DNA of 64,000 nt from Sphyrna mokarran (GCA_024679065.1 JAGIQG010000009.1:101122001-101186000); one strand, 5' to 3'; positions 1-64,000 are shown, numbered from the stretch's first letter. Numbers and translations: made by a program. The notes: generated by a model not told the origin, from the letters alone.

Positions 1-705
1 AATTGAACAACTGGCACATTTTCCGTTCTAACCGACAATGGAGACAGAGTGTGAAAAGTGGTAGAATTCTGGCCATAAGTTTGCAAACATATCGACAAGT
101 TTAACATGGTTCACATGATTTATGTTCAATATAAACAAAGTATCCAAAGCAAACAAGACAAGTTTAAAAATATGGTAGATCGAATAAATGCACATGATTA
201 TTACTTAGAGAAAACCAATCCTTTTTTTGTTGTTGTTTTTCTTTGAAAACTGAGGCATTATATTGACATGTCACATCACACTCATTTTCAATGTTTTGCC
301 AGGTCACCAAACTGATGCTTTAAATTATTGACGACTATACCTTTATGTCTTTCCGCACAATTCTATATTTTGCATTATTTATATTTACCACTGATCTGCA
401 CATTTTGATATGTTGCATCGCAAATAAGCTCCCCGAATTAAAAATAGCTGGCACTTACCTTCGCAGAAGTAAACACCACATGTTACTACATTTTACGGGT
501 GTGAGTAAATTCGGCTCCTGGGCACCAGTCTATGTAATTACAAGAAATTGTCTTATTCAGGGTTATGCATGATCTTTTGGGTGGAAACTATCGTCCTTAC
601 TCGGCTTGTTTGCATATGACTCCACGCTCTCACCAATGTGATTGACTCTTGATTGCCGTCAGGAATGGCTCAGCAAGCTACTCAACTGTATTGAATCACT
701 GCGAA

Positions 706-725
706 GGGAGGGGGGGGGGGGGGGG
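706..725. repeat. Poly-G tract
   Basis: gggaggggggggggggggggg run. Confidence 0.85.
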
Positions 726-1289
726 CTCGAGGGAAATAAAACTCTGTGGACCATTCAGCATCGCCCTATGCATTGGGGACCACAATGCCAAACTCAGTCA
801 AATCGGTCCTGTGAAGTGTTCCTTATTAACATATTTGCGTCTCTACCAAAGTTGGAGAAATGTCCCACAAGTTAGTCAAGAAACAACTGGATGAATTCAT
901 GCTCGGAGAAAAATACCTGTAAGATAATCCCACACCTGAAAGATAATCCCCTAGATTTCACATCAGTATTCCTAGATACGCCATGCCCCACCGGTCTACT
1001 CAATAAATAATTGAAGGGGTCAAGAACATAGCTATTAAGGGGCACATTTTCACCAATAACTTGCTCACCAAGGTGAACCAACTCCTGGCATCATTGAAAC
1101 AGCCTTGGTTCAGACATGGAACATAAAATTAAAACACCAGAGGTGAGGGGCGAGTGACTGTCCTGCACAGTCAAGGAACATATAAAAAGTATAGCATCAA
1201 AAAGCCTAAACCAACCTGGAGTCTCCAGGATTCTCCAAGACAAGAATATTTAACTGTCACTACTTGATACTCAATGAAATTGTCTTGTC

Positions 1290-1490
1290 TTCCTGTCTGT
1301 TATCATTGACCAGAAATTGAACTCGATTTGCCATATAAATTCTGTGGCTAAAATTGCAGGACACAGGCTAGGAATCCTTTTGAAAAATAGAACGTTTCTG
1401 TTTCCTCTTGACTCCAAAAAGCCAGACAACCATCTACAAATTATCAGTTAAAAGTGGAATGTAATGCGCCTCAATTGCCTGGGACTCCTG
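1290..1490 (+). mobile_element. Degenerate LINE 3' ORF fragment (common shark CR1/L2-group family)
   Basis: Motif chain aaattctgtggcta...caggctaggaatcc...ttgactccaaaaagcc...caccatctacaa. Related pieces at about 14860-15190 and 50920-51380. Confidence 0.5.
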
Positions 1491-2149
1491 GAGAATAGGA
1501 CTGCGGGTGCAAAGAAGCCTCAGAGATGGACATGGAGATTAAAAATGCTGGTCTAAACAGCAGCGCCCATATTCCATAAAATTAATAGGAATTGCAAGAT
1601 TTAAGAATCCATATGCCCCAGTGTGAAGTCAATTGATTTTGTGAAGGCATAATCAGACCTTTCTCGCATGATTCTGATATACTCCTACTTATTGTGAATC
1701 TTGTCTTGTCCGAGGTATGATGATAGCCGAGGCACAGCTTCGATTACGCATGGTTCCTGACATGAATCCGCTCATCTCGGCTGTTTTGGTATCTTACATC
1801 GGCATGTTAGATCGCGGACATTCCCTCTCACTCTCCAGCATAAACCCCTTAAAGCAGTTCAGGTCATCAAATCAGATCACTCATCATCTCATTGACTGAT
1901 GAAGCAAATTCCATTAGCTTACTTTCTGACTTTTGCTTGTGCATCTTTTGTTGTTCTGAGTTCTTGAGTCGCCAATTATTGGCAACTCAGTGGCTGTTCC
2001 GACCAGCTTCAGTTGTTAAGCTGGCATGAGGGCATCAGAGCATCAATTAGGCCAGTTCAGCTTTCAAGCTCAGAACAGAAAGTTGAGAAGATGAGGCCCT
2101 CCATCAGCACACCGATTTCGCATTTTGTGACCAAAATGCCAACGACAAC

Positions 2150-3930
2150 AATTTCCAACATTATCGAGCTTAAATTGCCTTATCCAAAGTAGGGTTTTAT
2201 CGATGAGATCGGAAATAAATTCGCATTCCATTTAATGCAAATTTCTGGAAATAAGTGGCTAACATTAGAAGTGCAAACACTGAAGCAGCTAATAAGATAA
2301 TTGAATTCAGGAAGCATGAAACATAATTCAGAATAGAGACATCGAAGAAGGTATTTGAAGGCAGATGACTATTTAAGGAAAAGAAATTGCCGAATTAACA
2401 AACCGCATATGCTGACTGAGTAGGCCTAAGAAAAATTTAAGAACAATGACAAACATAAATAATGCGCTCTTCAAAACTCAAAAGAAATTGGAAAAGAAAA
2501 AGAGAATGAATGCTTCAGGAAGAGAACATCAGAAGACAGTAGAAAATATCATTTAGCAGATCTCTGGGAATGAATCACGAATGCCACCACACAGTCTGGG
2601 ACTAATAATGAAGTTTGATTAAAACAAAAGCAGGGATAAACATGTCGATTGACACGGTCAGCCGTTTGAAAGTTAATTGATCGTCCTGAGCATAATAACT
2701 GCCTTCTGTTGATGTTGTTTGAATTGAAACACACCTTTCCAAAAAAAAACAAATATTGTGCAGCTCCAAAGCCTGAAAAAAGCAAATGCCATTCGAATTG
2801 ACTGTGAAGCGAAGTTACTGCCAGAAAATCTTACAAAAGGAATGGAATTGCACTTTTCCCCATCTTAGTCCTCTGCCGAATTATGATGAAGCAGATTGAC
2901 AACATCATTGACAACATGTTTGGGAAAGAACAAGTTGAGTATCTTTTCGTCATTTTGTCAAGGTAGGCCTACCTCCGAGGGAAGTCTGACAGACTTGTGC
3001 AAAGTAGTCTAGTCTGCATTTCAGAAATCAGGAAATGCAAGCCACACACAACAGAATAGCAGACGATTTCCCATAACCAATGCTGATGGAGTGGTACGGT
3101 TAGTTGAGGATACTTGCTTAACACACAGCCATCTAGCAACAACCGAGGAGCTAGTAAGGAGATCAAGGTTCAGTTGCATGCAAAAGACTCCGAAAAATCT
3201 GGAAATCCTGGAACATAGTCCCAAGAACAAAATCAGATGGTACAACAGAAATCGGAATTCAGCTCTGCTCCATTGTTGGTGGTAAAACCTGATAAACTTT
3301 TTATCGGGGTTGGTGAAGTCTAGAGGTATATTTTGCAATATTTTCTTCCATAAAATCTGTAAAGCTATAACAAATTTTCAAATTCGGCATGTTCAAGATC
3401 AATGGTTCATTTTATAGAGTTAGACTCGTGATTAAGAAGCCGAGAATTAAACTGGTCAGAACGCTTGCTAAGAATGGCCCAAGGACAAATTGTGAATATT
3501 GCTCAAAAATGGATAGCATTATGAAAGCGTAAACGCGACAGGCCAAAAGTAATATACTTCAAGACTGTGCTGGCAGAAAGGGAAAAGATTAACTTCATAT
3601 GTGGCAAAGCACAAGCCAGACTAGAAAACCAAACGTGCATTATTACGTCTAGAAGTCACATCTGGACTGCGATAACCCCTCAGAATACTAACTTATCCTG
3701 GTTGAGGGGGGAACATCTGTCTGAAGCAAATTACGTTTTCTTAGAGATGAATGGTTCTGGTCAGCTAATATCGATTGGGATGTCTTCTCCATCGACTACT
3801 TATGTGGTGGAAAAGGACAGTCGGCCTTTCAAACAATTCTAGTTACATTATTATTGAATTTGCTTATTTTCACACGAATTATTTTGGAAAATTCGATATA
3901 AATAATGTTTGCTGGAGAGGTCGACTTCCC
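2150..3930 (+). mobile_element. Heavily decayed Gypsy/Ty3 LTR-retrotransposon internal region (gag-pol remnant)
   Basis: At about 3250 the sequence reads SEFSSAPLLVVKPD (compare RT SPWSSPIVLVPKPD). Later remnants resemble GLVIN and NVVADALSR. No intact frame. Confidence 0.55.
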
Positions 3931-6101
3931 TGGAATAAACCTGGTTTTGATAATATAAAACAAAAGAATGTCATGCAAAATATCTTGTGTCATGATTGTG
4001 TAACTAATATGTGAATGTTTCCTGTCATAGTAGAAAACAATGTAGGGAAGGTAGTAGCAGATGGTGTGCGGGTATGGGAAGAGATCTTAGAAAACAAATA
4101 TTGTCTGTTATACATTGCTGTCAGAATGATATTTACTTAAAATGCAAATTAGCCGCAGGTGCTAACGATTTATTGTTGTGCTTTTGATTCATTATTCCCG
4201 TATTTAAAGTAATTTAAGCACGGCGAATAGATAAGGTGTAGTGTTGATCATATATTTCATTCAAGTTAGCACAACATAAATTTCTTATAATGCTGTCAAG
4301 GAAGGAAAAAAAATGTCATTCTTTTTCAATTGTTTGCTTGGTAATCTCTCTTTTCACGATTTTACATACATATGCCTACGTCGTCTCCTGCAAGGAACAA
4401 AATGTGATATATTTTTCACGGTCCTTTGAATCAGGAAACTAAATAAGTGAAACGAACATGATTGCACTTTCAACAACTGCGGGAATTTCTGTAAATATAT
4501 AAACTTGCTCTTTCCCCAGGTTGCAGTGGCGTTTCTAATTCTTGAGGAAGGAAGTGCTTATGACATTTATTTTAAACACGATAAATGATAGACGTAGGTA
4601 CGCAAAGATAAAAGGCAAACTGTGAACTCCCAGTTGAAGGCCAAACAAAGCAAAATTATTTGGTACCACAATATGTAAGGTGCATTTCAAAATGAACAAG
4701 CAAGCAATCTATCTCTTAACAGCTGGATGCTCCATTCGATTTACGACAATTTTTGACAGAGAAAAAGTTACGGTTAGGAAGCTCACGGCAAACTTCAATT
4801 AGTCCTTACTACGTCCATGAATTGGAGGCGGCACAGAGTTCGGGAGATTCTTTTTTTCGGGAAAGGAGAAGAGAGACCTTATAACTTACTGAGCTGCAGA
4901 ACATAATTCCTGGACAGAATATGTTTAAGCGACGGGAAGAAAATTTCAGTATGTTTGTGGCTTTAGGGAGCAGTGGTAAAAGTATGTAAGGATACAATGC
5001 ACAATCCGTTTCTATTTATAGCATTCTATAATATAGCATTCATAGCATTATCTGGATTGCAATCATTGTTGTTTAGAGGAGGGTGCTGCGTGCACACTGG
5101 TTGCTTCTTTTTTTTGCATTACAACATTGATTGCACTTCCAAAATACATTCCACTAGCTTTGAAATTTCATAGAATTATGGAATTCTTACAGTGCAGAAG
5201 GACGCCATTCCGCCCATGAGGCTGCCATCACATCGAAATCACGAGTGATGGTATAGGCAAATTTGGCTTCATGCCAGGTGAAATAGTCGATTCATTTCTG
5301 GTAACCATGCATTGGCTGGAACCGAAAAACTTCATAGGAAATGTAAAACAAAAACAAAATGCTTCTGTGGATGCGAGACAAATGAATGTTGCGCAAGAAT
5401 GGGCTGAGGACGTTAACCTCTTCAAAACTCTTCTGCCATTCCACTGATCTTGGCTACCCCTCTGCGCAGTCGCTTCTGCCATGATACCTTACAAGTTTCT
5501 TCATACCTTTACTGCCTATAAATATCCAGAAATACATCCTAAGCATATGTTATGACGCAACCTCACCAAATTTAGATCTCGAGAATCATGGAGATATACT
5601 GTATTCTGAGTAAAAAAAAGTCCTTATTTCGGAGAAAAAATAACCTTCCTCCAACTCTGTGACTGTGTTGATAAATTGTAAAATGTGCTATCCAGGGTGA
5701 AATCTACCCTACGGTAACTTGACTGAAAATATTTCATGTTTCAAGGAGACCGTGTCTCATAGGAAATTCAGCTCAATTTCGCAGAATATTACCAAAACTC
5801 ACCCATTGAAAAAGTGTTCTGTCCCGACTTACAAGGTACAAATGTCTTTTTTTTTGTGCGTTTCACTCTCCTTCGCTCACTACCTACCAGGCCAACTTTC
5901 TGGCCACTTACATTCCCTAAATGAAATGAGTCTTCGCTATTACTCACACACGCACATCAATGGTTTGCATATGCATTGTAATATCAGCACGAGGGAATTG
6001 CCTCCGTAACAGCTGCTTACATTAGAACAGTGTCTTCGCTACTTCTTTAATGTTTCACCGTCATCACGCTGCTGAAATACTGACGAAATTAATTGCCGTC
6101 T

Positions 6102-6267
6102 GACCAAAAGCGCAATGCTCTTCGTTATTTTCTCATGTCATTCCTGTTCTGGATTTTGTAACAGCGCTACTTTTCCATCGCTGAAAGTAATTATAATAAC
6201 GTAGTAATCCTCTGTAACCATGGAAGCCGTTAATATGTTTCAGATGCAGATTACGTTTGGCTGCCAA
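6102..6267. repeat. Arm 1 (apparent source) of inverted duplication with 8252-8417
   Basis: The reverse complement of 8252-8417 aligns colinearly, e.g. ttttgtaacagcgctacttttccatcgctg and tttcagatgcagattacgtttggctgccaa. Confidence 0.92.
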
Positions 6268-6873
6268 TGAAAAACGTGTCAATTGAAAGCTATATGGCTT
6301 CTAATTTTCTCATTAGGTAAAATATGACGTTTGAGTTTAACGGATGTGCTTTCGACTGAATTGACCTTTATTAATAAGATGTGGAATAACAAAGAACTAC
6401 ATTCATTTTCAAATATTGTTCTGCGATTCTTAGCTGGCTGGCAATTGCCAGGCTTGATTGAAATTAATTTTAACTTGTTGATAAAATACGATGTTTTCCA
6501 GAGCGACGAATTGCCTAAGGGGATTGATAATGTCTCTCAGCCAGTTTTCATCTGCACACATCTAATTATGCAATACGTTCTGTCTCAGGGGATCAGCAGA
6601 GTTTCCTAAATTATTGTAGCACTATTAAGCAAGTTCTGTGCTGAGAAGTTTGCTATTTCTAGTTGTGTTTTCTGCGAAGTTTATCAACTAAATATCGTGT
6701 TTTCCTTCGCTACATCTTTTCTGTCTCGAAAACATATCATGAACAAAGAGTTAAAATCATACTAATATTAAAGCAGCTCTGATTAAAAATGTCATATTGT
6801 GATAGAATAGATGTTCTATGTTTTGAACGTGGCACTTACTCTATAACTTTCTGCTCAACCCCTGAAAACTTAC

Positions 6874-6885
6874 CTTTGGTGACAG
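6874..6885 (-). CDS. Micro-exon P (12 nt, phase 1-1); SVTK
   Basis: ttcttttattcccctggaacag|CTGTCACCAAAG|gtaagt. Consensus donor, 362 nt after exon O. Confidence 0.62.
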
Positions 6886-7247
6886 CTGTTCCAGGGGAAT
6901 AAAAGAATATTTGGTAATGCCAAAAATGACAACAATGTAAAAACAGACAATGAACAAAATTAATATGCATTTAATTGCAACGCATATGTCCAATTGACAA
7001 AATATCGCAGACGCCAAAAACTAATGGCAAATTACACTTCGTTGAAATAGCTACAATTGTAACAAATTCAGTGTATGTCAAAGGTGAGCTTGAGTAATTT
7101 CTAATGCTGCAGCAGTTATTGATGATTAGTATCAAAATGCATTTATAATTGTTTTCAAAGGTTACTAATGTTTTGCTATTATGAATGTCTTGAAATATTT
7201 AGCGCAAATTCAAAGCAAAATTACGGTATTTTGTATTTATTTCTTAC

Positions 7248-7283
7248 AGTGCATTCCCAGTTTGTTCAGAATGTTATCAATAT
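7248..7283 (-). CDS. Micro-exon O (36 nt, phase 1-1); DIDNILNKLGMH
   Basis: ctcttttatttcttcag|ATATTGATAACATTCTGAACAAACTGGGAATGCACT|gtaaga. Same size and similar start (DIDN vs EIDD) as exon G. Confidence 0.72.
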
Positions 7284-7699
7284 CTGAAGAAATAAAAGAG
7301 AAACAGAAAATTCAACTTCATTTTTCATTATTTCAAAAAATAGGTAAACATCTGTAAATTGATTCAGACAGCTACCATTCTGGTTTTGGATTAATGTTTC
7401 AGAACACAATCAATTAACGGCTATTTTGTTGGGTTACCGATGAAATGAAAATGAAATTATTATCAATGTACTGGCAATAAGCTCAAAAGCACGTACAAAA
7501 ATAATGGAACACAAATATTCGGATTTTCAGCAACCTTTACTTTATTCGCTGTATTATTGTCACCTGTAACGTAATGCACTGAAATGTGTTGTTATGGCCA
7601 TTGGGTACATGGAGAGAAGCAAATAATAGCGTATCGAAGATAATCTTGCAACTTCAGTTAAAGTGAAGAAAAAGATCGACTTTATATAATACAGGTTCA

Positions 7700-9520
7700 T
7701 TCAAAAAGCAGGAAAGATGTTGTTCTCAAATCAGTTGGTCTAATGGAAGAAGGTAGAAGACAATATGTCCAGGGAGCATGAGGTCCTTGATTAGGTTGGC
7801 TGCTTTCCAGAGGCAGTGAGAAACGTAGACCGAATCAATGAATAAGGGGCTAATCTGTGTGATGGACTGTTCTACGCTCACAATCCTTTCTCATTTCTCG
7901 TCGTCTTGGCGAGAACAAGAACCATTTCAACCTGTTATACTTCCACGTAGGATGGTTTCTATAATGCATCTGTAATAAATGGTGAGAGTCATAGTGGACA
8001 CATGGAATTTCCTTCGCCTTCTGAGAATGTCGAGATTTATTTTTTTTTAAATTATATTGCCGGAAGGAACAGGAAAGATTGCTAGTAGTTTGATCACCAA
8101 GTGACTTAAAGCTTTCGACCATTTTCACTTCCGCGTCATCGATGAAGAGAACGACATGCTCATCCCTACGTTACCTGAAATCGATGAGTATGTTTATTAT
8201 GGACTGACATTAAGGGATAGAGCATTGCACGTTTTCCCCAAATTGTCTAGCGTTGGCAGCCAAACGTAATCTGCATCTGAAATATATTAACGGCTTTCGT
8301 GGTTACACAGAAGTACTACGTTATTATAATTACTTACAGCGATGGAAAAGTAGCGCTGTTACAAAATTCAGAGCAGGAATGATGCGAAAAAATAGTGGAC
8401 AACATTGTGATTTTGGTTAGAGCATTGCACGTTTTCCCCAAATTGTCTAGCATTCCCCCGTACTCCATCGGGTCATTATTTGAGACCTTACCCAATGCAG
8501 CGTTGCCATCAACAAAGCTGAAGGATGAGTTAGAACACAATTTCGCCATGTAGTCGTAAGTGTTTGAGGATTATAATAAGAGGCTGAGAATGGGGGCATG
8601 TGGAGATCTGGTATTCAAGATACCAGTGAGTTAATTGTCATTGCAGACTGTGGCCTCTGGGTTCAGAAGTTGAAGACCCAGTCGCAGCTGGAGACTCAAC
8701 GGCCTTGGCCACAAAATTTGGAGATGAGTTTCTTTAGAATGATGGTGTTTTCAGGACAAAGCTGTAACTAATATGTATGGATATGGTACAATTATCCTTC
8801 CTTCAGACGTTCCATGTTGACTGTAGGGTCGGGGAGTTCGCATCTGCTCTGGATCCGTTGCAGTGTTAGCTGGAAACTCGTGGATCTTGGCGACAAGAGT
8901 AGATGTGTACTGTAATGAACCTTTCGAAACACTTCAGAATTGTAGTTCTAAGAGCCACCGTTTGATAGAAATTTGGACATGCTACCTGCGTATTCTTTCA
9001 CACAATGATGATGGCCGTCTTCGTGAAGCAAGCAAGAATTCAGATTGAAATAAGGAGCAGTTAAAAACACCTGAAACTATCCTTGACACCTGTCATGCGG
9101 AGGATCTAACTGTTCATATTAGGATCCGATCCAGGCTATCGTTTTATTGGTAACTTTCAAGAACGCCGATCTGACGTCAGCCGTTGCAACTCTGAATTTC
9201 TGTTTGACAGAGATTGTCAAGATGGATGACATCCTTTCTCTCAGTTCTTGCTCAAAAGGAGAATTGAATATGTTGAGCTCATCACCTTGTTGTTGGCTGT
9301 TATGACGTGCAGACATTGCCCCAATCGATGGGTCTTCAGGTGGCTAGACTGAAGCTCTATCTTGGTGTGGTATTGCCAGTTGCCATTTCTGATGGTTGTG
9401 CATCGATCATATCTGATTTTCTGGTTTCTGGTTACACAGTTTTCTACATACTTGCTGATGCATTCAGCTACTGTGGTGCTATCCGCATTTAGGATAATCG
9501 TTCAGTTGATGAATATTGGC
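7700..9520 (-). mobile_element. Decayed Rex1/Babar-type LINE (RT and 3' region), interrupted by a templated insertion
   Basis: Characteristic 3' motifs (gaagatgttgttctcaaatcagttggt, tgtgatggactg...ctcacaatcc) followed by a degenerate RT-like region. Confidence 0.55.
8218..8451. repeat. 166-bp inverted insertion (8252-8417) flanked by a 34-bp perfect direct repeat
   Basis: tagagcattgcacgttttccccaaattgtctagc at 8218-8251 and 8418-8451. Confidence 0.93.
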
Positions 9521-10111
9521 AACTGACTCAAAAGGCTTGTGCAGGGGTTCACCCATTACTTCTCAAAATCGCACATCTTGATCGACTCCCTGCTTCACTA
9601 CTTGCTTGTAAGCTGAAGACAGGAGCCCAGATGTGTGCTCTGGTTTGACAAAGTATGGGCAGAAATAGAGCGGTAAACATATTTGACGTTTTTGCAGCCA
9701 TGATCGAGGATGGTCGGGCGAAGAATGGAACAGGGGATGTGTTGATTATGTCTTGGTAGCACGTTGTTGTGATTAGCCTGATTGACATCAACAGTCACAG
9801 TGAACATGCCTTGGAATATTGTGCCTGATTGATACCTGTTGTGGTATGTATTTCAGTGAACACAGTATTTGCATCCACATGTGGACGATAGTAAACTGAT
9901 TTGAGAATAACAGCAAGACCCAAACATTTCTTAGGCGAAGATGGTAAGTAGCACATGCATAGTTCACGTCTTGTATGATGTCCAGCAGGACTAACTAGAC
10001 TAGCAAGGACACATTGTGCTTTTACTTATAGTTGAGATGATACGCCTGGAGAAAGGGGCAACTTTACGCTCAGGTTCTCACCCAGGTACTAAGTATTGGT
10101 ATAAAAAGGTA

Positions 10112-10388
10112 GGACCACACGTGGCACAGTGGTAATCACTGTTGCCCCTCAGCGTCAGACACAATTTCCCGTCGGGTTCTCACTTTGCCTGCATGTGTTT
10201 CCTCCGGAGGCTATGGTTTATTTTCCCAACCCAAATATGTGCTGTTCGGTTTGAGTAACCATGAAAACTCTACTTAGAGTCAGAGGGATTAGCAGTTTAA
10301 TTAGCTGGGTGAGCCGGGATGATGCCAGTGTTGTTGATGCAGGCTCGATGGGCATAAAGGCTTCTTTCTGCAATGTGTTGATTTTAAG
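10112..10388 (+). mobile_element. HE1-like tRNA-derived SINE, decayed
   Basis: gtggcacagtggt A-box head; tttcctccgg...cccaaatatgtg core; gcaggctcgatgggc CR1-like tail. Confidence 0.75.
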
Positions 10389-10525
10389 CTTGGCTGCTAG
10401 TGCACTGAACTCAAAATGTGTTTGCTATTTCAAGTTCTAATTTTTTGAGTTATAAATTAACATATTTTCAAGATGTGAACTCTAAAACTAATTTGCCAAC
10501 GTGAGTCTAGCCAACACAAATTTAC

Positions 10526-10546
10526 CTTTTTCATACAGTAATTGGC
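10526..10546 (-). CDS. Candidate micro-exon N (21 nt, phase 1-1); GQLLYEK
   Basis: gctgacctgcaatgcag|GCCAATTACTGTATGAAAAAG|gtaaat. Weak pyrimidine tract, but it occupies the slot equivalent to exon F, before a 36-nt exon. Confidence 0.45.
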
Positions 10547-10859
10547 CTGCATTGCAGGTCAGCATTCATGAACCAATGTTTGCTTTCAACTACCAATATT
10601 TTAAGCCTCTGTAATGCAATTTCATTGGTATGGTATGTTTAGGAATTTGAGTGTTTCGATGTACATATTTTCGTTTGTGAAGGAAATAAAGTAATTGCAT
10701 GGACACAATGGGATATGGAGCAAATAGACAGAAGTTTGCTTACACCATACCTAAAGGTAATTTTTAGCTGTGAGACAAACTGACAAAATTATACATTGTC
10801 GATGAATAGATATCATTTGATGATGTAACTTGATTTTCACCTTTTTCAAAAACATTGAA

Positions 10860-11500
10860 AGAAGCAAGGCCAGAGTGCAAATCAACTTCGCAAAAGCAAA
10901 ATAACATTTTAAAAAGTTATTCAGACGCTCGTCAAAGTTTTAAGACATATGACTGACAAAACTTAAAATTGACAAAGCAAATGTTTCATGGAGAAGTGAA
11001 AAAAAAAACGAAAATGGACATAAACTTGCGGAAGAGATAAGAATCTGTACAAAAAACTATTTCCGGTTACTTAGAAAGAAAAGGCTAACAAGAAGCATAA
11101 TATAATTCATTTGAAATATATGCCTGTTTTAATATAATTTTAAGCAATGTTTCTGTGCCTCCATGACACTATGACTAAACTAAATTAAGCTAGTATTCTG
11201 TAGCAATAGTTGATAGAAAGGAAAATATTTTACATTCATTCATACATTCATTCAATCTGAGCGTTGAAAAGGCAATCGCGTAGTAACTTAATATTTTAAC
11301 CTGAATGATTAACACAATAGGAGGATGTTGGTGTTTCAATCCAAGATATTTACAGGAAGTAATCATAACACAAACTCAGAAATCATAGCAAACATTTCCA
11401 AATTGCTTGAAGGATGTGAATTATACTCTGGTAGTGAATAATTGAAACTTAATATCACTACTTCAGGACAGTGGGTCCAGACATCATAAGATAATAAATT
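10860..11500 (+). mobile_element. Very old CR1 LINE ORF2 remnant
   Basis: Degenerate matches to the CR1 linker and RT start (attgaaacttaatatcactacttcaggaca, resembling ANVTPLFKK). Confidence 0.35.
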
Positions 11501-11529
11501 TAAATTGGGGAAGATATTTTCCAGCTAGA

Positions 11530-11956
11530 AATAAATGCTGGTACGAGAATTTTTGGGATATTTGAACTGAGCTGTAGAGCCTGTAGGGATTGCAAATATT
11601 TTGTGAAGAATAATTAATTTCCTGACAAGTTAACTAAATATTCTCAGCAGGGTGCTACAAACGCAAACAGGAAGCATAATGTAAGCAACTAGAAAGCAAC
11701 AGTGAAGGTTCATGCATACGATTCTGTTCGATTGGCATTTCAGCTGAAGGAAGCGGAGTTTGATTTGGTGCATGAAGACCTCAGTCATGAATATATAATA
11801 TCAACAGATTAAATTATTTCACTTTCTAGCATACTGCTGAGACTATTTAGTTCACTTGTCAGGAAATTAATTATTCTTCACAAAATATTTGCAATCCATG
11901 CAGGCTCCACAGTTCAGATCAAATGTCCCAGAAGTTCTCAGTATTAGCCCTTATTT
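11530..11956. repeat. Long inverted repeat (about 130-bp arms, about 165-bp spacer), MITE-like
   Basis: 11530-11660 matches the reverse complement of 11824-11956, with a 44-bp perfect core at 11587-11630 / 11854-11897. Confidence 0.9.
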
Positions 11957-12199
11957 ATATTTATTGATGCCTCATTGATATATAATGCAAAACAAAAGAA
12001 TTGAAATGTGCATGCAATGGCGCATGTGGCTTAATTCAAACAATTCTCTTTGTTGGTGAATGAATGCAATAATAGTACTGTCATGAACGCTCTAGAAATT
12101 GATGACAGTTTACTTGGCCTCGTTGTACGAAACCCAGTTACGGAAGATCTGCTCTCTGATTGTCTCCAGAAAATGCTGTTCTCGGAAAGAAACACTTCA

Positions 12200-13010
12200 T
12201 GAATTCGTCAATGAGGCCATCATTTCCCAAATTTCTTCCCAAATCCTTTGATCGTCTTTTTCCCCAAGAGTTCTATCTGATTTCTGCTTAAATCAGGCAA
12301 TATTTAGATCTTAACTACACTCGGTGACAGTGAATTCTACACATTAACCAGCCTCCGGCTGAAGAAATTTCGACTCAACTCAGATCTAAATGGTTTACCC
12401 CTTGTCCTCAACAATGACCGATAGTTGGGAACACTATTTCAGAACCTACATTGACTAACATATAACAATGTTAGATTTTTATAATTTCTATAACATCTTC
12501 TCTCAGCCTTCCAAACCCAGTTCATATATTATCGACAGACTGAGCCTCTCCTCATATTACCGATCCGCCATTCCAGAAATTTGTCTGGTAAACCTTACTT
12601 ATACTCCCTCCATAGCAAGGATACTTTTCCTCAGGTAAGGACACCAGCAATGCACACAATGCTGCAGGTTTGGTTTCACCAACAGCCTATAAAATTACAA
12701 CAAAACATCCCTATGCTTACACTCAAATCGTCTCGCTACGAAGGTCAATATATCATTTACCTTCCTCACTGCCTGCTGTGTACCTGCACGCTTACTTTCA
12801 GCGACTGATGCACAAGGAGTTCAAATTCACCTCTCTCAATTTACATCCATTCAAGTCATAATCTATCTTGCTATTATTGCTGCCAAGTAGATATCCTCAT
12901 TCATCCAAATTATTCTGCATCTATCATGCAAATGTCACGCCCTCAGCTTGTCCAAATCGCCGCGAAGCATATCGGCATCCTCCTCACATCTGCTTCAGCC
13001 ACGACTTTGC
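12200..13010 (-). mobile_element. Old CR1 LINE 3' fragment
   Basis: Reverse-strand CR1 motifs: gaagaaattt...ctca, cctcaggtaaggacacca, gcacacaat...caggt, tgtacctgcacgcttactttcagcgactg. Confidence 0.75.
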
Positions 13011-13726
13011 TCTAATCATGTGATAAAAAGTCGAAATGCTCGCTGGTGATCCTATGAGAGCTAACATCATTCACAAATTCTCACGTATTGAATCCTTATT
13101 GCGGAGCAGGCGAGGAAACATGCAGACTCGTTTTTTTTTAAGCAGCAAGTGTATTAACTGCCATTGCCATCGCCGGTGTTCAGAGTTCAGAGTGCAGATT
13201 TTGGTTTATTCTAGGTGAAGTTATGTTTGCTTATTATCGTTTTGTTTTGACATACAGATGCCGTTACAAACAATGTTAAATTGTTACCCAGTTGAGCGTT
13301 TTCTCGAATCTAAAACGTCAGGAGCTTACCGCGAAGGAAATTTCTGACGGTGTCGTTATGCTAGACCAGGAAAACCTCAGAAACTAAGTAACGGGAAGAT
13401 AAGTTCCGTGCGACGTACTATCACGTACTTTAAAAAAAGAAAACTATGTGCGAAGAACTAGCACCACAAAGAAACTTCGTAGACAAATTTGAATGAACAC
13501 CAGGCGAGTTACAGTATCTATTGGTGAGCAATGATTTTGCATGAATGCAGAACCAGGAAGACATAATAGTCGGTCTAAAATTATAACTTAGTTGTTGATC
13601 CGTGCAGCCACATCCAGATGGAAATGGGAATTGGCTTCAAGACTGTGAGTGCATTTAAAAGCACACCAGAGTGAAAGCCACATTGCAAGGTTTAAACAGT
13701 ACCGTGTTTTCTGATTGAGCTCATAT

Positions 13727-14452
13727 TGTTACGGTTCAGGTTGGAACTCCGAAATGTTGTACGGAGTCCACCTGGAACATGAGTTTTGCATTTTGAATTT
13801 GGCATAGATAAACATTATTGCCATCACCTACTGTGGAGCTTATATCAAGCAAAGTTATTTAAGAATATAGTTAATATCTATAGAAAGAAAATTAGCACAA
13901 ACTTCTATCAATTACAAACAAGATACCTGAAGTGACATTATATTGTACAGCACTTAACAAATATATTTAACATATTCGAACGTAAACCAAAATCCCATAT
14001 TGGCTAAAACCTTTGAACAGTTTTAACACAGCAAAAACCAATTCTTTCATGATGCAGGATATTGAATAATTTTGTTGAAATAAGCAGTCTTCTGGATTCG
14101 CTTAGAAAATGTTAACGTCATAATATCTTCCCAGAACCTCAGAGAGAGACGTTCTTTTCAAGATACCATTTCCAGAAAGTTTACTGCAGAAAATAAGACT
14201 CTTTTTCCCCCTTATAAATAACAGAATATCCAAAACAATACCGAGATGGGGAAGCATTTTTTGTTTGTTTTAGCGTTCTGGTACTTCATCAACAGTAACG
14301 TCCCTGAAGCTGTGAGCTAAGATACAACTGAAGCGAAGAGATCTACAGAAATGATGATTGTTTAAAATAGTTTAAAATTTAAAATTTGTTTAAAGAAATA
14401 CTAACTTCACAATACATACGCTCAAATTGTTTACACTCAATACAGTCATGCC
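13727..14452 (-). mobile_element. Probable solo LTR
   Basis: Begins TGTTAC and ends near cagtcatg. Non-coding, with the composition seen in fish and shark LTRs. No TSD confirmed; orientation uncertain. Confidence 0.4.
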
Positions 14453-14859
14453 GAATGTGGACATTTAGTCATTTTACCTCCAGTATCTATACTAAATCTG
14501 TTTTTTTTTACATTGTTTTTAAATTTATTTCCATGGCCCTTGCACTTGATTGTTTACGAATTTCATTCTTCGAACTACTGTGATCTATCAAGTAAAAAAT
14601 TATTATTAATCATTTCCAAACTCTCATAATCCGGGTCGTACCAACACAACAATGTGTGCACACTACTTACAGACATTGCTCATCTCCAGCAAAACGAAAA
14701 ACACATCATCTCCATTTGTCATATGAATGTTGGAAGTTTCCACCTTCAACGCATGATTTACCGTTGTCTGCGAAACAAACTACAACAGGCATATAAAAAC
14801 GATACGATTATGTCACATAATAGGAATTGTGAGGAGTTTAACTAGCACACTCATACCCA

Positions 14860-15190
14860 AATATCTATGCGAAATTTACAAATCAGGAGAATGAAGGAAT
14901 ATATTCCATTTTATTTGATGAATGGACCATCAACATGACCGAACAGACCTCAACAACCCACAAGAAAATCTACAGTCCGCAGCATCAGAGCCCTCGCTAA
15001 CAACATATTCACCACTGATGCACATTTGCAGCCCGTGTGTCATGTGTCCATGATTCACCGCATCAACTCTAATTTCATAGCGTTTTCTAATTCTGCACAG
15101 TTTACTATCGACATAAGAGAATCAGATGACATATGAGATTCCAACAACAGTTCATTTCCCCACTCCTCCTCGTTTTTCACTAGCATGAAT
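14860..15190 (+). mobile_element. Degenerate LINE 3' fragment, same family as 1290-1490
   Basis: aaatcaggagaatgaaggaatatattcca...cattccaccactgatgcac...gtgtgt...catgattcaccgca. Confidence 0.45.
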
Positions 15191-15481
15191 TGTGGTTTGA
15201 CACTGAGCACAAACCAATAAGCTTGGCGTGAGAATCGGAACGTCTGAAATCATATGGTTAATTTATTACAAAACACCTACAGCCAGGTTAAGATTGAAGT
15301 TTACAATAATTTAAACATAACCTTAGTTTCAGACCTAATTGGGGATAAATAGATTCGTGTTCACGTAATTAGTTCAAAATAGTTTCTCGAGAGCAGTGCA
15401 TGAGTAAGTGTGGTAATTTAAAAATCTTTGATCCTTTCGACCAGTTTGTTTAGTCCAATGTTTTACCCCGGTGTCCTTATT

Positions 15482-16219
15482 TGCGATGTGGACAAAGTAC
15501 AAACACAAATAAAGGATCGACAAGTTTATTAACAAAAACATTACTAACCCTTAAATTACCCACATAATGCAAGAGAATGCCCCCAAATCAGATATACTAC
15601 CCGCAAAGATGGTTTGGTTAAAACTGCAGCGTCGATTCTCTGAATCACTCTGGTCTGTCACCACGAAGAGGAGTCTTGATGGCAGCTTCTTCTTCGTTCC
15701 TTCACTAGTCAGTCTTCCGAATGGTGAAGGGTCGCCTCCTTCATCGAGTCTTCTCGAGTCTTCCCCAGTCTTCCCGAGTTTTCCCTGCTGGAGTCTGAAA
15801 GTGTGTTCCATTATCCCCTGCCTGCTTGCCTTTCCAGAAACTTCTCTGGCTTCCGGCCAATGAGGTCCCAGGAGGGGGTTTCAATACCCAGTGTGATTCT
15901 TGATATCTGTCTGACAGGACACCAGGATCCGCTCCCAGGTGTCCATCTCCATGCTGCTGCTTACAGGTAACATGTTATCAGATTAAGCCAACTGCAAGAA
16001 CTCTCGGTGACAGAAAGTCTGGCCCAATCTGGGCTTCTAACAATAGGCTGATGCATTTCAATGGGATGCAATGATCTCCTGTTAAGTACCAGTAGGGTGC
16101 AACGAATTTTGATATGAGGTTGATGAGTAAGACTCAGACAGGTTTGTGAATTGTACAATTGGCCTGCCTGATGTTTGACTGTGATTGATTTTTAATATGC
16201 CCAATTCTTTAATTTAGCA
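15482..16219 (-). mobile_element. Probable solo LTR
   Basis: GC-richer island starting TG and ending CA, with a minus-strand AATAAA near the left end (aagtttattaac). The short ORFs have no recognisable domain. Confidence 0.4.
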
Positions 16220-16959
16220 TATCCAATTTTATCAGCCATAAGTTATATAAAATATCAAATAATATGAATATACGTGGTCTTAATAAACGGCGGAGACAAA
16301 CAAACGCGAACGTATCATTTCCAGACATAGTTTTATCTTGGGATTGCGATTGTTGAGTGAATTCAATGCCAAGGGGGAATTGCCGATTTCTAGACATATT
16401 GCACGCAAGAATGCGAACCACAGATTCGATCGCCAAAATCACAGATAAAATGAATAAGTAGGGATGTATTTGGCAAGATTGTGTTTTTTTTTAACTAAGG
16501 AGAACAGCACTTCAACTGTACCGTGGTAATTTATCTTTTACACAGTACTTCTCGCTTCTTCATTTAAATGTCTTTAATTTACTACAAATTAGTAATCCAA
16601 GTAAACGCCATGTATAAATGCAATAAGTTAGGGGAAGTAAATAGAAGCCAGTAAACTCCTATGTGATCCATAACAAAATCTGCAGTGGCAAGTTCTGCTT
16701 TCGAACTTCAGCCATAATCGGAGATGGAAACACTGAGGCAACGGAGAGGCGAGATTTTAATTAGACAACTGTTCGGGGGCGGGGAGTGTAGTTACCTCAG
16801 GCAAGTTGTTTGGAAAGTGACAGGATCAGCAATTCAAAATATACCACGTAGAAAATTAACTGATCCGAAATTTTCAACAGCCTTAACCTGCGTGTATCTT
16901 TCGTTAATCTTAAAACATGGAAAATGGGCCATTGAGAATAAAGCGCCTGGCGACGTCTA

Positions 16960-17200
16960 AGTTTACGTGGAAGTTTCTTCCAATAGAAAGGTAATAAGGT
17001 AATAATCTCCTTGGTTAAAATAAGTCCGTCTTCAGTGCAATATTGCATATGCAAAGCCAAGGTCTTGTTCCCTGTGTTGGACAGGAACTTTAACATGCAT
17101 GGTAACAACCCAGTTGTGGTTGCCAGCATAGGCACCAATTTTGTAAGCACAAAGAAGGCATCGTCACTCTGAGCAAAGTGGGGAGAAAAGACAAACCATT
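16960..17200 (+). mobile_element. CR1 ORF1 (SGNH esterase domain) remnant
   Basis: Translates as YCICKAKV...NPVVVASIGTN (compare CR1 ORF1 CCLPGARV...PEVVVHIGTND). Confidence 0.55.
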
Positions 17201-18438
17201 GACATCAAATTAGTATTCAACTGATTGTTTGCAGGTACAGATTATCTCAGTGTCATGGCGTAGCGTGATAGGATTGAATGCATGGCTCCTTCATGTTCTC
17301 TTGGATGATCTTCTTTCCCATCGCCACTTGCCCTGTTCTGTCATTTATGTTTTATTTTGCGATTTTATGTTAGTCTTGCTAAGGTTAAGACTATTTCGCA
17401 ACGTGTTACCTGGCCATTTTTTCAGGACAGGGAAAAACTGTTGTCAAAATTTCATAAATGATAGCACTGAGCTCATCTTCTCAGACATCGTCCAATCTTT
17501 AATAAATCAAACCCCCCTTCCTGACTATTTATAGTGATAATTTCTGGATGAATATTTTCTCTCTATTGTTCTGAGGAGTGTATTTATTTACAATTCAAAC
17601 AAATGATAGAGTATATTTGCTAATATAAATTGAAAAATAATAAGTGGATAGTACAAATGATTCACATAGGCGATGTATAGGTTTCAATGCGAATGGGCTT
17701 TATGAATGCTTAGGTTAGGTACGACGGCATGCTGAATTGATTGAAATGCTTTAGTATGCCTTCCAGAGCTTCATGTAAACAGCTACGGGCAAGAGATATT
17801 TTTGCTGTAATATATGTTGTAATTTTCACTGACTGAGATCATTCATGAAAATACGGAATTGTTTCGAAAGACTTACAAAGTTACAGAAATTTAAAAAGGC
17901 TATATATAATACACATAATGTCAGTTTTTGAAAGTTACTTGTGTAATAAATAAAACACAACAAATTAAACTAACAAATAAAATTAAGTAATGGAGATTAC
18001 AATATAGAGTTACAGACGCTAATTACAAAAGTTGATTCCAAATTATCAAAAAAGGTTAAATATCATGAATGAAAATGAAATCTTCTTTCAAACATCACAA
18101 GATAAACAGTTTGTTCTGTGCAAAAAGGCTGAAGGTTTATCATATTCATTCATTGAATCTGTGGTCACTGAATTCAGAGAAATGCAACTGATATGTTTAA
18201 TTACTAATGGGATGAGTGGTTCCATGTCAGTCATTATTGTTTAATCTTGACGCCTTGCAAAACTCATGCAACACCTATTAAGTTTTTTTTTCTCTGCCTT
18301 GTGAATTAGTGTGAATTATTAAGGAACATGACTTGTGATGGGCGTGTGCCCAGAAATTAGCATGAACTGAAATTGGATTAGAATTTTGATCATTTGACTA
18401 ACATGCTTAAAAATTGCAATCTATTTTTGAATATGTAC

Positions 18439-18453
18439 CTAACGCATCATTTT
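18439..18453 (-). CDS. Candidate micro-exon M (15 nt, phase 1-1); ENDAL
   Basis: ttttttgatactgcgtag|AAAATGATGCGTTAG|gtacat. Resembles the start of exon C; weaker donor. Confidence 0.35.
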   Translation of the reverse strand, partial: KMMR

Positions 18454-19650
18454 CTACGCAGTATCAAAAAAATATGTTTGGCTAGCCAAAATTTAGGTGC
18501 GAATGAATCAGTTTAATGGTAGTAAGGATCTATCTTATTTTCAACATTCGTCAAATCTGCGATTGATGTGCATGGGAGAACTGTGGACAATCTTGAAAAT
18601 GCTTTGCAGAAAATCACGAAAGCAGCTTCGACATCCCAATGCAGACCGAATCTCGCCACTCCCGGTATGCGAACAAGTAACATATAAATGAGTTTACCAG
18701 AATCTGATGTACATCAAAACTCCACTCCATTTCAGGTGGGAACAAATGTGCCTGTGGATCACTGTTATAGGATGGCATTTTGGAATTCCTTTCGTATCAG
18801 CACTCTTGTGCACCGGCCATAAATGGACTGCATAAGACGACAAATTGATAACTGATCAATGAGAATTAGGCTAGACTAGATTCCACTCCCCCTGCCACAC
18901 CGCCACCCCGGAACAATATACATAGTTTCATAAAATAATCACAAAATAATAAAAAAAATAGCTAGATGATTCTGGTAGATAGCCACAGTTGTACGTTGAT
19001 ACTCCATACACCCGTATTATTGTGATATCTTACATAGAATAAATTAAGTTGCAAGCAAATGTAAACATCATATTAGTGTGCTACCTGCCAGTGCATTGCA
19101 ACAAGGCGAAGTCGAGGGTGTATATCACCGTTTACCATATCAATTGGTTTGGATGGTCACCAATCATCGTAGCAACACCATGTAGACGTCTTACTGTATC
19201 AGCAAATCTCTGCATCATGTGACAGATTGCAGTCCCAGATTCAAAAGAGACACTAGCTCTATATAATATAATGCATCAAAAACAATACTCTTGATAGAAT
19301 GAAAATAATGCAATGCTGCTTTCCAACACATATTACTTTTCAGTTATTCCTCAATGAAAATGATTCACAGAAAACTGTCCATCATTTTTCAGAAATACAT
19401 GATAATATGAGATGGGCAACAGGCAATGGAAAAACTGCCTTTCCCTCATATATCAGTGATCATTGTACAAATAGAGGCTAAGTTGCATCATAGATATTTT
19501 GCTAACCAACTAAATGTTAATGTACTTCATTTTATCATTGTGCTATGATAGTAAATGTGAATCATTGTATGTATTCTATTGTGGCAAAAGTAACTGTTGC
19601 AATGGTTAAATCAACAATGTTGGTTGATTGCAATATCTTCAGCAACTTAC

Positions 19651-19677
19651 CATCCTTTGTGGTCTTGAAACGATCCA
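19651..19677 (-). CDS. Micro-exon L (27 nt, phase 1-1); VDRFKTTKD
   Basis: ttttcatttattttattccgtatag|TGGATCGTTTCAAGACCACAAAGGATG|gtaagt. Consensus donor. Confidence 0.78.
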
Positions 19678-22600
19678 CTATACGGAATAAAATAAATGAA
19701 AACAAGTATTAGCTGATGTTTTCTGATTCGTGAAGCATGAGAACAGCACAATTTTGGAAGTATTTAACATTTTCACTATTAATTGTCACCTTCAATTTTA
19801 TGACGAAAAACATTTTCACGCGCGATAAACATCATCATTCCTGCGTCTTCAGAATATTGTGTAATTGTCCACCTATATGGGGGAATGCTATAAATTTGCT
19901 GGCTACATCTATTCGTTCATCTACTGTACAGAATAAAATAAACACACCAACAACTATTTTCAGCCTGCAATAGTAAAGAAATGCATGATCCAAGCAAAAA
20001 AAAAATCGTATGCCCAGTTATCAGGGTTCAGAGCATTGTTGTATTTTAAAGGTATCAATATGTATATTTATTTGTTATATAAGTGATAATTATTGCAGGC
20101 TGTTTTAAAAGTTGATCATGTTTTTGATGGTGACGTCATTAGTATGTCTGTGGGTGTCGTCTTTTTCTTCCTGGGTTTTGTTCTTGAAGCAGCACAAAGA
20201 GCAACTTATTAATAAAACCTGGTATGTGTTGATTGAACCTACATGTGCAAACTAAGTTTTCATGTTTTCTGTTAAATCCCACAACGCCTAACATAGTTTC
20301 GACATTGCAGAAGAAAACTAGCAGCAAGTCGGAAATTTAATTCGTCTGAACAACATTAAAAATAAAGATCTTTTGGTTATTCAAACTCCAAATATTATAA
20401 GACTAGCAAAAAAGTCAACAACAAGGTTAAAGATGCACGGGCCAATTCCGGGAAAACAAATATGACATAAGCAATATGTGTGACTTTAAAAGAGTTTTTT
20501 TTATAAACAAAGAGAGGTGTCAATCAAGACAACACTTGGCATCTAAGGAAAGGAAAGATGTTTTGTTGTCAAACAGAGATCGATTAAATCAATATAATAA
20601 AGTCAACGACTCAAGGATAAAAATAAGATTTTCCAGGAAGATAATAAAATCATATAGAATGGATAATCTCCTGTGGCTGTTGCCTGCAAGAGAAAATTCT
20701 TGTCAATTAGTATTAATGTAGCCTTGCAATGATTGAAATAAAAAAAAAGTATGATTTATTAAACTTGCTCTGGGATTCCCTCGTTGACTGGACTACGTTC
20801 ACACATTACTGGCACACGTGCTGATGTTTTACGTCTTATGGGCAGCTGCCAAATTGTGGACACTCAGTACAGAACCAAGTTGGGAACTGTCTTTTGAAGA
20901 TTGTCTCAAAGACGCTACTGTACTTAAAGTCAAAGTGCGCTCAGTAAATTGAATCATTGTGTTCACTGGGCGACTGTTTTCGTCATTTCATATAATTGAA
21001 TAACAATTCAAAATTAAATGTTTGCACCATTTTTTTTTATTTGGTTGCACAATGGCATGTAATGTCTTTAACTTGCTGCTGGCTCGATCCATACAGCAAA
21101 GCCAGGAACCAAAAATCACAATGACTTGAGAGCAATCCTTGAAGAGTATTACTCATCAAACTGACTGATCATCATGCAAAAAAAAAAAATCAGTTTCCAC
21201 TGACGGAATCCAGTGAATGGTGAAATAATTGTTTCGTTGGCATCTTCAGAAAGACTGCCACAGTATTATATATTGGGTTGGATATGAGAAGATTCTATTT
21301 AAAATCATCAAGTTTGTGATTTCTAAAATGACGTTATCCAGAAGAGTGCTTCCTTTGCATACGTTGACTTTAATACAGCAGTGGAAACTCGAGTGTTGAT
21401 TGAACTATATGCTAAAGAGCCTTTGCAATTTGATTCGGCAAAGTCGGGGATTGCCCATAAGATATCAAAACAGCAGGAAACATGTTACAGACGTATGAGA
21501 ATGGCCAGTCAGCGAGTGACTGCGACAGCAGCGATAACCAATGTAATTAAGTTACGTTTCAGAAGTTGTTGTTATGGAACAGGTCTTTTTAAGGGAATAT
21601 TCAGAAGAAAAACCTTGGTACCATCAAGAAACAGATCAAGTCTTATTTTATTAAAATTATGCAATAAAATAAATTTGACTGTGAAGAGGAAAATGTCTAG
21701 AATCCTTTTTTTGAAGACATCCGACTGAACATTTTATCCACACCATTGAGCGGTTTTGCTTGATTAGAACGTTAAGACATTTAAGGTTGAAAGACATCCT
21801 GGTATAGTATTCACGAATGAGTGCACACAGATTTTTTTTAGTGCTACGGTCTGAATGTTCAGATTAAAGAAAATGTGATGTAGTGGTAATTCTGTGCAAG
21901 AATAAAAAACACACTACTGATGCCCTCTGTTCAGGTTTACAAATGACGTAATTTATCATAGGAATGATTAAACATTTTTCCTGCTCTGCTTGAGGCTTGC
22001 ATTTCCTTAACTATGATAGAAACTGACTCGAAGAGAGCAGAGGTTGACCTGGTTTGATTTGATTTTTGGTTTGCTTCATTAACGTGACATGCACCGGGAT
22101 GCAATAGTTCAGTTTTCCTTGTGCACTATACAAGCAAAGCATTTTTAAAGTTACAAAGCCAGTGCATAAATTGCACAGGGCAATCCTAAAGCTACCGCTT
22201 GCTTGTTTCAAGCACGCCAAACATACGGTTCATAATGTACGTAAGAGAAATAGAAAATTGATAGGTTGCAGAATATAGTGCAGCAGGAACAATAGGGAGA
22301 AGGAAAGAATCAGCTTAACATATGATAAGACTATGCAAAAGTATTTTGGTAGCCAAGAAGAAAAGATCCTTGAATTTTTCATACCAGTTTTCAGACGTGT
22401 GTTTTTTTTTCGACGCAAGAGTTACAACTGTGTATGTTCGGGGTATGTGGGCCATTAATTGTGCTGTCTGCTTTCCCGATGCGGGCAAGAAGTCTAGATG
22501 GAGTGAATAGATGCATGTTTGCTTTGTGTTGAACAGGTGTGTTCAGAACTTTTACAGATTATCCCAGTCTTGTTCAGAGCGATAGCAAAAGTCATTGAGA

Positions 22601-23249
22601 GTTCTGTAATATATCCAAATAGGATGTGTTCTAAGTTGCTATCGTAAAAGTGACGAGAGTTCTTGTGCACATGCCTGATTTCCTTCGTCTTCTGAGAGAG
22701 CAAATGCCTTGGTGTTCTTTGTTAACGACGTGAAAGATTTAGGACGTACAATTGGTGATCTAACACTTCAGAGCGTGAAGTTCTCGGCCACCGTCAAATC
22801 AGCACCACTGATAAAGACGAGGCTATTTTCCTGAAGTGAATGCCTAGTTCCTTCGGTTTAGTGAATTTGAGAGAGAGATTATTTTTGTAGCAGCATTTTA
22901 TCAACTTATCGATGTTTCCCACGTTCTTTCTTTTTGTTGCTTCAGGTCCGACTTAATAGATTGGTGCATTAGCAAACTTGAAAAGTGAACTGGATATAAT
23001 TTGGTCATATAGTGTAAAATGAGTGTAGTAAGAGGCTCAATATACAACATTCAGGTGTACCGGTGCTAAGCATAATCATGGAGAAGAGGTTTGCCTACCT
23101 TTATTGACTGCCACCTATATGTTAGGCAGTCGAGCATAAAGTCGCAGGCGGAGGAGTAGGGATCTACGCAGTTCTATGGAAATAGATTATGTAATCATCG
23201 TTTGGAAGGCTCTGTTATCGTTAATGAAAAGGAATCTGCCGTAAGTGGC

Positions 23250-25290
23250 CTTGCTATACAGTATTCCAGCGTTGAATACAGGGTCAAAGAGATAACAAAG
23301 AACAAAGACAGATTGCAGTAATAGGCAAACAGGCAGTCTGAAAGATTGGGTGCGACATGACTAACCTTTCAAAGCATATCATAATTATGGAATCAGAGCG
23401 AACTGTGCATAGTCATTCAGGCATGCTGTCTGGCTTTTCTTTGGTACTGGGATGATTTTCATGTTCATGAAACCCACTAGGTATTCCACTTAGGAGAAAG
23501 TGCTAGGCTGTGGACCCCACGAAAATCAGTCGATTTGCATGGGTTAAAATTCAAGAAGGCCATTCTAACGTACGCGATGGTGACCCTAGATAGAAATGTG
23601 TACGACGATTTCGGTGGATTACGCCCTTTCAATGACCCGAACTCAAAAGGAACATATAATGTTCGTCATCAGTGGTGCCGCCGATTTTATTTGTCTTCAC
23701 GTTGTAGCCTGTTATATTATGTAGACCTTGCGACATCCGACATGTGTTTACGTGGTTAACCTGGGATTCTATCTTGGTTTCTTATTGCCTCTTGGCAGCA
23801 CTGATATTTCTCCGTAGGTCATATCTGTAATTATTCGATAGGTCAGAGCCACCTGATTAAACGCTGTAGTTCTGGACTTCAGTAGGGTGGAAACAGACAC
23901 TGTTTCTGGTCAGGAATCGTTCAGGTTACCTTGTTTAGTACAATCTTCTACACAATTATTGATTAATTGTGTTATTCTAGTGGCATACTCATTTAGGTTG
24001 ATCAAATAATTCTTAATGTTGAGTGTTTACCAGAGGGCTGATTCAAAGCCATCTCTTTGAAGGTCACCCTTTGCCTCCGACAAACATCACATTACTCTAA
24101 TGATCAGACTCTGCTGATAAACTGGGAGAAGGAGTGCAATCCTGTGGTCTGAGTTGCCGTATCGACGACCGGCGACAGAGAAATAGGCATGCTTGATTTG
24201 TATGCAGCCAGGTGGCTAGTGTTGTTTCTGCCTTTGGTGGGAAGGATGACATGTTGATATTTTCCTGGTCAGCCACTCAAGGGATTGACCTGGCCGAAGT
24301 CAACAGCCATGATGAACAAGGCCTCGGGATGTAACGTCTCAATGCCATTTGTAGTGGTACCTATTTCATCAAGTGCAGACTTGATGTGGTTGGATGCAAT
24401 CAAGTGTCTGTGTAGCAGAGATGAACAGCGCAACAGGTACAAGGTGCAGCTTGTCATTGTAAGGTAGTCTCTCTCTGGGCACTATAACTAGACAGTTTTG
24501 ACAGGTTTTAACACAGGGAGGTGCTCATTGAAAGGAAGCAGACCTCAACTTCTATAAGGATGTCATAGAGTCCATCCACAGAATTGAGAAACCCCAATTT
24601 TAGGGAAGAGTCAGGTGAAGCAGCATTGAGCCATGTCAGCGAAAAAGAGAACATACAACAGTCTCTGTGTTCTCTTTGAAAGGTGAGCCTGGTTTTGAGT
24701 TCATCTACCTTGTTGTGAAGAGATTGAACATTTGCCAGATGTCAGCTGTGGAGGGAGATTTTTGGATCACGTAATACCAATCACATTCGCAGTTTTGTGC
24801 GATGCCCACGCTTATTGGATGAGTGGCTGCTTCTGACTGTGTCTGGAAGTTGGTGCAAATAGTCTACGATGCCAACGATAAAGTTCTGATCGAGTTCTGC
24901 ATTTCTGAATTTCTATTTTAAAGATTGTCTCATTTCTGTTCAGTGAGCGCATCGACGTCTGGATCCCATGTGATCCAAGAAGAGAGTCGAATTGGTCGGA
25001 AGCCAGTGTTTGAGTAACAGTTTTATTGCCATTATTGCAGTTGATGTGGTAACAGTCGGATCTATGCCCTTGGATGTCGCATGTTGCTGATTGGTTTCGA
25101 TTGACTTAGGATGTCAGAGAATGTCCAGAACACATTCTGACGTGAATGGATCGGAGGCTGATAATAGAATAGGGTATCTGATCTCATGGTCACATATGAG
25201 CCAGTGGTCGATTCGAGGTGTTCGGGCTTTCAGTGTCAATGTCCGTCTGCCAGTCTGCCATTCAGAGATTGGAGGATTGTCAGGCCTATA
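23250..25290 (-). mobile_element. Decayed Rex1/Babar-type LINE (endonuclease region and flanks)
   Basis: ORF 24269-24457 reads SALDEIGTTTNGIETLHPEALFIMAVDFGQVN, matching the APE motif LETxHPEALFIVAGDFNQANL. Confidence 0.65.
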
Positions 25291-26809
25291 TATTACACAT
25301 ACATATATTATATAGTATGTTAAATCACAATTAAACAATGCGAATTGAGTTTCAAGAATGTGTGTCAAGTATTAGATGTGAAGAAAGAGGGAATGCTTGG
25401 CGCCTTCAAGAAGTGGCAAATTTCCGATTGGACTGGGTGGATGCCAGTGAGATGAAGGCCCTGTATCTGCAGCTCTCGCCGGCCCTCAGGCCCACGTGGC
25501 CACTTTCTTTTGTGGAGCCTTCGGAGTGCAGAGGATCAACAAATCTGCAAGTGAAATAGAGAGAGCATTAATAGACTGTTTAAAAGAATTAGAAACACAG
25601 AACGGTTACAAAAATGAAGTTAAAGGGTACTAGGGACAGTATATCAGAAATCGCAAGAAATCGCCTCACTCTAGCATCATTATTATGCTGGTATCAAGCT
25701 GCCATCATGATATCTAGTACAACTGAACAAACCATTGGAAAACTTGATGAAATATTTAAATTGTTAGACCAGAAGAGATTGTCAGCATTAATGGCACACA
25801 GTATTCTTCACAAATATTTGAATATTATTTCAAAGCAAATAGTATTCAGCATTTTACAAATGCAGCTCATCCTCCATTAATCAACAGTTCAGCTGAAAGA
25901 ATCGTACAATTCTTGAAACATTCTTTCCAAGCTTCAGAAAAAAAACAAAGTTTGTGATATTGCTGTGTGATTAACTTTTTTATTTCATTTTTAGAAGCAA
26001 AACTTGTGCAATCAGCCAAAATTTGCCTGCATTACTGAATTTAGACTGAAAGTTGATACCTACGTTTGTTTTGCTATTACCTCCAAAACCTTCTTGAGAT
26101 AGCAGAACATCAACAATAAGTTCAAGTTACTAGATGAGAGGTGAAGTTGAAATGGCGCTCATTTCAATAAGGGAACGAATTTGTATCGCGTAATCGTGCT
26201 AGGAGTGAGAAATAGACAAAGCAAAAACAGGTTGGATTTCTTACAACGTTCAAACTGATAATGAGGAACTTAAGCGATGCTGACTAATTGTTGTCATCTC
26301 CAAATTTTTTTTTTCTGAATCATCTCCATAATTAGCAACTTGTTTAACTCCAATTGTTGAAAACGCTACTATGGGAGATTTAGTTCACTCTGACTTGTCT
26401 GATGATTGTATTTACGCAACCACGTCAAGTGGAAAAATGCTTTGTCCTTCAATAAAATATATTGTGTGCTTGTTTGAATCTATGTGTGCAAATCAAGTAT
26501 CTTGGGGAACAGGAAATGCAGACTGACCTCAATTTAAAGCATTACTGTGTTTGTTTTTGGTAATGTTTCTCCATTATTTGAAATCATACACAACTTGGAT
26601 ACTTCAACAGCAAAAATGGAGCTTAGATAGCAACTTTCATGAACTCCACACTTTTTACAATGTTGAAATTTTAATGACATAAATAGTTTTAAGTTGTTTG
26701 AATGTAAAGTTATGAAGTTTTGAGACATCGATTAAGTCCACTTACGAAATGTTAGCATTGTCATATTTTAAAATACGCTTTACGTAATATCGAAGTGATA
26801 TAGTTATAC

Positions 26810-26836
26810 CTATTTCATTTTGAAGTTTCCTGATTT
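26810..26836 (-). CDS. Micro-exon K (27 nt, phase 1-1); EIRKLQNEI
   Basis: ttctatttttcatcttgctttcag|AAATCAGGAAACTTCAAAATGAAATAG|gtataa. Very strong acceptor, heptad-like peptide. Confidence 0.78.
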   Translation of the reverse strand, partial: KSGNFKMK

Positions 26837-27458
26837 CTGAAAGCAAGATGAAAAATAGAATTTCAATGAACATATGAATTTTAAAAATTATATTGACACT
26901 TTATTTTTAAAATGAGAGTTCCCTTGTTTGTGAAAGAATGTTTACGTTTCGGGTACGACTGTCGTCAGGCAATATTAACTGATAACGTAACCATTCATGA
27001 AAACAATGAAATTGAACATCGAATTCCGCGAAAAAAAACCTGCACGTTCCGCGGACCAGCAAAAATCGACACGCATCCTGGTGTTCAAAAGCTGGTTAAT
27101 GTCTGTATAAAACGCGAACATCCATGAATGCAGGGCAAATCAGAGTGTCGGGGCTACTGGTACTTTTGAAGCAGTGAATAAAAGATAAAAAAAATGTCAA
27201 ATAGCACAAAACTGCAGGCTGCTTGATGAATACTGCACATTGGCCCAACAAAATGTTTGTCAATTACAACATTGTTTTCCTTTTTTAAGACACTCTCCAT
27301 ATGTGTGACTGTCTTTCCACTCGGTTTCTGTTAGTTCCAAAATTGGCATATGTCTTTCTTCTCTGAATGGCACTCCTTTCTAGTCCAAATGTTTTGTATT
27401 AATTGGATGATTTCTTACTGTTTGATGTGTCTATAACTGCTAATCTCTATAATGGGGA

Positions 27459-27590
27459 ATAGAACATAGATCATAGAACATTACAGCACAGAACAGGCCC
27501 TTCGGCCTTCGATGTTGTGCCGACCAAAATAAAAAGCAATGCCCCTCCAAACTAAACCATTCCCTTCTCTTCCATATACTTATCAATTAA
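27459..27590 (-). mobile_element. Young CR1, extreme 5'-truncated copy (about 130 bp)
   Basis: Near-identical to the reverse complement of the 3' end of the 54737-56140 copy, including the (catagaa)n tail. Confidence 0.92.
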
Positions 27591-27669
27591 TCCTGTAGAA
27601 TGTCATCCTGTAGAATACCTTTGAAATATCTGTGACTTCTAAATCCGTTACTAGATGTCATGCCGTAGA

Positions 27670-28030
27670 AGCATAGAATCGAAGAATCTTACAGATATAC
27701 TGCCGATAAGGTCCTTTGGCCCATTGATTCAGTGCCGACACATAAAGAAAAAGCACCGGTCTTCCCACCTAATCCCATTTATCAATAATTGGCACTTAGC
27801 CTTGAACAATAAGATATGCCAAATATTCATCCAGTTTTTTTTAAGGGCATGCTGCAATCGCCTCACGAAACCTCGAGTAATACATTCCAGAACGTCGCAA
27901 CCGAGGGGGTTATATTTTTCCGAGGGGGGAAAAATATCCTCACATCCCCCAAAGTGTTCTTCTCCGCATCTTGAACATATATCACAATATCTTATCTCAG
28001 TTGTGGCATCGCTACCCTCACGCTGCATAT
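27670..28030 (-). mobile_element. Old CR1 3' fragment
   Basis: catagaatc...ggtcctttggcccatt...cattccagaacg...gaggggg tail/ORF2-end pattern. Confidence 0.5.
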
Positions 28031-28311
28031 TTCAACGGAGACTGTGCGGTACATGTGCTGACCAAAGCATGCTCAGAAGATCGTAATGGCTGTTCTTTTT
28101 TTTTTGCTGGAAGTTAAGTCCTTTGGAAAAATAGAGAATTAATGAGATGCGGATGGATAGACACGTTGATCAGTGCGAATGCTATACATCTGCCAGGGGC
28201 TGGTGGGGTTGGGAGCTAAATGGTGGGGAGGAATTGGTCAGTCCGGGCGAGTGAGGGGGGATAGGTAGCGGACAAACTTGTCCTTGATGTCCAAGCGCAT
28301 AATTCGAGTAT

Positions 28312-29883
28312 TTGAAGCAGGTCGTCAAAGTCCAGGTCATTGAGGTACAGGGTTGCAAATTGGGGAGTATTGTAGTAGATAGGGAGGATGTGTTAGAAAT
28401 TCTCGAGGGTTTGAAGTTGGATAAGTCCCCTGGGCCGGACGGGATTTACCCTAGGATTCTCTGGGAGGCAAGAGAGGAGATTGCGGAGCCTCTGGCTCTG
28501 ATCTTCAGGTCCTCGTTGGTTACGGGTGTGGTTCCGGAGGACTGGAGGATGGCGAATGTGGTCCCATTGTTTAAGAAGGGGAAGAGAGACCTTCCTGGGA
28601 ATTATAGGCCAGTGAGTCTTACTTCTGTGGTGGGCAAGGTATTGGAGAGAATTATTAGGGATAGGATTTATAGTTATTTAGAGAGAAATGAATTGATTGG
28701 GGATAGTCAGCATGGTTTCGTGAAGGGTAGGTCATGCCTTACTAACCTCATTGAGTTTTTTGAGAAAGTGACCAGAGAGGTGGATGGGGGTAAGGCGGTT
28801 GATGTAGTATATATGGACTTTAGTAAGGCTTTTGATAAGGTGGCCCATGGAAGACTTCTACAGAAAATGCAGATGTGTGGAATAGAGGGTGATTTAGCTA
28901 ATTGGATTAGAAATTGGCTGGCAGATAGAAGACAGAGGGTGGTGGTTGATGGGAGATATTCATCGTGGAGTTCGGTGACGAGTGGTGTGCCTCAGGGGTC
29001 TGTTTTGGGGCCCCTGCTGTTTGTAATTTTTATAAATGATCTGGATGAGGGTATTGAGGGATGGATCAGTAAATTTGCAGATGATACTAAAGTTGGTGGT
29101 GTGGTAGATAGTGAAGAGGGGTGTTTTAGTTTACAGAGTGACTTGGACAAGTTGCAGAGCTGGGCCGAGAGGTGGCAAATGGAGTTTAATGTGGAAAAGT
29201 GTGAGGTAATGCACTTTGGCAGGAACAATAAATGTGTAGAGTATAGGGCTAATGGTAGGGCTCTTAATAGTGTTGAGGAACAGAAGGATCTTGGTGTATG
29301 TGTCAATAGATCCCTGAAAGTAGGCAGTCAAGTGGATAAAGTTGTTAAGAAGGCATATGGAGTCTTAGCTTTTATTGGTAGGGGGATTGAATTTAGGAGC
29401 CGCAGCATCATGTTGCAGCTGTACAAAACTCTAGTGCGGCCGCACTTGGAGTATTGTGTGCAGTTCTGGTCGCCACATTATAAGAAAGATGTGGAGGCAT
29501 TGGAGAGGGTACAGAGGAGGTTTACCAGGATGTTGCCTGGTATGGAGGGCAGGTCCTATGAAGAGAGGTTGAAGGATTTGAGGTTGTTTTCGTTAGAAAG
29601 GAGGCGGCTAAGAGGGGATCTTATTGAAGCATATAAGATGATTAGAGGTTTAGATAGGGTGGACAGTGATAGCCTTTTTCCTAGGATGGAGAAAGCTAGC
29701 ACGAGGGGACACAGCTTTAAATTAAGGGGTATGAGTTATAGGACGGATATCAGAGGTAGGTTCTTTACTCAAAGAGTGATTAGGGAGTGGAATGCCCTGC
29801 CTGCAGCTGTTGTAGATGCGCCAAGTTTGGTGGCGTTTAAGAGGTTAGTTGATAAGTATATGGATGAGAAGGGAATGGTTTAG
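28312..29883 (+). CDS. CR1 ORF2 reverse transcriptase (truncated, no endonuclease domain or true start)
   Basis: 523-aa open frame with all non-LTR RT motifs. Confidence 0.9.
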   Translation: MKQVVKVQVIEVQGCKLGSIVVDREDVLEILEGLKLDKSPGPDGIYPRILWEAREEIAEPLALIFRSSLVTGVVPEDWRMANVVPLFKKGKRDLPGNYRPVSLTSVVGKVLERIIRDRIYSYLERNELIGDSQHGFVKGRSCLTNLIEFFEKVTREVDGGKAVDVVYMDFSKAFDKVAHGRLLQKMQMCGIEGDLANWIRNWLADRRQRVVVDGRYSSWSSVTSGVPQGSVLGPLLFVIFINDLDEGIEGWISKFADDTKVGGVVDSEEGCFSLQSDLDKLQSWAERWQMEFNVEKCEVMHFGRNNKCVEYRANGRALNSVEEQKDLGVCVNRSLKVGSQVDKVVKKAYGVLAFIGRGIEFRSRSIMLQLYKTLVRPHLEYCVQFWSPHYKKDVEALERVQRRFTRMLPGMEGRSYEERLKDLRLFSLERRRLRGDLIEAYKMIRGLDRVDSDSLFPRMEKASTRGHSFKLRGMSYRTDIRGRFFTQRVIREWNALPAAVVDAPSLVAFKRLVDKYMDEKGMV

Positions 29884-29985
29884 TTAGGAGGGGCATTGCT
29901 TTTTATTTTGGTCGGCACAACATCGAAGGCCGAAGGGCCTGTTCTGTGCTGTATTGTTCTATGTTCTATGTTCTATGTTCTATGT
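28340..29985 (+). mobile_element. Young 5'-truncated CR1 LINE with intact RT frame
   Basis: ORF 28312-29883 has KSPGPDG, NYRPVSLTS, QHGF, DFSKAFDKV, GVPQGSVLGPLLF and FADD. The 3' UTR ends in (ttctatg)n. Confidence 0.97.
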
Positions 29986-30795
29986 AAGAACGTGAGAAAT
30001 AGGAGCAGGAATAGGCCATCTAGCCTTTCGAGCCTGCCCCACAATTCAATAAGATCATGGCTGACCTGAAGTGGATCATTTCCATTTTCTCGCTTTCTCC
30101 CCATAACCCTTAATTCCCTTGTCTTTCAGAAATCTATTTACCCGTGACTTTATTATATTCAACGAGGTAGCCTCCATCACATCAATGGGCAGAAAATTCC
30201 AGAGATTCACCACCCTTTGAGTGAAGAAGTTTCTCCTCAACTCCATTCTAAACTGACCACACCTCCCGCGGCCCTTTTTGAGGCTGTGTCCGCTAGTTCT
30301 GTTTTCCTTTCTAAGCGGAAGGTATCTCTCTACCTCGACCGTATCTAGCACCTTCATTATCTTGTAAGTCTCTATAAGATTCCGCCTCAGCCTTCTAAAG
30401 TCTAATGAGTAGAGTCCCAGTTTATTCAATCTCTCCGGATAAGCCAACCCCCTCATCTCCGGTAACAGCTTGGTGAGCCTTCTCTGTACTCCCTCCAAGA
30501 CCAATACATTCTTTTGCAAATAAGGAGACCAAAACTGCGCACAGTACTCCAGTTGCGGTCTCATCAGTGCCTTGTACATTGTAGCAACACCTTCCTGCTT
30601 TTATACTATATCCCCCTCGCTATGGAGGCCAACATTCTATTCACCTTCTTGGTCACCTGCTGCACCTGCAGACCAAGTTTTTGCGATTCGTGCACAAGAC
30701 TCCTCAAGTCCCTCTGCCCAGTAGCAGGCTGTAGCTTTTCACTCTTTAAATAATAATCCCTCCTATTATTATTTCTACCAAAGTGGAAACCTTAC
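29985..30795 (-). mobile_element. Older CR1 3' fragment, tail-to-tail with the young copy
   Basis: ORF 30076-30579 YKALMRPQLEYCAQFWSPY...RRNFFTQRVVNLWN; taagaa...aataggagcagga tail. Confidence 0.92.
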
Positions 30796-31953
30796 ACTCT
30801 TGTTATTCCGCTCCTTCTGAAAACAGCAGCCACGTTGAGCATCCCACCATACAAAACCCATCATTTTTGTAGAGACCTCTAAGTCCAAATCCGGTTATGT
30901 GGCACCTGTTCTAAAGCAGAAATACTTCTTCTTTCGGCCATCCAGTTGCATATCCAAGACCGAGAGAAGAATCAGTCCATTAAGGAACCGCGTTTGGTAG
31001 GTGACGCTGTCGACGTTCTTGGACGAAAATGACCAAACTGGACAGAACGGTTGCTGCATATCTGTTCACTGCCTTCGAAGGTCTATACCCCTCTTTTTCG
31101 GCAGCTGCCTTGACATTTCAAAGGAATTCGATATCTCGAGCGTATGACTGTGGAAATAATCTAAATTCCACAGCACTTAATTCACTTTACGCTACTTATT
31201 TACAACTACCACTATCTCTTTAACTCTCAATCTTCTGCCTCATTCGTCCAACACATTGTTTAACATCAGTGACAAACAGATAATTTGGTGCAGTTTACGA
31301 CTTACAGACGTTGACAGTGCAGAACTCTTTTGGTACGTGTGCTTTTGGAGCTGACGTAGCGAAATCTACTGAGTTTGTTCTGTTGCATTTATAACGTCAG
31401 ATCCGAAATATTAAAGTAGTGGTGTGCCGTTTCACATCTGAGTTAGTTAGGATAGGAGTCCGGGAAAAAAAAACGTTTTCCATGTCACTGTCATTATGTG
31501 TCCTTTAAACCCATAGTTTCATTGTGTTCTTGCTAATGTACTTTAGGCTTTACACACTCGATCTCAGAGATTTGTTGGTAATATGCGATAACCAACTTCG
31601 TTGAAAATCAAAGCAAACGAATTACCTCTACTATCAAATTGAAGCACTATTGCTCAAAAAGTATTTTGCAATAAGTAATAGTTATTTAATATAAGTGAGA
31701 TGTAATGTTAAATAAGATCCACAGTTGCAGATTTTGCACTGATACGTACGTGTAATATTGGATGTGTAAGTCAGGTTAAATATCTTTATCTTCAATAATT
31801 ACATCTGTATCTCTTACTTGGTTGTCATTTGGAATGTATCATATAGTAATAGTCATCTGTACATTTTACCATGAAGCTAACCTAAGGTGGCTGCAAGGAA
31901 GATATATTGTCCATATGCATACTTTAGTGACTCAAACAATATTACTGTTAATA

Positions 31954-31975
31954 CATATATATATATATATATATA
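31954..31975. repeat. (AT)n microsatellite about 40 nt downstream of micro-exon J
   Basis: atatatatatatatatatata. Confidence 0.9.
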
Positions 31976-32014
31976 GTATCCAAGTCAATCGCGTGATTAA
32001 TGAATGCATATTAC

Positions 32015-32032
32015 CTGCCCAAAGTTCTGAAA
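32015..32032 (-). CDS. Micro-exon J (18 nt, phase 1-1); VSELWA. A tandem acceptor gives a 12-nt in-frame form.
   Basis: cttgattttttttaatttcag|TTTCAGAACTTTGGGCAG|gtaata. Confidence 0.72.
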
Positions 32033-32639
32033 CTGAAATTAAAAAAAATCAAGTGCAATATGAAATTATCCAAAACTTTTAAAATTGCGAGGTAGAACCA
32101 TTATAAAAAGGAAAAAAATGTAGTTGCAACACATGAACACTGACATAGGGCAATGAAAATTCGGAACGGTAATATTAATTTCCAGGTCTGATTCAGAAAT
32201 ATTTGTTTTTCCCACAATAGACTTGTTGTTCTTCTTACTGCCCATGACACACAAAATGCAATGTCCATCCAAACGTTCCCTGTCAGTTTCACCCTGTGAT
32301 CTAGTTTTGTACATAGATATATTTGATTTGTTATTCTTTATTTGTTTTTATTTCCGCTTGACAGCGGTGCAATATTTAAAACTCCCAGTCACCGTAAGCA
32401 CGCCTGACCTGCGGTCTTTTGGGCGGGCTTCTGCAGTCAGAAGGTGGACTGCTGGCAGAGGAATGTCGAGTGATTCTGGAGGGGTAGGTCAGCCAGAGTG
32501 TTTGGCAGTCCAGCGTGCGTGGGGAAGGACGGGAGGGAACGGAAAGGGTGTGGAGCGGGGGGAGTTGGGAGAGGTGCAAATAGGAATAATTGATGGAGTA
32601 GGGATTTGATCGGGGTTCATGGGCATTGAGTGTTTGCGG

Positions 32640-32915
32640 GGTGAATTTAAATTATAGTTATAAATTAAGAGGTGATAATTATAGGACGGATGTCAGTGGT
32701 AGGTTCTTTACTCAGAGGAAGTAAGGGCGTGGAATACCCTGGCTGCAGCTGTTGTGGATTCGCCAACTTTAAGGGCATTCAAATGGTCAGTGGGTAGGCA
32801 TATGGATAACATTGGAATGGTTTAGGTTAGAATGTTATTAGATTGGTTCCACTGGTCGGCGCAGCATTGAGGGCCGAAAGGCTGTACTGCGCTGTAACGT
32901 TCCATGTTCTATATT
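32640..32915 (+). mobile_element. CR1 3' fragment, diverged relative of the young family
   Basis: ggtaggttctttactcagag...ggaataccctggctgcagctgttgt...gggccgaa...ctgtactgcgctgtaa...gttctat. Confidence 0.85.
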
Positions 32916-34959
32916 GTAACTATGATCTGGGCTAGTGGGATTCAGACGTTCCGGCGTATGATCTGGTAGTCCAACGGAGTGTGTGTTTGGAGAAGGTCAT
33001 GATCACTGTCATGATCACCCAACATAGAATTGTATTTTAAAGCATTCTATGTACCTGCTAAGAGTGTGGCAGGCATTCGTGTAACCATGTCCACAGAGGC
33101 TTCCACGTGTACGGTAATACTCCGATAAATTTGCAACTTTACTGAAAAATCACTGATAATCCACTGTCAGAGGATTATCGGGGATGAAAAGTGAGGTCGA
33201 GCGTGGTTGAATTCGACGGATTTCCAACGGCATTGCCAGTTTTAGGCCACGAAGAATGGAATATCTGCCTTAAATTGATAGTAGGCAGCGGTAAAAGCGG
33301 AAGACTGCGTATGATGTATTTTTCACTTGTGTTCTGGTACCCATCTTATTTACGTGTAATGCCTCATTTTCGCGCATTGTACGAGCCCAAAGGAATATAT
33401 TCAACAACACATCCGTCTCTTGCAAATACTATGTATGTTTCCTCCTATCCCGTTGAATACCATTGGCTAAGCTATTATTGATGATACAGACCTTGCAGCC
33501 AATTTTGTAATTTTATTCTGTCTTGGTTTATATTTATGACCTCCCCCCCCCCTTACCTTTTAATAAACGACGTTCATTATTTACATCCCAAGCCTTCTGC
33601 TTTATTGTATCAAATGAAACACCAATCCAGGGAATTGAAGTGTGAAACATCCATTGTGGCCAGATAAATTATTATGAAGAAATTAAGATATTGCTATCAG
33701 CTGATCTTTGCTATTAATAACGCATTTCCCACTCCACATAACTGAATGTGGTATGTAGCATATAAGTAAGTTTACAGTACTAAGTAATGATCATATGGAT
33801 TAAAATATACAATTCGAAAAATTGTAATGTTACGCAATATACAATTTATAACTTGAAATGCACGAATCGTTGAAAATTAGTGTATTCACTTGTATTATAT
33901 GACAATAATTGGGTTCTTTAAGATGTAGTGCGGCATAATGAATGTTGTGAAGCTGATCTTATTTCAAGTTTCCCAATGTGTGTGCATCACGAAAGCTGTA
34001 CAATACGACAATGCCATGTGACCATCCTTATTTTCTACGTTAAATCTTTGGCAAGTGTGTTTGTTTATGGATTTTTTGAGGGTTGGAACAGTAATTAGTG
34101 GTCAACGTCCATAAAATGCCATTTTTTCGCTCTCGTATTTTATTGATAAAAGTTATTGCTAATTTTCGTCCCTCAATGTTAATAATGTTCTTAAATAAAA
34201 TTCATTGATTAAAGCTCTCTGGGGTCATTTGAATCATACCAGGAGTGAAACATCTGGTGCTTACTTTAGCCAAATTCAAACTGCAAATCTTATGGTCCTG
34301 GCTGACTTCATAAAAGAGTTTCGAATTTCTGACCCGGATTATAACAGTACTAAAATGTTAACGAACTGATTAAAATGAGAAGAATATAATTTCGTGTAAA
34401 TGTAAATTTTGAAATAAATATATGTGAAAGCAACAAAAATTGCGCAATGTAAGGTATATTTCAAAGAATATAAAACTCGCTCAGCATATCAGCTTTCCAT
34501 AAAGTAAAAAAAAATCAATGCAACGGAATCAACAATCGTTGCTTACTGGAATCTTTCGTAGCCTTTTTGAAAGCAGCCAATTCTAAGGAAAATTTAAAAC
34601 AAAATTCGCCAAGGCATTAGGAGGTACAGACAGATGCATGCAAATGCTTTGGTTGAATGCACGCGTAACAAATGTTTTCTTGTTCATTACGTATCAAGAA
34701 TATGCAACATGCAGCCGAGTTTCTGGTTTGAAATTCTCATATTGGTAACTTCATGATTCCACATTGTTTTATTTTTCAAATTTAGGGCTTGCTTTCCAAT
34801 ATTAAGAATGAATGTGCGACATCACATCAATGAGCAGTTGGAACAATCGATATTGCTGATAAAATTCAACAGCTTTGAATGGAGACGTAGAGAGAAAAAC
34901 AGATTTAACACACTGAGCATAATATGAAACTTTATTTACAGATATGTTGGTCTTAAGGT

Positions 34960-36272
34960 TTATCTCTCTGCAGATGTAATTAAGAATCATATTACTACAG
35001 CCTAGTTTTGTACATATGAGGTCATGTCTCAGTAACATTGTGGAATTTTTTTGAGGGGGTGACAAAAGTGATTGAGAGGGAAGAGCTGTGGATGTAGCCT
35101 ATGTGGTCATTGGTAAGGACCCTCATGGCAGGCTGGTGCAAAATATTAAATCTCGTGGGACCAGCGCTGAACTAGGTAGCTAGATTCAAAAATTATTTAG
35201 CCATAGAAGACAGAGGGTAGCGGTGAAAATGTGTGCGTGTGTGTTTTTTTTTTCTGAATGGAGATCTTTAATTACTGTTGTTCCACGGGGATCAACGCTG
35301 AGACCTACATACAGATGACTTGGAACAAAATGTAACTGGTGATTAGCAATTTGGTTTGATTAGCAATTTGAGATGATACTAAGATTGAAGCAGTTGTGGA
35401 AACGGACGAAGATTGTCAGCAAATACAGCAGGATAGACAGAGAGAGAGAGACAGGAAAATTTGATCGAGAAATTGCAGATCGAATTTAAACCAGACAAAT
35501 GTGATGTAGTGCATTTTTGTCGATCCAGTTCAGATGGAAACTATAAAATAAATGGCAGAACCATCAGAAGCATATACACACAGAGGGATCTCGAAGTACA
35601 CGTCCGCAGATCCTTAAAAGTGGCAGAATAGGTGGAAAAAGCGGTGAAGAAAGCATATGGCATGCTTGCATTCATTGGACGGGGCATTGGATATAAAAGC
35701 TGGTCAATTATTTAACAGTTATATGAAATGTTGATTTGGTCACAATTGGAATATTGTGCCTAATTCTGATCTCTACAGTGCCAAAAGGACGTTGACGCTT
35801 TGAAGAAAATGTAGAAAAGGTTTACCAGGATGTTGCCGCGTTTGGAGGTCATTAGCTTTGAGGAAAGATTGAATAAAATGGGATGTTTCTCCCTGGCTGA
35901 CGAGGGAACCTGATAGAAGTTTAAAAAATAATGAAAGGGACAAGTAGGGTGAACACTTGGAAGCATTTTCTCAGGACGGAAATAATAATTTCAAGGGGGT
36001 ACAAGTTAAAGTTAAGCAGTTGGGTTTTTGGGGGGAGGTCGGGGAGATTCCGTTGACATTTGCAATCATTTTTTTTTAACACAGAGGGGTCGGCTTTGGG
36101 AATACACTGTCAAAATACGTTTGCCACATTTAAGACCTATCTTGATTGGCAAATGATCAAATGGAAATGAAGAAATATGAAGTGTTGTGTTAGATACGAA
36201 AATCTAATAGGAGGTGTTAGATAGGAGGGATTAAGGGCCTGTTCCTGTGCTGTACTGTGCTTTGTTCTAGTC
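34960..36272 (+). mobile_element. Decayed CR1 RT and 3' end
   Basis: gctgtggatgtagcctatgtgg, agaagacagagggtagcggtg, gatgatactaagatt, tttaccaggatgttgcc, gggcctgttcctgtgctgtactg. Frameshifted. Confidence 0.88.
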
Positions 36273-38555
36273 TTGAAATGGCAAATTATTTTCTCTCCCC
36301 ACAGAAGCTGTCAGGGCTGCAGAGATGCTGACACATTTTCAGATTTCATTTCACATTTCCAGCTACTAAAGCATTGTGCTACTTTTTACCAAATATTTAG
36401 CTGAATTTGTACCAGAACACAAAAGAAATGTGTTCTTCCACCATGTGCTAATCTGAAAGAGGAACCAAATTTAATACTGTTGTCCTCCAACGTTTAATAT
36501 GTAAAAGTTCTCAGATACTTTCAACCCCAGATGGATTCAATGCAGCAGTCTGTGCTACCAACTATTTTCATCCCAGGTTAGAATTCAATATTGTCACATT
36601 ATGTCAAAAGTTTTGAAGTGTTGTTTGCAGCACAAAGAATCATTTAGCTATTTGATATTATCACAGACCTTCGTGGAGCAGTGGAATTTGCCCTATTCCA
36701 TTGAATGCCTGAACTTGCTTTGAAATCATTGACTTTGCTTAAAAGATCACCATGTACAGAGCATTGCAATTCGATGCGTTTAAAACAATATATTTCCTAA
36801 CGTTCTTTGGATCACCTGTGCACAGAATATCTTTACTGCTCTCGATATCTGTACTTTCAACTGGTCGGAACGGCGCTTTCTTGCTTGACCAATAGAAGTC
36901 TGTTATAAAGTGTACACGTCTCTCAAGTCTGGAACTTTTTTTTCCCCCAAAGAGAACAATGACAATACCTCCAAACTCAAATTCTAGCTAGGGTATTCCT
37001 TACCTGAAACAAACCCTGTAAATCTGAATCGCATTCAAATATTCTATCAGGCGTGAAAGCAATGTGTCACGCCATGTTTATGACTGAAAAGTGCTTTATG
37101 TAGAGTTGGCATACTGTCAAAAATGCTGCTATTCCTAAGGACACAACTCCACTTCAGCTGGGAACCATTCTCAAATTGTGCGTTGCTGCTTACAATTAAA
37201 TGTAAATTTCAATTTACGCCAAGATCCGTCTGGTTCTCTACACTCCCTATCATTGCGCCATTACTTTGATAATTTCTTCTCCGATCACTTCAGGCCACAG
37301 GCATCAACCAACATATCCATAAATTTCCACTCTGCTGAAGTGCATATGTTCCTTTTTCGTCAATTAGTCGCACATGCATGTCTGTCCATTCCTATCAGTT
37401 TAACGTCGTGGGCAAATTATGACATGTTCTTACGTATACCAAAATCTAAGACACTTCCAAATAGCACCGGAAAAAAATTGTTTTAGCCGTGATCCTTTGT
37501 AATAACTTTGATGGCAATCACCTGGCACGTGAACTAGCCAGTCACGATGTTTCCAATCAGACTTCTGTTTTAGTTTTGTACAATTCAGACAATGAGTTGC
37601 TTTAGTTCTTCCTAATTCTTAAAACAATAATTTGGGGAAAAAAAGTGGAAGCAAAAGGAAAGAAGAAAATTCATCTGTCTTCCCTGTAATAGAACTCATG
37701 TCCAATTATATAGAGACCGAATTTATTCGATATTATCTCTGCATTACTTAGTGGAAAGATGGAGAGCAAAAACAATATTGGTCACAGTACTTCGTTAACC
37801 TTACAAGGTATTTCATATGAAATTCGCCAGCAAATTATTTCGTATGGCAAAATATTAAGCAGCAGTGCTAACATCGTCGAGAATATATATAGACATAGAT
37901 TTATTCTAATGCTGAAGACTGAAAAATTGCAGGCGAAAAATGTGTGTTTATATGCAATTGAATGCAATGGTACTGTTTGTAGTTCTGCAGAAGAGATCGT
38001 ATGACAGTTATAACTTAAGGGTTTTGGAGTGTTGGCACAATGGCGACCAATGTTTTGTTTAATAGTAAAATGCTGAATTAATTTGTGAACACTGAAAACA
38101 CACAGCTTCACCTCATAACCAAATAATTTCACTCTTCAAGTATTGCTGAAGTATGTGAATCGTTCATCGAAAACTAACCCCAGTAAACTCGAGATTCCTT
38201 ATGAATAAATACTGTGAAGATCATATCAATTGCCTTTATTTCTCACAAAAAAATCAGTTTTTTTCCGATTCACTCGATCCCTCTACGTCATATATGCTTG
38301 GCCCAGAAATAAAAAAAAACTTCCTGAAATTGATGTCATTTTTGTGTACGAAATGTCTGTTAACTTCGTATGCACTCACCAAAAACAATGACTATTCTCA
38401 TTCCATTTACATCCCCAACATGTGTTATCCTCACCTAACAGAAACACTCATGTACTTTTGTATAGTACCTAGAATTCCAGATTGGCAGAGATGGATAAAT
38501 GTTTTCCTTATCCATCTGTAAATAAAATTCACGATATAAGTTTGTATTATTTCAC

Positions 38556-38576
38556 CTCCCATCTTCGTCTGCATTC
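38556..38576 (-). CDS. Candidate micro-exon I (21 nt, phase 1-1); GMQTKMG
   Basis: cttctgtgattcataaacag|GAATGCAGACGAAGATGGGAG|gtgaaa. Both sites only moderate. Confidence 0.3.
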
Positions 38577-38599
38577 CTGTTTATGAATCACAGAAGTGA

Positions 38600-40760
38600 T
38601 ACATAAAAACATAAGAACGTAAAAATCAGGAGCATAAAAATTGGCCTCCAGACCTTGGTCCACCACTCAACTAAGACATGGCTGATATTTTTAAGGAGTC
38701 AGCTCCGCTTACCCGCCTGCTCACCATAACCCTTAATTATTTTACTGTTCAAAAATTTATCTATCCTTGCACTAAAAAAAACATTCATTGAGGTAGCCAG
38801 AACTGCATCACTGGACAAGGAATTCCATAGATTCACAGCCATTTGTGTGAAGAAGTTCCTCCTCAACGCAGTCCTAAATTTGTTTTCCCTTATTTTATGG
38901 CTATGCTCCCTAGTTTGAATTTCATCCGCTAGTTGAAACAACTTCCTTGTTTTTATCTGATCTATTCCCTTCATTTCTTATGTATTTCTACAAGGTTGCC
39001 CCTTATTCTTCTGAATTCCAATGAGTAGAGCCCCAGTCGACTCTGTCTCTTCTCATAAACCGACCATTTTAATTTTGGAATCAACCTAGTAAGTCGCCTC
39101 TGCCACTATATCCTTTCTCAAGTAAGGAGACAAAACTGTACAGTACTCTAGGTGTGGCCTCAACAGCACCTTAAGAAGCTGCAGCATAACCTCACTGTTT
39201 TTAAATTCAACTTCTGTAGCAATAAAGGGCAATATTCCATTTGCCTTCTTTAGTATCTGTTGCACCTATAAACCAAATCCTTGAGATTATTGCACAAGGA
39301 CTCCTAGGTCTGTCTGCGCAGCAGCATGTTGCAATTTCATACCATTTATATAATAGCCCATTTTGCTGTTATTTCTACTAAAATGGATGACCTCACATTT
39401 ACCAATATTGTACTCCATCTGCCAGAACCTCGCCCACTCACTTAGACTATCTGTATGCATTTGCAGGGCCCTCTGCATACTTTGCTGTGCCACCCATCTT
39501 AGTTTCATAGAACATAGAACATTACAGCACAGAACAGGCCCTTCGGCCTTCGATGTTGTGCCGACCAAAATAAAAAGCAATGCCCCTCCAAACTAAACCA
39601 TTCCCTTCTCTTCCATATACTTATCAATTAACCTCTTAAACGCCACCAAACTTGGCGCATCTACAACAGCTGCAGGCAGGGCATTCCACTCCCTAATCAC
39701 TCTTTGAGTAAAGAACCTACCTCTGATATCCGTCCTATAACTCATACCCCTTAATTTAAAGCTGTGTCCCCTCGTGCTAGCAAATTTCATTTGTGAATTT
39801 TGACGCACTACACTAGGTCCCCAACTCTAAATCATCCATATAAATCGTAAACAATTGTGGGCCCAAAACTGATCCCTGAAGCATACTACTAGTCAATGAT
39901 CACAACAAGAAAAATAACCATTTACCTCCATTTGTTGTTTTATGTTAGTTAACCAATCCTCTATTCATGTTAATACATTATCCGTAACACCGTGCATCTT
40001 TATCTTATGTAGCATTCTTTGCTCCGGAACCTTGTCAAATGGCTTCTGGAAATCCAGAGGCATCACATCCACAGTCTAATGTTCTCAAGGAATTCTACCA
40101 AATTAGTCGAACATGACCTTTTCTTCATGAATGGGACAATTCATGTCCAGATATCTCGCTATTTCTTACTTGATAATCGATTCAAGCATTTTCCCTACTG
40201 CAGAAGTTAAGTTAACCAACCTATAGTTATCCGCCTTTTGTCTACCTCATTCTTTTTTAACAGTGGCGTCACATTTGCTGTTTTCCAATCTGTGGGAACC
40301 ACCACAGAGATCAGTGAATTTTGTAAATTACCATTCATGCATTTGTTATTTCTCCCTCCTTCTCTTTTAGTACCCTGTGATGCATTCCATCAGAACCAGG
40401 AGGTCTATCTATCTTTAACCCTAATTAATAGGCCAACATTAGCTCTTTCGTGATAATGATAGTTTGTAACTTTTCATTGTCAAAGCCTTCCTGTCATCAA
40501 TTTTTGGCAAATTATTTGTGTCTTCTGCTGTGAAGGCCAACACAAAATACCCGTTCAAATCCTCAGCCATTTCCTCATTTCCAGTTTTAACATCCCCTTC
40601 TCATCCTCTAAAGGGTCTGTGTTTACTTTAGCTGCTCTTTTTTCGTTTTATATATTTATATAAATGTTTATATGATTCAAGAAACAGACATAAATATGTA
40701 TATTTAAAAAGGAAATGTTATCTGGATTTTCAAACCGTTTATGGGGCTTACTCTCCAATA
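38600..40760 (-). mobile_element. Old CR1 (RT and 3' end) with a nested young CR1
   Basis: ORFs 38699-38974 (RRNFFTQMAVNLWN) and 39287-39580 (WARFWQMEYNIGKCEVIHF). Confidence 0.9.
39506..39782 (-). mobile_element. Young CR1 3' fragment (about 277 bp) nested in the older CR1
   Basis: ORF 39593-39808 ASTRGHSFKLRGMSYRTDIRG is identical to the young copies; tttcat is repeated at both junctions. Confidence 0.95.
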
Positions 40761-41272
40761 TCTGCCAACTATTCCATCTGTACAGTTCTTCCAGTTTTGG
40801 TGCTTATTTAATTCTAGTCTCTGGACTCCCTAATCCCATTTGATCCATCATTGCTGGCAAGATGTAAAGGTGCCTAGCCTCCGCCTGGCCCTCTCCGAAG
40901 TTTTTTTTTCGCTTTCAATCCGCCTTTGAAACAACGTTTTATGCACTTCATAAAACAACAAATCATATGACCAATAAAAATGTATGTTTATAAGGTCCCT
41001 ACGAAATGCTTTATGAGATTGCACTAAGTTGAATTTGCGATTTGCAGACATGAATGGCAAAACAATTGATTTATTTGGCCAAAGTTTGAAATACAACTAC
41101 AACCAGCAGAATATCGGTATGATAATCAGATTACTCTTATGGATGTTGCATGCGAAATGTGGTGCCTGTATTTCTATACTGTTTCTTATGCATTGTGAGG
41201 ATAATTAGGATGCCATTTTGATCTCACTTGTTTCCAAGTATGCGCAAATATATGAAAAGATAGCTTGTTTAC

Positions 41273-41299
41273 CTTCAGACTTAGCAACCAGTTGCTGTT
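41273..41299 (-). CDS. Micro-exon H (27 nt, phase 1-1); EQQLVAKSE
   Basis: tatatacatttttacag|AACAGCAACTGGTTGCTAAGTCTGAAG|gtaaac. Lies 383 nt downstream of exon G and continues its heptad register. Confidence 0.78.
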
Positions 41300-41682
41300 C
41301 TGTAAAAATGTATATAATGTTTTAATATCAGACTACATCTAATTTGCAAATCAAAACGGATTATTAGATGTAGAAATTAGACTTCGATTGCATCAATAAG
41401 CAACGGGAATAAAATTGGCAATCCAGTTTATTCACAGACCAAATATTCCATTAATCACTCAGGTAACGAAAACTAAGACTAAAGACTCAGAGAAGCTCTT
41501 CAATATTCTATTATTCCTTTGTAACTCATATTAAAGATGAATTGCCCTTTCAATGCCTTGATCTTATGGCTTCGCTTCACATTCTAACTTAGATTACTGA
41601 GTTAAGGACGCCTCTTTGAAGGAACATGTTGAAAGCGACTAGTTCTGGAACAGGACAGGGAGGGATACTTCTTAGTGCTCAC

Positions 41683-41718
41683 CCAAAACTTTGAGAGCAT
41701 TTTCCATATCATCGATTT
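41683..41718 (-). CDS. Micro-exon G (36 nt, phase 1-1); EIDDMENALKVL
   Basis: atcttttactttccag|AAATCGATGATATGGAAAATGCTCTCAAAGTTTTGG|gtgagc. Strong splice sites, amphipathic helical peptide. Confidence 0.8.
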
Positions 41719-42109
41719 CTGGAAAGTAAAAGATCGTTGTTCATGCTTTTGAAGATTCAAGTTGTTTCATTTAGGAAAATGAAGTCAAAAGTATGTGCTT
41801 AAATATTAGATTTAAGGCAGCTAATACATGACTGTCACAACTAATCTGTCTCCTCTTAATTTGTCATTCAGAAAGTTTTAAGTCATGTTTCAAAGGCCTG
41901 AATGAAGATATGCACTCATTTCCATTGAAGAGCAAAAATGTGGTGCAGGTAAAGCTTTGTGTTTGGATTGCATGTTTAACATTAATGCCTGATCGAAATA
42001 TTGCAGACATCGCTGACTTACCATATAATATATTTAAACAGAACTACGTTGATCGTCCCTTTTGCTGACAATGTCTTAAAGTGACATGCCAAATTAAAAT
42101 GGGATTGTA

Positions 42110-43498
42110 GGAGTAGGAACCCACTATTCACAACATCGAGTCTTGTTCTGTTATTTCAAATAATCGTCGATGATCTTATTCTTAAATGCATTTCCCCACA
42201 ACATTCCAATTTCCATTCACCTCATTAGCTTTTAGATATTTGAAATCTATATTTAAGAAAATTTCTTGCTCCCTATTGTAAATAATCCAAACAAAATCTC
42301 AAAAGATAACTGGTCACTTCTTATTCGCTATCCCTTGTTTTGAAATGCTACCCCCTGATTCTATACTTCCTAACCAACGACAAAACCTTACTGGGTCAAC
42401 TTTGTCTGTATGTTAGTTACTTTTTTTTTGCAGACTCTATTAATATTTCTTTCTTCGGAACTGTGAAAAATACAAGCCTGACTTCTCAATCTTTCAACAA
42501 AGTATCGTCCTGTCAGTCCCTCGTAAACTTTCGTCGCACTATATTGATGGCATCCATATAGGCTTCTAAGATAATGGAGCAAACACTGAGTGCATTACTC
42601 CAGGAATTTCCTAACCAATTTTCTGTACATCTGACGCAAGACTTCCAACTTTTGTACTTGAGTCACTTTCTGATAAAGGCAACCATGCCAACAGCTTTCT
42701 TCATTGCTTCATTCAGCTATATTATGTTTGTCAGTGAGGATTGCCTGTTTTATTTTATCCCCACACCCTATTAATCATTGCTTAAGCTATATCATGATAT
42801 TATCTCCGATCCCACTTTCTGTTGATTTGTTCAACAAACCCTTCTGGGTGAAAACTTTCAAGGAAAGATAGAATGTCCAAGTATAATATTTCCACCAACT
42901 CTTCCTCGTCAATTATGTTAGTAACATCGTGAATCTGCTGAAAATTCGCCAAACACTATGTTCATTTCACAAATACATGTTGGTTCTTTGGAATCAAAAT
43001 ACCATGATCCAAATGGCAACTTATTTGCAAGATATGATAACATTTAACAAATACAGATAAAGGAACGAATATCCGTATGTCATTGTAATCTCTCTCCCTC
43101 TTTCTCAAAAGATCGAATGGCATTATCAGGATAAATTCAGAGACAGGGTAATTTTAGAAGATGAGCGGCAATGCATTATTCTCGTCATAGATGTTTCCTT
43201 CATCACTGGGGGTCCACATCATTAACAACGATTGTTTCGCAAAGCATTACTCCCATAACTTTTTTCAAATGCAGTTATCTAACTAATAACATTTACTTTA
43301 CTTCTTCGTTCTCATTAGTTCCTAATAGGAGTTCTGTATGTTTTCCCGTTAAAAAAAGAAATAGATAATCATTTAGCGTCTCAGGCACTTATGTATCTTA
43401 TTATAAATTTCCTTGAGTTGGTCTGTAATCTGCCTACATTCGTTTTTGTCAAACGTTTAGTTGTACTTACATTGAGAGAGACAAAAAAAAAATTGAAT

Positions 43499-43537
<39 letters not shown>

Positions 43538-43760
43538 CGATGCATCTTTATTTTATTTGTACGTCCTTGAAAGTTTATTGTTTCGCCGTTGCTCTATTCT
43601 AAAACCTTCCCGGTTCTGGTTAACTAATATATCTAACAAATCAATGGTATTTTGTTTTAACCTTATAGCATCAGTAACTTCCTTTGTGAGCTATAGTTGT
43701 GTGACACGTACGTTTCTGTTTCTGAGCCTACGGAACATTTATATTTTGTAAGCTATTGCA
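42110..43760 (-). mobile_element. Highly decayed CR1
   Basis: Degenerate tail and RT motifs (ttgctatccc...ccccctgattcta, cttccaacttttgtact...tgataaaggcaaccatgcca). Confidence 0.55.
43502..43534. repeat. (TA)n microsatellite
   Basis: About 16 TA units. Confidence 0.95.
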
Positions 43761-44899
43761 ACGTCAAAACTCTTGTTAGGCGTTCTGGGATTTAATAGCA
43801 TATTTTAAAAAATGGTTTGCAAAAATGAATGCAAACTGAAAATGACAGATTTATTGAGCGATCTTATGCATGTATGACATGCGAACCTGAAACCAACAGC
43901 AGAAGTCCTCGAAATACCTGAATGTGATCATCATCAAATCGTGTGATTTACTATTAAATCAATCATGATACTAGGTAAATATATAGCAACACTTGTTTTT
44001 ATTTTACATCTGTGTATATGGCAAGGAATTACTACGACGACAGACATATGCCCATAATAGTCTAAACACGGTATCTTCTGCATTATTCATTTATACTGTG
44101 ATTAAGCATGATGTCACAGTGGCATAGTGATTCACAATACCATGGTGGCTTGGTAGTAACTCGCTCGCATTACTGTTTGTGTGCAACCTGCACGTTCTGT
44201 GTCGGCCAGGTGCATTGGCCATAATACACCCTCCTCCTGTGAACAAACAGTCGCCAGAGTGTGCCGACTTGTGGCCTTTCATATTAGTTTACTTGCGATG
44301 TTAATGTAAGCTTTCTTGTGACACGAATAAACATTAAACTATATTAAAAATGTTGATCAACGCCTTTCGTTGTTTATGGCTATCTGGAGTTTGAATGTCT
44401 TTACCGTACAATTATGATTCGAAGCTTTAATAAGCACATAGTCTGTTGGAATTCAGTATTCATCAATCTCATGTGGAACAATCAGGGAATTCATTAAAGT
44501 AAGTATTATCAACAGTGGGGCTTAAAAGAGATGGCATTTCTAGAGATGATTCATTGAATCATTCCGAAATGAAAAAGTTGGGCAGCATGGAGCTCACAAG
44601 CTATTTTACTTTCCTTTTGAACGAAGTCGGGCGTTTGGATCTTTTCTTTTGCTTAAAACATGACTGGTACACATTTCACACTCTTGGCATTGTTGCGCTG
44701 TGACACTCGAATGATTCTTGGAATGGTTGGAATGGTTCTTCCAACTTGGAATGGTTTTTATTTTGCTCTCACTTCTCGTCCAATAACTTCAGACAGTTAC
44801 TGATGCCCCACGATTCCTGCTTTTTTCTTTGCAAGTTACAACAAATCAAACGTAGTTCTCAAATATCTTGTGAATAATACAATACACGTGAACGTTGGG

Positions 44900-45530
44900 T
44901 AATCGAATAAGTGTGCCTTTGCAGAACATAAAAATGTTATTCGCGCGATATGATCATTTATATTGTTCCTGATTCATTGAAAATTGTTTCAAAAATTGTA
45001 TGAATCTTTCTGCTAATCTTTTTGTTGATGGATTATAAGGTGTGGAATTTCTATACTGAATACTATTTACTTTGACATTATGCTCATACTGTTGTGAGGC
45101 AAACTGTGAGTCATTCACGTTAACGTTCCTGTTATCCAAATCTTACAAAACAATCGTCGAGTTATCTCAGGACAACTTCTGACCAAAATGCGTCTAGATC
45201 AAGTATGATTAAGGGCAAGTAATCCGGCAAAGGAATAGTAAAATCTACATGCATTTTTTTTCCATGACATTGTATGTTTCTCCCAATGATGTAAAGCAGA
45301 CCAAAGTGGATCATTTCTTCATAATGAATATAATTGACAGACAGGCACATTTGCTTGGATTTGAGAATTCGAATCCAATAACCAAAAATATGTCTGTTGC
45401 TTTAATAGCACTGTGCCATGATGTTCATTATTTGGTTGCTCAAACATTCCACCAGGCAAACGAGAAAGAATGATCACTCGAATCCTCAACAACAGAAACC
45501 TATTTTGAACAGACTGGGTGAGCATCATTG
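44900..45530 (-). mobile_element. Gypsy integrase remnant
   Basis: DSQFASQQYE...STPYNPSTKRLAERFIQFLK (compare DNGPQFTS...PYHPSSNGLAERFVQTFK); MHVDFTIP (compare IHIDFAGP). Confidence 0.8.
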
Positions 45531-45539
45531 ACACATGCA

Positions 45540-47520
45540 GGCCGCGATTCTCCCATTGCGAACCGCAACTTTTCTGGTGGATCAGGCCGGAGATGCGCGT
45601 GTTGTCCATTTCACAGGTTGCAAGCCAGTTTATCACGCCTATCTTCCAATCGGAGAAAAGTAGCGCCAACAAGAATCACTGAAAATCAACGAGCTGTAAT
45701 TTGGCATGAGTTGACATACTTTTGTATGCCATTATTAGAATCTACGCGGCAATCTCCACCTACAAATGGGTCACCCTGTTTTTTCGTGATGTAACTTTGG
45801 TGCGAATCAGAACAGGTATTTAAAAGTCGCAACCTGCGGTTGAACTGGCATGAGGAGGTCAGTGCTGCTGCGGGAGCTTAGGGGATATTGCTTGCAGGTC
45901 CTAGAGGTGCCTCGTTGCTTTCACCCTGCTGCCTTCAGGATTTGTCCCATTGGCGAATGACATCTGAAGTAGTGTGTATGTGTGTGTGTGTGTGGTGGGG
46001 AGGGGTGGTGCAGTTATGGGAGGGCTTGGGTTTCACCTTCCACTCGCTGTGAAAGTGAAAGTGATGGCCACTCTTAGTTTCTATGCCTCTGGGTCATTCC
46101 AGGCTCATAGTGGTGACCTAGCCGGCATCTACCAGGCCTCCCGTGCACAGGCGCGTGTGGCAGGTCACAGATGCCCTGTATGTCTGTCAGGGCAGTTCAT
46201 TAATTTCAATGTCGCCGTGCACAGCATAATGCCTGGGCTTTCGGCTTTGAATTCATCACCAAGATCCAGAATGTGCAGTGTAGATTGGATAGTATGCACG
46301 TCTTCTTGCGGGCCCTTCATACAGGGCTGCCGCAATTTATGAACCAGAAGTGATTCAAAATCATCTGCGACGTTCAGCTCTGGACCACGCAAGTCGATAC
46401 ACGCCATCCAGAGATTGTCCATGATAGATTTGTGATCCAGCAGTCGAACATCCCTGGGTTCTTCGAAGACTACTCCAGGCTCCCAGGATGGCTACTAGGT
46501 ATAAACATTATCCACTGAGGTCATGGCTCTTGATGCCTGTGTGGATGCCCCAGACTGAGACGAAGTCCTGCTACAATGAGGCCAATGCTGCCAACCGGTC
46601 CGTCATTGAGCAGTACTTCGGCCTCCTGAAGATGTAGTTCTCCTGCTTGGACTGCTTGGAGGTGGGGGAGGGGCGAGGGGAATGAGGGTGGGTTTCGGGG
46701 GCGGAGGGGAGAGGGAGAGTGAGAGATGAGGGGTGGACGAGGGGGAAGAGGTTGGCTCCAGTATGATGCTGTGCATGCTTCATGCATTGCTATCATTTCC
46801 TGTGCTCTGCACAACATCGTCCAGCAACGGGAAGGCCAACTGGAGCAGGAGGAAGAGAAGGAGGAAGAGAAGCAGCGAAGTGCCCCACCACATGAAGAAG
46901 TGAAAGAAAGACAGCAGGCGACAATGGCAGGTCTCTAGTAAGGAAGGGGTGTTAGGTATGTCCTGACTGTGGTCCACTTCACCTCACTGGTGCGCGCAGT
47001 GAGGGCAGTCTAAACAACAAAGTTCACTACAACCCAAGAGGAAGTCAGCTGCTGTTCCCCCTCCAAATCATCCTGGAGCCTCATATCACCACATCCCTCT
47101 TTCCCTGCTGCTATCATTCCACCACACTTTCCCCATAAATATCCAACCCTATTAATATGCCTGGACTGCAATGGTTGTGAGTCTTATTTGAAGGCTGGAA
47201 GATGATGACCACTGGCTGTTGTGCACACTGGGATCCTGCCTCTGGTGCAATTCAAGTCTGACTCCTACCTGTAATGTAAATGCATGTTACCACTTTGGCC
47301 CTCGCAGCTACAAGGGTGGGGACACATGTTTTTTTTGGCCGATAAAGAGTGGGGTTGGTGGGGAGCATTTGCATCAAGGATCTGCTGGATGCTGGGGAAG
47401 GTACGGCAGGTATTCTTAAATATGGGCTTCTGCAAAGCTGAACAGATAGCACCCCTATGTTTGGGTGTTGGGAGCACTGAGCTGAGGTGGAGAGTAGTTA
47501 CGATGATAGCTGGGGGTAGG
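45540..47520 (+). mobile_element. PIF/Harbinger DNA transposon remnant with a pseudogenised DDE transposase (about 45990-46870)
   Basis: LPLAVKVKVMATLSFYASGSFQ..GDLAGI, YNEANAANRSVIEQYFGLLKM*FSCLD and LQY...IISCALHN match HARBI1-type motifs; stops and frameshifts present. Confidence 0.88.
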
Positions 47521-49121
47521 GGAGAATCAGAGACTTATTATTGACAGCATGATGTGCAATTAATAGAGTTGATTGTTCTCCTAACATATATCATTACTAA
47601 ACTCTGATAATCCAAACTGTGTTGTCTACTGCTTCCTTTAGGTGCTACCCCAAGACGCACTTCGGAGATGGAAGTATCTAGCTGTGATGCCCCATTTCCT
47701 GTGAAAACTTTCCCCTGGGTGGCCCGGATTTATAGGACCCCAGCTGACTTGTGGATGACCTGAGATGTTCCAGTGTAATGAAGGGGGAATCCGAAGATCC
47801 GAAGAACTGGCTAGACGACCTTGGCATGGATTTGAGCCCTTTGTCCTACCTTGGGTTATCCAGAGGCTCCAAGAGAACTGCATGTACGCCAGCGTACCTG
47901 GACTGGACATTCAATTTTGTGTAAGGTCCCTACTTACTCCTACAAGTTTGCACTACATATTTTGTACAAAAATGTTTTAAATTAGCAAATTTCTATCAGA
48001 TTTTTGGAAGCTGAGTAGAAAGGCAAGAACTGCTGCAAGAGTATCTAACTTGCTTGAAAAATCGTATTTGGAAGAAGTATACCGAAAATAATTCAACAAT
48101 TGAAACTATCATTAAGAAGTATTTATAGAGCATGGACCTTCAAGTTACAGACCATAACTTTCCGTGTCTCAAAATACGATAGTGTTGAAGTGCAACACAT
48201 GGGTCATTTTTTATAATATCAAAGATGCTGTACTTCAAGAAGCATGTCTTCAAAGCATTGCACATATTTTGTAAAATAAAGCATTGTTTGAAATAAGGTT
48301 TAATCATTCTCTCATGATGTTGGCAGACTCCATAATAGGAATAGAGGAGTTGTTCGGGCATGTCATACTTTAACTTTCAATTAACAATCAAGTCAGGCAA
48401 ATTGAGCAATATCCTCCTAAGTTTAATACATGCAAACCTCCTTAGCAAAATAGCATGAAGTTAAATATAAATAAAATGAAATTCGGCTAATTAAACTACA
48501 AAATACGGAATATTTCGTGCATCCTTGCTCCGCTGTTGGAACAACATATAATATTTATATTCACATTTGAAGTTTTTCATTCATATATATTATTTGACCC
48601 AGTTGATAATGTGATTGATTTCAAATGAAATGATATTACATGTTTGTTTTTTGTTAAGAACAGAAATTACTATGTAAACGTTTTCATGTTTTTTTTTCAT
48701 GAATTAAAAAAGGAGGGAAACGATAATCGATTTTCAGATTACTATTAGCATGTTGTTTTCATGTCAATAACATAAAACAAATGTTAGAACATCATCATTT
48801 ATATGGAGCTTATTTTTTTCTTAAGTGCTTTGCGCTATTGATGTGGAGCCTGCAGATCGATGTAGAAGAATTATCGGACTGCAAATTATAGGAAATAACT
48901 AAGAAAAGTGCAGAATTGTGAATTTGAGGGATAAATTCCCACAAGATTTCAACACATTTATCATGGCAAAAGGTGCGATATAAAGCATCAATGACAATGT
49001 AGTAGAACATGATTAAGTGTGCATCAACAACGCTATTTGCTAGATATTTAAATAAATATAGAAATGCGTCTTTCTTGATTTTTTTGCTGCAGTCACTCAT
49101 ATTATCAGTCTTAAGAGTTAC

Positions 49122-49145
49122 CTTTTTTCTGAACCAATATTCCGT
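49122..49145 (-). CDS. Micro-exon F (24 nt, phase 1-1); DGILVQKK
   Basis: cctacactatttatgttacag|ACGGAATATTGGTTCAGAAAAAAG|gtaact. Confidence 0.68.
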
Positions 49146-49696
49146 CTGTAACATAAATAGTGTAGGCAATATGAAGCTATTATGCGTGTGATATACGTAC
49201 ATTATATTTTTTTGGATAGTTTTAAAATTCGCAAACATAGAATATGCATTTTTATGGCATCTGCATAAAAATACTACATACATTTATACGTTATATACAA
49301 TTAAAATATCAAATAATCTTTCTCTCGATCTTCATATAACCAACCAAGAAAAAAAAATCAGAAGATGTGTTTGGGTAGAAAACAAAGATGTCTGTGAGTT
49401 AATCATTTTTTTTAAAGCTCATGTTAAAGTATGAGGAAGGAGGAGATGATTAGCCAGAGAATTTCAGCAGACTCAGCATTATTAGATGAGGGGATATGAA
49501 CATGTGATTGAAAAAAAAACTGTGATGACGTAAAATGCCAAAATTGATGGAGTATTAATAGGAATTGTAAAGCGGGAAGACATTGTAAATTTAATGAAGC
49601 AACGAGTAATGCTTCCCTTGGAGCCTGTCAGGGAATGCTGGCTGCATGAGATCAGTTGAGTGTATGGATTTGAGAGCAAATTCTTGCATGCGTGCA

Positions 49697-49995
49697 AAGA
49701 ACAAAGAACAAAGAACAACACAGCACGTCAAACAGGCCCTTCAGTCCAACGAGCCCACGCCGCCGTCCTAACGTCTTAATGACATATCCTTGACTTTAGG
49801 CTATGCCTACTGTTGAAGATTCCCATATAGGGACCAATATAGGGACAATTTGTTACCCAATCAGCCTAAGAGCATATTTTTGGGATGTGGGAGGAAACCG
49901 GAGCACCCGGAGGAAACCCACACAACCACAGGGAGAACGCGCAAACTCCCGCAGACACAGACCCAAATCCATGTGTCGGCACAGCAACAGTGATA
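49697..49995 (-). mobile_element. tRNA-derived SINE with (aaagaac)n tail
   Basis: gggaggaaaccggagcacccggaggaaacccac...cacagggagaacg...aaactcc core. Confidence 0.88.
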
Positions 49996-50919
49996 GTCTC
50001 TGAGCTGTCATGTTGCCCATCAGATGGTCCAGTTTAAGCATACACTGACGACGTGAAGCACTAGGCAACTCCTGAAGCAACCTCCAAGAGCAGCTCTCGC
50101 ACGACATGCCGCATGATGCCCCTTGTTAGTCAACAAGGTGAATCGAATTGCCTGCAGAAACAAATAAGACTTAATTAAACATGCTAAAAAAAACTAAGAC
50201 ATTCCCGAGACGAAACTAAAAGATAGTCTACTATTATTTGGTCCTCCCAATATTCAAACAGTCCTGCTATATCCCTCTATCTGCAGACCGCTCATGTGGC
50301 TGTCCAAGTGCAGGTAACAAAATTTCGAGGACGCATTCAAGAATGCTTATATCTGCATTTTTCTGTACATTCATGCAATGTGGTCATGTACTAGATACGC
50401 CAGAGTGTTTTTTTTACATAAAAATCAACCTGATTGCTTCAGATCTGGATCCAAGGTGGTCAAGTGTCCCTTCGCTAAACGACAGTTGCAAACCATAGAG
50501 TTTTTTTTTTAACGTCATGAAAATAGATGCTTCATGATCTCATTCTATCTTTTTTTTTTAGTTCAGACGTTATTGAGCTCAAATTGTAATCTCTGGCATC
50601 GAGGGACTTTAATCTGTGTACCAAAGCTATAACATACTATTTATAAAACTAGCAGATAGTAGACGAGCAGTTCAGAAGACCACTGAATTGCATGCACGCA
50701 TGTTGAAATAGTTGAACATTTTGGCAGCAGGGGCAATTCAGGATGGATGGAATGGAGCTAAACCAGGGAGGTGTATTGGAAAATTATTTAATTGATGCAG
50801 ACTCATTCTCCAAACATTTGCCAGAAATCGTAACGTTTGCCTAGCTCTCAGTATGTTGCTTGTGTAAACAAGTGAATTACTGCCTTGAAAATAAAGAAAA
50901 TTGGTACAAGGATTGATTA

Positions 50920-51380
50920 GAATTTGTTCTTCGTTCGCACCAATATCTTGAATGTGTTTCTGAAGAGCTTTCTTCCACTGCTACTATTCACTGGTGCAGC
51001 TACACGCATTTTTTTTCATGCGAGTTAAAAGGTGTTGAGGTAGCAACATTGAATGAGCATTCACTTTATTCCAAGGTGGAATGTTGAGTGATTTGGAGGG
51101 GAAGAAAAATATGTAATGATGACACCCTCCATCTGCTGCATTTGTCTTTCAAGGACATAGATATAGTAAATATGTTATGTGTTTTCAAATGAGCCTTGAT
51201 GATTATTTGCACTGTACCTTTCAGTTACTTCATACTGTTGTCATTTTGCATTATGGTGGGGGGTCTGAATATTAAGAAGTGGATAAGATACAGTTCAAGC
51301 ATTCTACAGTTCGGTGGGTTACTCAAGTGCAGCTATGAGTTGCCGGCTTCAGCTTTTTCTTCCTGGTGAATAAATGCATT
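50920..51380 (-). mobile_element. Degenerate LINE 3' end (family of 1290-1490)
   Basis: ttggaggggaa...catctgctgc...ttgtcttt...gagccttg pattern. Confidence 0.5.
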
Positions 51381-51619
51381 TCATGCATCAGTATACCTAG
51401 TGGCAATGAAGTGGTTTTGATGGCACTTACTTTGGCCCGACAATATTGAGCATCCTGCTTCAAGTGAAGTTCGAAGAAAAACATAGCCGAATACTCAGCT
51501 CTGATGTTGAGTTTGCAGTAAAGTGAAATCTATTTTGTTAAAGTGGAAAATTGTTGGAATGCCATTTAAAATAAAATGAAACAGAGGTAAGCACAGCAAA
51601 TGGCACTTCAAGCGAAAGG

Positions 51620-52760
51620 AGAAAATGCCCAAAGATTGTAGGATCTGTACCTGAATTGTAGTCAAATGAAAAGGCTAAGGTTTATAGACGCCAGAATAGA
51701 GCAGAGCCTACAATGGCGCTGTAGTAATGACTCTTCTAATGAAGGACTTGAGCAACTACGTTGGGGAGTGCTGAAGAGTTTACAAGTAGTCAACCTCTTG
51801 AAAAATAAGAAGTTGAAAACGTTGTTTCTTTAATTCTCCTTTGCAGCTCAAGAACGTGAGTTCTTCTAATGGTATCGAGAAAAGCATGTGGCACAACAAG
51901 AAATGAAGTACACTGTCCACACAGATAGAGAAAATTAAAACCGCAGAGATTGCTGAGATAGCTTCCATTCCTAAAAAGAGACGTTTTGGGTATTTGTGGA
52001 AAAGAACAACAAAGTACATTCGCTCAAAGGCGCAGTAATACAATGAGAAAAGCGACAACTGCTGAGAACCAAAACAAAAGATTACAGCTCTAAAGTCTAA
52101 GTAATGGGAAAGGGTAATGTTTTTGCAATGACAATGAACTTAAAACATCAACCACAAGAAAAAAAAACAAATAGCAATCGGCAGGAACAGCCCAATAGAG
52201 GGCAACTCTTATAAATGTCTAAAGCAACGAAGACCTCCATAAATAGGCCACAAAATTCCTCAAATGAGAGAATTAAGGATTCAAGGAATAGACAATGCAA
52301 GACCTTAGCAGAAGGAATGAAGATCTCAGGAAGAGGCAATGGTAGACTTCAAGGAACTGGCAACGAAAGTTTCCAGAAGCAGTCATTGAAGGAAGACAGA
52401 ACGAGGGCATTACAAATGCCTTGAAGGATAGCACTAAAAAATCACAAAGAGGTCAACATAAGACAATAATAACAAGTGAATGGCAAGGAAATAATTGCAG
52501 AATGGAAATAAGTCAACATCATTGGAGACAGCTTGTCTAAGACTGAAGCCCGAAGTGTTAGGCTGGAGTGATGAGAAATAAAAATGTATGTTCTATTTTG
52601 TGAAATGCATATATCCAGCAAAACAAGACAGGATAAATTCATTCTCAGTGTAGATTAAGTTGAATTCAATGAAAACATATCTTGTATATACGAGTAAATC
52701 CAGTCAAAAATCGAATCAGGAGAATAAGAACTTGATAATATCACTTCTGCAACTAGAAAT
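51620..52760 (+). mobile_element. Very old CR1 endonuclease/linker remnant
   Basis: ggatctgtacctgaattg and gagcaactacgttgggg resemble YLNARS / FLEQYV motifs; strongly purine-skewed. Confidence 0.4.
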
Positions 52761-54734
52761 TAACTGAAGAGAATAAATTATTAAATTTGGCAGTTGAATC
52801 AATAATTCTAGCATGGAAAGAAGCTGAGATATTCTTCCATATGGAAGCTTGCTGAAAATTTGAGATAAAAGAAAAATTTGCAAACATGTGTGACAGAGTT
52901 CCATACACATGAACTGGCCTTACTTAAAATGTACCAATAAAATGCGTGTGCATGTGTGTTTTTTTTTAACAGACAATCCTCAAGATGTAATTAATGCACC
53001 ATCTACGCTGCAACAATATAATATTATATTAAGTACATGTCCTAATGTATTAAGGTCATGGTGTTATAAAGAAAACCTCAATAGCGGATAAAATTAGATC
53101 CCCGGAATCATCGTCGCTGATATAGACCAAAGTAGCACAAAATATGCATGGTGGAATGGATCATTTTCTAATGGTTTAAATCGTTTAAGTAGAGGAACGC
53201 TCCAGTATTCAGTGTATATAGCAAGAAATATGGATATTCTTGTAAGAAGTGAAGTGTGTGGTCGACATGTAGACATAACTGAAGCTTCCATGGAAACAAG
53301 GACTAATGAATAGCTTGTGTCAGAAGTAGTATTCATTTTCGAAAGTTCCTCATTATGTTAATCCGATGGAACCACCTAAATAAGTAGAATTCCAAAGTTC
53401 AATTTAAAACAGAGAGAAAAAAAAAACAGGTGTGCAAAATTTTAGGACCTTCAACTGAGTGACTTTGTATAGAAAACTCTATAAGGGTTTGAAATAGAAG
53501 GACTTTTGTGGCGATTGTCTTTTTAAGCGCTAACAGCAGAAAAGGATCACTTGGCTTGAGGGAATAATGCAAAAGGGAGCGGGTAATCCGCCCATGTATG
53601 GAGTGCTATGTTAGGCAGATAACATTGAAAATATACGGAGAAGAGATGCAGGGACTGGAGGGAACAAGGTAGGCTGCTCTATGACAGCCGTGGACTGAGA
53701 GCCCATCATTTTTTTAACTAATTTATAAATTTTATTCGTCCTTTTAATGGAGTCTGTGAACATGCATCATCACAGTTTACACTATGTCGAGAAAGATTAG
53801 AAAACTGACTAAAGCCGTCCACATTTGACAGACACGTGTGGACAACAGGAATACCGTCCTGTGTAATTTTACAGCTCCACCGCTAAATTTGTGAAAAGGC
53901 GGCATTGTTGTCCTAATCATTAGTAGCTTATTTGTGATGACACTACATATGAATATTACTGTAAAATTGTATTAATAAGGAATAGTATTTAAAAGGGTTT
54001 TTTTGTATAGAAGTATAACATCAAGCTAAATGCCCATAACAATAAAGAATGGAAAATGTGCATGCGATAGTTTTATTTCGGTCAAAGTAGTTAAAGTCAA
54101 CCAGCAAATACATAATCTGACGCGGAGTAATAGTGCCGAGATATTTCAGTTCCATGCAGAGGCAAACAAGTGAAAAGCAGCTGGGCCTGTGACAGGCAAA
54201 CAAGTATCCATGTTAATTGCAATTAAATTAAAATTATTTCAATAGCTTTTTCCAGTTTTGCTGTAATGTCATCTGACTATTTTTTGTCCTGTTCAAACCA
54301 AATTAAAATAACACTATTATTTCCTTCTGATTTTCTTTAAATTACTCTGCACCAAAATCAATGCACGTTGCAGATGCATATCTGTACAGGTTCTGGTAGG
54401 AATGACAGTCGCAAACACTTGCTGGGCAACATGAGCCTTTACATTCAGGACACAATTCATTCCTTTGTGTGGCAGTACCACAGATTATAACTCATAGAAT
54501 TTGGTCAGATGACACGCAGTGGACCATCAGTTGTAATCGAGTTATCCACAACAGTTGCATGGATATTCCAGGAAGTCCAGAAGACCTCATTCCAGCAAGC
54601 CAGCATAATTTACAAAATTTGGGAGACACACACAGAAAACCTGCCTGCGCTTGACAACTTCTGACTCTAAAACCAAAACTAAAACCTTTTAGTTTTGGTT
54701 TTAGGAGAAGGTCTCTCTTCCCCTTCTTAAACCT

Positions 54735-56051
54735 TTGTTTAAGAAGGGGAAGAGAGACCTTCCAGGGAATTATAGGCCAGTGAGTCTTACTTCTGTTGTG
54801 GGCAAGGTATTGGAGAGAATTATTAGGGATAGGATTTATAGTTATTTAGAGAGAAATGAATTGATTGGGAATAGTCAGCATGGTTTCGTGAAGGGTAGGT
54901 CGTGCCTTACTAACCTCATTGAGTTTTTTGAGAAAGTGACCAGAGAGGTGGATGGGGGTAAGGCGGTTGATGTAGTATATATGGACTTTAGGAAGGCGTT
55001 TGATAAGGTGGCCCATGGAAGACTTCTACAGAAAATGCAGATGTGTGGAATAGAGGGTGATTTAGCTAATTGGATTAGGAATTGGCTGGCAGATAGAAGA
55101 CAGAGGGTGGTGGTTGATGGGAGATATTCATCGTGGAGTTCGGTGACGAGTGGTGTGCCTCAGGGGTCTGTTTTGGGGCCCCTGCTGTTTGTAATTTTTA
55201 TAAATGATCTGGATGAGGGTATTGAGGGATGGATCAGTAAATTTGCAGATGATACTAAAGTTGGTGGTGTGGTAGATAGTGAAGAGGGGTGTTATAGTTT
55301 ACAGAGTGACTTGGACAAGTTGCAGAGCTGGGCCGAGAGGTGGCAAATGGAGTTTAATGTGGAAAAGTGTGAGGTAATGCACTTTGGCAGGAACAATAAA
55401 TGTGTAGAGTATAGGGCTAATGGTAGGGCTCTTAATAGTGTTGAGGAACAGAAGGATCTTGGTGTATGTGTCAATAGATCCCTGAAAGTAGGCAGTCAAG
55501 TGGATAAAGTTGTTAAGAAGGCATATGGAGTCTTAGCTTTTATTGGTAGGGGGATTGAATTTAGGAGCTGCAGCATCATGTTGCAACTGTACAAAACTCT
55601 AGTGCGGCCGCACTTGGAGTATTGTGTGCAGTTCTGGTCCCCACATTATAAGAAAGATGTGGAGGCATTGGAGAGGGTACAGAGGAGGTTTACCAGGATG
55701 TTGCCTGGTATGGAGGGCAGGTCCTATGAAGAGAGGTTGAAGGATTTGAGGTTGTTTTCTTTAGAAAGGAGGCGGCTAAGAGGGGATCTTATTGAAGCAT
55801 ATAAGATGATTAGAGGTTTAGATAGGGTGGACAGTGATAGCCTTTTTCCTAGGATGGAGAAAGCTAGCACGAGGGGACACAGCTTTAAATTAAGGGGTAT
55901 GAGTTATAGGACGGATATCAGAGGTAGGTTCTTTACTCAAAGAGTGATTAGGGAGTGGAATGCCCTGCCTGCAGCTGTTGTAGATGCGCCAAGTTTGGTG
56001 GCGTTTAAGAGGTTAATTGATAAGTATATGGAAGAGAAGGGAATGGTTTAG
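54735..56051 (+). CDS. CR1 ORF2 reverse transcriptase (truncated)
   Basis: 438-aa open frame with NYRPVSLTS, QHGF, GVPQGSVLGP and FADD. Confidence 0.9.
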   Translation: MFKKGKRDLPGNYRPVSLTSVVGKVLERIIRDRIYSYLERNELIGNSQHGFVKGRSCLTNLIEFFEKVTREVDGGKAVDVVYMDFRKAFDKVAHGRLLQKMQMCGIEGDLANWIRNWLADRRQRVVVDGRYSSWSSVTSGVPQGSVLGPLLFVIFINDLDEGIEGWISKFADDTKVGGVVDSEEGCYSLQSDLDKLQSWAERWQMEFNVEKCEVMHFGRNNKCVEYRANGRALNSVEEQKDLGVCVNRSLKVGSQVDKVVKKAYGVLAFIGRGIEFRSCSIMLQLYKTLVRPHLEYCVQFWSPHYKKDVEALERVQRRFTRMLPGMEGRSYEERLKDLRLFSLERRRLRGDLIEAYKMIRGLDRVDSDSLFPRMEKASTRGHSFKLRGMSYRTDIRGRFFTQRVIREWNALPAAVVDAPSLVAFKRLIDKYMEEKGMV

Positions 56052-56140
56052 TTTGGAGGGCATTGCTTTTTATTTTGGTCGGCACAACATCGAAGGCCGA
56101 AGGGCCTGTTCTGTGCTGTAATGTTCTATGTTCTATGTTC
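54737..56140 (+). mobile_element. Young 5'-truncated CR1 LINE with intact RT frame
   Basis: ORF 54735-56051 is nearly identical to 28312-29883; (ttctatg)n tail; candidate TSD ctaaaa at 54679-54684 and 56140-56145. Confidence 0.97.
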
Positions 56141-56492
56141 TAAAAGTGGATCACTGAAGTCTTCCAGGCAAAGCCGCCAGACTTTGACTTGCTAGTTATT
56201 GTTTTCCCTCATCATATAGGGTAATAAATCATAGAAAGTGCCTGAGATTCAGAGGAAACATAAACAAAGTTCCAGTTAAAATATTGAAACAACAATAAAA
56301 GGACATCTAGCAGACGGCCCAGCAACAACAGCAAAAAACAAAGCTGTGCAACTGCAGTGAAAAATGTATTTCGTAAACTAACACTGACATCATGCTTCAT
56401 ATAAAATACATGTTCAATATAAAATCCCTGATGGAACTAGATCTTAGACAAAATGGTCATTTTTAAATGTACAATGGGTTTCTGCGGATTAC

Positions 56493-56519
56493 CTGATTCT
56501 TTCTGTCTCAGCTGATCCT
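56493..56519 (-). CDS. Micro-exon E (27 nt, phase 1-1); EDQLRQKES. An alternative upstream acceptor gives a 48-nt in-frame form (56493-56540).
   Basis: cattgtttttaacag|AGGATCAGCTGAGACAGAAAGAATCAG|gtaatc. Confidence 0.72.
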
Positions 56520-57399
56520 CTGTTAAAAACAATGTTATTCCTGAAAGTACTTGCAAGTTCAAAGCAAAACCAATTGCAAAGCAACGGGGAAGCACAACTA
56601 AAAATATTGGAAAAAATAATTAACAAGTATTCGTTTTCATGTTCATTATCCGTTAAACTGTTACTATTGATCTGCCGTGATTTGTTAATTAGCATTATTT
56701 GCGGAAATGTGAAAATAATGTGCTCACCTGTTTCCTTTAGTTTTTTCTCACAATCTTTTAATCCTGTAATAGATGAATGGAATGTTTGGATTGCGGGATT
56801 TCAGTAACCACACCTGTTTTCTATGTGATAGTGTTTTAGCTCTTTTATTTCAAGATTCCATTGTTTTCTTCATTTATATGTCTCACTGCTTGTGCACAAT
56901 ACATCCAATTGTGGAACACGTCAGGATATGATAGCCATGGGATATTGTGCCGTTACCTGCCCCTCTTACATAACATGAGCATTTCGATACTTCAAAAAAA
57001 TTAAGATGTAGAAGAGAAAAAAAATCTTCATCAATGCATTTCACCAATGGTGTGTCCCAAACCCATGAAGTGGTATTTTTATTTGTACAGCAACGATGTG
57101 AATTCGCATGGATTTATCAATGTTCTTTATTAACTAACGCTTTTCTTTGACTTATAGTTTTGTTGGATAATAGTGGCAAGTTGAACACGCCAAATGAAAT
57201 AAGTATTTCTGCAAAAACAAAATCAAGGATGTTTTTGGCATTGTTTTCATTGCCATTGATCTCGCGAATTCCAAATGAAATAAGCCATTTTCTAATGGCG
57301 TTTGAAATTGAAAACAGTTGTCTAATGAAAGTAAATCGCATTTGACGTTCATTACCGAAATACTTCGATAATAAAATTGTATTATATGTGTGATCTTAC

Positions 57400-57423
57400 C
57401 TTTCAATTGTGAAGTTTTTTCCG
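57400..57423 (-). CDS. Micro-exon D (24 nt, phase 1-1); AEKTSQLK
   Basis: tttttctattacgccacttacatcag|CGGAAAAAACTTCACAATTGAAAG|gtaaga. Confidence 0.72.
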
Positions 57424-58059
57424 CTGATGTAAGTGGCGTAATAGAAAAATACGTAAGTACGGAGAAAGTGATTGCTTTGATACATTGAGCCAAAATGTTA
57501 AATGCTGGCTTTTTTTTCTCACATACATCGAAGTCGAATATATTTCCAACAGCCAATCCAAGTAAAAACGTCAATATTCCTCCTGCCAGAAACTCATATG
57601 TTCTCTCCTTTAAGCCTCTGAGGAGAAGGAGATATAATATTGTCAGGTTCATGTATCTTGTGGTTCTGTTTTTACAATCACGTTGATACAATCTATTTTT
57701 TCGTGATTTTGTGAAATATTATAACCTTACGCACTTAGCGAGTGGCGACATTGAAGAAAACGATTTGGTTAAAATTAGTTATTTTTACATAAATCGACAG
57801 CATAGAAGGGGGAAATAAGGGACACCAATCTTAAAGCCTGAGTTTAAGACATAGTCAATGATTATCAACCATACCATCATCAAACTATGTTATCTATATC
57901 GAGATACAATCTTATTGGATGTTTCATCTCTTTGCTGCTCCTAACCAAATTTATCATATGTCTACATGAATCACCTAAAGAACGGGCAACTATATAAAAA
58001 CTTTACTGATGCATTGATCTGAATTAATTCATGTGACTTACATATCGCTAGGTATGTCA

Positions 58060-58360
58060 GCATGTGTTGTCCGCTGCCAATGCTCCTTGAAGTAAATGGC
58101 GTGCATGGGCATTTCACAGTTTATTTAAATTGCACATTTAACCCAGAGTAGATAAGGCCAGTTTTGTTTCCTACCGAACATTATTGAATCAGGTGGATGT
58201 TTAGACAAATAAAAAAAAAGTTACAGTTAACATTAAGCTTTTATTTCTATTGTTTTACTCAATTCAAATTTCACCAAGTGTTCTTTTGGTTTCGAACATG
58301 TGCTCCCAGATTATTCTCCTGGGTTTCTGGATTTCCAATCCCCTAAATCACGCGCTGCTA
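58060..58360 (+). mobile_element. DeuSINE/SacSINE1-like remnant
   Basis: agagtagataaggccagttttgtttcctaccgaacattattgaatcaggtggatgttttagacaa...aattcaaatttcacca...ttcgaac...cccagatta resembles the Deu domain and tail. Confidence 0.6.
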
Positions 58361-58716
58361 CAGTTCGAATAGGTAAGGAAATCCACTACGGAAAGATAGG
58401 ATATAAAACAAGTTAGTAGATTTTTTTTCCCTGCAATAACATAAACAAAATTTCGTTCCACACAAAATGACAGCGTGTTTAAAATTTTAACATCTCCAAA
58501 AATAATACTTATGTCGAAACACTTTTTTGGGAGTGTACTTTCCTGTCAAGGGATTCTGAATTAATAAATACTGATACTTTGCACACTGCTTGTTCTAGCA
58601 CAAACAACTCTTTTAGTTCGTGTCAACAAAATATCTTGTCTGCTCCGGATCGTTCAAGAATAATTAACAAGTCTTATTCTGATCAGTACATCTTGAAATT
58701 GTAATTGAGGTCTTAC

Positions 58717-58743
58717 CAAGTAGTAGTCGAAGATTGTCATTTT
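58717..58743 (-). CDS. Micro-exon C (27 nt, phase 1-1); ENDNLRLLL
   Basis: atttcattatatgatag|AAAATGACAATCTTCGACTACTACTTG|gtaaga. Continues the heptad pattern from exon B. Confidence 0.75.
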
Positions 58744-58893
58744 CTATCATATAATGAAATATAACAATTCAAACAATGCACAGCCGAAAAAATGCTGACT
58801 GCATAATTTATTTATGTATTACTTCCAACATTTTTTTTTTCTCTCCGTAAGTTTTATTATATATCTAGACGTTTTCAGGAACTATGTTATCTA

Positions 58894-59198
58894 GAGCGTG
58901 ACGGTGGCACAGTGGTAATGCTGATGCCTCATAGCGCCAGGGACCTAGGTTCAATTCCAGCCTCGGGTCACTCTTTATATGGACCCTGAACGTTCTGCCC
59001 GTGTCCGCTTTCTTCCCACAGTCCAAAGATATGCTGGTTAGTTTGATGTCCATGATAAATTAAATTTAGTAGCGGGGGAGCAAGGGATTGGCAGAGTAGA
59101 TATTTCAGATCATGGTGATAGGTCGTGGGAGTGGTTTTGGCCATTGCAGACCCGATGGCCCATATTGTTTCCTTCTGCAGTGTAGGGATTCTATGATA
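58894..59198 (+). mobile_element. HE1-like tRNA-derived SINE
   Basis: cggtggcacagtggt...gcctcatagcgccagggacctaggttcaattcc (A and B boxes)...cccacagtccaaagat...ctgcagtgtagggattctatga. Confidence 0.9.
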
Positions 59199-59289
59199 CA
59201 ATGAACCTTGAATTTGGAAGTATAGGGAAATAAGACATAAAACTGTTGTCGGCAGTTTCTGAACTCTTTACAAGTAACCTAAAAGATTA

Positions 59290-59785
59290 TGTCTGTGTAA
59301 GGATGTGCTGGCCTTGGAAAGGATCCAGAGGTGGTTCACAATAATGATTCTTGGAATGAAGAACTTGTCATATGAGAAACGCCTCTGTATTTGATGGAAC
59401 TTAGAAGGATGGGGCGGGGGGTGGGCAGGATTTTATTGAAGCTTACAGAATAGTGTGAGGCCTGGATAGAGAGGACGTGGACAGAATGTTAACACTAATA
59501 TGATAAACTAGAAGCTGAGGCTAATCTCGGGCTAAAGGAACGATCTTTTAGAATAGGGATGAGAAGTGATTTCTTCAGCCATCGTGTGGTGAATCTGTGG
59601 AACTCTGCCACAAAAGGCTATGGAGGCTAGGTCTCTGAGTTAAGTAGGTTCTTGATTACAAGTGGACGAAGGATGTTTGGGAAATGACAGGAGAATGGGG
59701 ATGAGAAGGTATCAGCCATGATTGAATGCCCGATCAGACTCGATTGTCCGGGTGGAATAATTCTGCTCCTATGCCTTATGGCCTA
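59290..59785 (+). mobile_element. Old CR1 3' fragment
   Basis: aaggatgtgctggccttgga...ttcttcagcc...gtggtgaatctgtggaactc...tcagccatgattgaatg...ttctgctcctatg. Confidence 0.88.
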
Positions 59786-59838
59786 ATCAAATAGAAATAA
59801 AATGACAATCCAAAAATGCAGAAAGCTTAATCCATTAC

Positions 59839-59856
59839 CTCGTTTCAGCTGTTTTG
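59839..59856 (-). CDS. Micro-exon B (18 nt, phase 1-1); AKQLKR
   Basis: catttccttcatttcag|CAAAACAGCTGAAACGAG|gtaatg. Confidence 0.75.
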
Positions 59857-60559
59857 CTGAAATGAAGGAAATGCTCCATTAGTAAAGCACAATTTATCTT
59901 TTCTTCCCCTATCATTGATGGTGAACTAACATTGACAGGTTTACAACATTATCTATCGAGCGCAGTTGACTGCTGTCTCTGAACCACTGAACTGAACAAC
60001 AACATTGACCGCTATCACGCCACTGTTCTGCATCATTTTGCGTAATGGTTCTCTCTTCAAAAATGATAACGTTTGAGTTTGCGGACTAGGACCAGGCGAA
60101 AGAGACGTATTTTCTCAATTATTCGATTAAAGAAGCTGCACAATTATTTTAGAATCCTTGCAATCATCTCGCTGTGATATCAATATCGTTGAGCTGAGTA
60201 GTCGGAGAATATGTGCTGTTTAGATTCATTGTCTGTACTTTTCAAAGAGCTTCAAATTTAGAAGTACTTTCATATGCAGATGTTTTCACATTATTTTATG
60301 CCTTGTCATTGCATGTTATCATGAGTACCAATACTTCAGAGCTCGATTTCCCAATCAGCTAATCCTTCTTCTCCAATCAGACCAGTCATTCTTCATTTAA
60401 GTAATCTGGTACTTGATTGTCGACTGTGTTTTCATGCAACTATTGTTAATTTAATGAAATTTTGAACTGTGTTACCAAATTCCTGCAAGCAAACATCCTA
60501 ATTTTCCCCCGAAGATAAAAGTGCCACTTTTTTTCCACTGTCGTCAAGAACACAGGAAT

Positions 60560-61490
60560 CGACACATGTGTCATAGAGCCAAAGAATCAGTCAGTTTTAC
60601 AGCAATAAATGATGTCAGTACCCTCTTGCTCACTGTGTCGGGCATCAAATATGTATCAAGTCTAATCCTATGTTCCAGCAGGTAGTCCGTAGTCTTGTAA
60701 GATATGGGTTTCAAATGCTCATCTAAATGCTTCCTAAACATTTTGTAGATAATGCCTCCACCATCTAATCAGACCACACTCTCCGTCAAAATGGTTTTCG
60801 TCAGTTATCACATAAAACTCATGTTCCTTATTTTCGTTTAATTGTTCGGCACCCAAGGTCTCTTTAGTCCCGTGTGCTGGCCATTATACAGCAGTTAATT
60901 GTCTTTCCATCACTTCATAATCCTTTCAATGTACATGTCATTACCTTTCTAAATTGATTTCCATTTGCCACTATTTTGTTCATCTGAAGAGATAGTGTAT
61001 ATCGTCCCATAATCTGATGTTTTCCTCTGTGCTATTTAACACATAAAAATAATTTGTGTCATCTGCTGCAAACTTACTGATCATCTTGGGATCTCATTTT
61101 ACTTTGCCAGTCAATGTTTTACATACTCCTGTTGACTCTCATAATTTATTTTAATGTTCCTCTCTCCTCCCAACTCACCCCTCACATTTTCTATACTCCT
61201 TTAGGAGATCTGTTTTGAGCGCTCTGAATCTCTCAGAACCCTTCCTTTTTTGTGTCATCAGTGCTGAATATCTGTTGACTTCCCAGGTTCTCCGAACGAG
61301 TTGGTCTCACTCTTTACCGTCAAGAAATGTTCTGGCATTCAAATGGGAAAGTCAAATACTTCCCATTTGAATGACACCCACTGCTGAGGATTTATTACAC
61401 TTTTACTACATTTATGTGTAGTAAATTATGCTACATGTTGCTGCTTCCAGTCCCTTTTCCTCAGCTTCTGTCTTATCCTATTAAAATTGG
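60560..61490 (-). mobile_element. Highly decayed CR1
   Basis: gtcatagag...atctaaatgcttcctaaac...ttccatttgcca...tttgtgtcatctgc...aaactt. Confidence 0.55.
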
Positions 61491-61536
61491 ATGAATTGAA
61501 TGCGTGATTAAGTACAGTTTATTTGAATATATTTAC

Positions 61537-61560
61537 CAGTATCATTCGAAGGAGTTTTTG
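61537..61560 (-). CDS. Micro-exon A (24 nt, phase 1-1) of unidentified coiled-coil micro-exon gene; (x)KTPSNDT
   Basis: Minus strand: atttctttttcccacaaacag|CAAAAACTCCTTCGAATGATACTG|gtaaat. Good pyrimidine tract, length 3n, no stop in phase 1. Confidence 0.7.
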
Positions 61561-61639
61561 CTGTTTGTGGGAAAAAGAAATCAAATATTTGTTAAAATAT
61601 AAACACTTGGAATATGTGATTATGCAATGAGTCGGGCGA

Positions 61640-61890
61640 CTCACATTGTGTTAACAATACGATATATTTTACGTACACAAAGATGTACATGTCAGCTGGA
61701 TCGGTAATGCTACATTGGTCTTTCGTATCGCAAGGTGTGTAGGTTAGGGATTTAATAGGGTTAATCCGTCGGGGTATGAGGATGGAAACACGGTGATATG
61801 CTCTGCCAGCTAGTGGCTGCACATTCTATGGACCTTCATCTCTTCATCAGGGCAGGTATTACGTGAGTCTATGATAATGTGGTTCTATGA
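61640..61890 (+). mobile_element. Decayed tRNA SINE 3' half
   Basis: aaagatgtac...ggatcggtaatgcta...ggttagggat...ggggtatgaggat...ctatga. Confidence 0.55.
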
Positions 61891-62829
61891 TTGTTTGATT
61901 CTGCGAATTCTGATGCAAGATGGACAATGCACAAAGCATTTCATGGAAAACTGAGACTTTTTCTTCGTTATAAACATGTTATTGTTACAACGGAGAAAAA
62001 GTTGGAATGGCCAAAATAGCCATTTTTGAATTACGTTTTTTGTGAGAGATGGACTTAGAGCACCAATCTTCCTGTATAGTTTAATATTTCATTGCCACGT
62101 ACAGTAAGATATGGACAGTGACATGCAGAATTTCCCAGATAACGTTAGCAGAATGCATTTGAGCCGGTAACGGAAGATCGGGCATCGTTTTCCAACATTG
62201 TTGCCGACTTAGTCAGTTGAAACGTGCATCCCGATTTACAAACCAGGATCAGATAAGTGGCTTGGCGTTTAGAGAAATGTTGCCTCATTTCTTGGCTTGT
62301 TTTTTAGAGATTTGTTGGCTCACTCGGCTGGCCTGGGAGAGGGGAGGGGAGGGTTGTGGAGGGAGGGGGGGGGGGATACTCAGTGCACGGTGAGGATGCT
62401 TTGGACAGCAGCGAAGAGGCACGAGAGAAGGCCGCATGGTAAGATATGGGTTTATCAGTGGAGGGATAGTGGTTAAATTGAAAAGGCACTTAGTGGAGGT
62501 CAGTGAATGGAGTTCAGAGGTTCAGTAAAGTGTCGGGTGGGAGTCAGGTGTTTGCTCGGTGAAGATCTATTGTGTGATAAGGGGAAGGTTGATCATTCCT
62601 TTACAGCAGGGTAATCACAGTATTTTTTTCCATTGGTTTTTCTGTGGAAATTCGCGAATCGGTTGAGCAATGTTCCATTGGGTGCTTCAGTGATCAGTGG
62701 TGAAGTACATGAACCATGGGATTGTGGTGTCGCCAGTGAGTTGTTGGGGTGAAAAAGTAGTCAAAGAGTTGTGAGTGTGGAGAATTCCAAAGTGCATTAG
62801 ATAGGATTTGGAAAATAGTTATTGGTTGG

Positions 62830-63030
62830 GCGAGAAGATAAGACAGACATAGGCTCTGACAGGCAGACATGTAGACAGAAACACCAAAGAACCACAGAGA
62901 GGTAGGCAGACAGATGGGTAAATAAATAGTTTGGTCGATAGATTGATAGTGCAATGAGTCTGTCGGCAAATAGTTAGGAACGTGCATACATAGATGGACA
63001 CTTGAAAACTTTGGTAGATAAATCGAAAAT
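62830..63030. repeat. Degenerate (GACA/GATA/GGTA)n simple repeat
   Basis: agacagacatagg...gacaggcagac...gtaggcagacagatgggta...gatagattgatag. Confidence 0.6.
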
Positions 63031-64000
63031 GATAGCTATTGGATTGTCATTATTAACTTCATTAATATGGCTTATGGAAAGCAATGAAACAAATAGAAAA
63101 CATTGTTGATGATCCTTTTGTAGCGAAGTGTACTCAGAATACATGATTACAATTTATGCTTCTTGAATGCCCTTCCCGTCACGTGGAAACTAACCAATAT
63201 GAAACATGACACTTGCAATTGCCAAAATATTGAACATGCTACTTGTTAATTTTCATTTTTGTTGGAGAAAGCCGTGTGGAAGTGGATTTCCCTTTTTATC
63301 ATTCATGCTAGTGTGGCATCTACAGTATCAATTCGTAAACTTATACATCTTCAGAAGATTGTTGCTGGGACATTATATGATTTGAAACGTTTAAGAAATA
63401 AGTCGTCCCAAGTAAATTTTACTTGTCTGATAAATAAAGAGATATTCATTTTGTCCTGAGCAGCACTTCACATTAACTAGACATTTTTGTTAGCTGTGGG
63501 CTATCCTGTGATGAAATTTTGGTGAACTTTGATTGTGTATTGGCTGGACTACGAAAGATTCTGAGGTTATTTGACAGAAACGTTTCACAGTGTGAGAAGT
63601 ATCACAAGCCTATATGTGGGTAGGGCGCCATTTCAAAGGAGTAAATTCAGGGTACATCAGAAAGGGCAGATATATTTCGACCAAATATACTGCCCTTCTT
63701 TGGGGATCTGTGAAGTCTGTGAAATTCCTACTCTCCAAGATGACCAGTTCAGCTGGATATTTTCTCCCGTTGCAAATATTTTGAAATCTGGTTTCCAAAC
63801 GTAGTTTTACAATTGGATCTGTGGCGGAACATGTGCAGAGAATGCATCATGGGCAGTGATGTGGTAACATTGCAAGCAAATTTATCACTGCCAAACAGAA
63901 TAAACGCGTGATGCGGTATTGTCTCGCAGGTCTATCACCCCATTTAAGGGGTTTTGCAGTGTTAATGTAGAGAAATTGTACAAGTTTGTGCAGAGGCAAT

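What the first reader, a model, noticed from the sequence alone, without database searches (positions are those of the whole stretch)
6874..61560. Hidden minus-strand gene built from symmetric phase-1 micro-exons encoding a coiled coil
Seen in sequence: 13 segments of 24, 18, 27, 24, 27, 24, 36, 27, 18, 27, 27, 36 and 12 nt (327 nt over about 55 kb). All have pyrimidine tract-AG and GT(A/G) ends, are multiples of 3, are stop-free in phase 1, and lie outside the recognisable transposons; 12 of 13 end in G. Joined in order they read xKTPSNDTAKQLKRENDNLRLLLAEKTSQLKEDQLRQKESDGILVQKKEIDDMENALKVLEQQLVAKSEVSELWAEIRKLQNEIVDRFKTTKDDIDNILNKLGMHSVTK. Hydrophobic periodicity runs across splice junctions (I..M...L..L...L over G/H; V..L...I..L...I over J/K), which chance splice sites would not produce. 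Established: strings of small phase-1 exons encoding heptads occur in the tails of chicken BG antigens and butyrophilins (BTN/ERMAP), and in TSBP1; triadin also has many small exons. Inference: this is an unidentified, possibly chondrichthyan-specific member or analogue that ORF scans and ab initio predictors would miss. Caveats: I selected exons by eye using the 3n/phase-1 criterion, and no start, Ig, TM or B30.2 exon is securely visible in the window.
Basis: partly seen in the sequence, partly recalled or inferred. Interest (0 to 1): 0.92.

Follow-up and report, generated by a model that had tools for sequence, protein, structure and literature searches.

The report
Megabase shark micro-exon coiled-coil gene
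These tiny scattered exons are a small slice of a huge array in the immune (MHC) region of a shark-like fish, where hundreds of 12-48-base exons spell out a very long protein rod of a family whose members end in a B30.2 binding domain and that automatic annotation captures only in mislabelled fragments.

Summary
All 13 segments exist; two more exons (56728-56763, 34547-34582) were missed. A model trained outside the window finds 12 minus-strand exons against 0 on the plus strand. The series runs through 2.27 Mb of contig C1548, between two B30.2 (PRY-SPRY) terminal exons, in the TRIM/butyrophilin cluster next to MHC class I. 158 exons in 649 kb join without a stop into a heptad rod whose register depends on exon order (p=0.005). 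Six paralogous arrays on C668 each end in a B30.2 exon of the same clade, found only in cartilaginous fishes. Catshark RefSeq proteins match the exons of the neighbouring gene and of the array's 3' end in register, and isoforms skip 6-9 residue cassettes. No Ig-C2, RING, TM or leader exon was found, so it is neither a butyrophilin nor a TRIM. Open: whether the window's exons splice to the B30.2 exon 2 Mb away (about even; that exon has a premature stop here), the 5' end, and expression (no reads laid). The scan found this family before in two other genomes.

The parts
61537..61560 (-). micro-exon, 24 nt, phase 1-1 (weak score 5.1)
59839..59856 (-). micro-exon, 18 nt
   Evidence: 8.5
58717..58743 (-). 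micro-exon, 27 nt; module exon with three look-alikes further down the array (100.388, 99.726, 99.291 Mb), the last identical to catshark XP_038671249.1 residues 124-131
   Evidence: 11.0
57400..57423 (-). micro-exon, 24 nt
   Evidence: 12.0
   Evidence: 22.8
56493..56519 (-). micro-exon, 27 nt; matches the family 27-nt exon pattern
   Evidence: 13.0
49122..49145 (-). micro-exon, 24 nt (weak score 4.9)
41683..41718 (-). micro-exon, 36 nt
   Evidence: 16.0
41273..41299 (-). micro-exon, 27 nt
   Evidence: 14.3
   Evidence: 14.3; adding it and 56728-56763 raises heptad signal
32015..32032 (-). micro-exon, 18 nt, with a second acceptor 6 nt downstream (12-nt form from 32026 scores higher)
   Evidence: 5.8 and 10.0
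26810..26836 (-). micro-exon, 27 nt
   Evidence: 14.2
23930..23947 (-). possible further micro-exon, 18 nt (borderline)
   Evidence: 7.0; not used in the 15-exon test
19651..19677 (-). micro-exon, 27 nt
   Evidence: 11.6
7248..7283 (-). micro-exon, 36 nt, ends in T (strong acceptor, weak donor; 5.7)
6874..6885 (-). micro-exon, 12 nt
   Evidence: 7.9
1..64000 (-). the whole window lies inside the array, which runs off both ends: from about 185 kb beyond the right end (first exon at C1548:101.37 Mb; neighbour gene A's B30.2 exon at 101.418 Mb bounds it) to the candidate terminal B30.2 exon at C1548:99.103 Mb, 2.02 Mb beyond the left end (premature TGA 21 codons before its end)

Best explanation
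The window holds about 15 internal exons of an expressed member of a chondrichthyan gene family built as: a long run of 3n, phase-1 micro-exons (mostly 36 and 27 nt) followed by one B30.2 exon. Shown by sequence: the exons, their frame, the heptad register across junctions (a 36+27 pair is 21 residues, three heptads), growth by tandem intragenic duplication, the rod-plus-B30.2 layout of seven paralogs. Inferred: the product is a soluble cytoplasmic parallel coiled-coil dimer, without RING, Ig or TM, that holds two B30.2 heads at the end of a rod; because every exon can be skipped or duplicated in frame, rod length is set by alternative splicing and by duplication, so the protein works as an adjustable spacer or tether for whatever the head binds. 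Most likely origin (inferred): the cytoplasmic half of a butyrophilin-like gene (heptad micro-exons plus B30.2 exon) cut loose from its Ig and TM exons and amplified, the mirror image of chicken BG, which kept Ig and TM and has no B30.2. I put it at about even odds that the window's exons reach the 99.10 Mb B30.2 exon in one transcript.
For: Exon statistics. Stop-free 1,518-residue join, power at period 3.5 of 2.85 against 1.53 +/- 0.15 for shuffled exon order; hydrophobic residues at positions 1, 4, 8 of 36-nt exons (0.93, 0.81, 0.67) and position 3 of 27-nt exons (0.75); junction codon Glu in 116 of 157. Duplicate exons 89% identical against 70-81% for the listed alignments among the 11-kb units, differences by codon position 0.057/0.099/0.16. 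All 37 C668 hits of the 27-nt pattern lie upstream of, and on the strand of, a clade B30.2 exon (80 hits, 8 in the control). 18 such B30.2 domains form one side of a branch against 61 ordinary TRIM/BTN ones (SH-aLRT 100, quick tree). Gene A exons chain on catshark XP_038672306.1 (score 294, plus strand 60); exons at 99.29-99.32 Mb match XP_038671249.1 residues 8-139. RefSeq isoforms differ by 9- and 6-residue cassettes. Pfam finds only SPRY above its cut-off in 9 of 9 relatives. Nearest solved relative BTN3A1 B30.2, 114.8 bits against 100.7 for TRIM21, and the first 11 Foldseek ranks are BTN3. BG tails are 21-nt exons with split codons (PMC5938342, passages); finTRIM coiled coils are coded by 96- and 234-nt exons (PMC2657112, passages).
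Against: No read evidence for any junction in this genome. The catshark protein tied to the 99.10 Mb exon covers only about the last 0.22 Mb of the array, and does not chain on the window-side exons better than shuffled order (493 against 457 +/- 21, max 498). The 99.10 Mb exon has a premature TGA that removes the last two strands of the fold. No start exon was found. RefSeq models look open at the 5' end, so their lack of Ig/TM/RING is weak evidence. The tree does not resolve BTN against TRIM origin, and the Foldseek margin is small (E 6.9e-14 against 2.1e-13). The exon model favours K/E/L composition, so counts at score >=7 are partly circular outside the window test. The cytoplasmic location rests on absence only; glycosylation sequons are neither enriched nor depleted in the window-side rod (4 against 3.4).
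Confidence: 0.62

Rival explanations
1. The 2.27-Mb array is three or four tandem genes of about 0.5 Mb; the window lies in an upstream one that has no B30.2 exon and makes a rod-only protein (or shares the last exon through separate promoters).
For: The six C668 paralogs span about 0.33-0.56 Mb each. One module exon recurs four times at 0.4-0.8 Mb spacing (that pattern alone had 9 hits against 14 in the control) and another 11 times in clusters (control 0). Exons are sparse at -263 to -325 kb. Another array at 98.13 Mb has no clade B30.2 downstream.
Against: No terminal or first exon stood out in 649 kb (weak screens); longest gap 30 kb; at the 3' unit's apparent start five more exons follow upstream within 9 kb; three whole-gene copies would each have had to lose the last exon.
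Confidence: 0.3
2. It is a true butyrophilin/BG-type or type II membrane protein whose Ig or TM exon was missed, with the rod as a giant tail or stalk.
For: Exon phase and B30.2 likeness to BTN3; real butyrophilin Ig-C2 exons on the same contig; models are 5'-open; the Callorhinchus 1,697-residue model and the skate model begin with a hydrophobic stretch; one ATG-led hydrophobic frame ends at a donor at +293,706; V-set search scored only 150 of 1,261 candidates.
Against: No Ig-C2 between 97.4 and 109.2 Mb or in C668 8.5-14.4 Mb (88 of 88 scored); no Pfam hit over its cut-off in 67 of 67 ORFs between gene A's end and the array's first exon, nor in 82 of 113 upstream of gene A; leader-like exons 18 on minus, 16 on plus, many being pyrimidine tracts read through, which is also how the skate start looks (inference).
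Confidence: 0.15
3. The array is a decaying pseudogene in this lineage.
For: Premature TGA in the 99.10 Mb exon where the catshark has Arg; longer branch than its catshark and basking-shark relatives (0.55 against 0.20 and 0.24).
Against: 104 of 109 length-class segments stop-free in phase 1; exons better kept than introns in recent duplicates; several exons identical to catshark at 8 of 8 residues. The stop may be one allele or an assembly error.
Confidence: 0.08

Closest known systems
Chicken BG (B-G) antigens
   Same: Long coiled-coil tail coded by dozens of small symmetric exons with split codons, length varied by duplication and splicing, next to the MHC (PMC5938342, PMC4046983, PMC8813856; passages).
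   Different: BG has Ig-V and TM, 21-nt one-heptad exons (about 30) and no B30.2; here no Ig/TM found, 36+27-nt three-heptad pairs, hundreds of exons, kilobase introns, B30.2 at the end of family members.
Butyrophilins (BTN3A1 nearest in PDB)
   Same: Heptad stretch followed by B30.2; best sequence and fold match; same genomic cluster.
   Different: No IgV-IgC2-TM; rod of thousands of residues instead of a few heptads; the His351 needed for phosphoantigen sensing (PMC7348870, passage) is absent in 18 of 18.
C-IV TRIM proteins (TRIM39, A33, TRIM58, TRIM69: names given to the RefSeq models)
   Same: Coiled coil followed by a B30.2 exon; about 120 B30.2 exons surround the locus.
   Different: No RING or B-box; TRIM-type coiled coils are coded by large exons (PMC2657112); B30.2 in a separate clade.
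RefSeq models XP_038672306.1 and XP_038671249.1 (Scyliorhinus canicula), XP_069775384.1 (Narcine), XP_042192744.1 and XP_042191566.1 (Callorhinchus)
   Same: Same family: rod plus clade B30.2; the first two are orthologs of the genes flanking and ending the array.
   Different: Automatic, apparently 5'-open, 230-1,697 residues; none was found that covers the window's exons.

Membership tests
Butyrophilin | IgV + IgC2 ectodomain | tested here: not met
   No C2-set_3 exon near any of the eight genes, 88 of 88 candidates scored; no Ig hit in 149 5' ORFs; V-set genome search scored 150 of 1,261, inconclusive alone
Butyrophilin | Transmembrane exon before the heptads | tested here: inconclusive
   One ATG-led hydrophobic frame at +293,706, none upstream of gene A on minus, three on plus as control; true 5' end unknown
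Butyrophilin | Heptad exons followed by a B30.2 exon | tested here: inconclusive
   Met for gene A, the 3' end of the array and six C668 paralogs; not shown for the window's own exons
Butyrophilin BTN3A1-type phosphoantigen sensor | His351 in the B30.2 pocket | tested here: not met
   Ser/Thr/Asn or gap in 18 of 18; Trp391-equivalent kept in 15 of 18, and three basic positions (BTN3A1 numbering 393, 412, 469 recalled) in 16, 18 and 13 of 18 (alignment-based)
BG | Single Ig-V plus TM, no B30.2 | tested here: not met
   Family ends in B30.2; no Ig-V found at the 5' end
BG | Tail of small symmetric exons coding heptads | tested here: met
   unit is 36+27 nt, not 21 nt
TRIM | RING and B-box | tested here: not met
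   None in 9 of 9 relatives, in 149 5' ORFs, or (RING only) between 98.94 and 101.97 Mb and in C668 8.5-14.4 Mb (150 of 391 candidates scored)
B30.2/PRY-SPRY superfamily | PRY-SPRY beta-sandwich | tested here: met
   Gene A exon: Pfam SPRY E 2.6e-12, model pLDDT 89.4, TM-score about 0.8 to BTN3A1. The 99.10 Mb exon is cut short by a stop
CCDC7 (BioT2) | PF15368 match | tested here: inconclusive
   No match in the genome, but nothing rang in controls either
Type II C-type lectin with coiled-coil neck | Terminal C-type lectin exons | tested here: not met
   None between 97.51 and 113.9 Mb on C1548 (150 of 152 scored)
TSBP1 / triadin | Sequence homology or synteny | not tested
   No reference sequence was searched

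The most novel reading that the evidence does not exclude
The whole 2.27-Mb run from 101.37 to 99.10 Mb is one transcription unit with roughly 430-830 micro-exons coding a coiled-coil rod of about 4,000-8,000 residues (up to about a micrometre, from the recalled 0.15 nm per residue) tipped by B30.2, with length tuned by cassette splicing. That would match dystrophin in span and exceed titin in exon number (2.2 Mb and 363 exons, both recalled), inside the extended MHC region, and be invisible to current annotation.
Probability: 0.33. Interest if true: 0.92.

Novelty: new variant of a known kind. Interest (0 to 1): 0.72.

Why it matters
It defines a third way of combining the butyrophilin parts: BTN keeps Ig, TM, a few heptads and B30.2; BG keeps Ig, TM and many heptad exons; this family seems to keep only a vastly amplified rod and B30.2, in sharks, rays and chimaera, so since before these lineages split. 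At least eight such genes fill about 5 Mb of this genome, two beside the MHC. They make testable how hundreds of 18-36 nt exons are spliced across kilobase introns, and whether rod length is a regulated variable. They also show that RefSeq names such as TRIM39-like or A33-like hide an undescribed family.

Tried and rejected
RNA evidence: the run search gave four runs holding 0.07-0.11 of the words of a stretch that includes a LINE; no reads were laid, so this is no evidence either way. Long ORF scans found only LINE reverse transcriptases in the window. A loose 36-nt exon pattern was barely above control (85 against 47); used only for positions on C668 and C1548. A search for long relatives of the catshark rod (1,655-4,725 residues, 7,997 candidates scored) found none at E<=1e-10. 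Chaining four relatives on the window-side exons did not beat shuffled order, so none is the ortholog of the window's exons. The 18-nt candidate at 39196-39213 lies in a repeat and was dropped. A secreted form was considered from the skate model's hydrophobic start and set aside: my own scan produced the same kind of start by reading through pyrimidine tracts. C-type lectin and CCDC7 readings were dropped. A fold of the full Narcine protein on five isoforms gave a helical rod (pLDDT 56-83 in blocks) but an unusable B30.2. ESM Atlas listed SPRY-bearing clusters of 1,277-1,802 residues (scores 0.93, 0.91, 0.76): leads, membership untested. The careful tree did not finish; the quick tree is reported. 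GC-rich islands at +420, +135, -42, -171, -232 kb were read and not assigned. Literature: seven full-text searches listed no paper on this family; subscription journals and supplements were not seen.
Full report
Setting. The window is G000:C1548:101,122,001-101,186,000 of a 2.77-Gb genome. Its named relatives below are all from cartilaginous fishes. Positions written +n or -n are window-relative; Mb positions are on the contig.

Observation. All 13 segments are present on the minus strand as described, outside repeats. Two 36-nt exons were missed: 56728-56763 and 34547-34582. A model of splice sites, length and composition trained on 63 exons outside the window finds 12 minus-strand exons at score >=7 and 9 at >=10; the plus strand gives 0 and 0; 25 resampled sequences give 0.76 and 0.12 on average. 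Without any coding criterion, the length spectrum over 758 kb peaks at 27 and 36 nt on minus only (40 and 40 of 299; plus 3 and 6 of 185), and 104 of 109 segments in the peak classes are stop-free in phase 1 against 59 and 43 in the other phases.

Extent. I fetched 400 kb on each side. The series runs from +369 kb to the end of the fetched DNA at -400 kb. An apparent gap at -53 to -111 kb is five 11-kb tandem units, each with 36-, 27- and mostly 30-nt exons; their exons are 89% identical, the listed alignments among the units 70-81%, with most change at third codon positions. A gap at +249 to +306 kb holds a phase-1 terminal exon at +296,777 coding a PRY-SPRY domain; it ends a shorter neighbour, gene A. 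Below it, 158 exons at score >=7 in 649 kb join into 1,518 residues without a stop. Samples and pattern searches show the same exons at 100.64, 100.59, 100.54, 100.45, 100.30, 99.84, 99.81, 99.57, 99.52, 99.38, 99.33-99.29, 99.25, 99.23 and 99.12 Mb. The first clade B30.2 exon downstream is at 99.103 Mb; two searches found none between it and gene A (150 of 187 and 146 of 146 candidates scored). Most of 99.11-100.72 Mb was not read base by base. At densities of one exon per 2.4-6 kb it would add 270-670 exons.

Family. The six closest paralogs of gene A's B30.2 lie on C668 (8.56-14.32 Mb). A 27-nt exon pattern gives 80 hits (control 8): 37 on C668, every one upstream of and on the strand of one of those exons, 13 in the C1548 array, 1 at 98.13 Mb, 29 scattered, most of these sharing one recurring motif that looks repeat-derived. 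A profile of the eight exons against 1.84 billion proteins ranks ten single domains first (one of the ten came); nine are named or clustered with proteins of Scyliorhinus, Narcine, Leucoraja, Cetorhinus, Hemiscyllium and Callorhinchus, one is unnamed. These 18 domains are one side of a branch against 61 ordinary ones (SH-aLRT 100, quick tree; multi-domain hits and some further single-domain hits were left out). Gene A pairs with catshark XP_038672308.1 (99), the 99.10 Mb exon with XP_038671249.1 (96).

Independent support for the exons. Gene A's exons chain on the catshark protein (15 exons, 6 junctions in exact register, score 294; plus strand 60). At 99.285-99.335 Mb, 13 exons fall in order on XP_038671249.1 residues 8-139: for 8 the best match in the protein is the colinear place (up to 8 of 8 identical), the other 5 I placed by order and length. 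Five more exons lie within 9 kb upstream, and the model's first Met seems to fall inside an internal 24-nt exon, so the model is probably open at its 5' end. Isoforms differ by 9-residue (catshark) and 6- and 9-residue (Narcine) cassettes; that these rest on RNA reads is my inference from how RefSeq isoforms are made. Against: none of four relatives chains on the window-side exons better than shuffled order, so the window's own exons have paralogous, not orthologous, support.

Neighbourhood. All 53 MHC class I matches are on C1548 at 85.8-95.8 Mb; about 120 of 150 listed B30.2 exons at 91.8-112.9 Mb; butyrophilin-type Ig-C2 exons at 94.4, 97.4 and 109.2-111.6 Mb. PMC12841164 (passages) reports butyrophilins on the MHC chromosome of several cartilaginous fishes.

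What is missing. No Ig-C2 or RING exon belongs to any of the eight genes, no Pfam domain over its cut-off in 149 ORFs at the 5' ends, no excess of leader exons, one doubtful hydrophobic frame. No start was found. The 99.10 Mb exon has TGA where the catshark has Arg, 21 codons before the end; in the model of the paralog that stretch forms the last two strands. No reads were laid.

How it most likely works. Shown: symmetric phase-1 exons, heptad register, tandem growth, B30.2 ends in seven paralogs. Inferred: a cytoplasmic coiled-coil dimer with two B30.2 heads and a rod whose length is set by exon skipping and duplication, acting as spacer or tether. The head keeps Trp and three basic residues at positions matching the BTN3A1 pocket but never His351 (H351, Y352, W391 from PMC7348870 passages; the other numbers recalled), so an anionic ligand is possible and phosphoantigen sensing of the BTN3A1 kind is unlikely. 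A BG-tail product regulates actin-myosin (PMC5938342, PMC8813856, passages), a possible analogy only. Origin from a butyrophilin tail is favoured by exon layout and by the best PDB matches, not by the tree.

One gene or several. For several: paralogs measure about 0.33-0.56 Mb, module exons recur in about four blocks, exons thin out at -263 to -325 kb, and an array at 98.13 Mb lacks a clade B30.2. For one: no end or start exon seen, no gap over 30 kb in 649 kb, continuity across the last block's apparent start. I give about even odds that window exons reach the B30.2 exon, and 0.33 that the entire 2.27 Mb is one unit.

Novelty. Works like a BG tail joined to a butyrophilin head; member of neither BTN, BG nor TRIM on the features tested. 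Seven searches found no paper on it. Papers seen as passages only: PMC8813856, PMC5938342, PMC4046983, PMC12841164, PMC2657112, PMC7348870; PMC4028361 was not held. Two earlier findings of this scan describe the same gene type in other genomes; I saw them after reaching this reading. Verdict: real, new variant of a known kind, interest 0.72.

Noticed in passing
window 28303-29883 (+), 54705-56051 (+), 30076-30600 (-): Two near-identical LINE ORF2 fragments with reverse transcriptase (Pfam RVT_1) and a third LINE-like 3' fragment, all in introns of the array; CR1 type is my recall.
   Followed up: partly
L104 (C1548:98.132-98.136 Mb, minus): A further micro-exon array (27, 36, 27 nt) below the TRIM genes at 98.16-98.93 Mb with no clade B30.2 downstream; seven tandem single-exon C-type lectin domains lie on the same strand at 97.46-97.51 Mb. 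A link was not tested.
   Followed up: partly
L091:2315-2374 (C1548:99.103 Mb): Premature TGA in the B30.2 exon where the catshark has Arg; longer branch than its orthologs. Allele, error or decay unknown.
   Followed up: partly
window-relative -53,000 to -111,000 (L027-L033): Five 11-kb intragenic tandem units, each adding about 31 residues, not a multiple of seven.
   Followed up: partly
window 32015-32032: Two acceptors 6 nt apart, giving an 18- or 12-nt exon in the same frame; similar in-frame double acceptors recur in the array.
   Followed up: no
window 46000-48000: GC-rich stretch (0.50 against about 0.38), probably a decayed element; two of its frames gave no Pfam hit.
   Followed up: partly
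L057 (about +420,000): CpG-rich segment with an 18-nt tandem repeat; looks like part of a mobile element rather than a promoter; not identified.
   Followed up: no
C1548:81.1-81.8 Mb: Cluster of more than 20 Ig V-set exons on both strands, 4 Mb from the MHC class I genes.
   Followed up: no
proteins P0090, P0092: Unnamed proteins with a TM-like segment, a coiled-coil neck and an ordinary B30.2: a type II membrane layout outside the clade studied here.
   Followed up: no
proteins P0157, P0057, P0021, P0017: Starts of several automatic models look like intron read-through or LINE sequence, which can mimic signal peptides (inference).
   Followed up: partly
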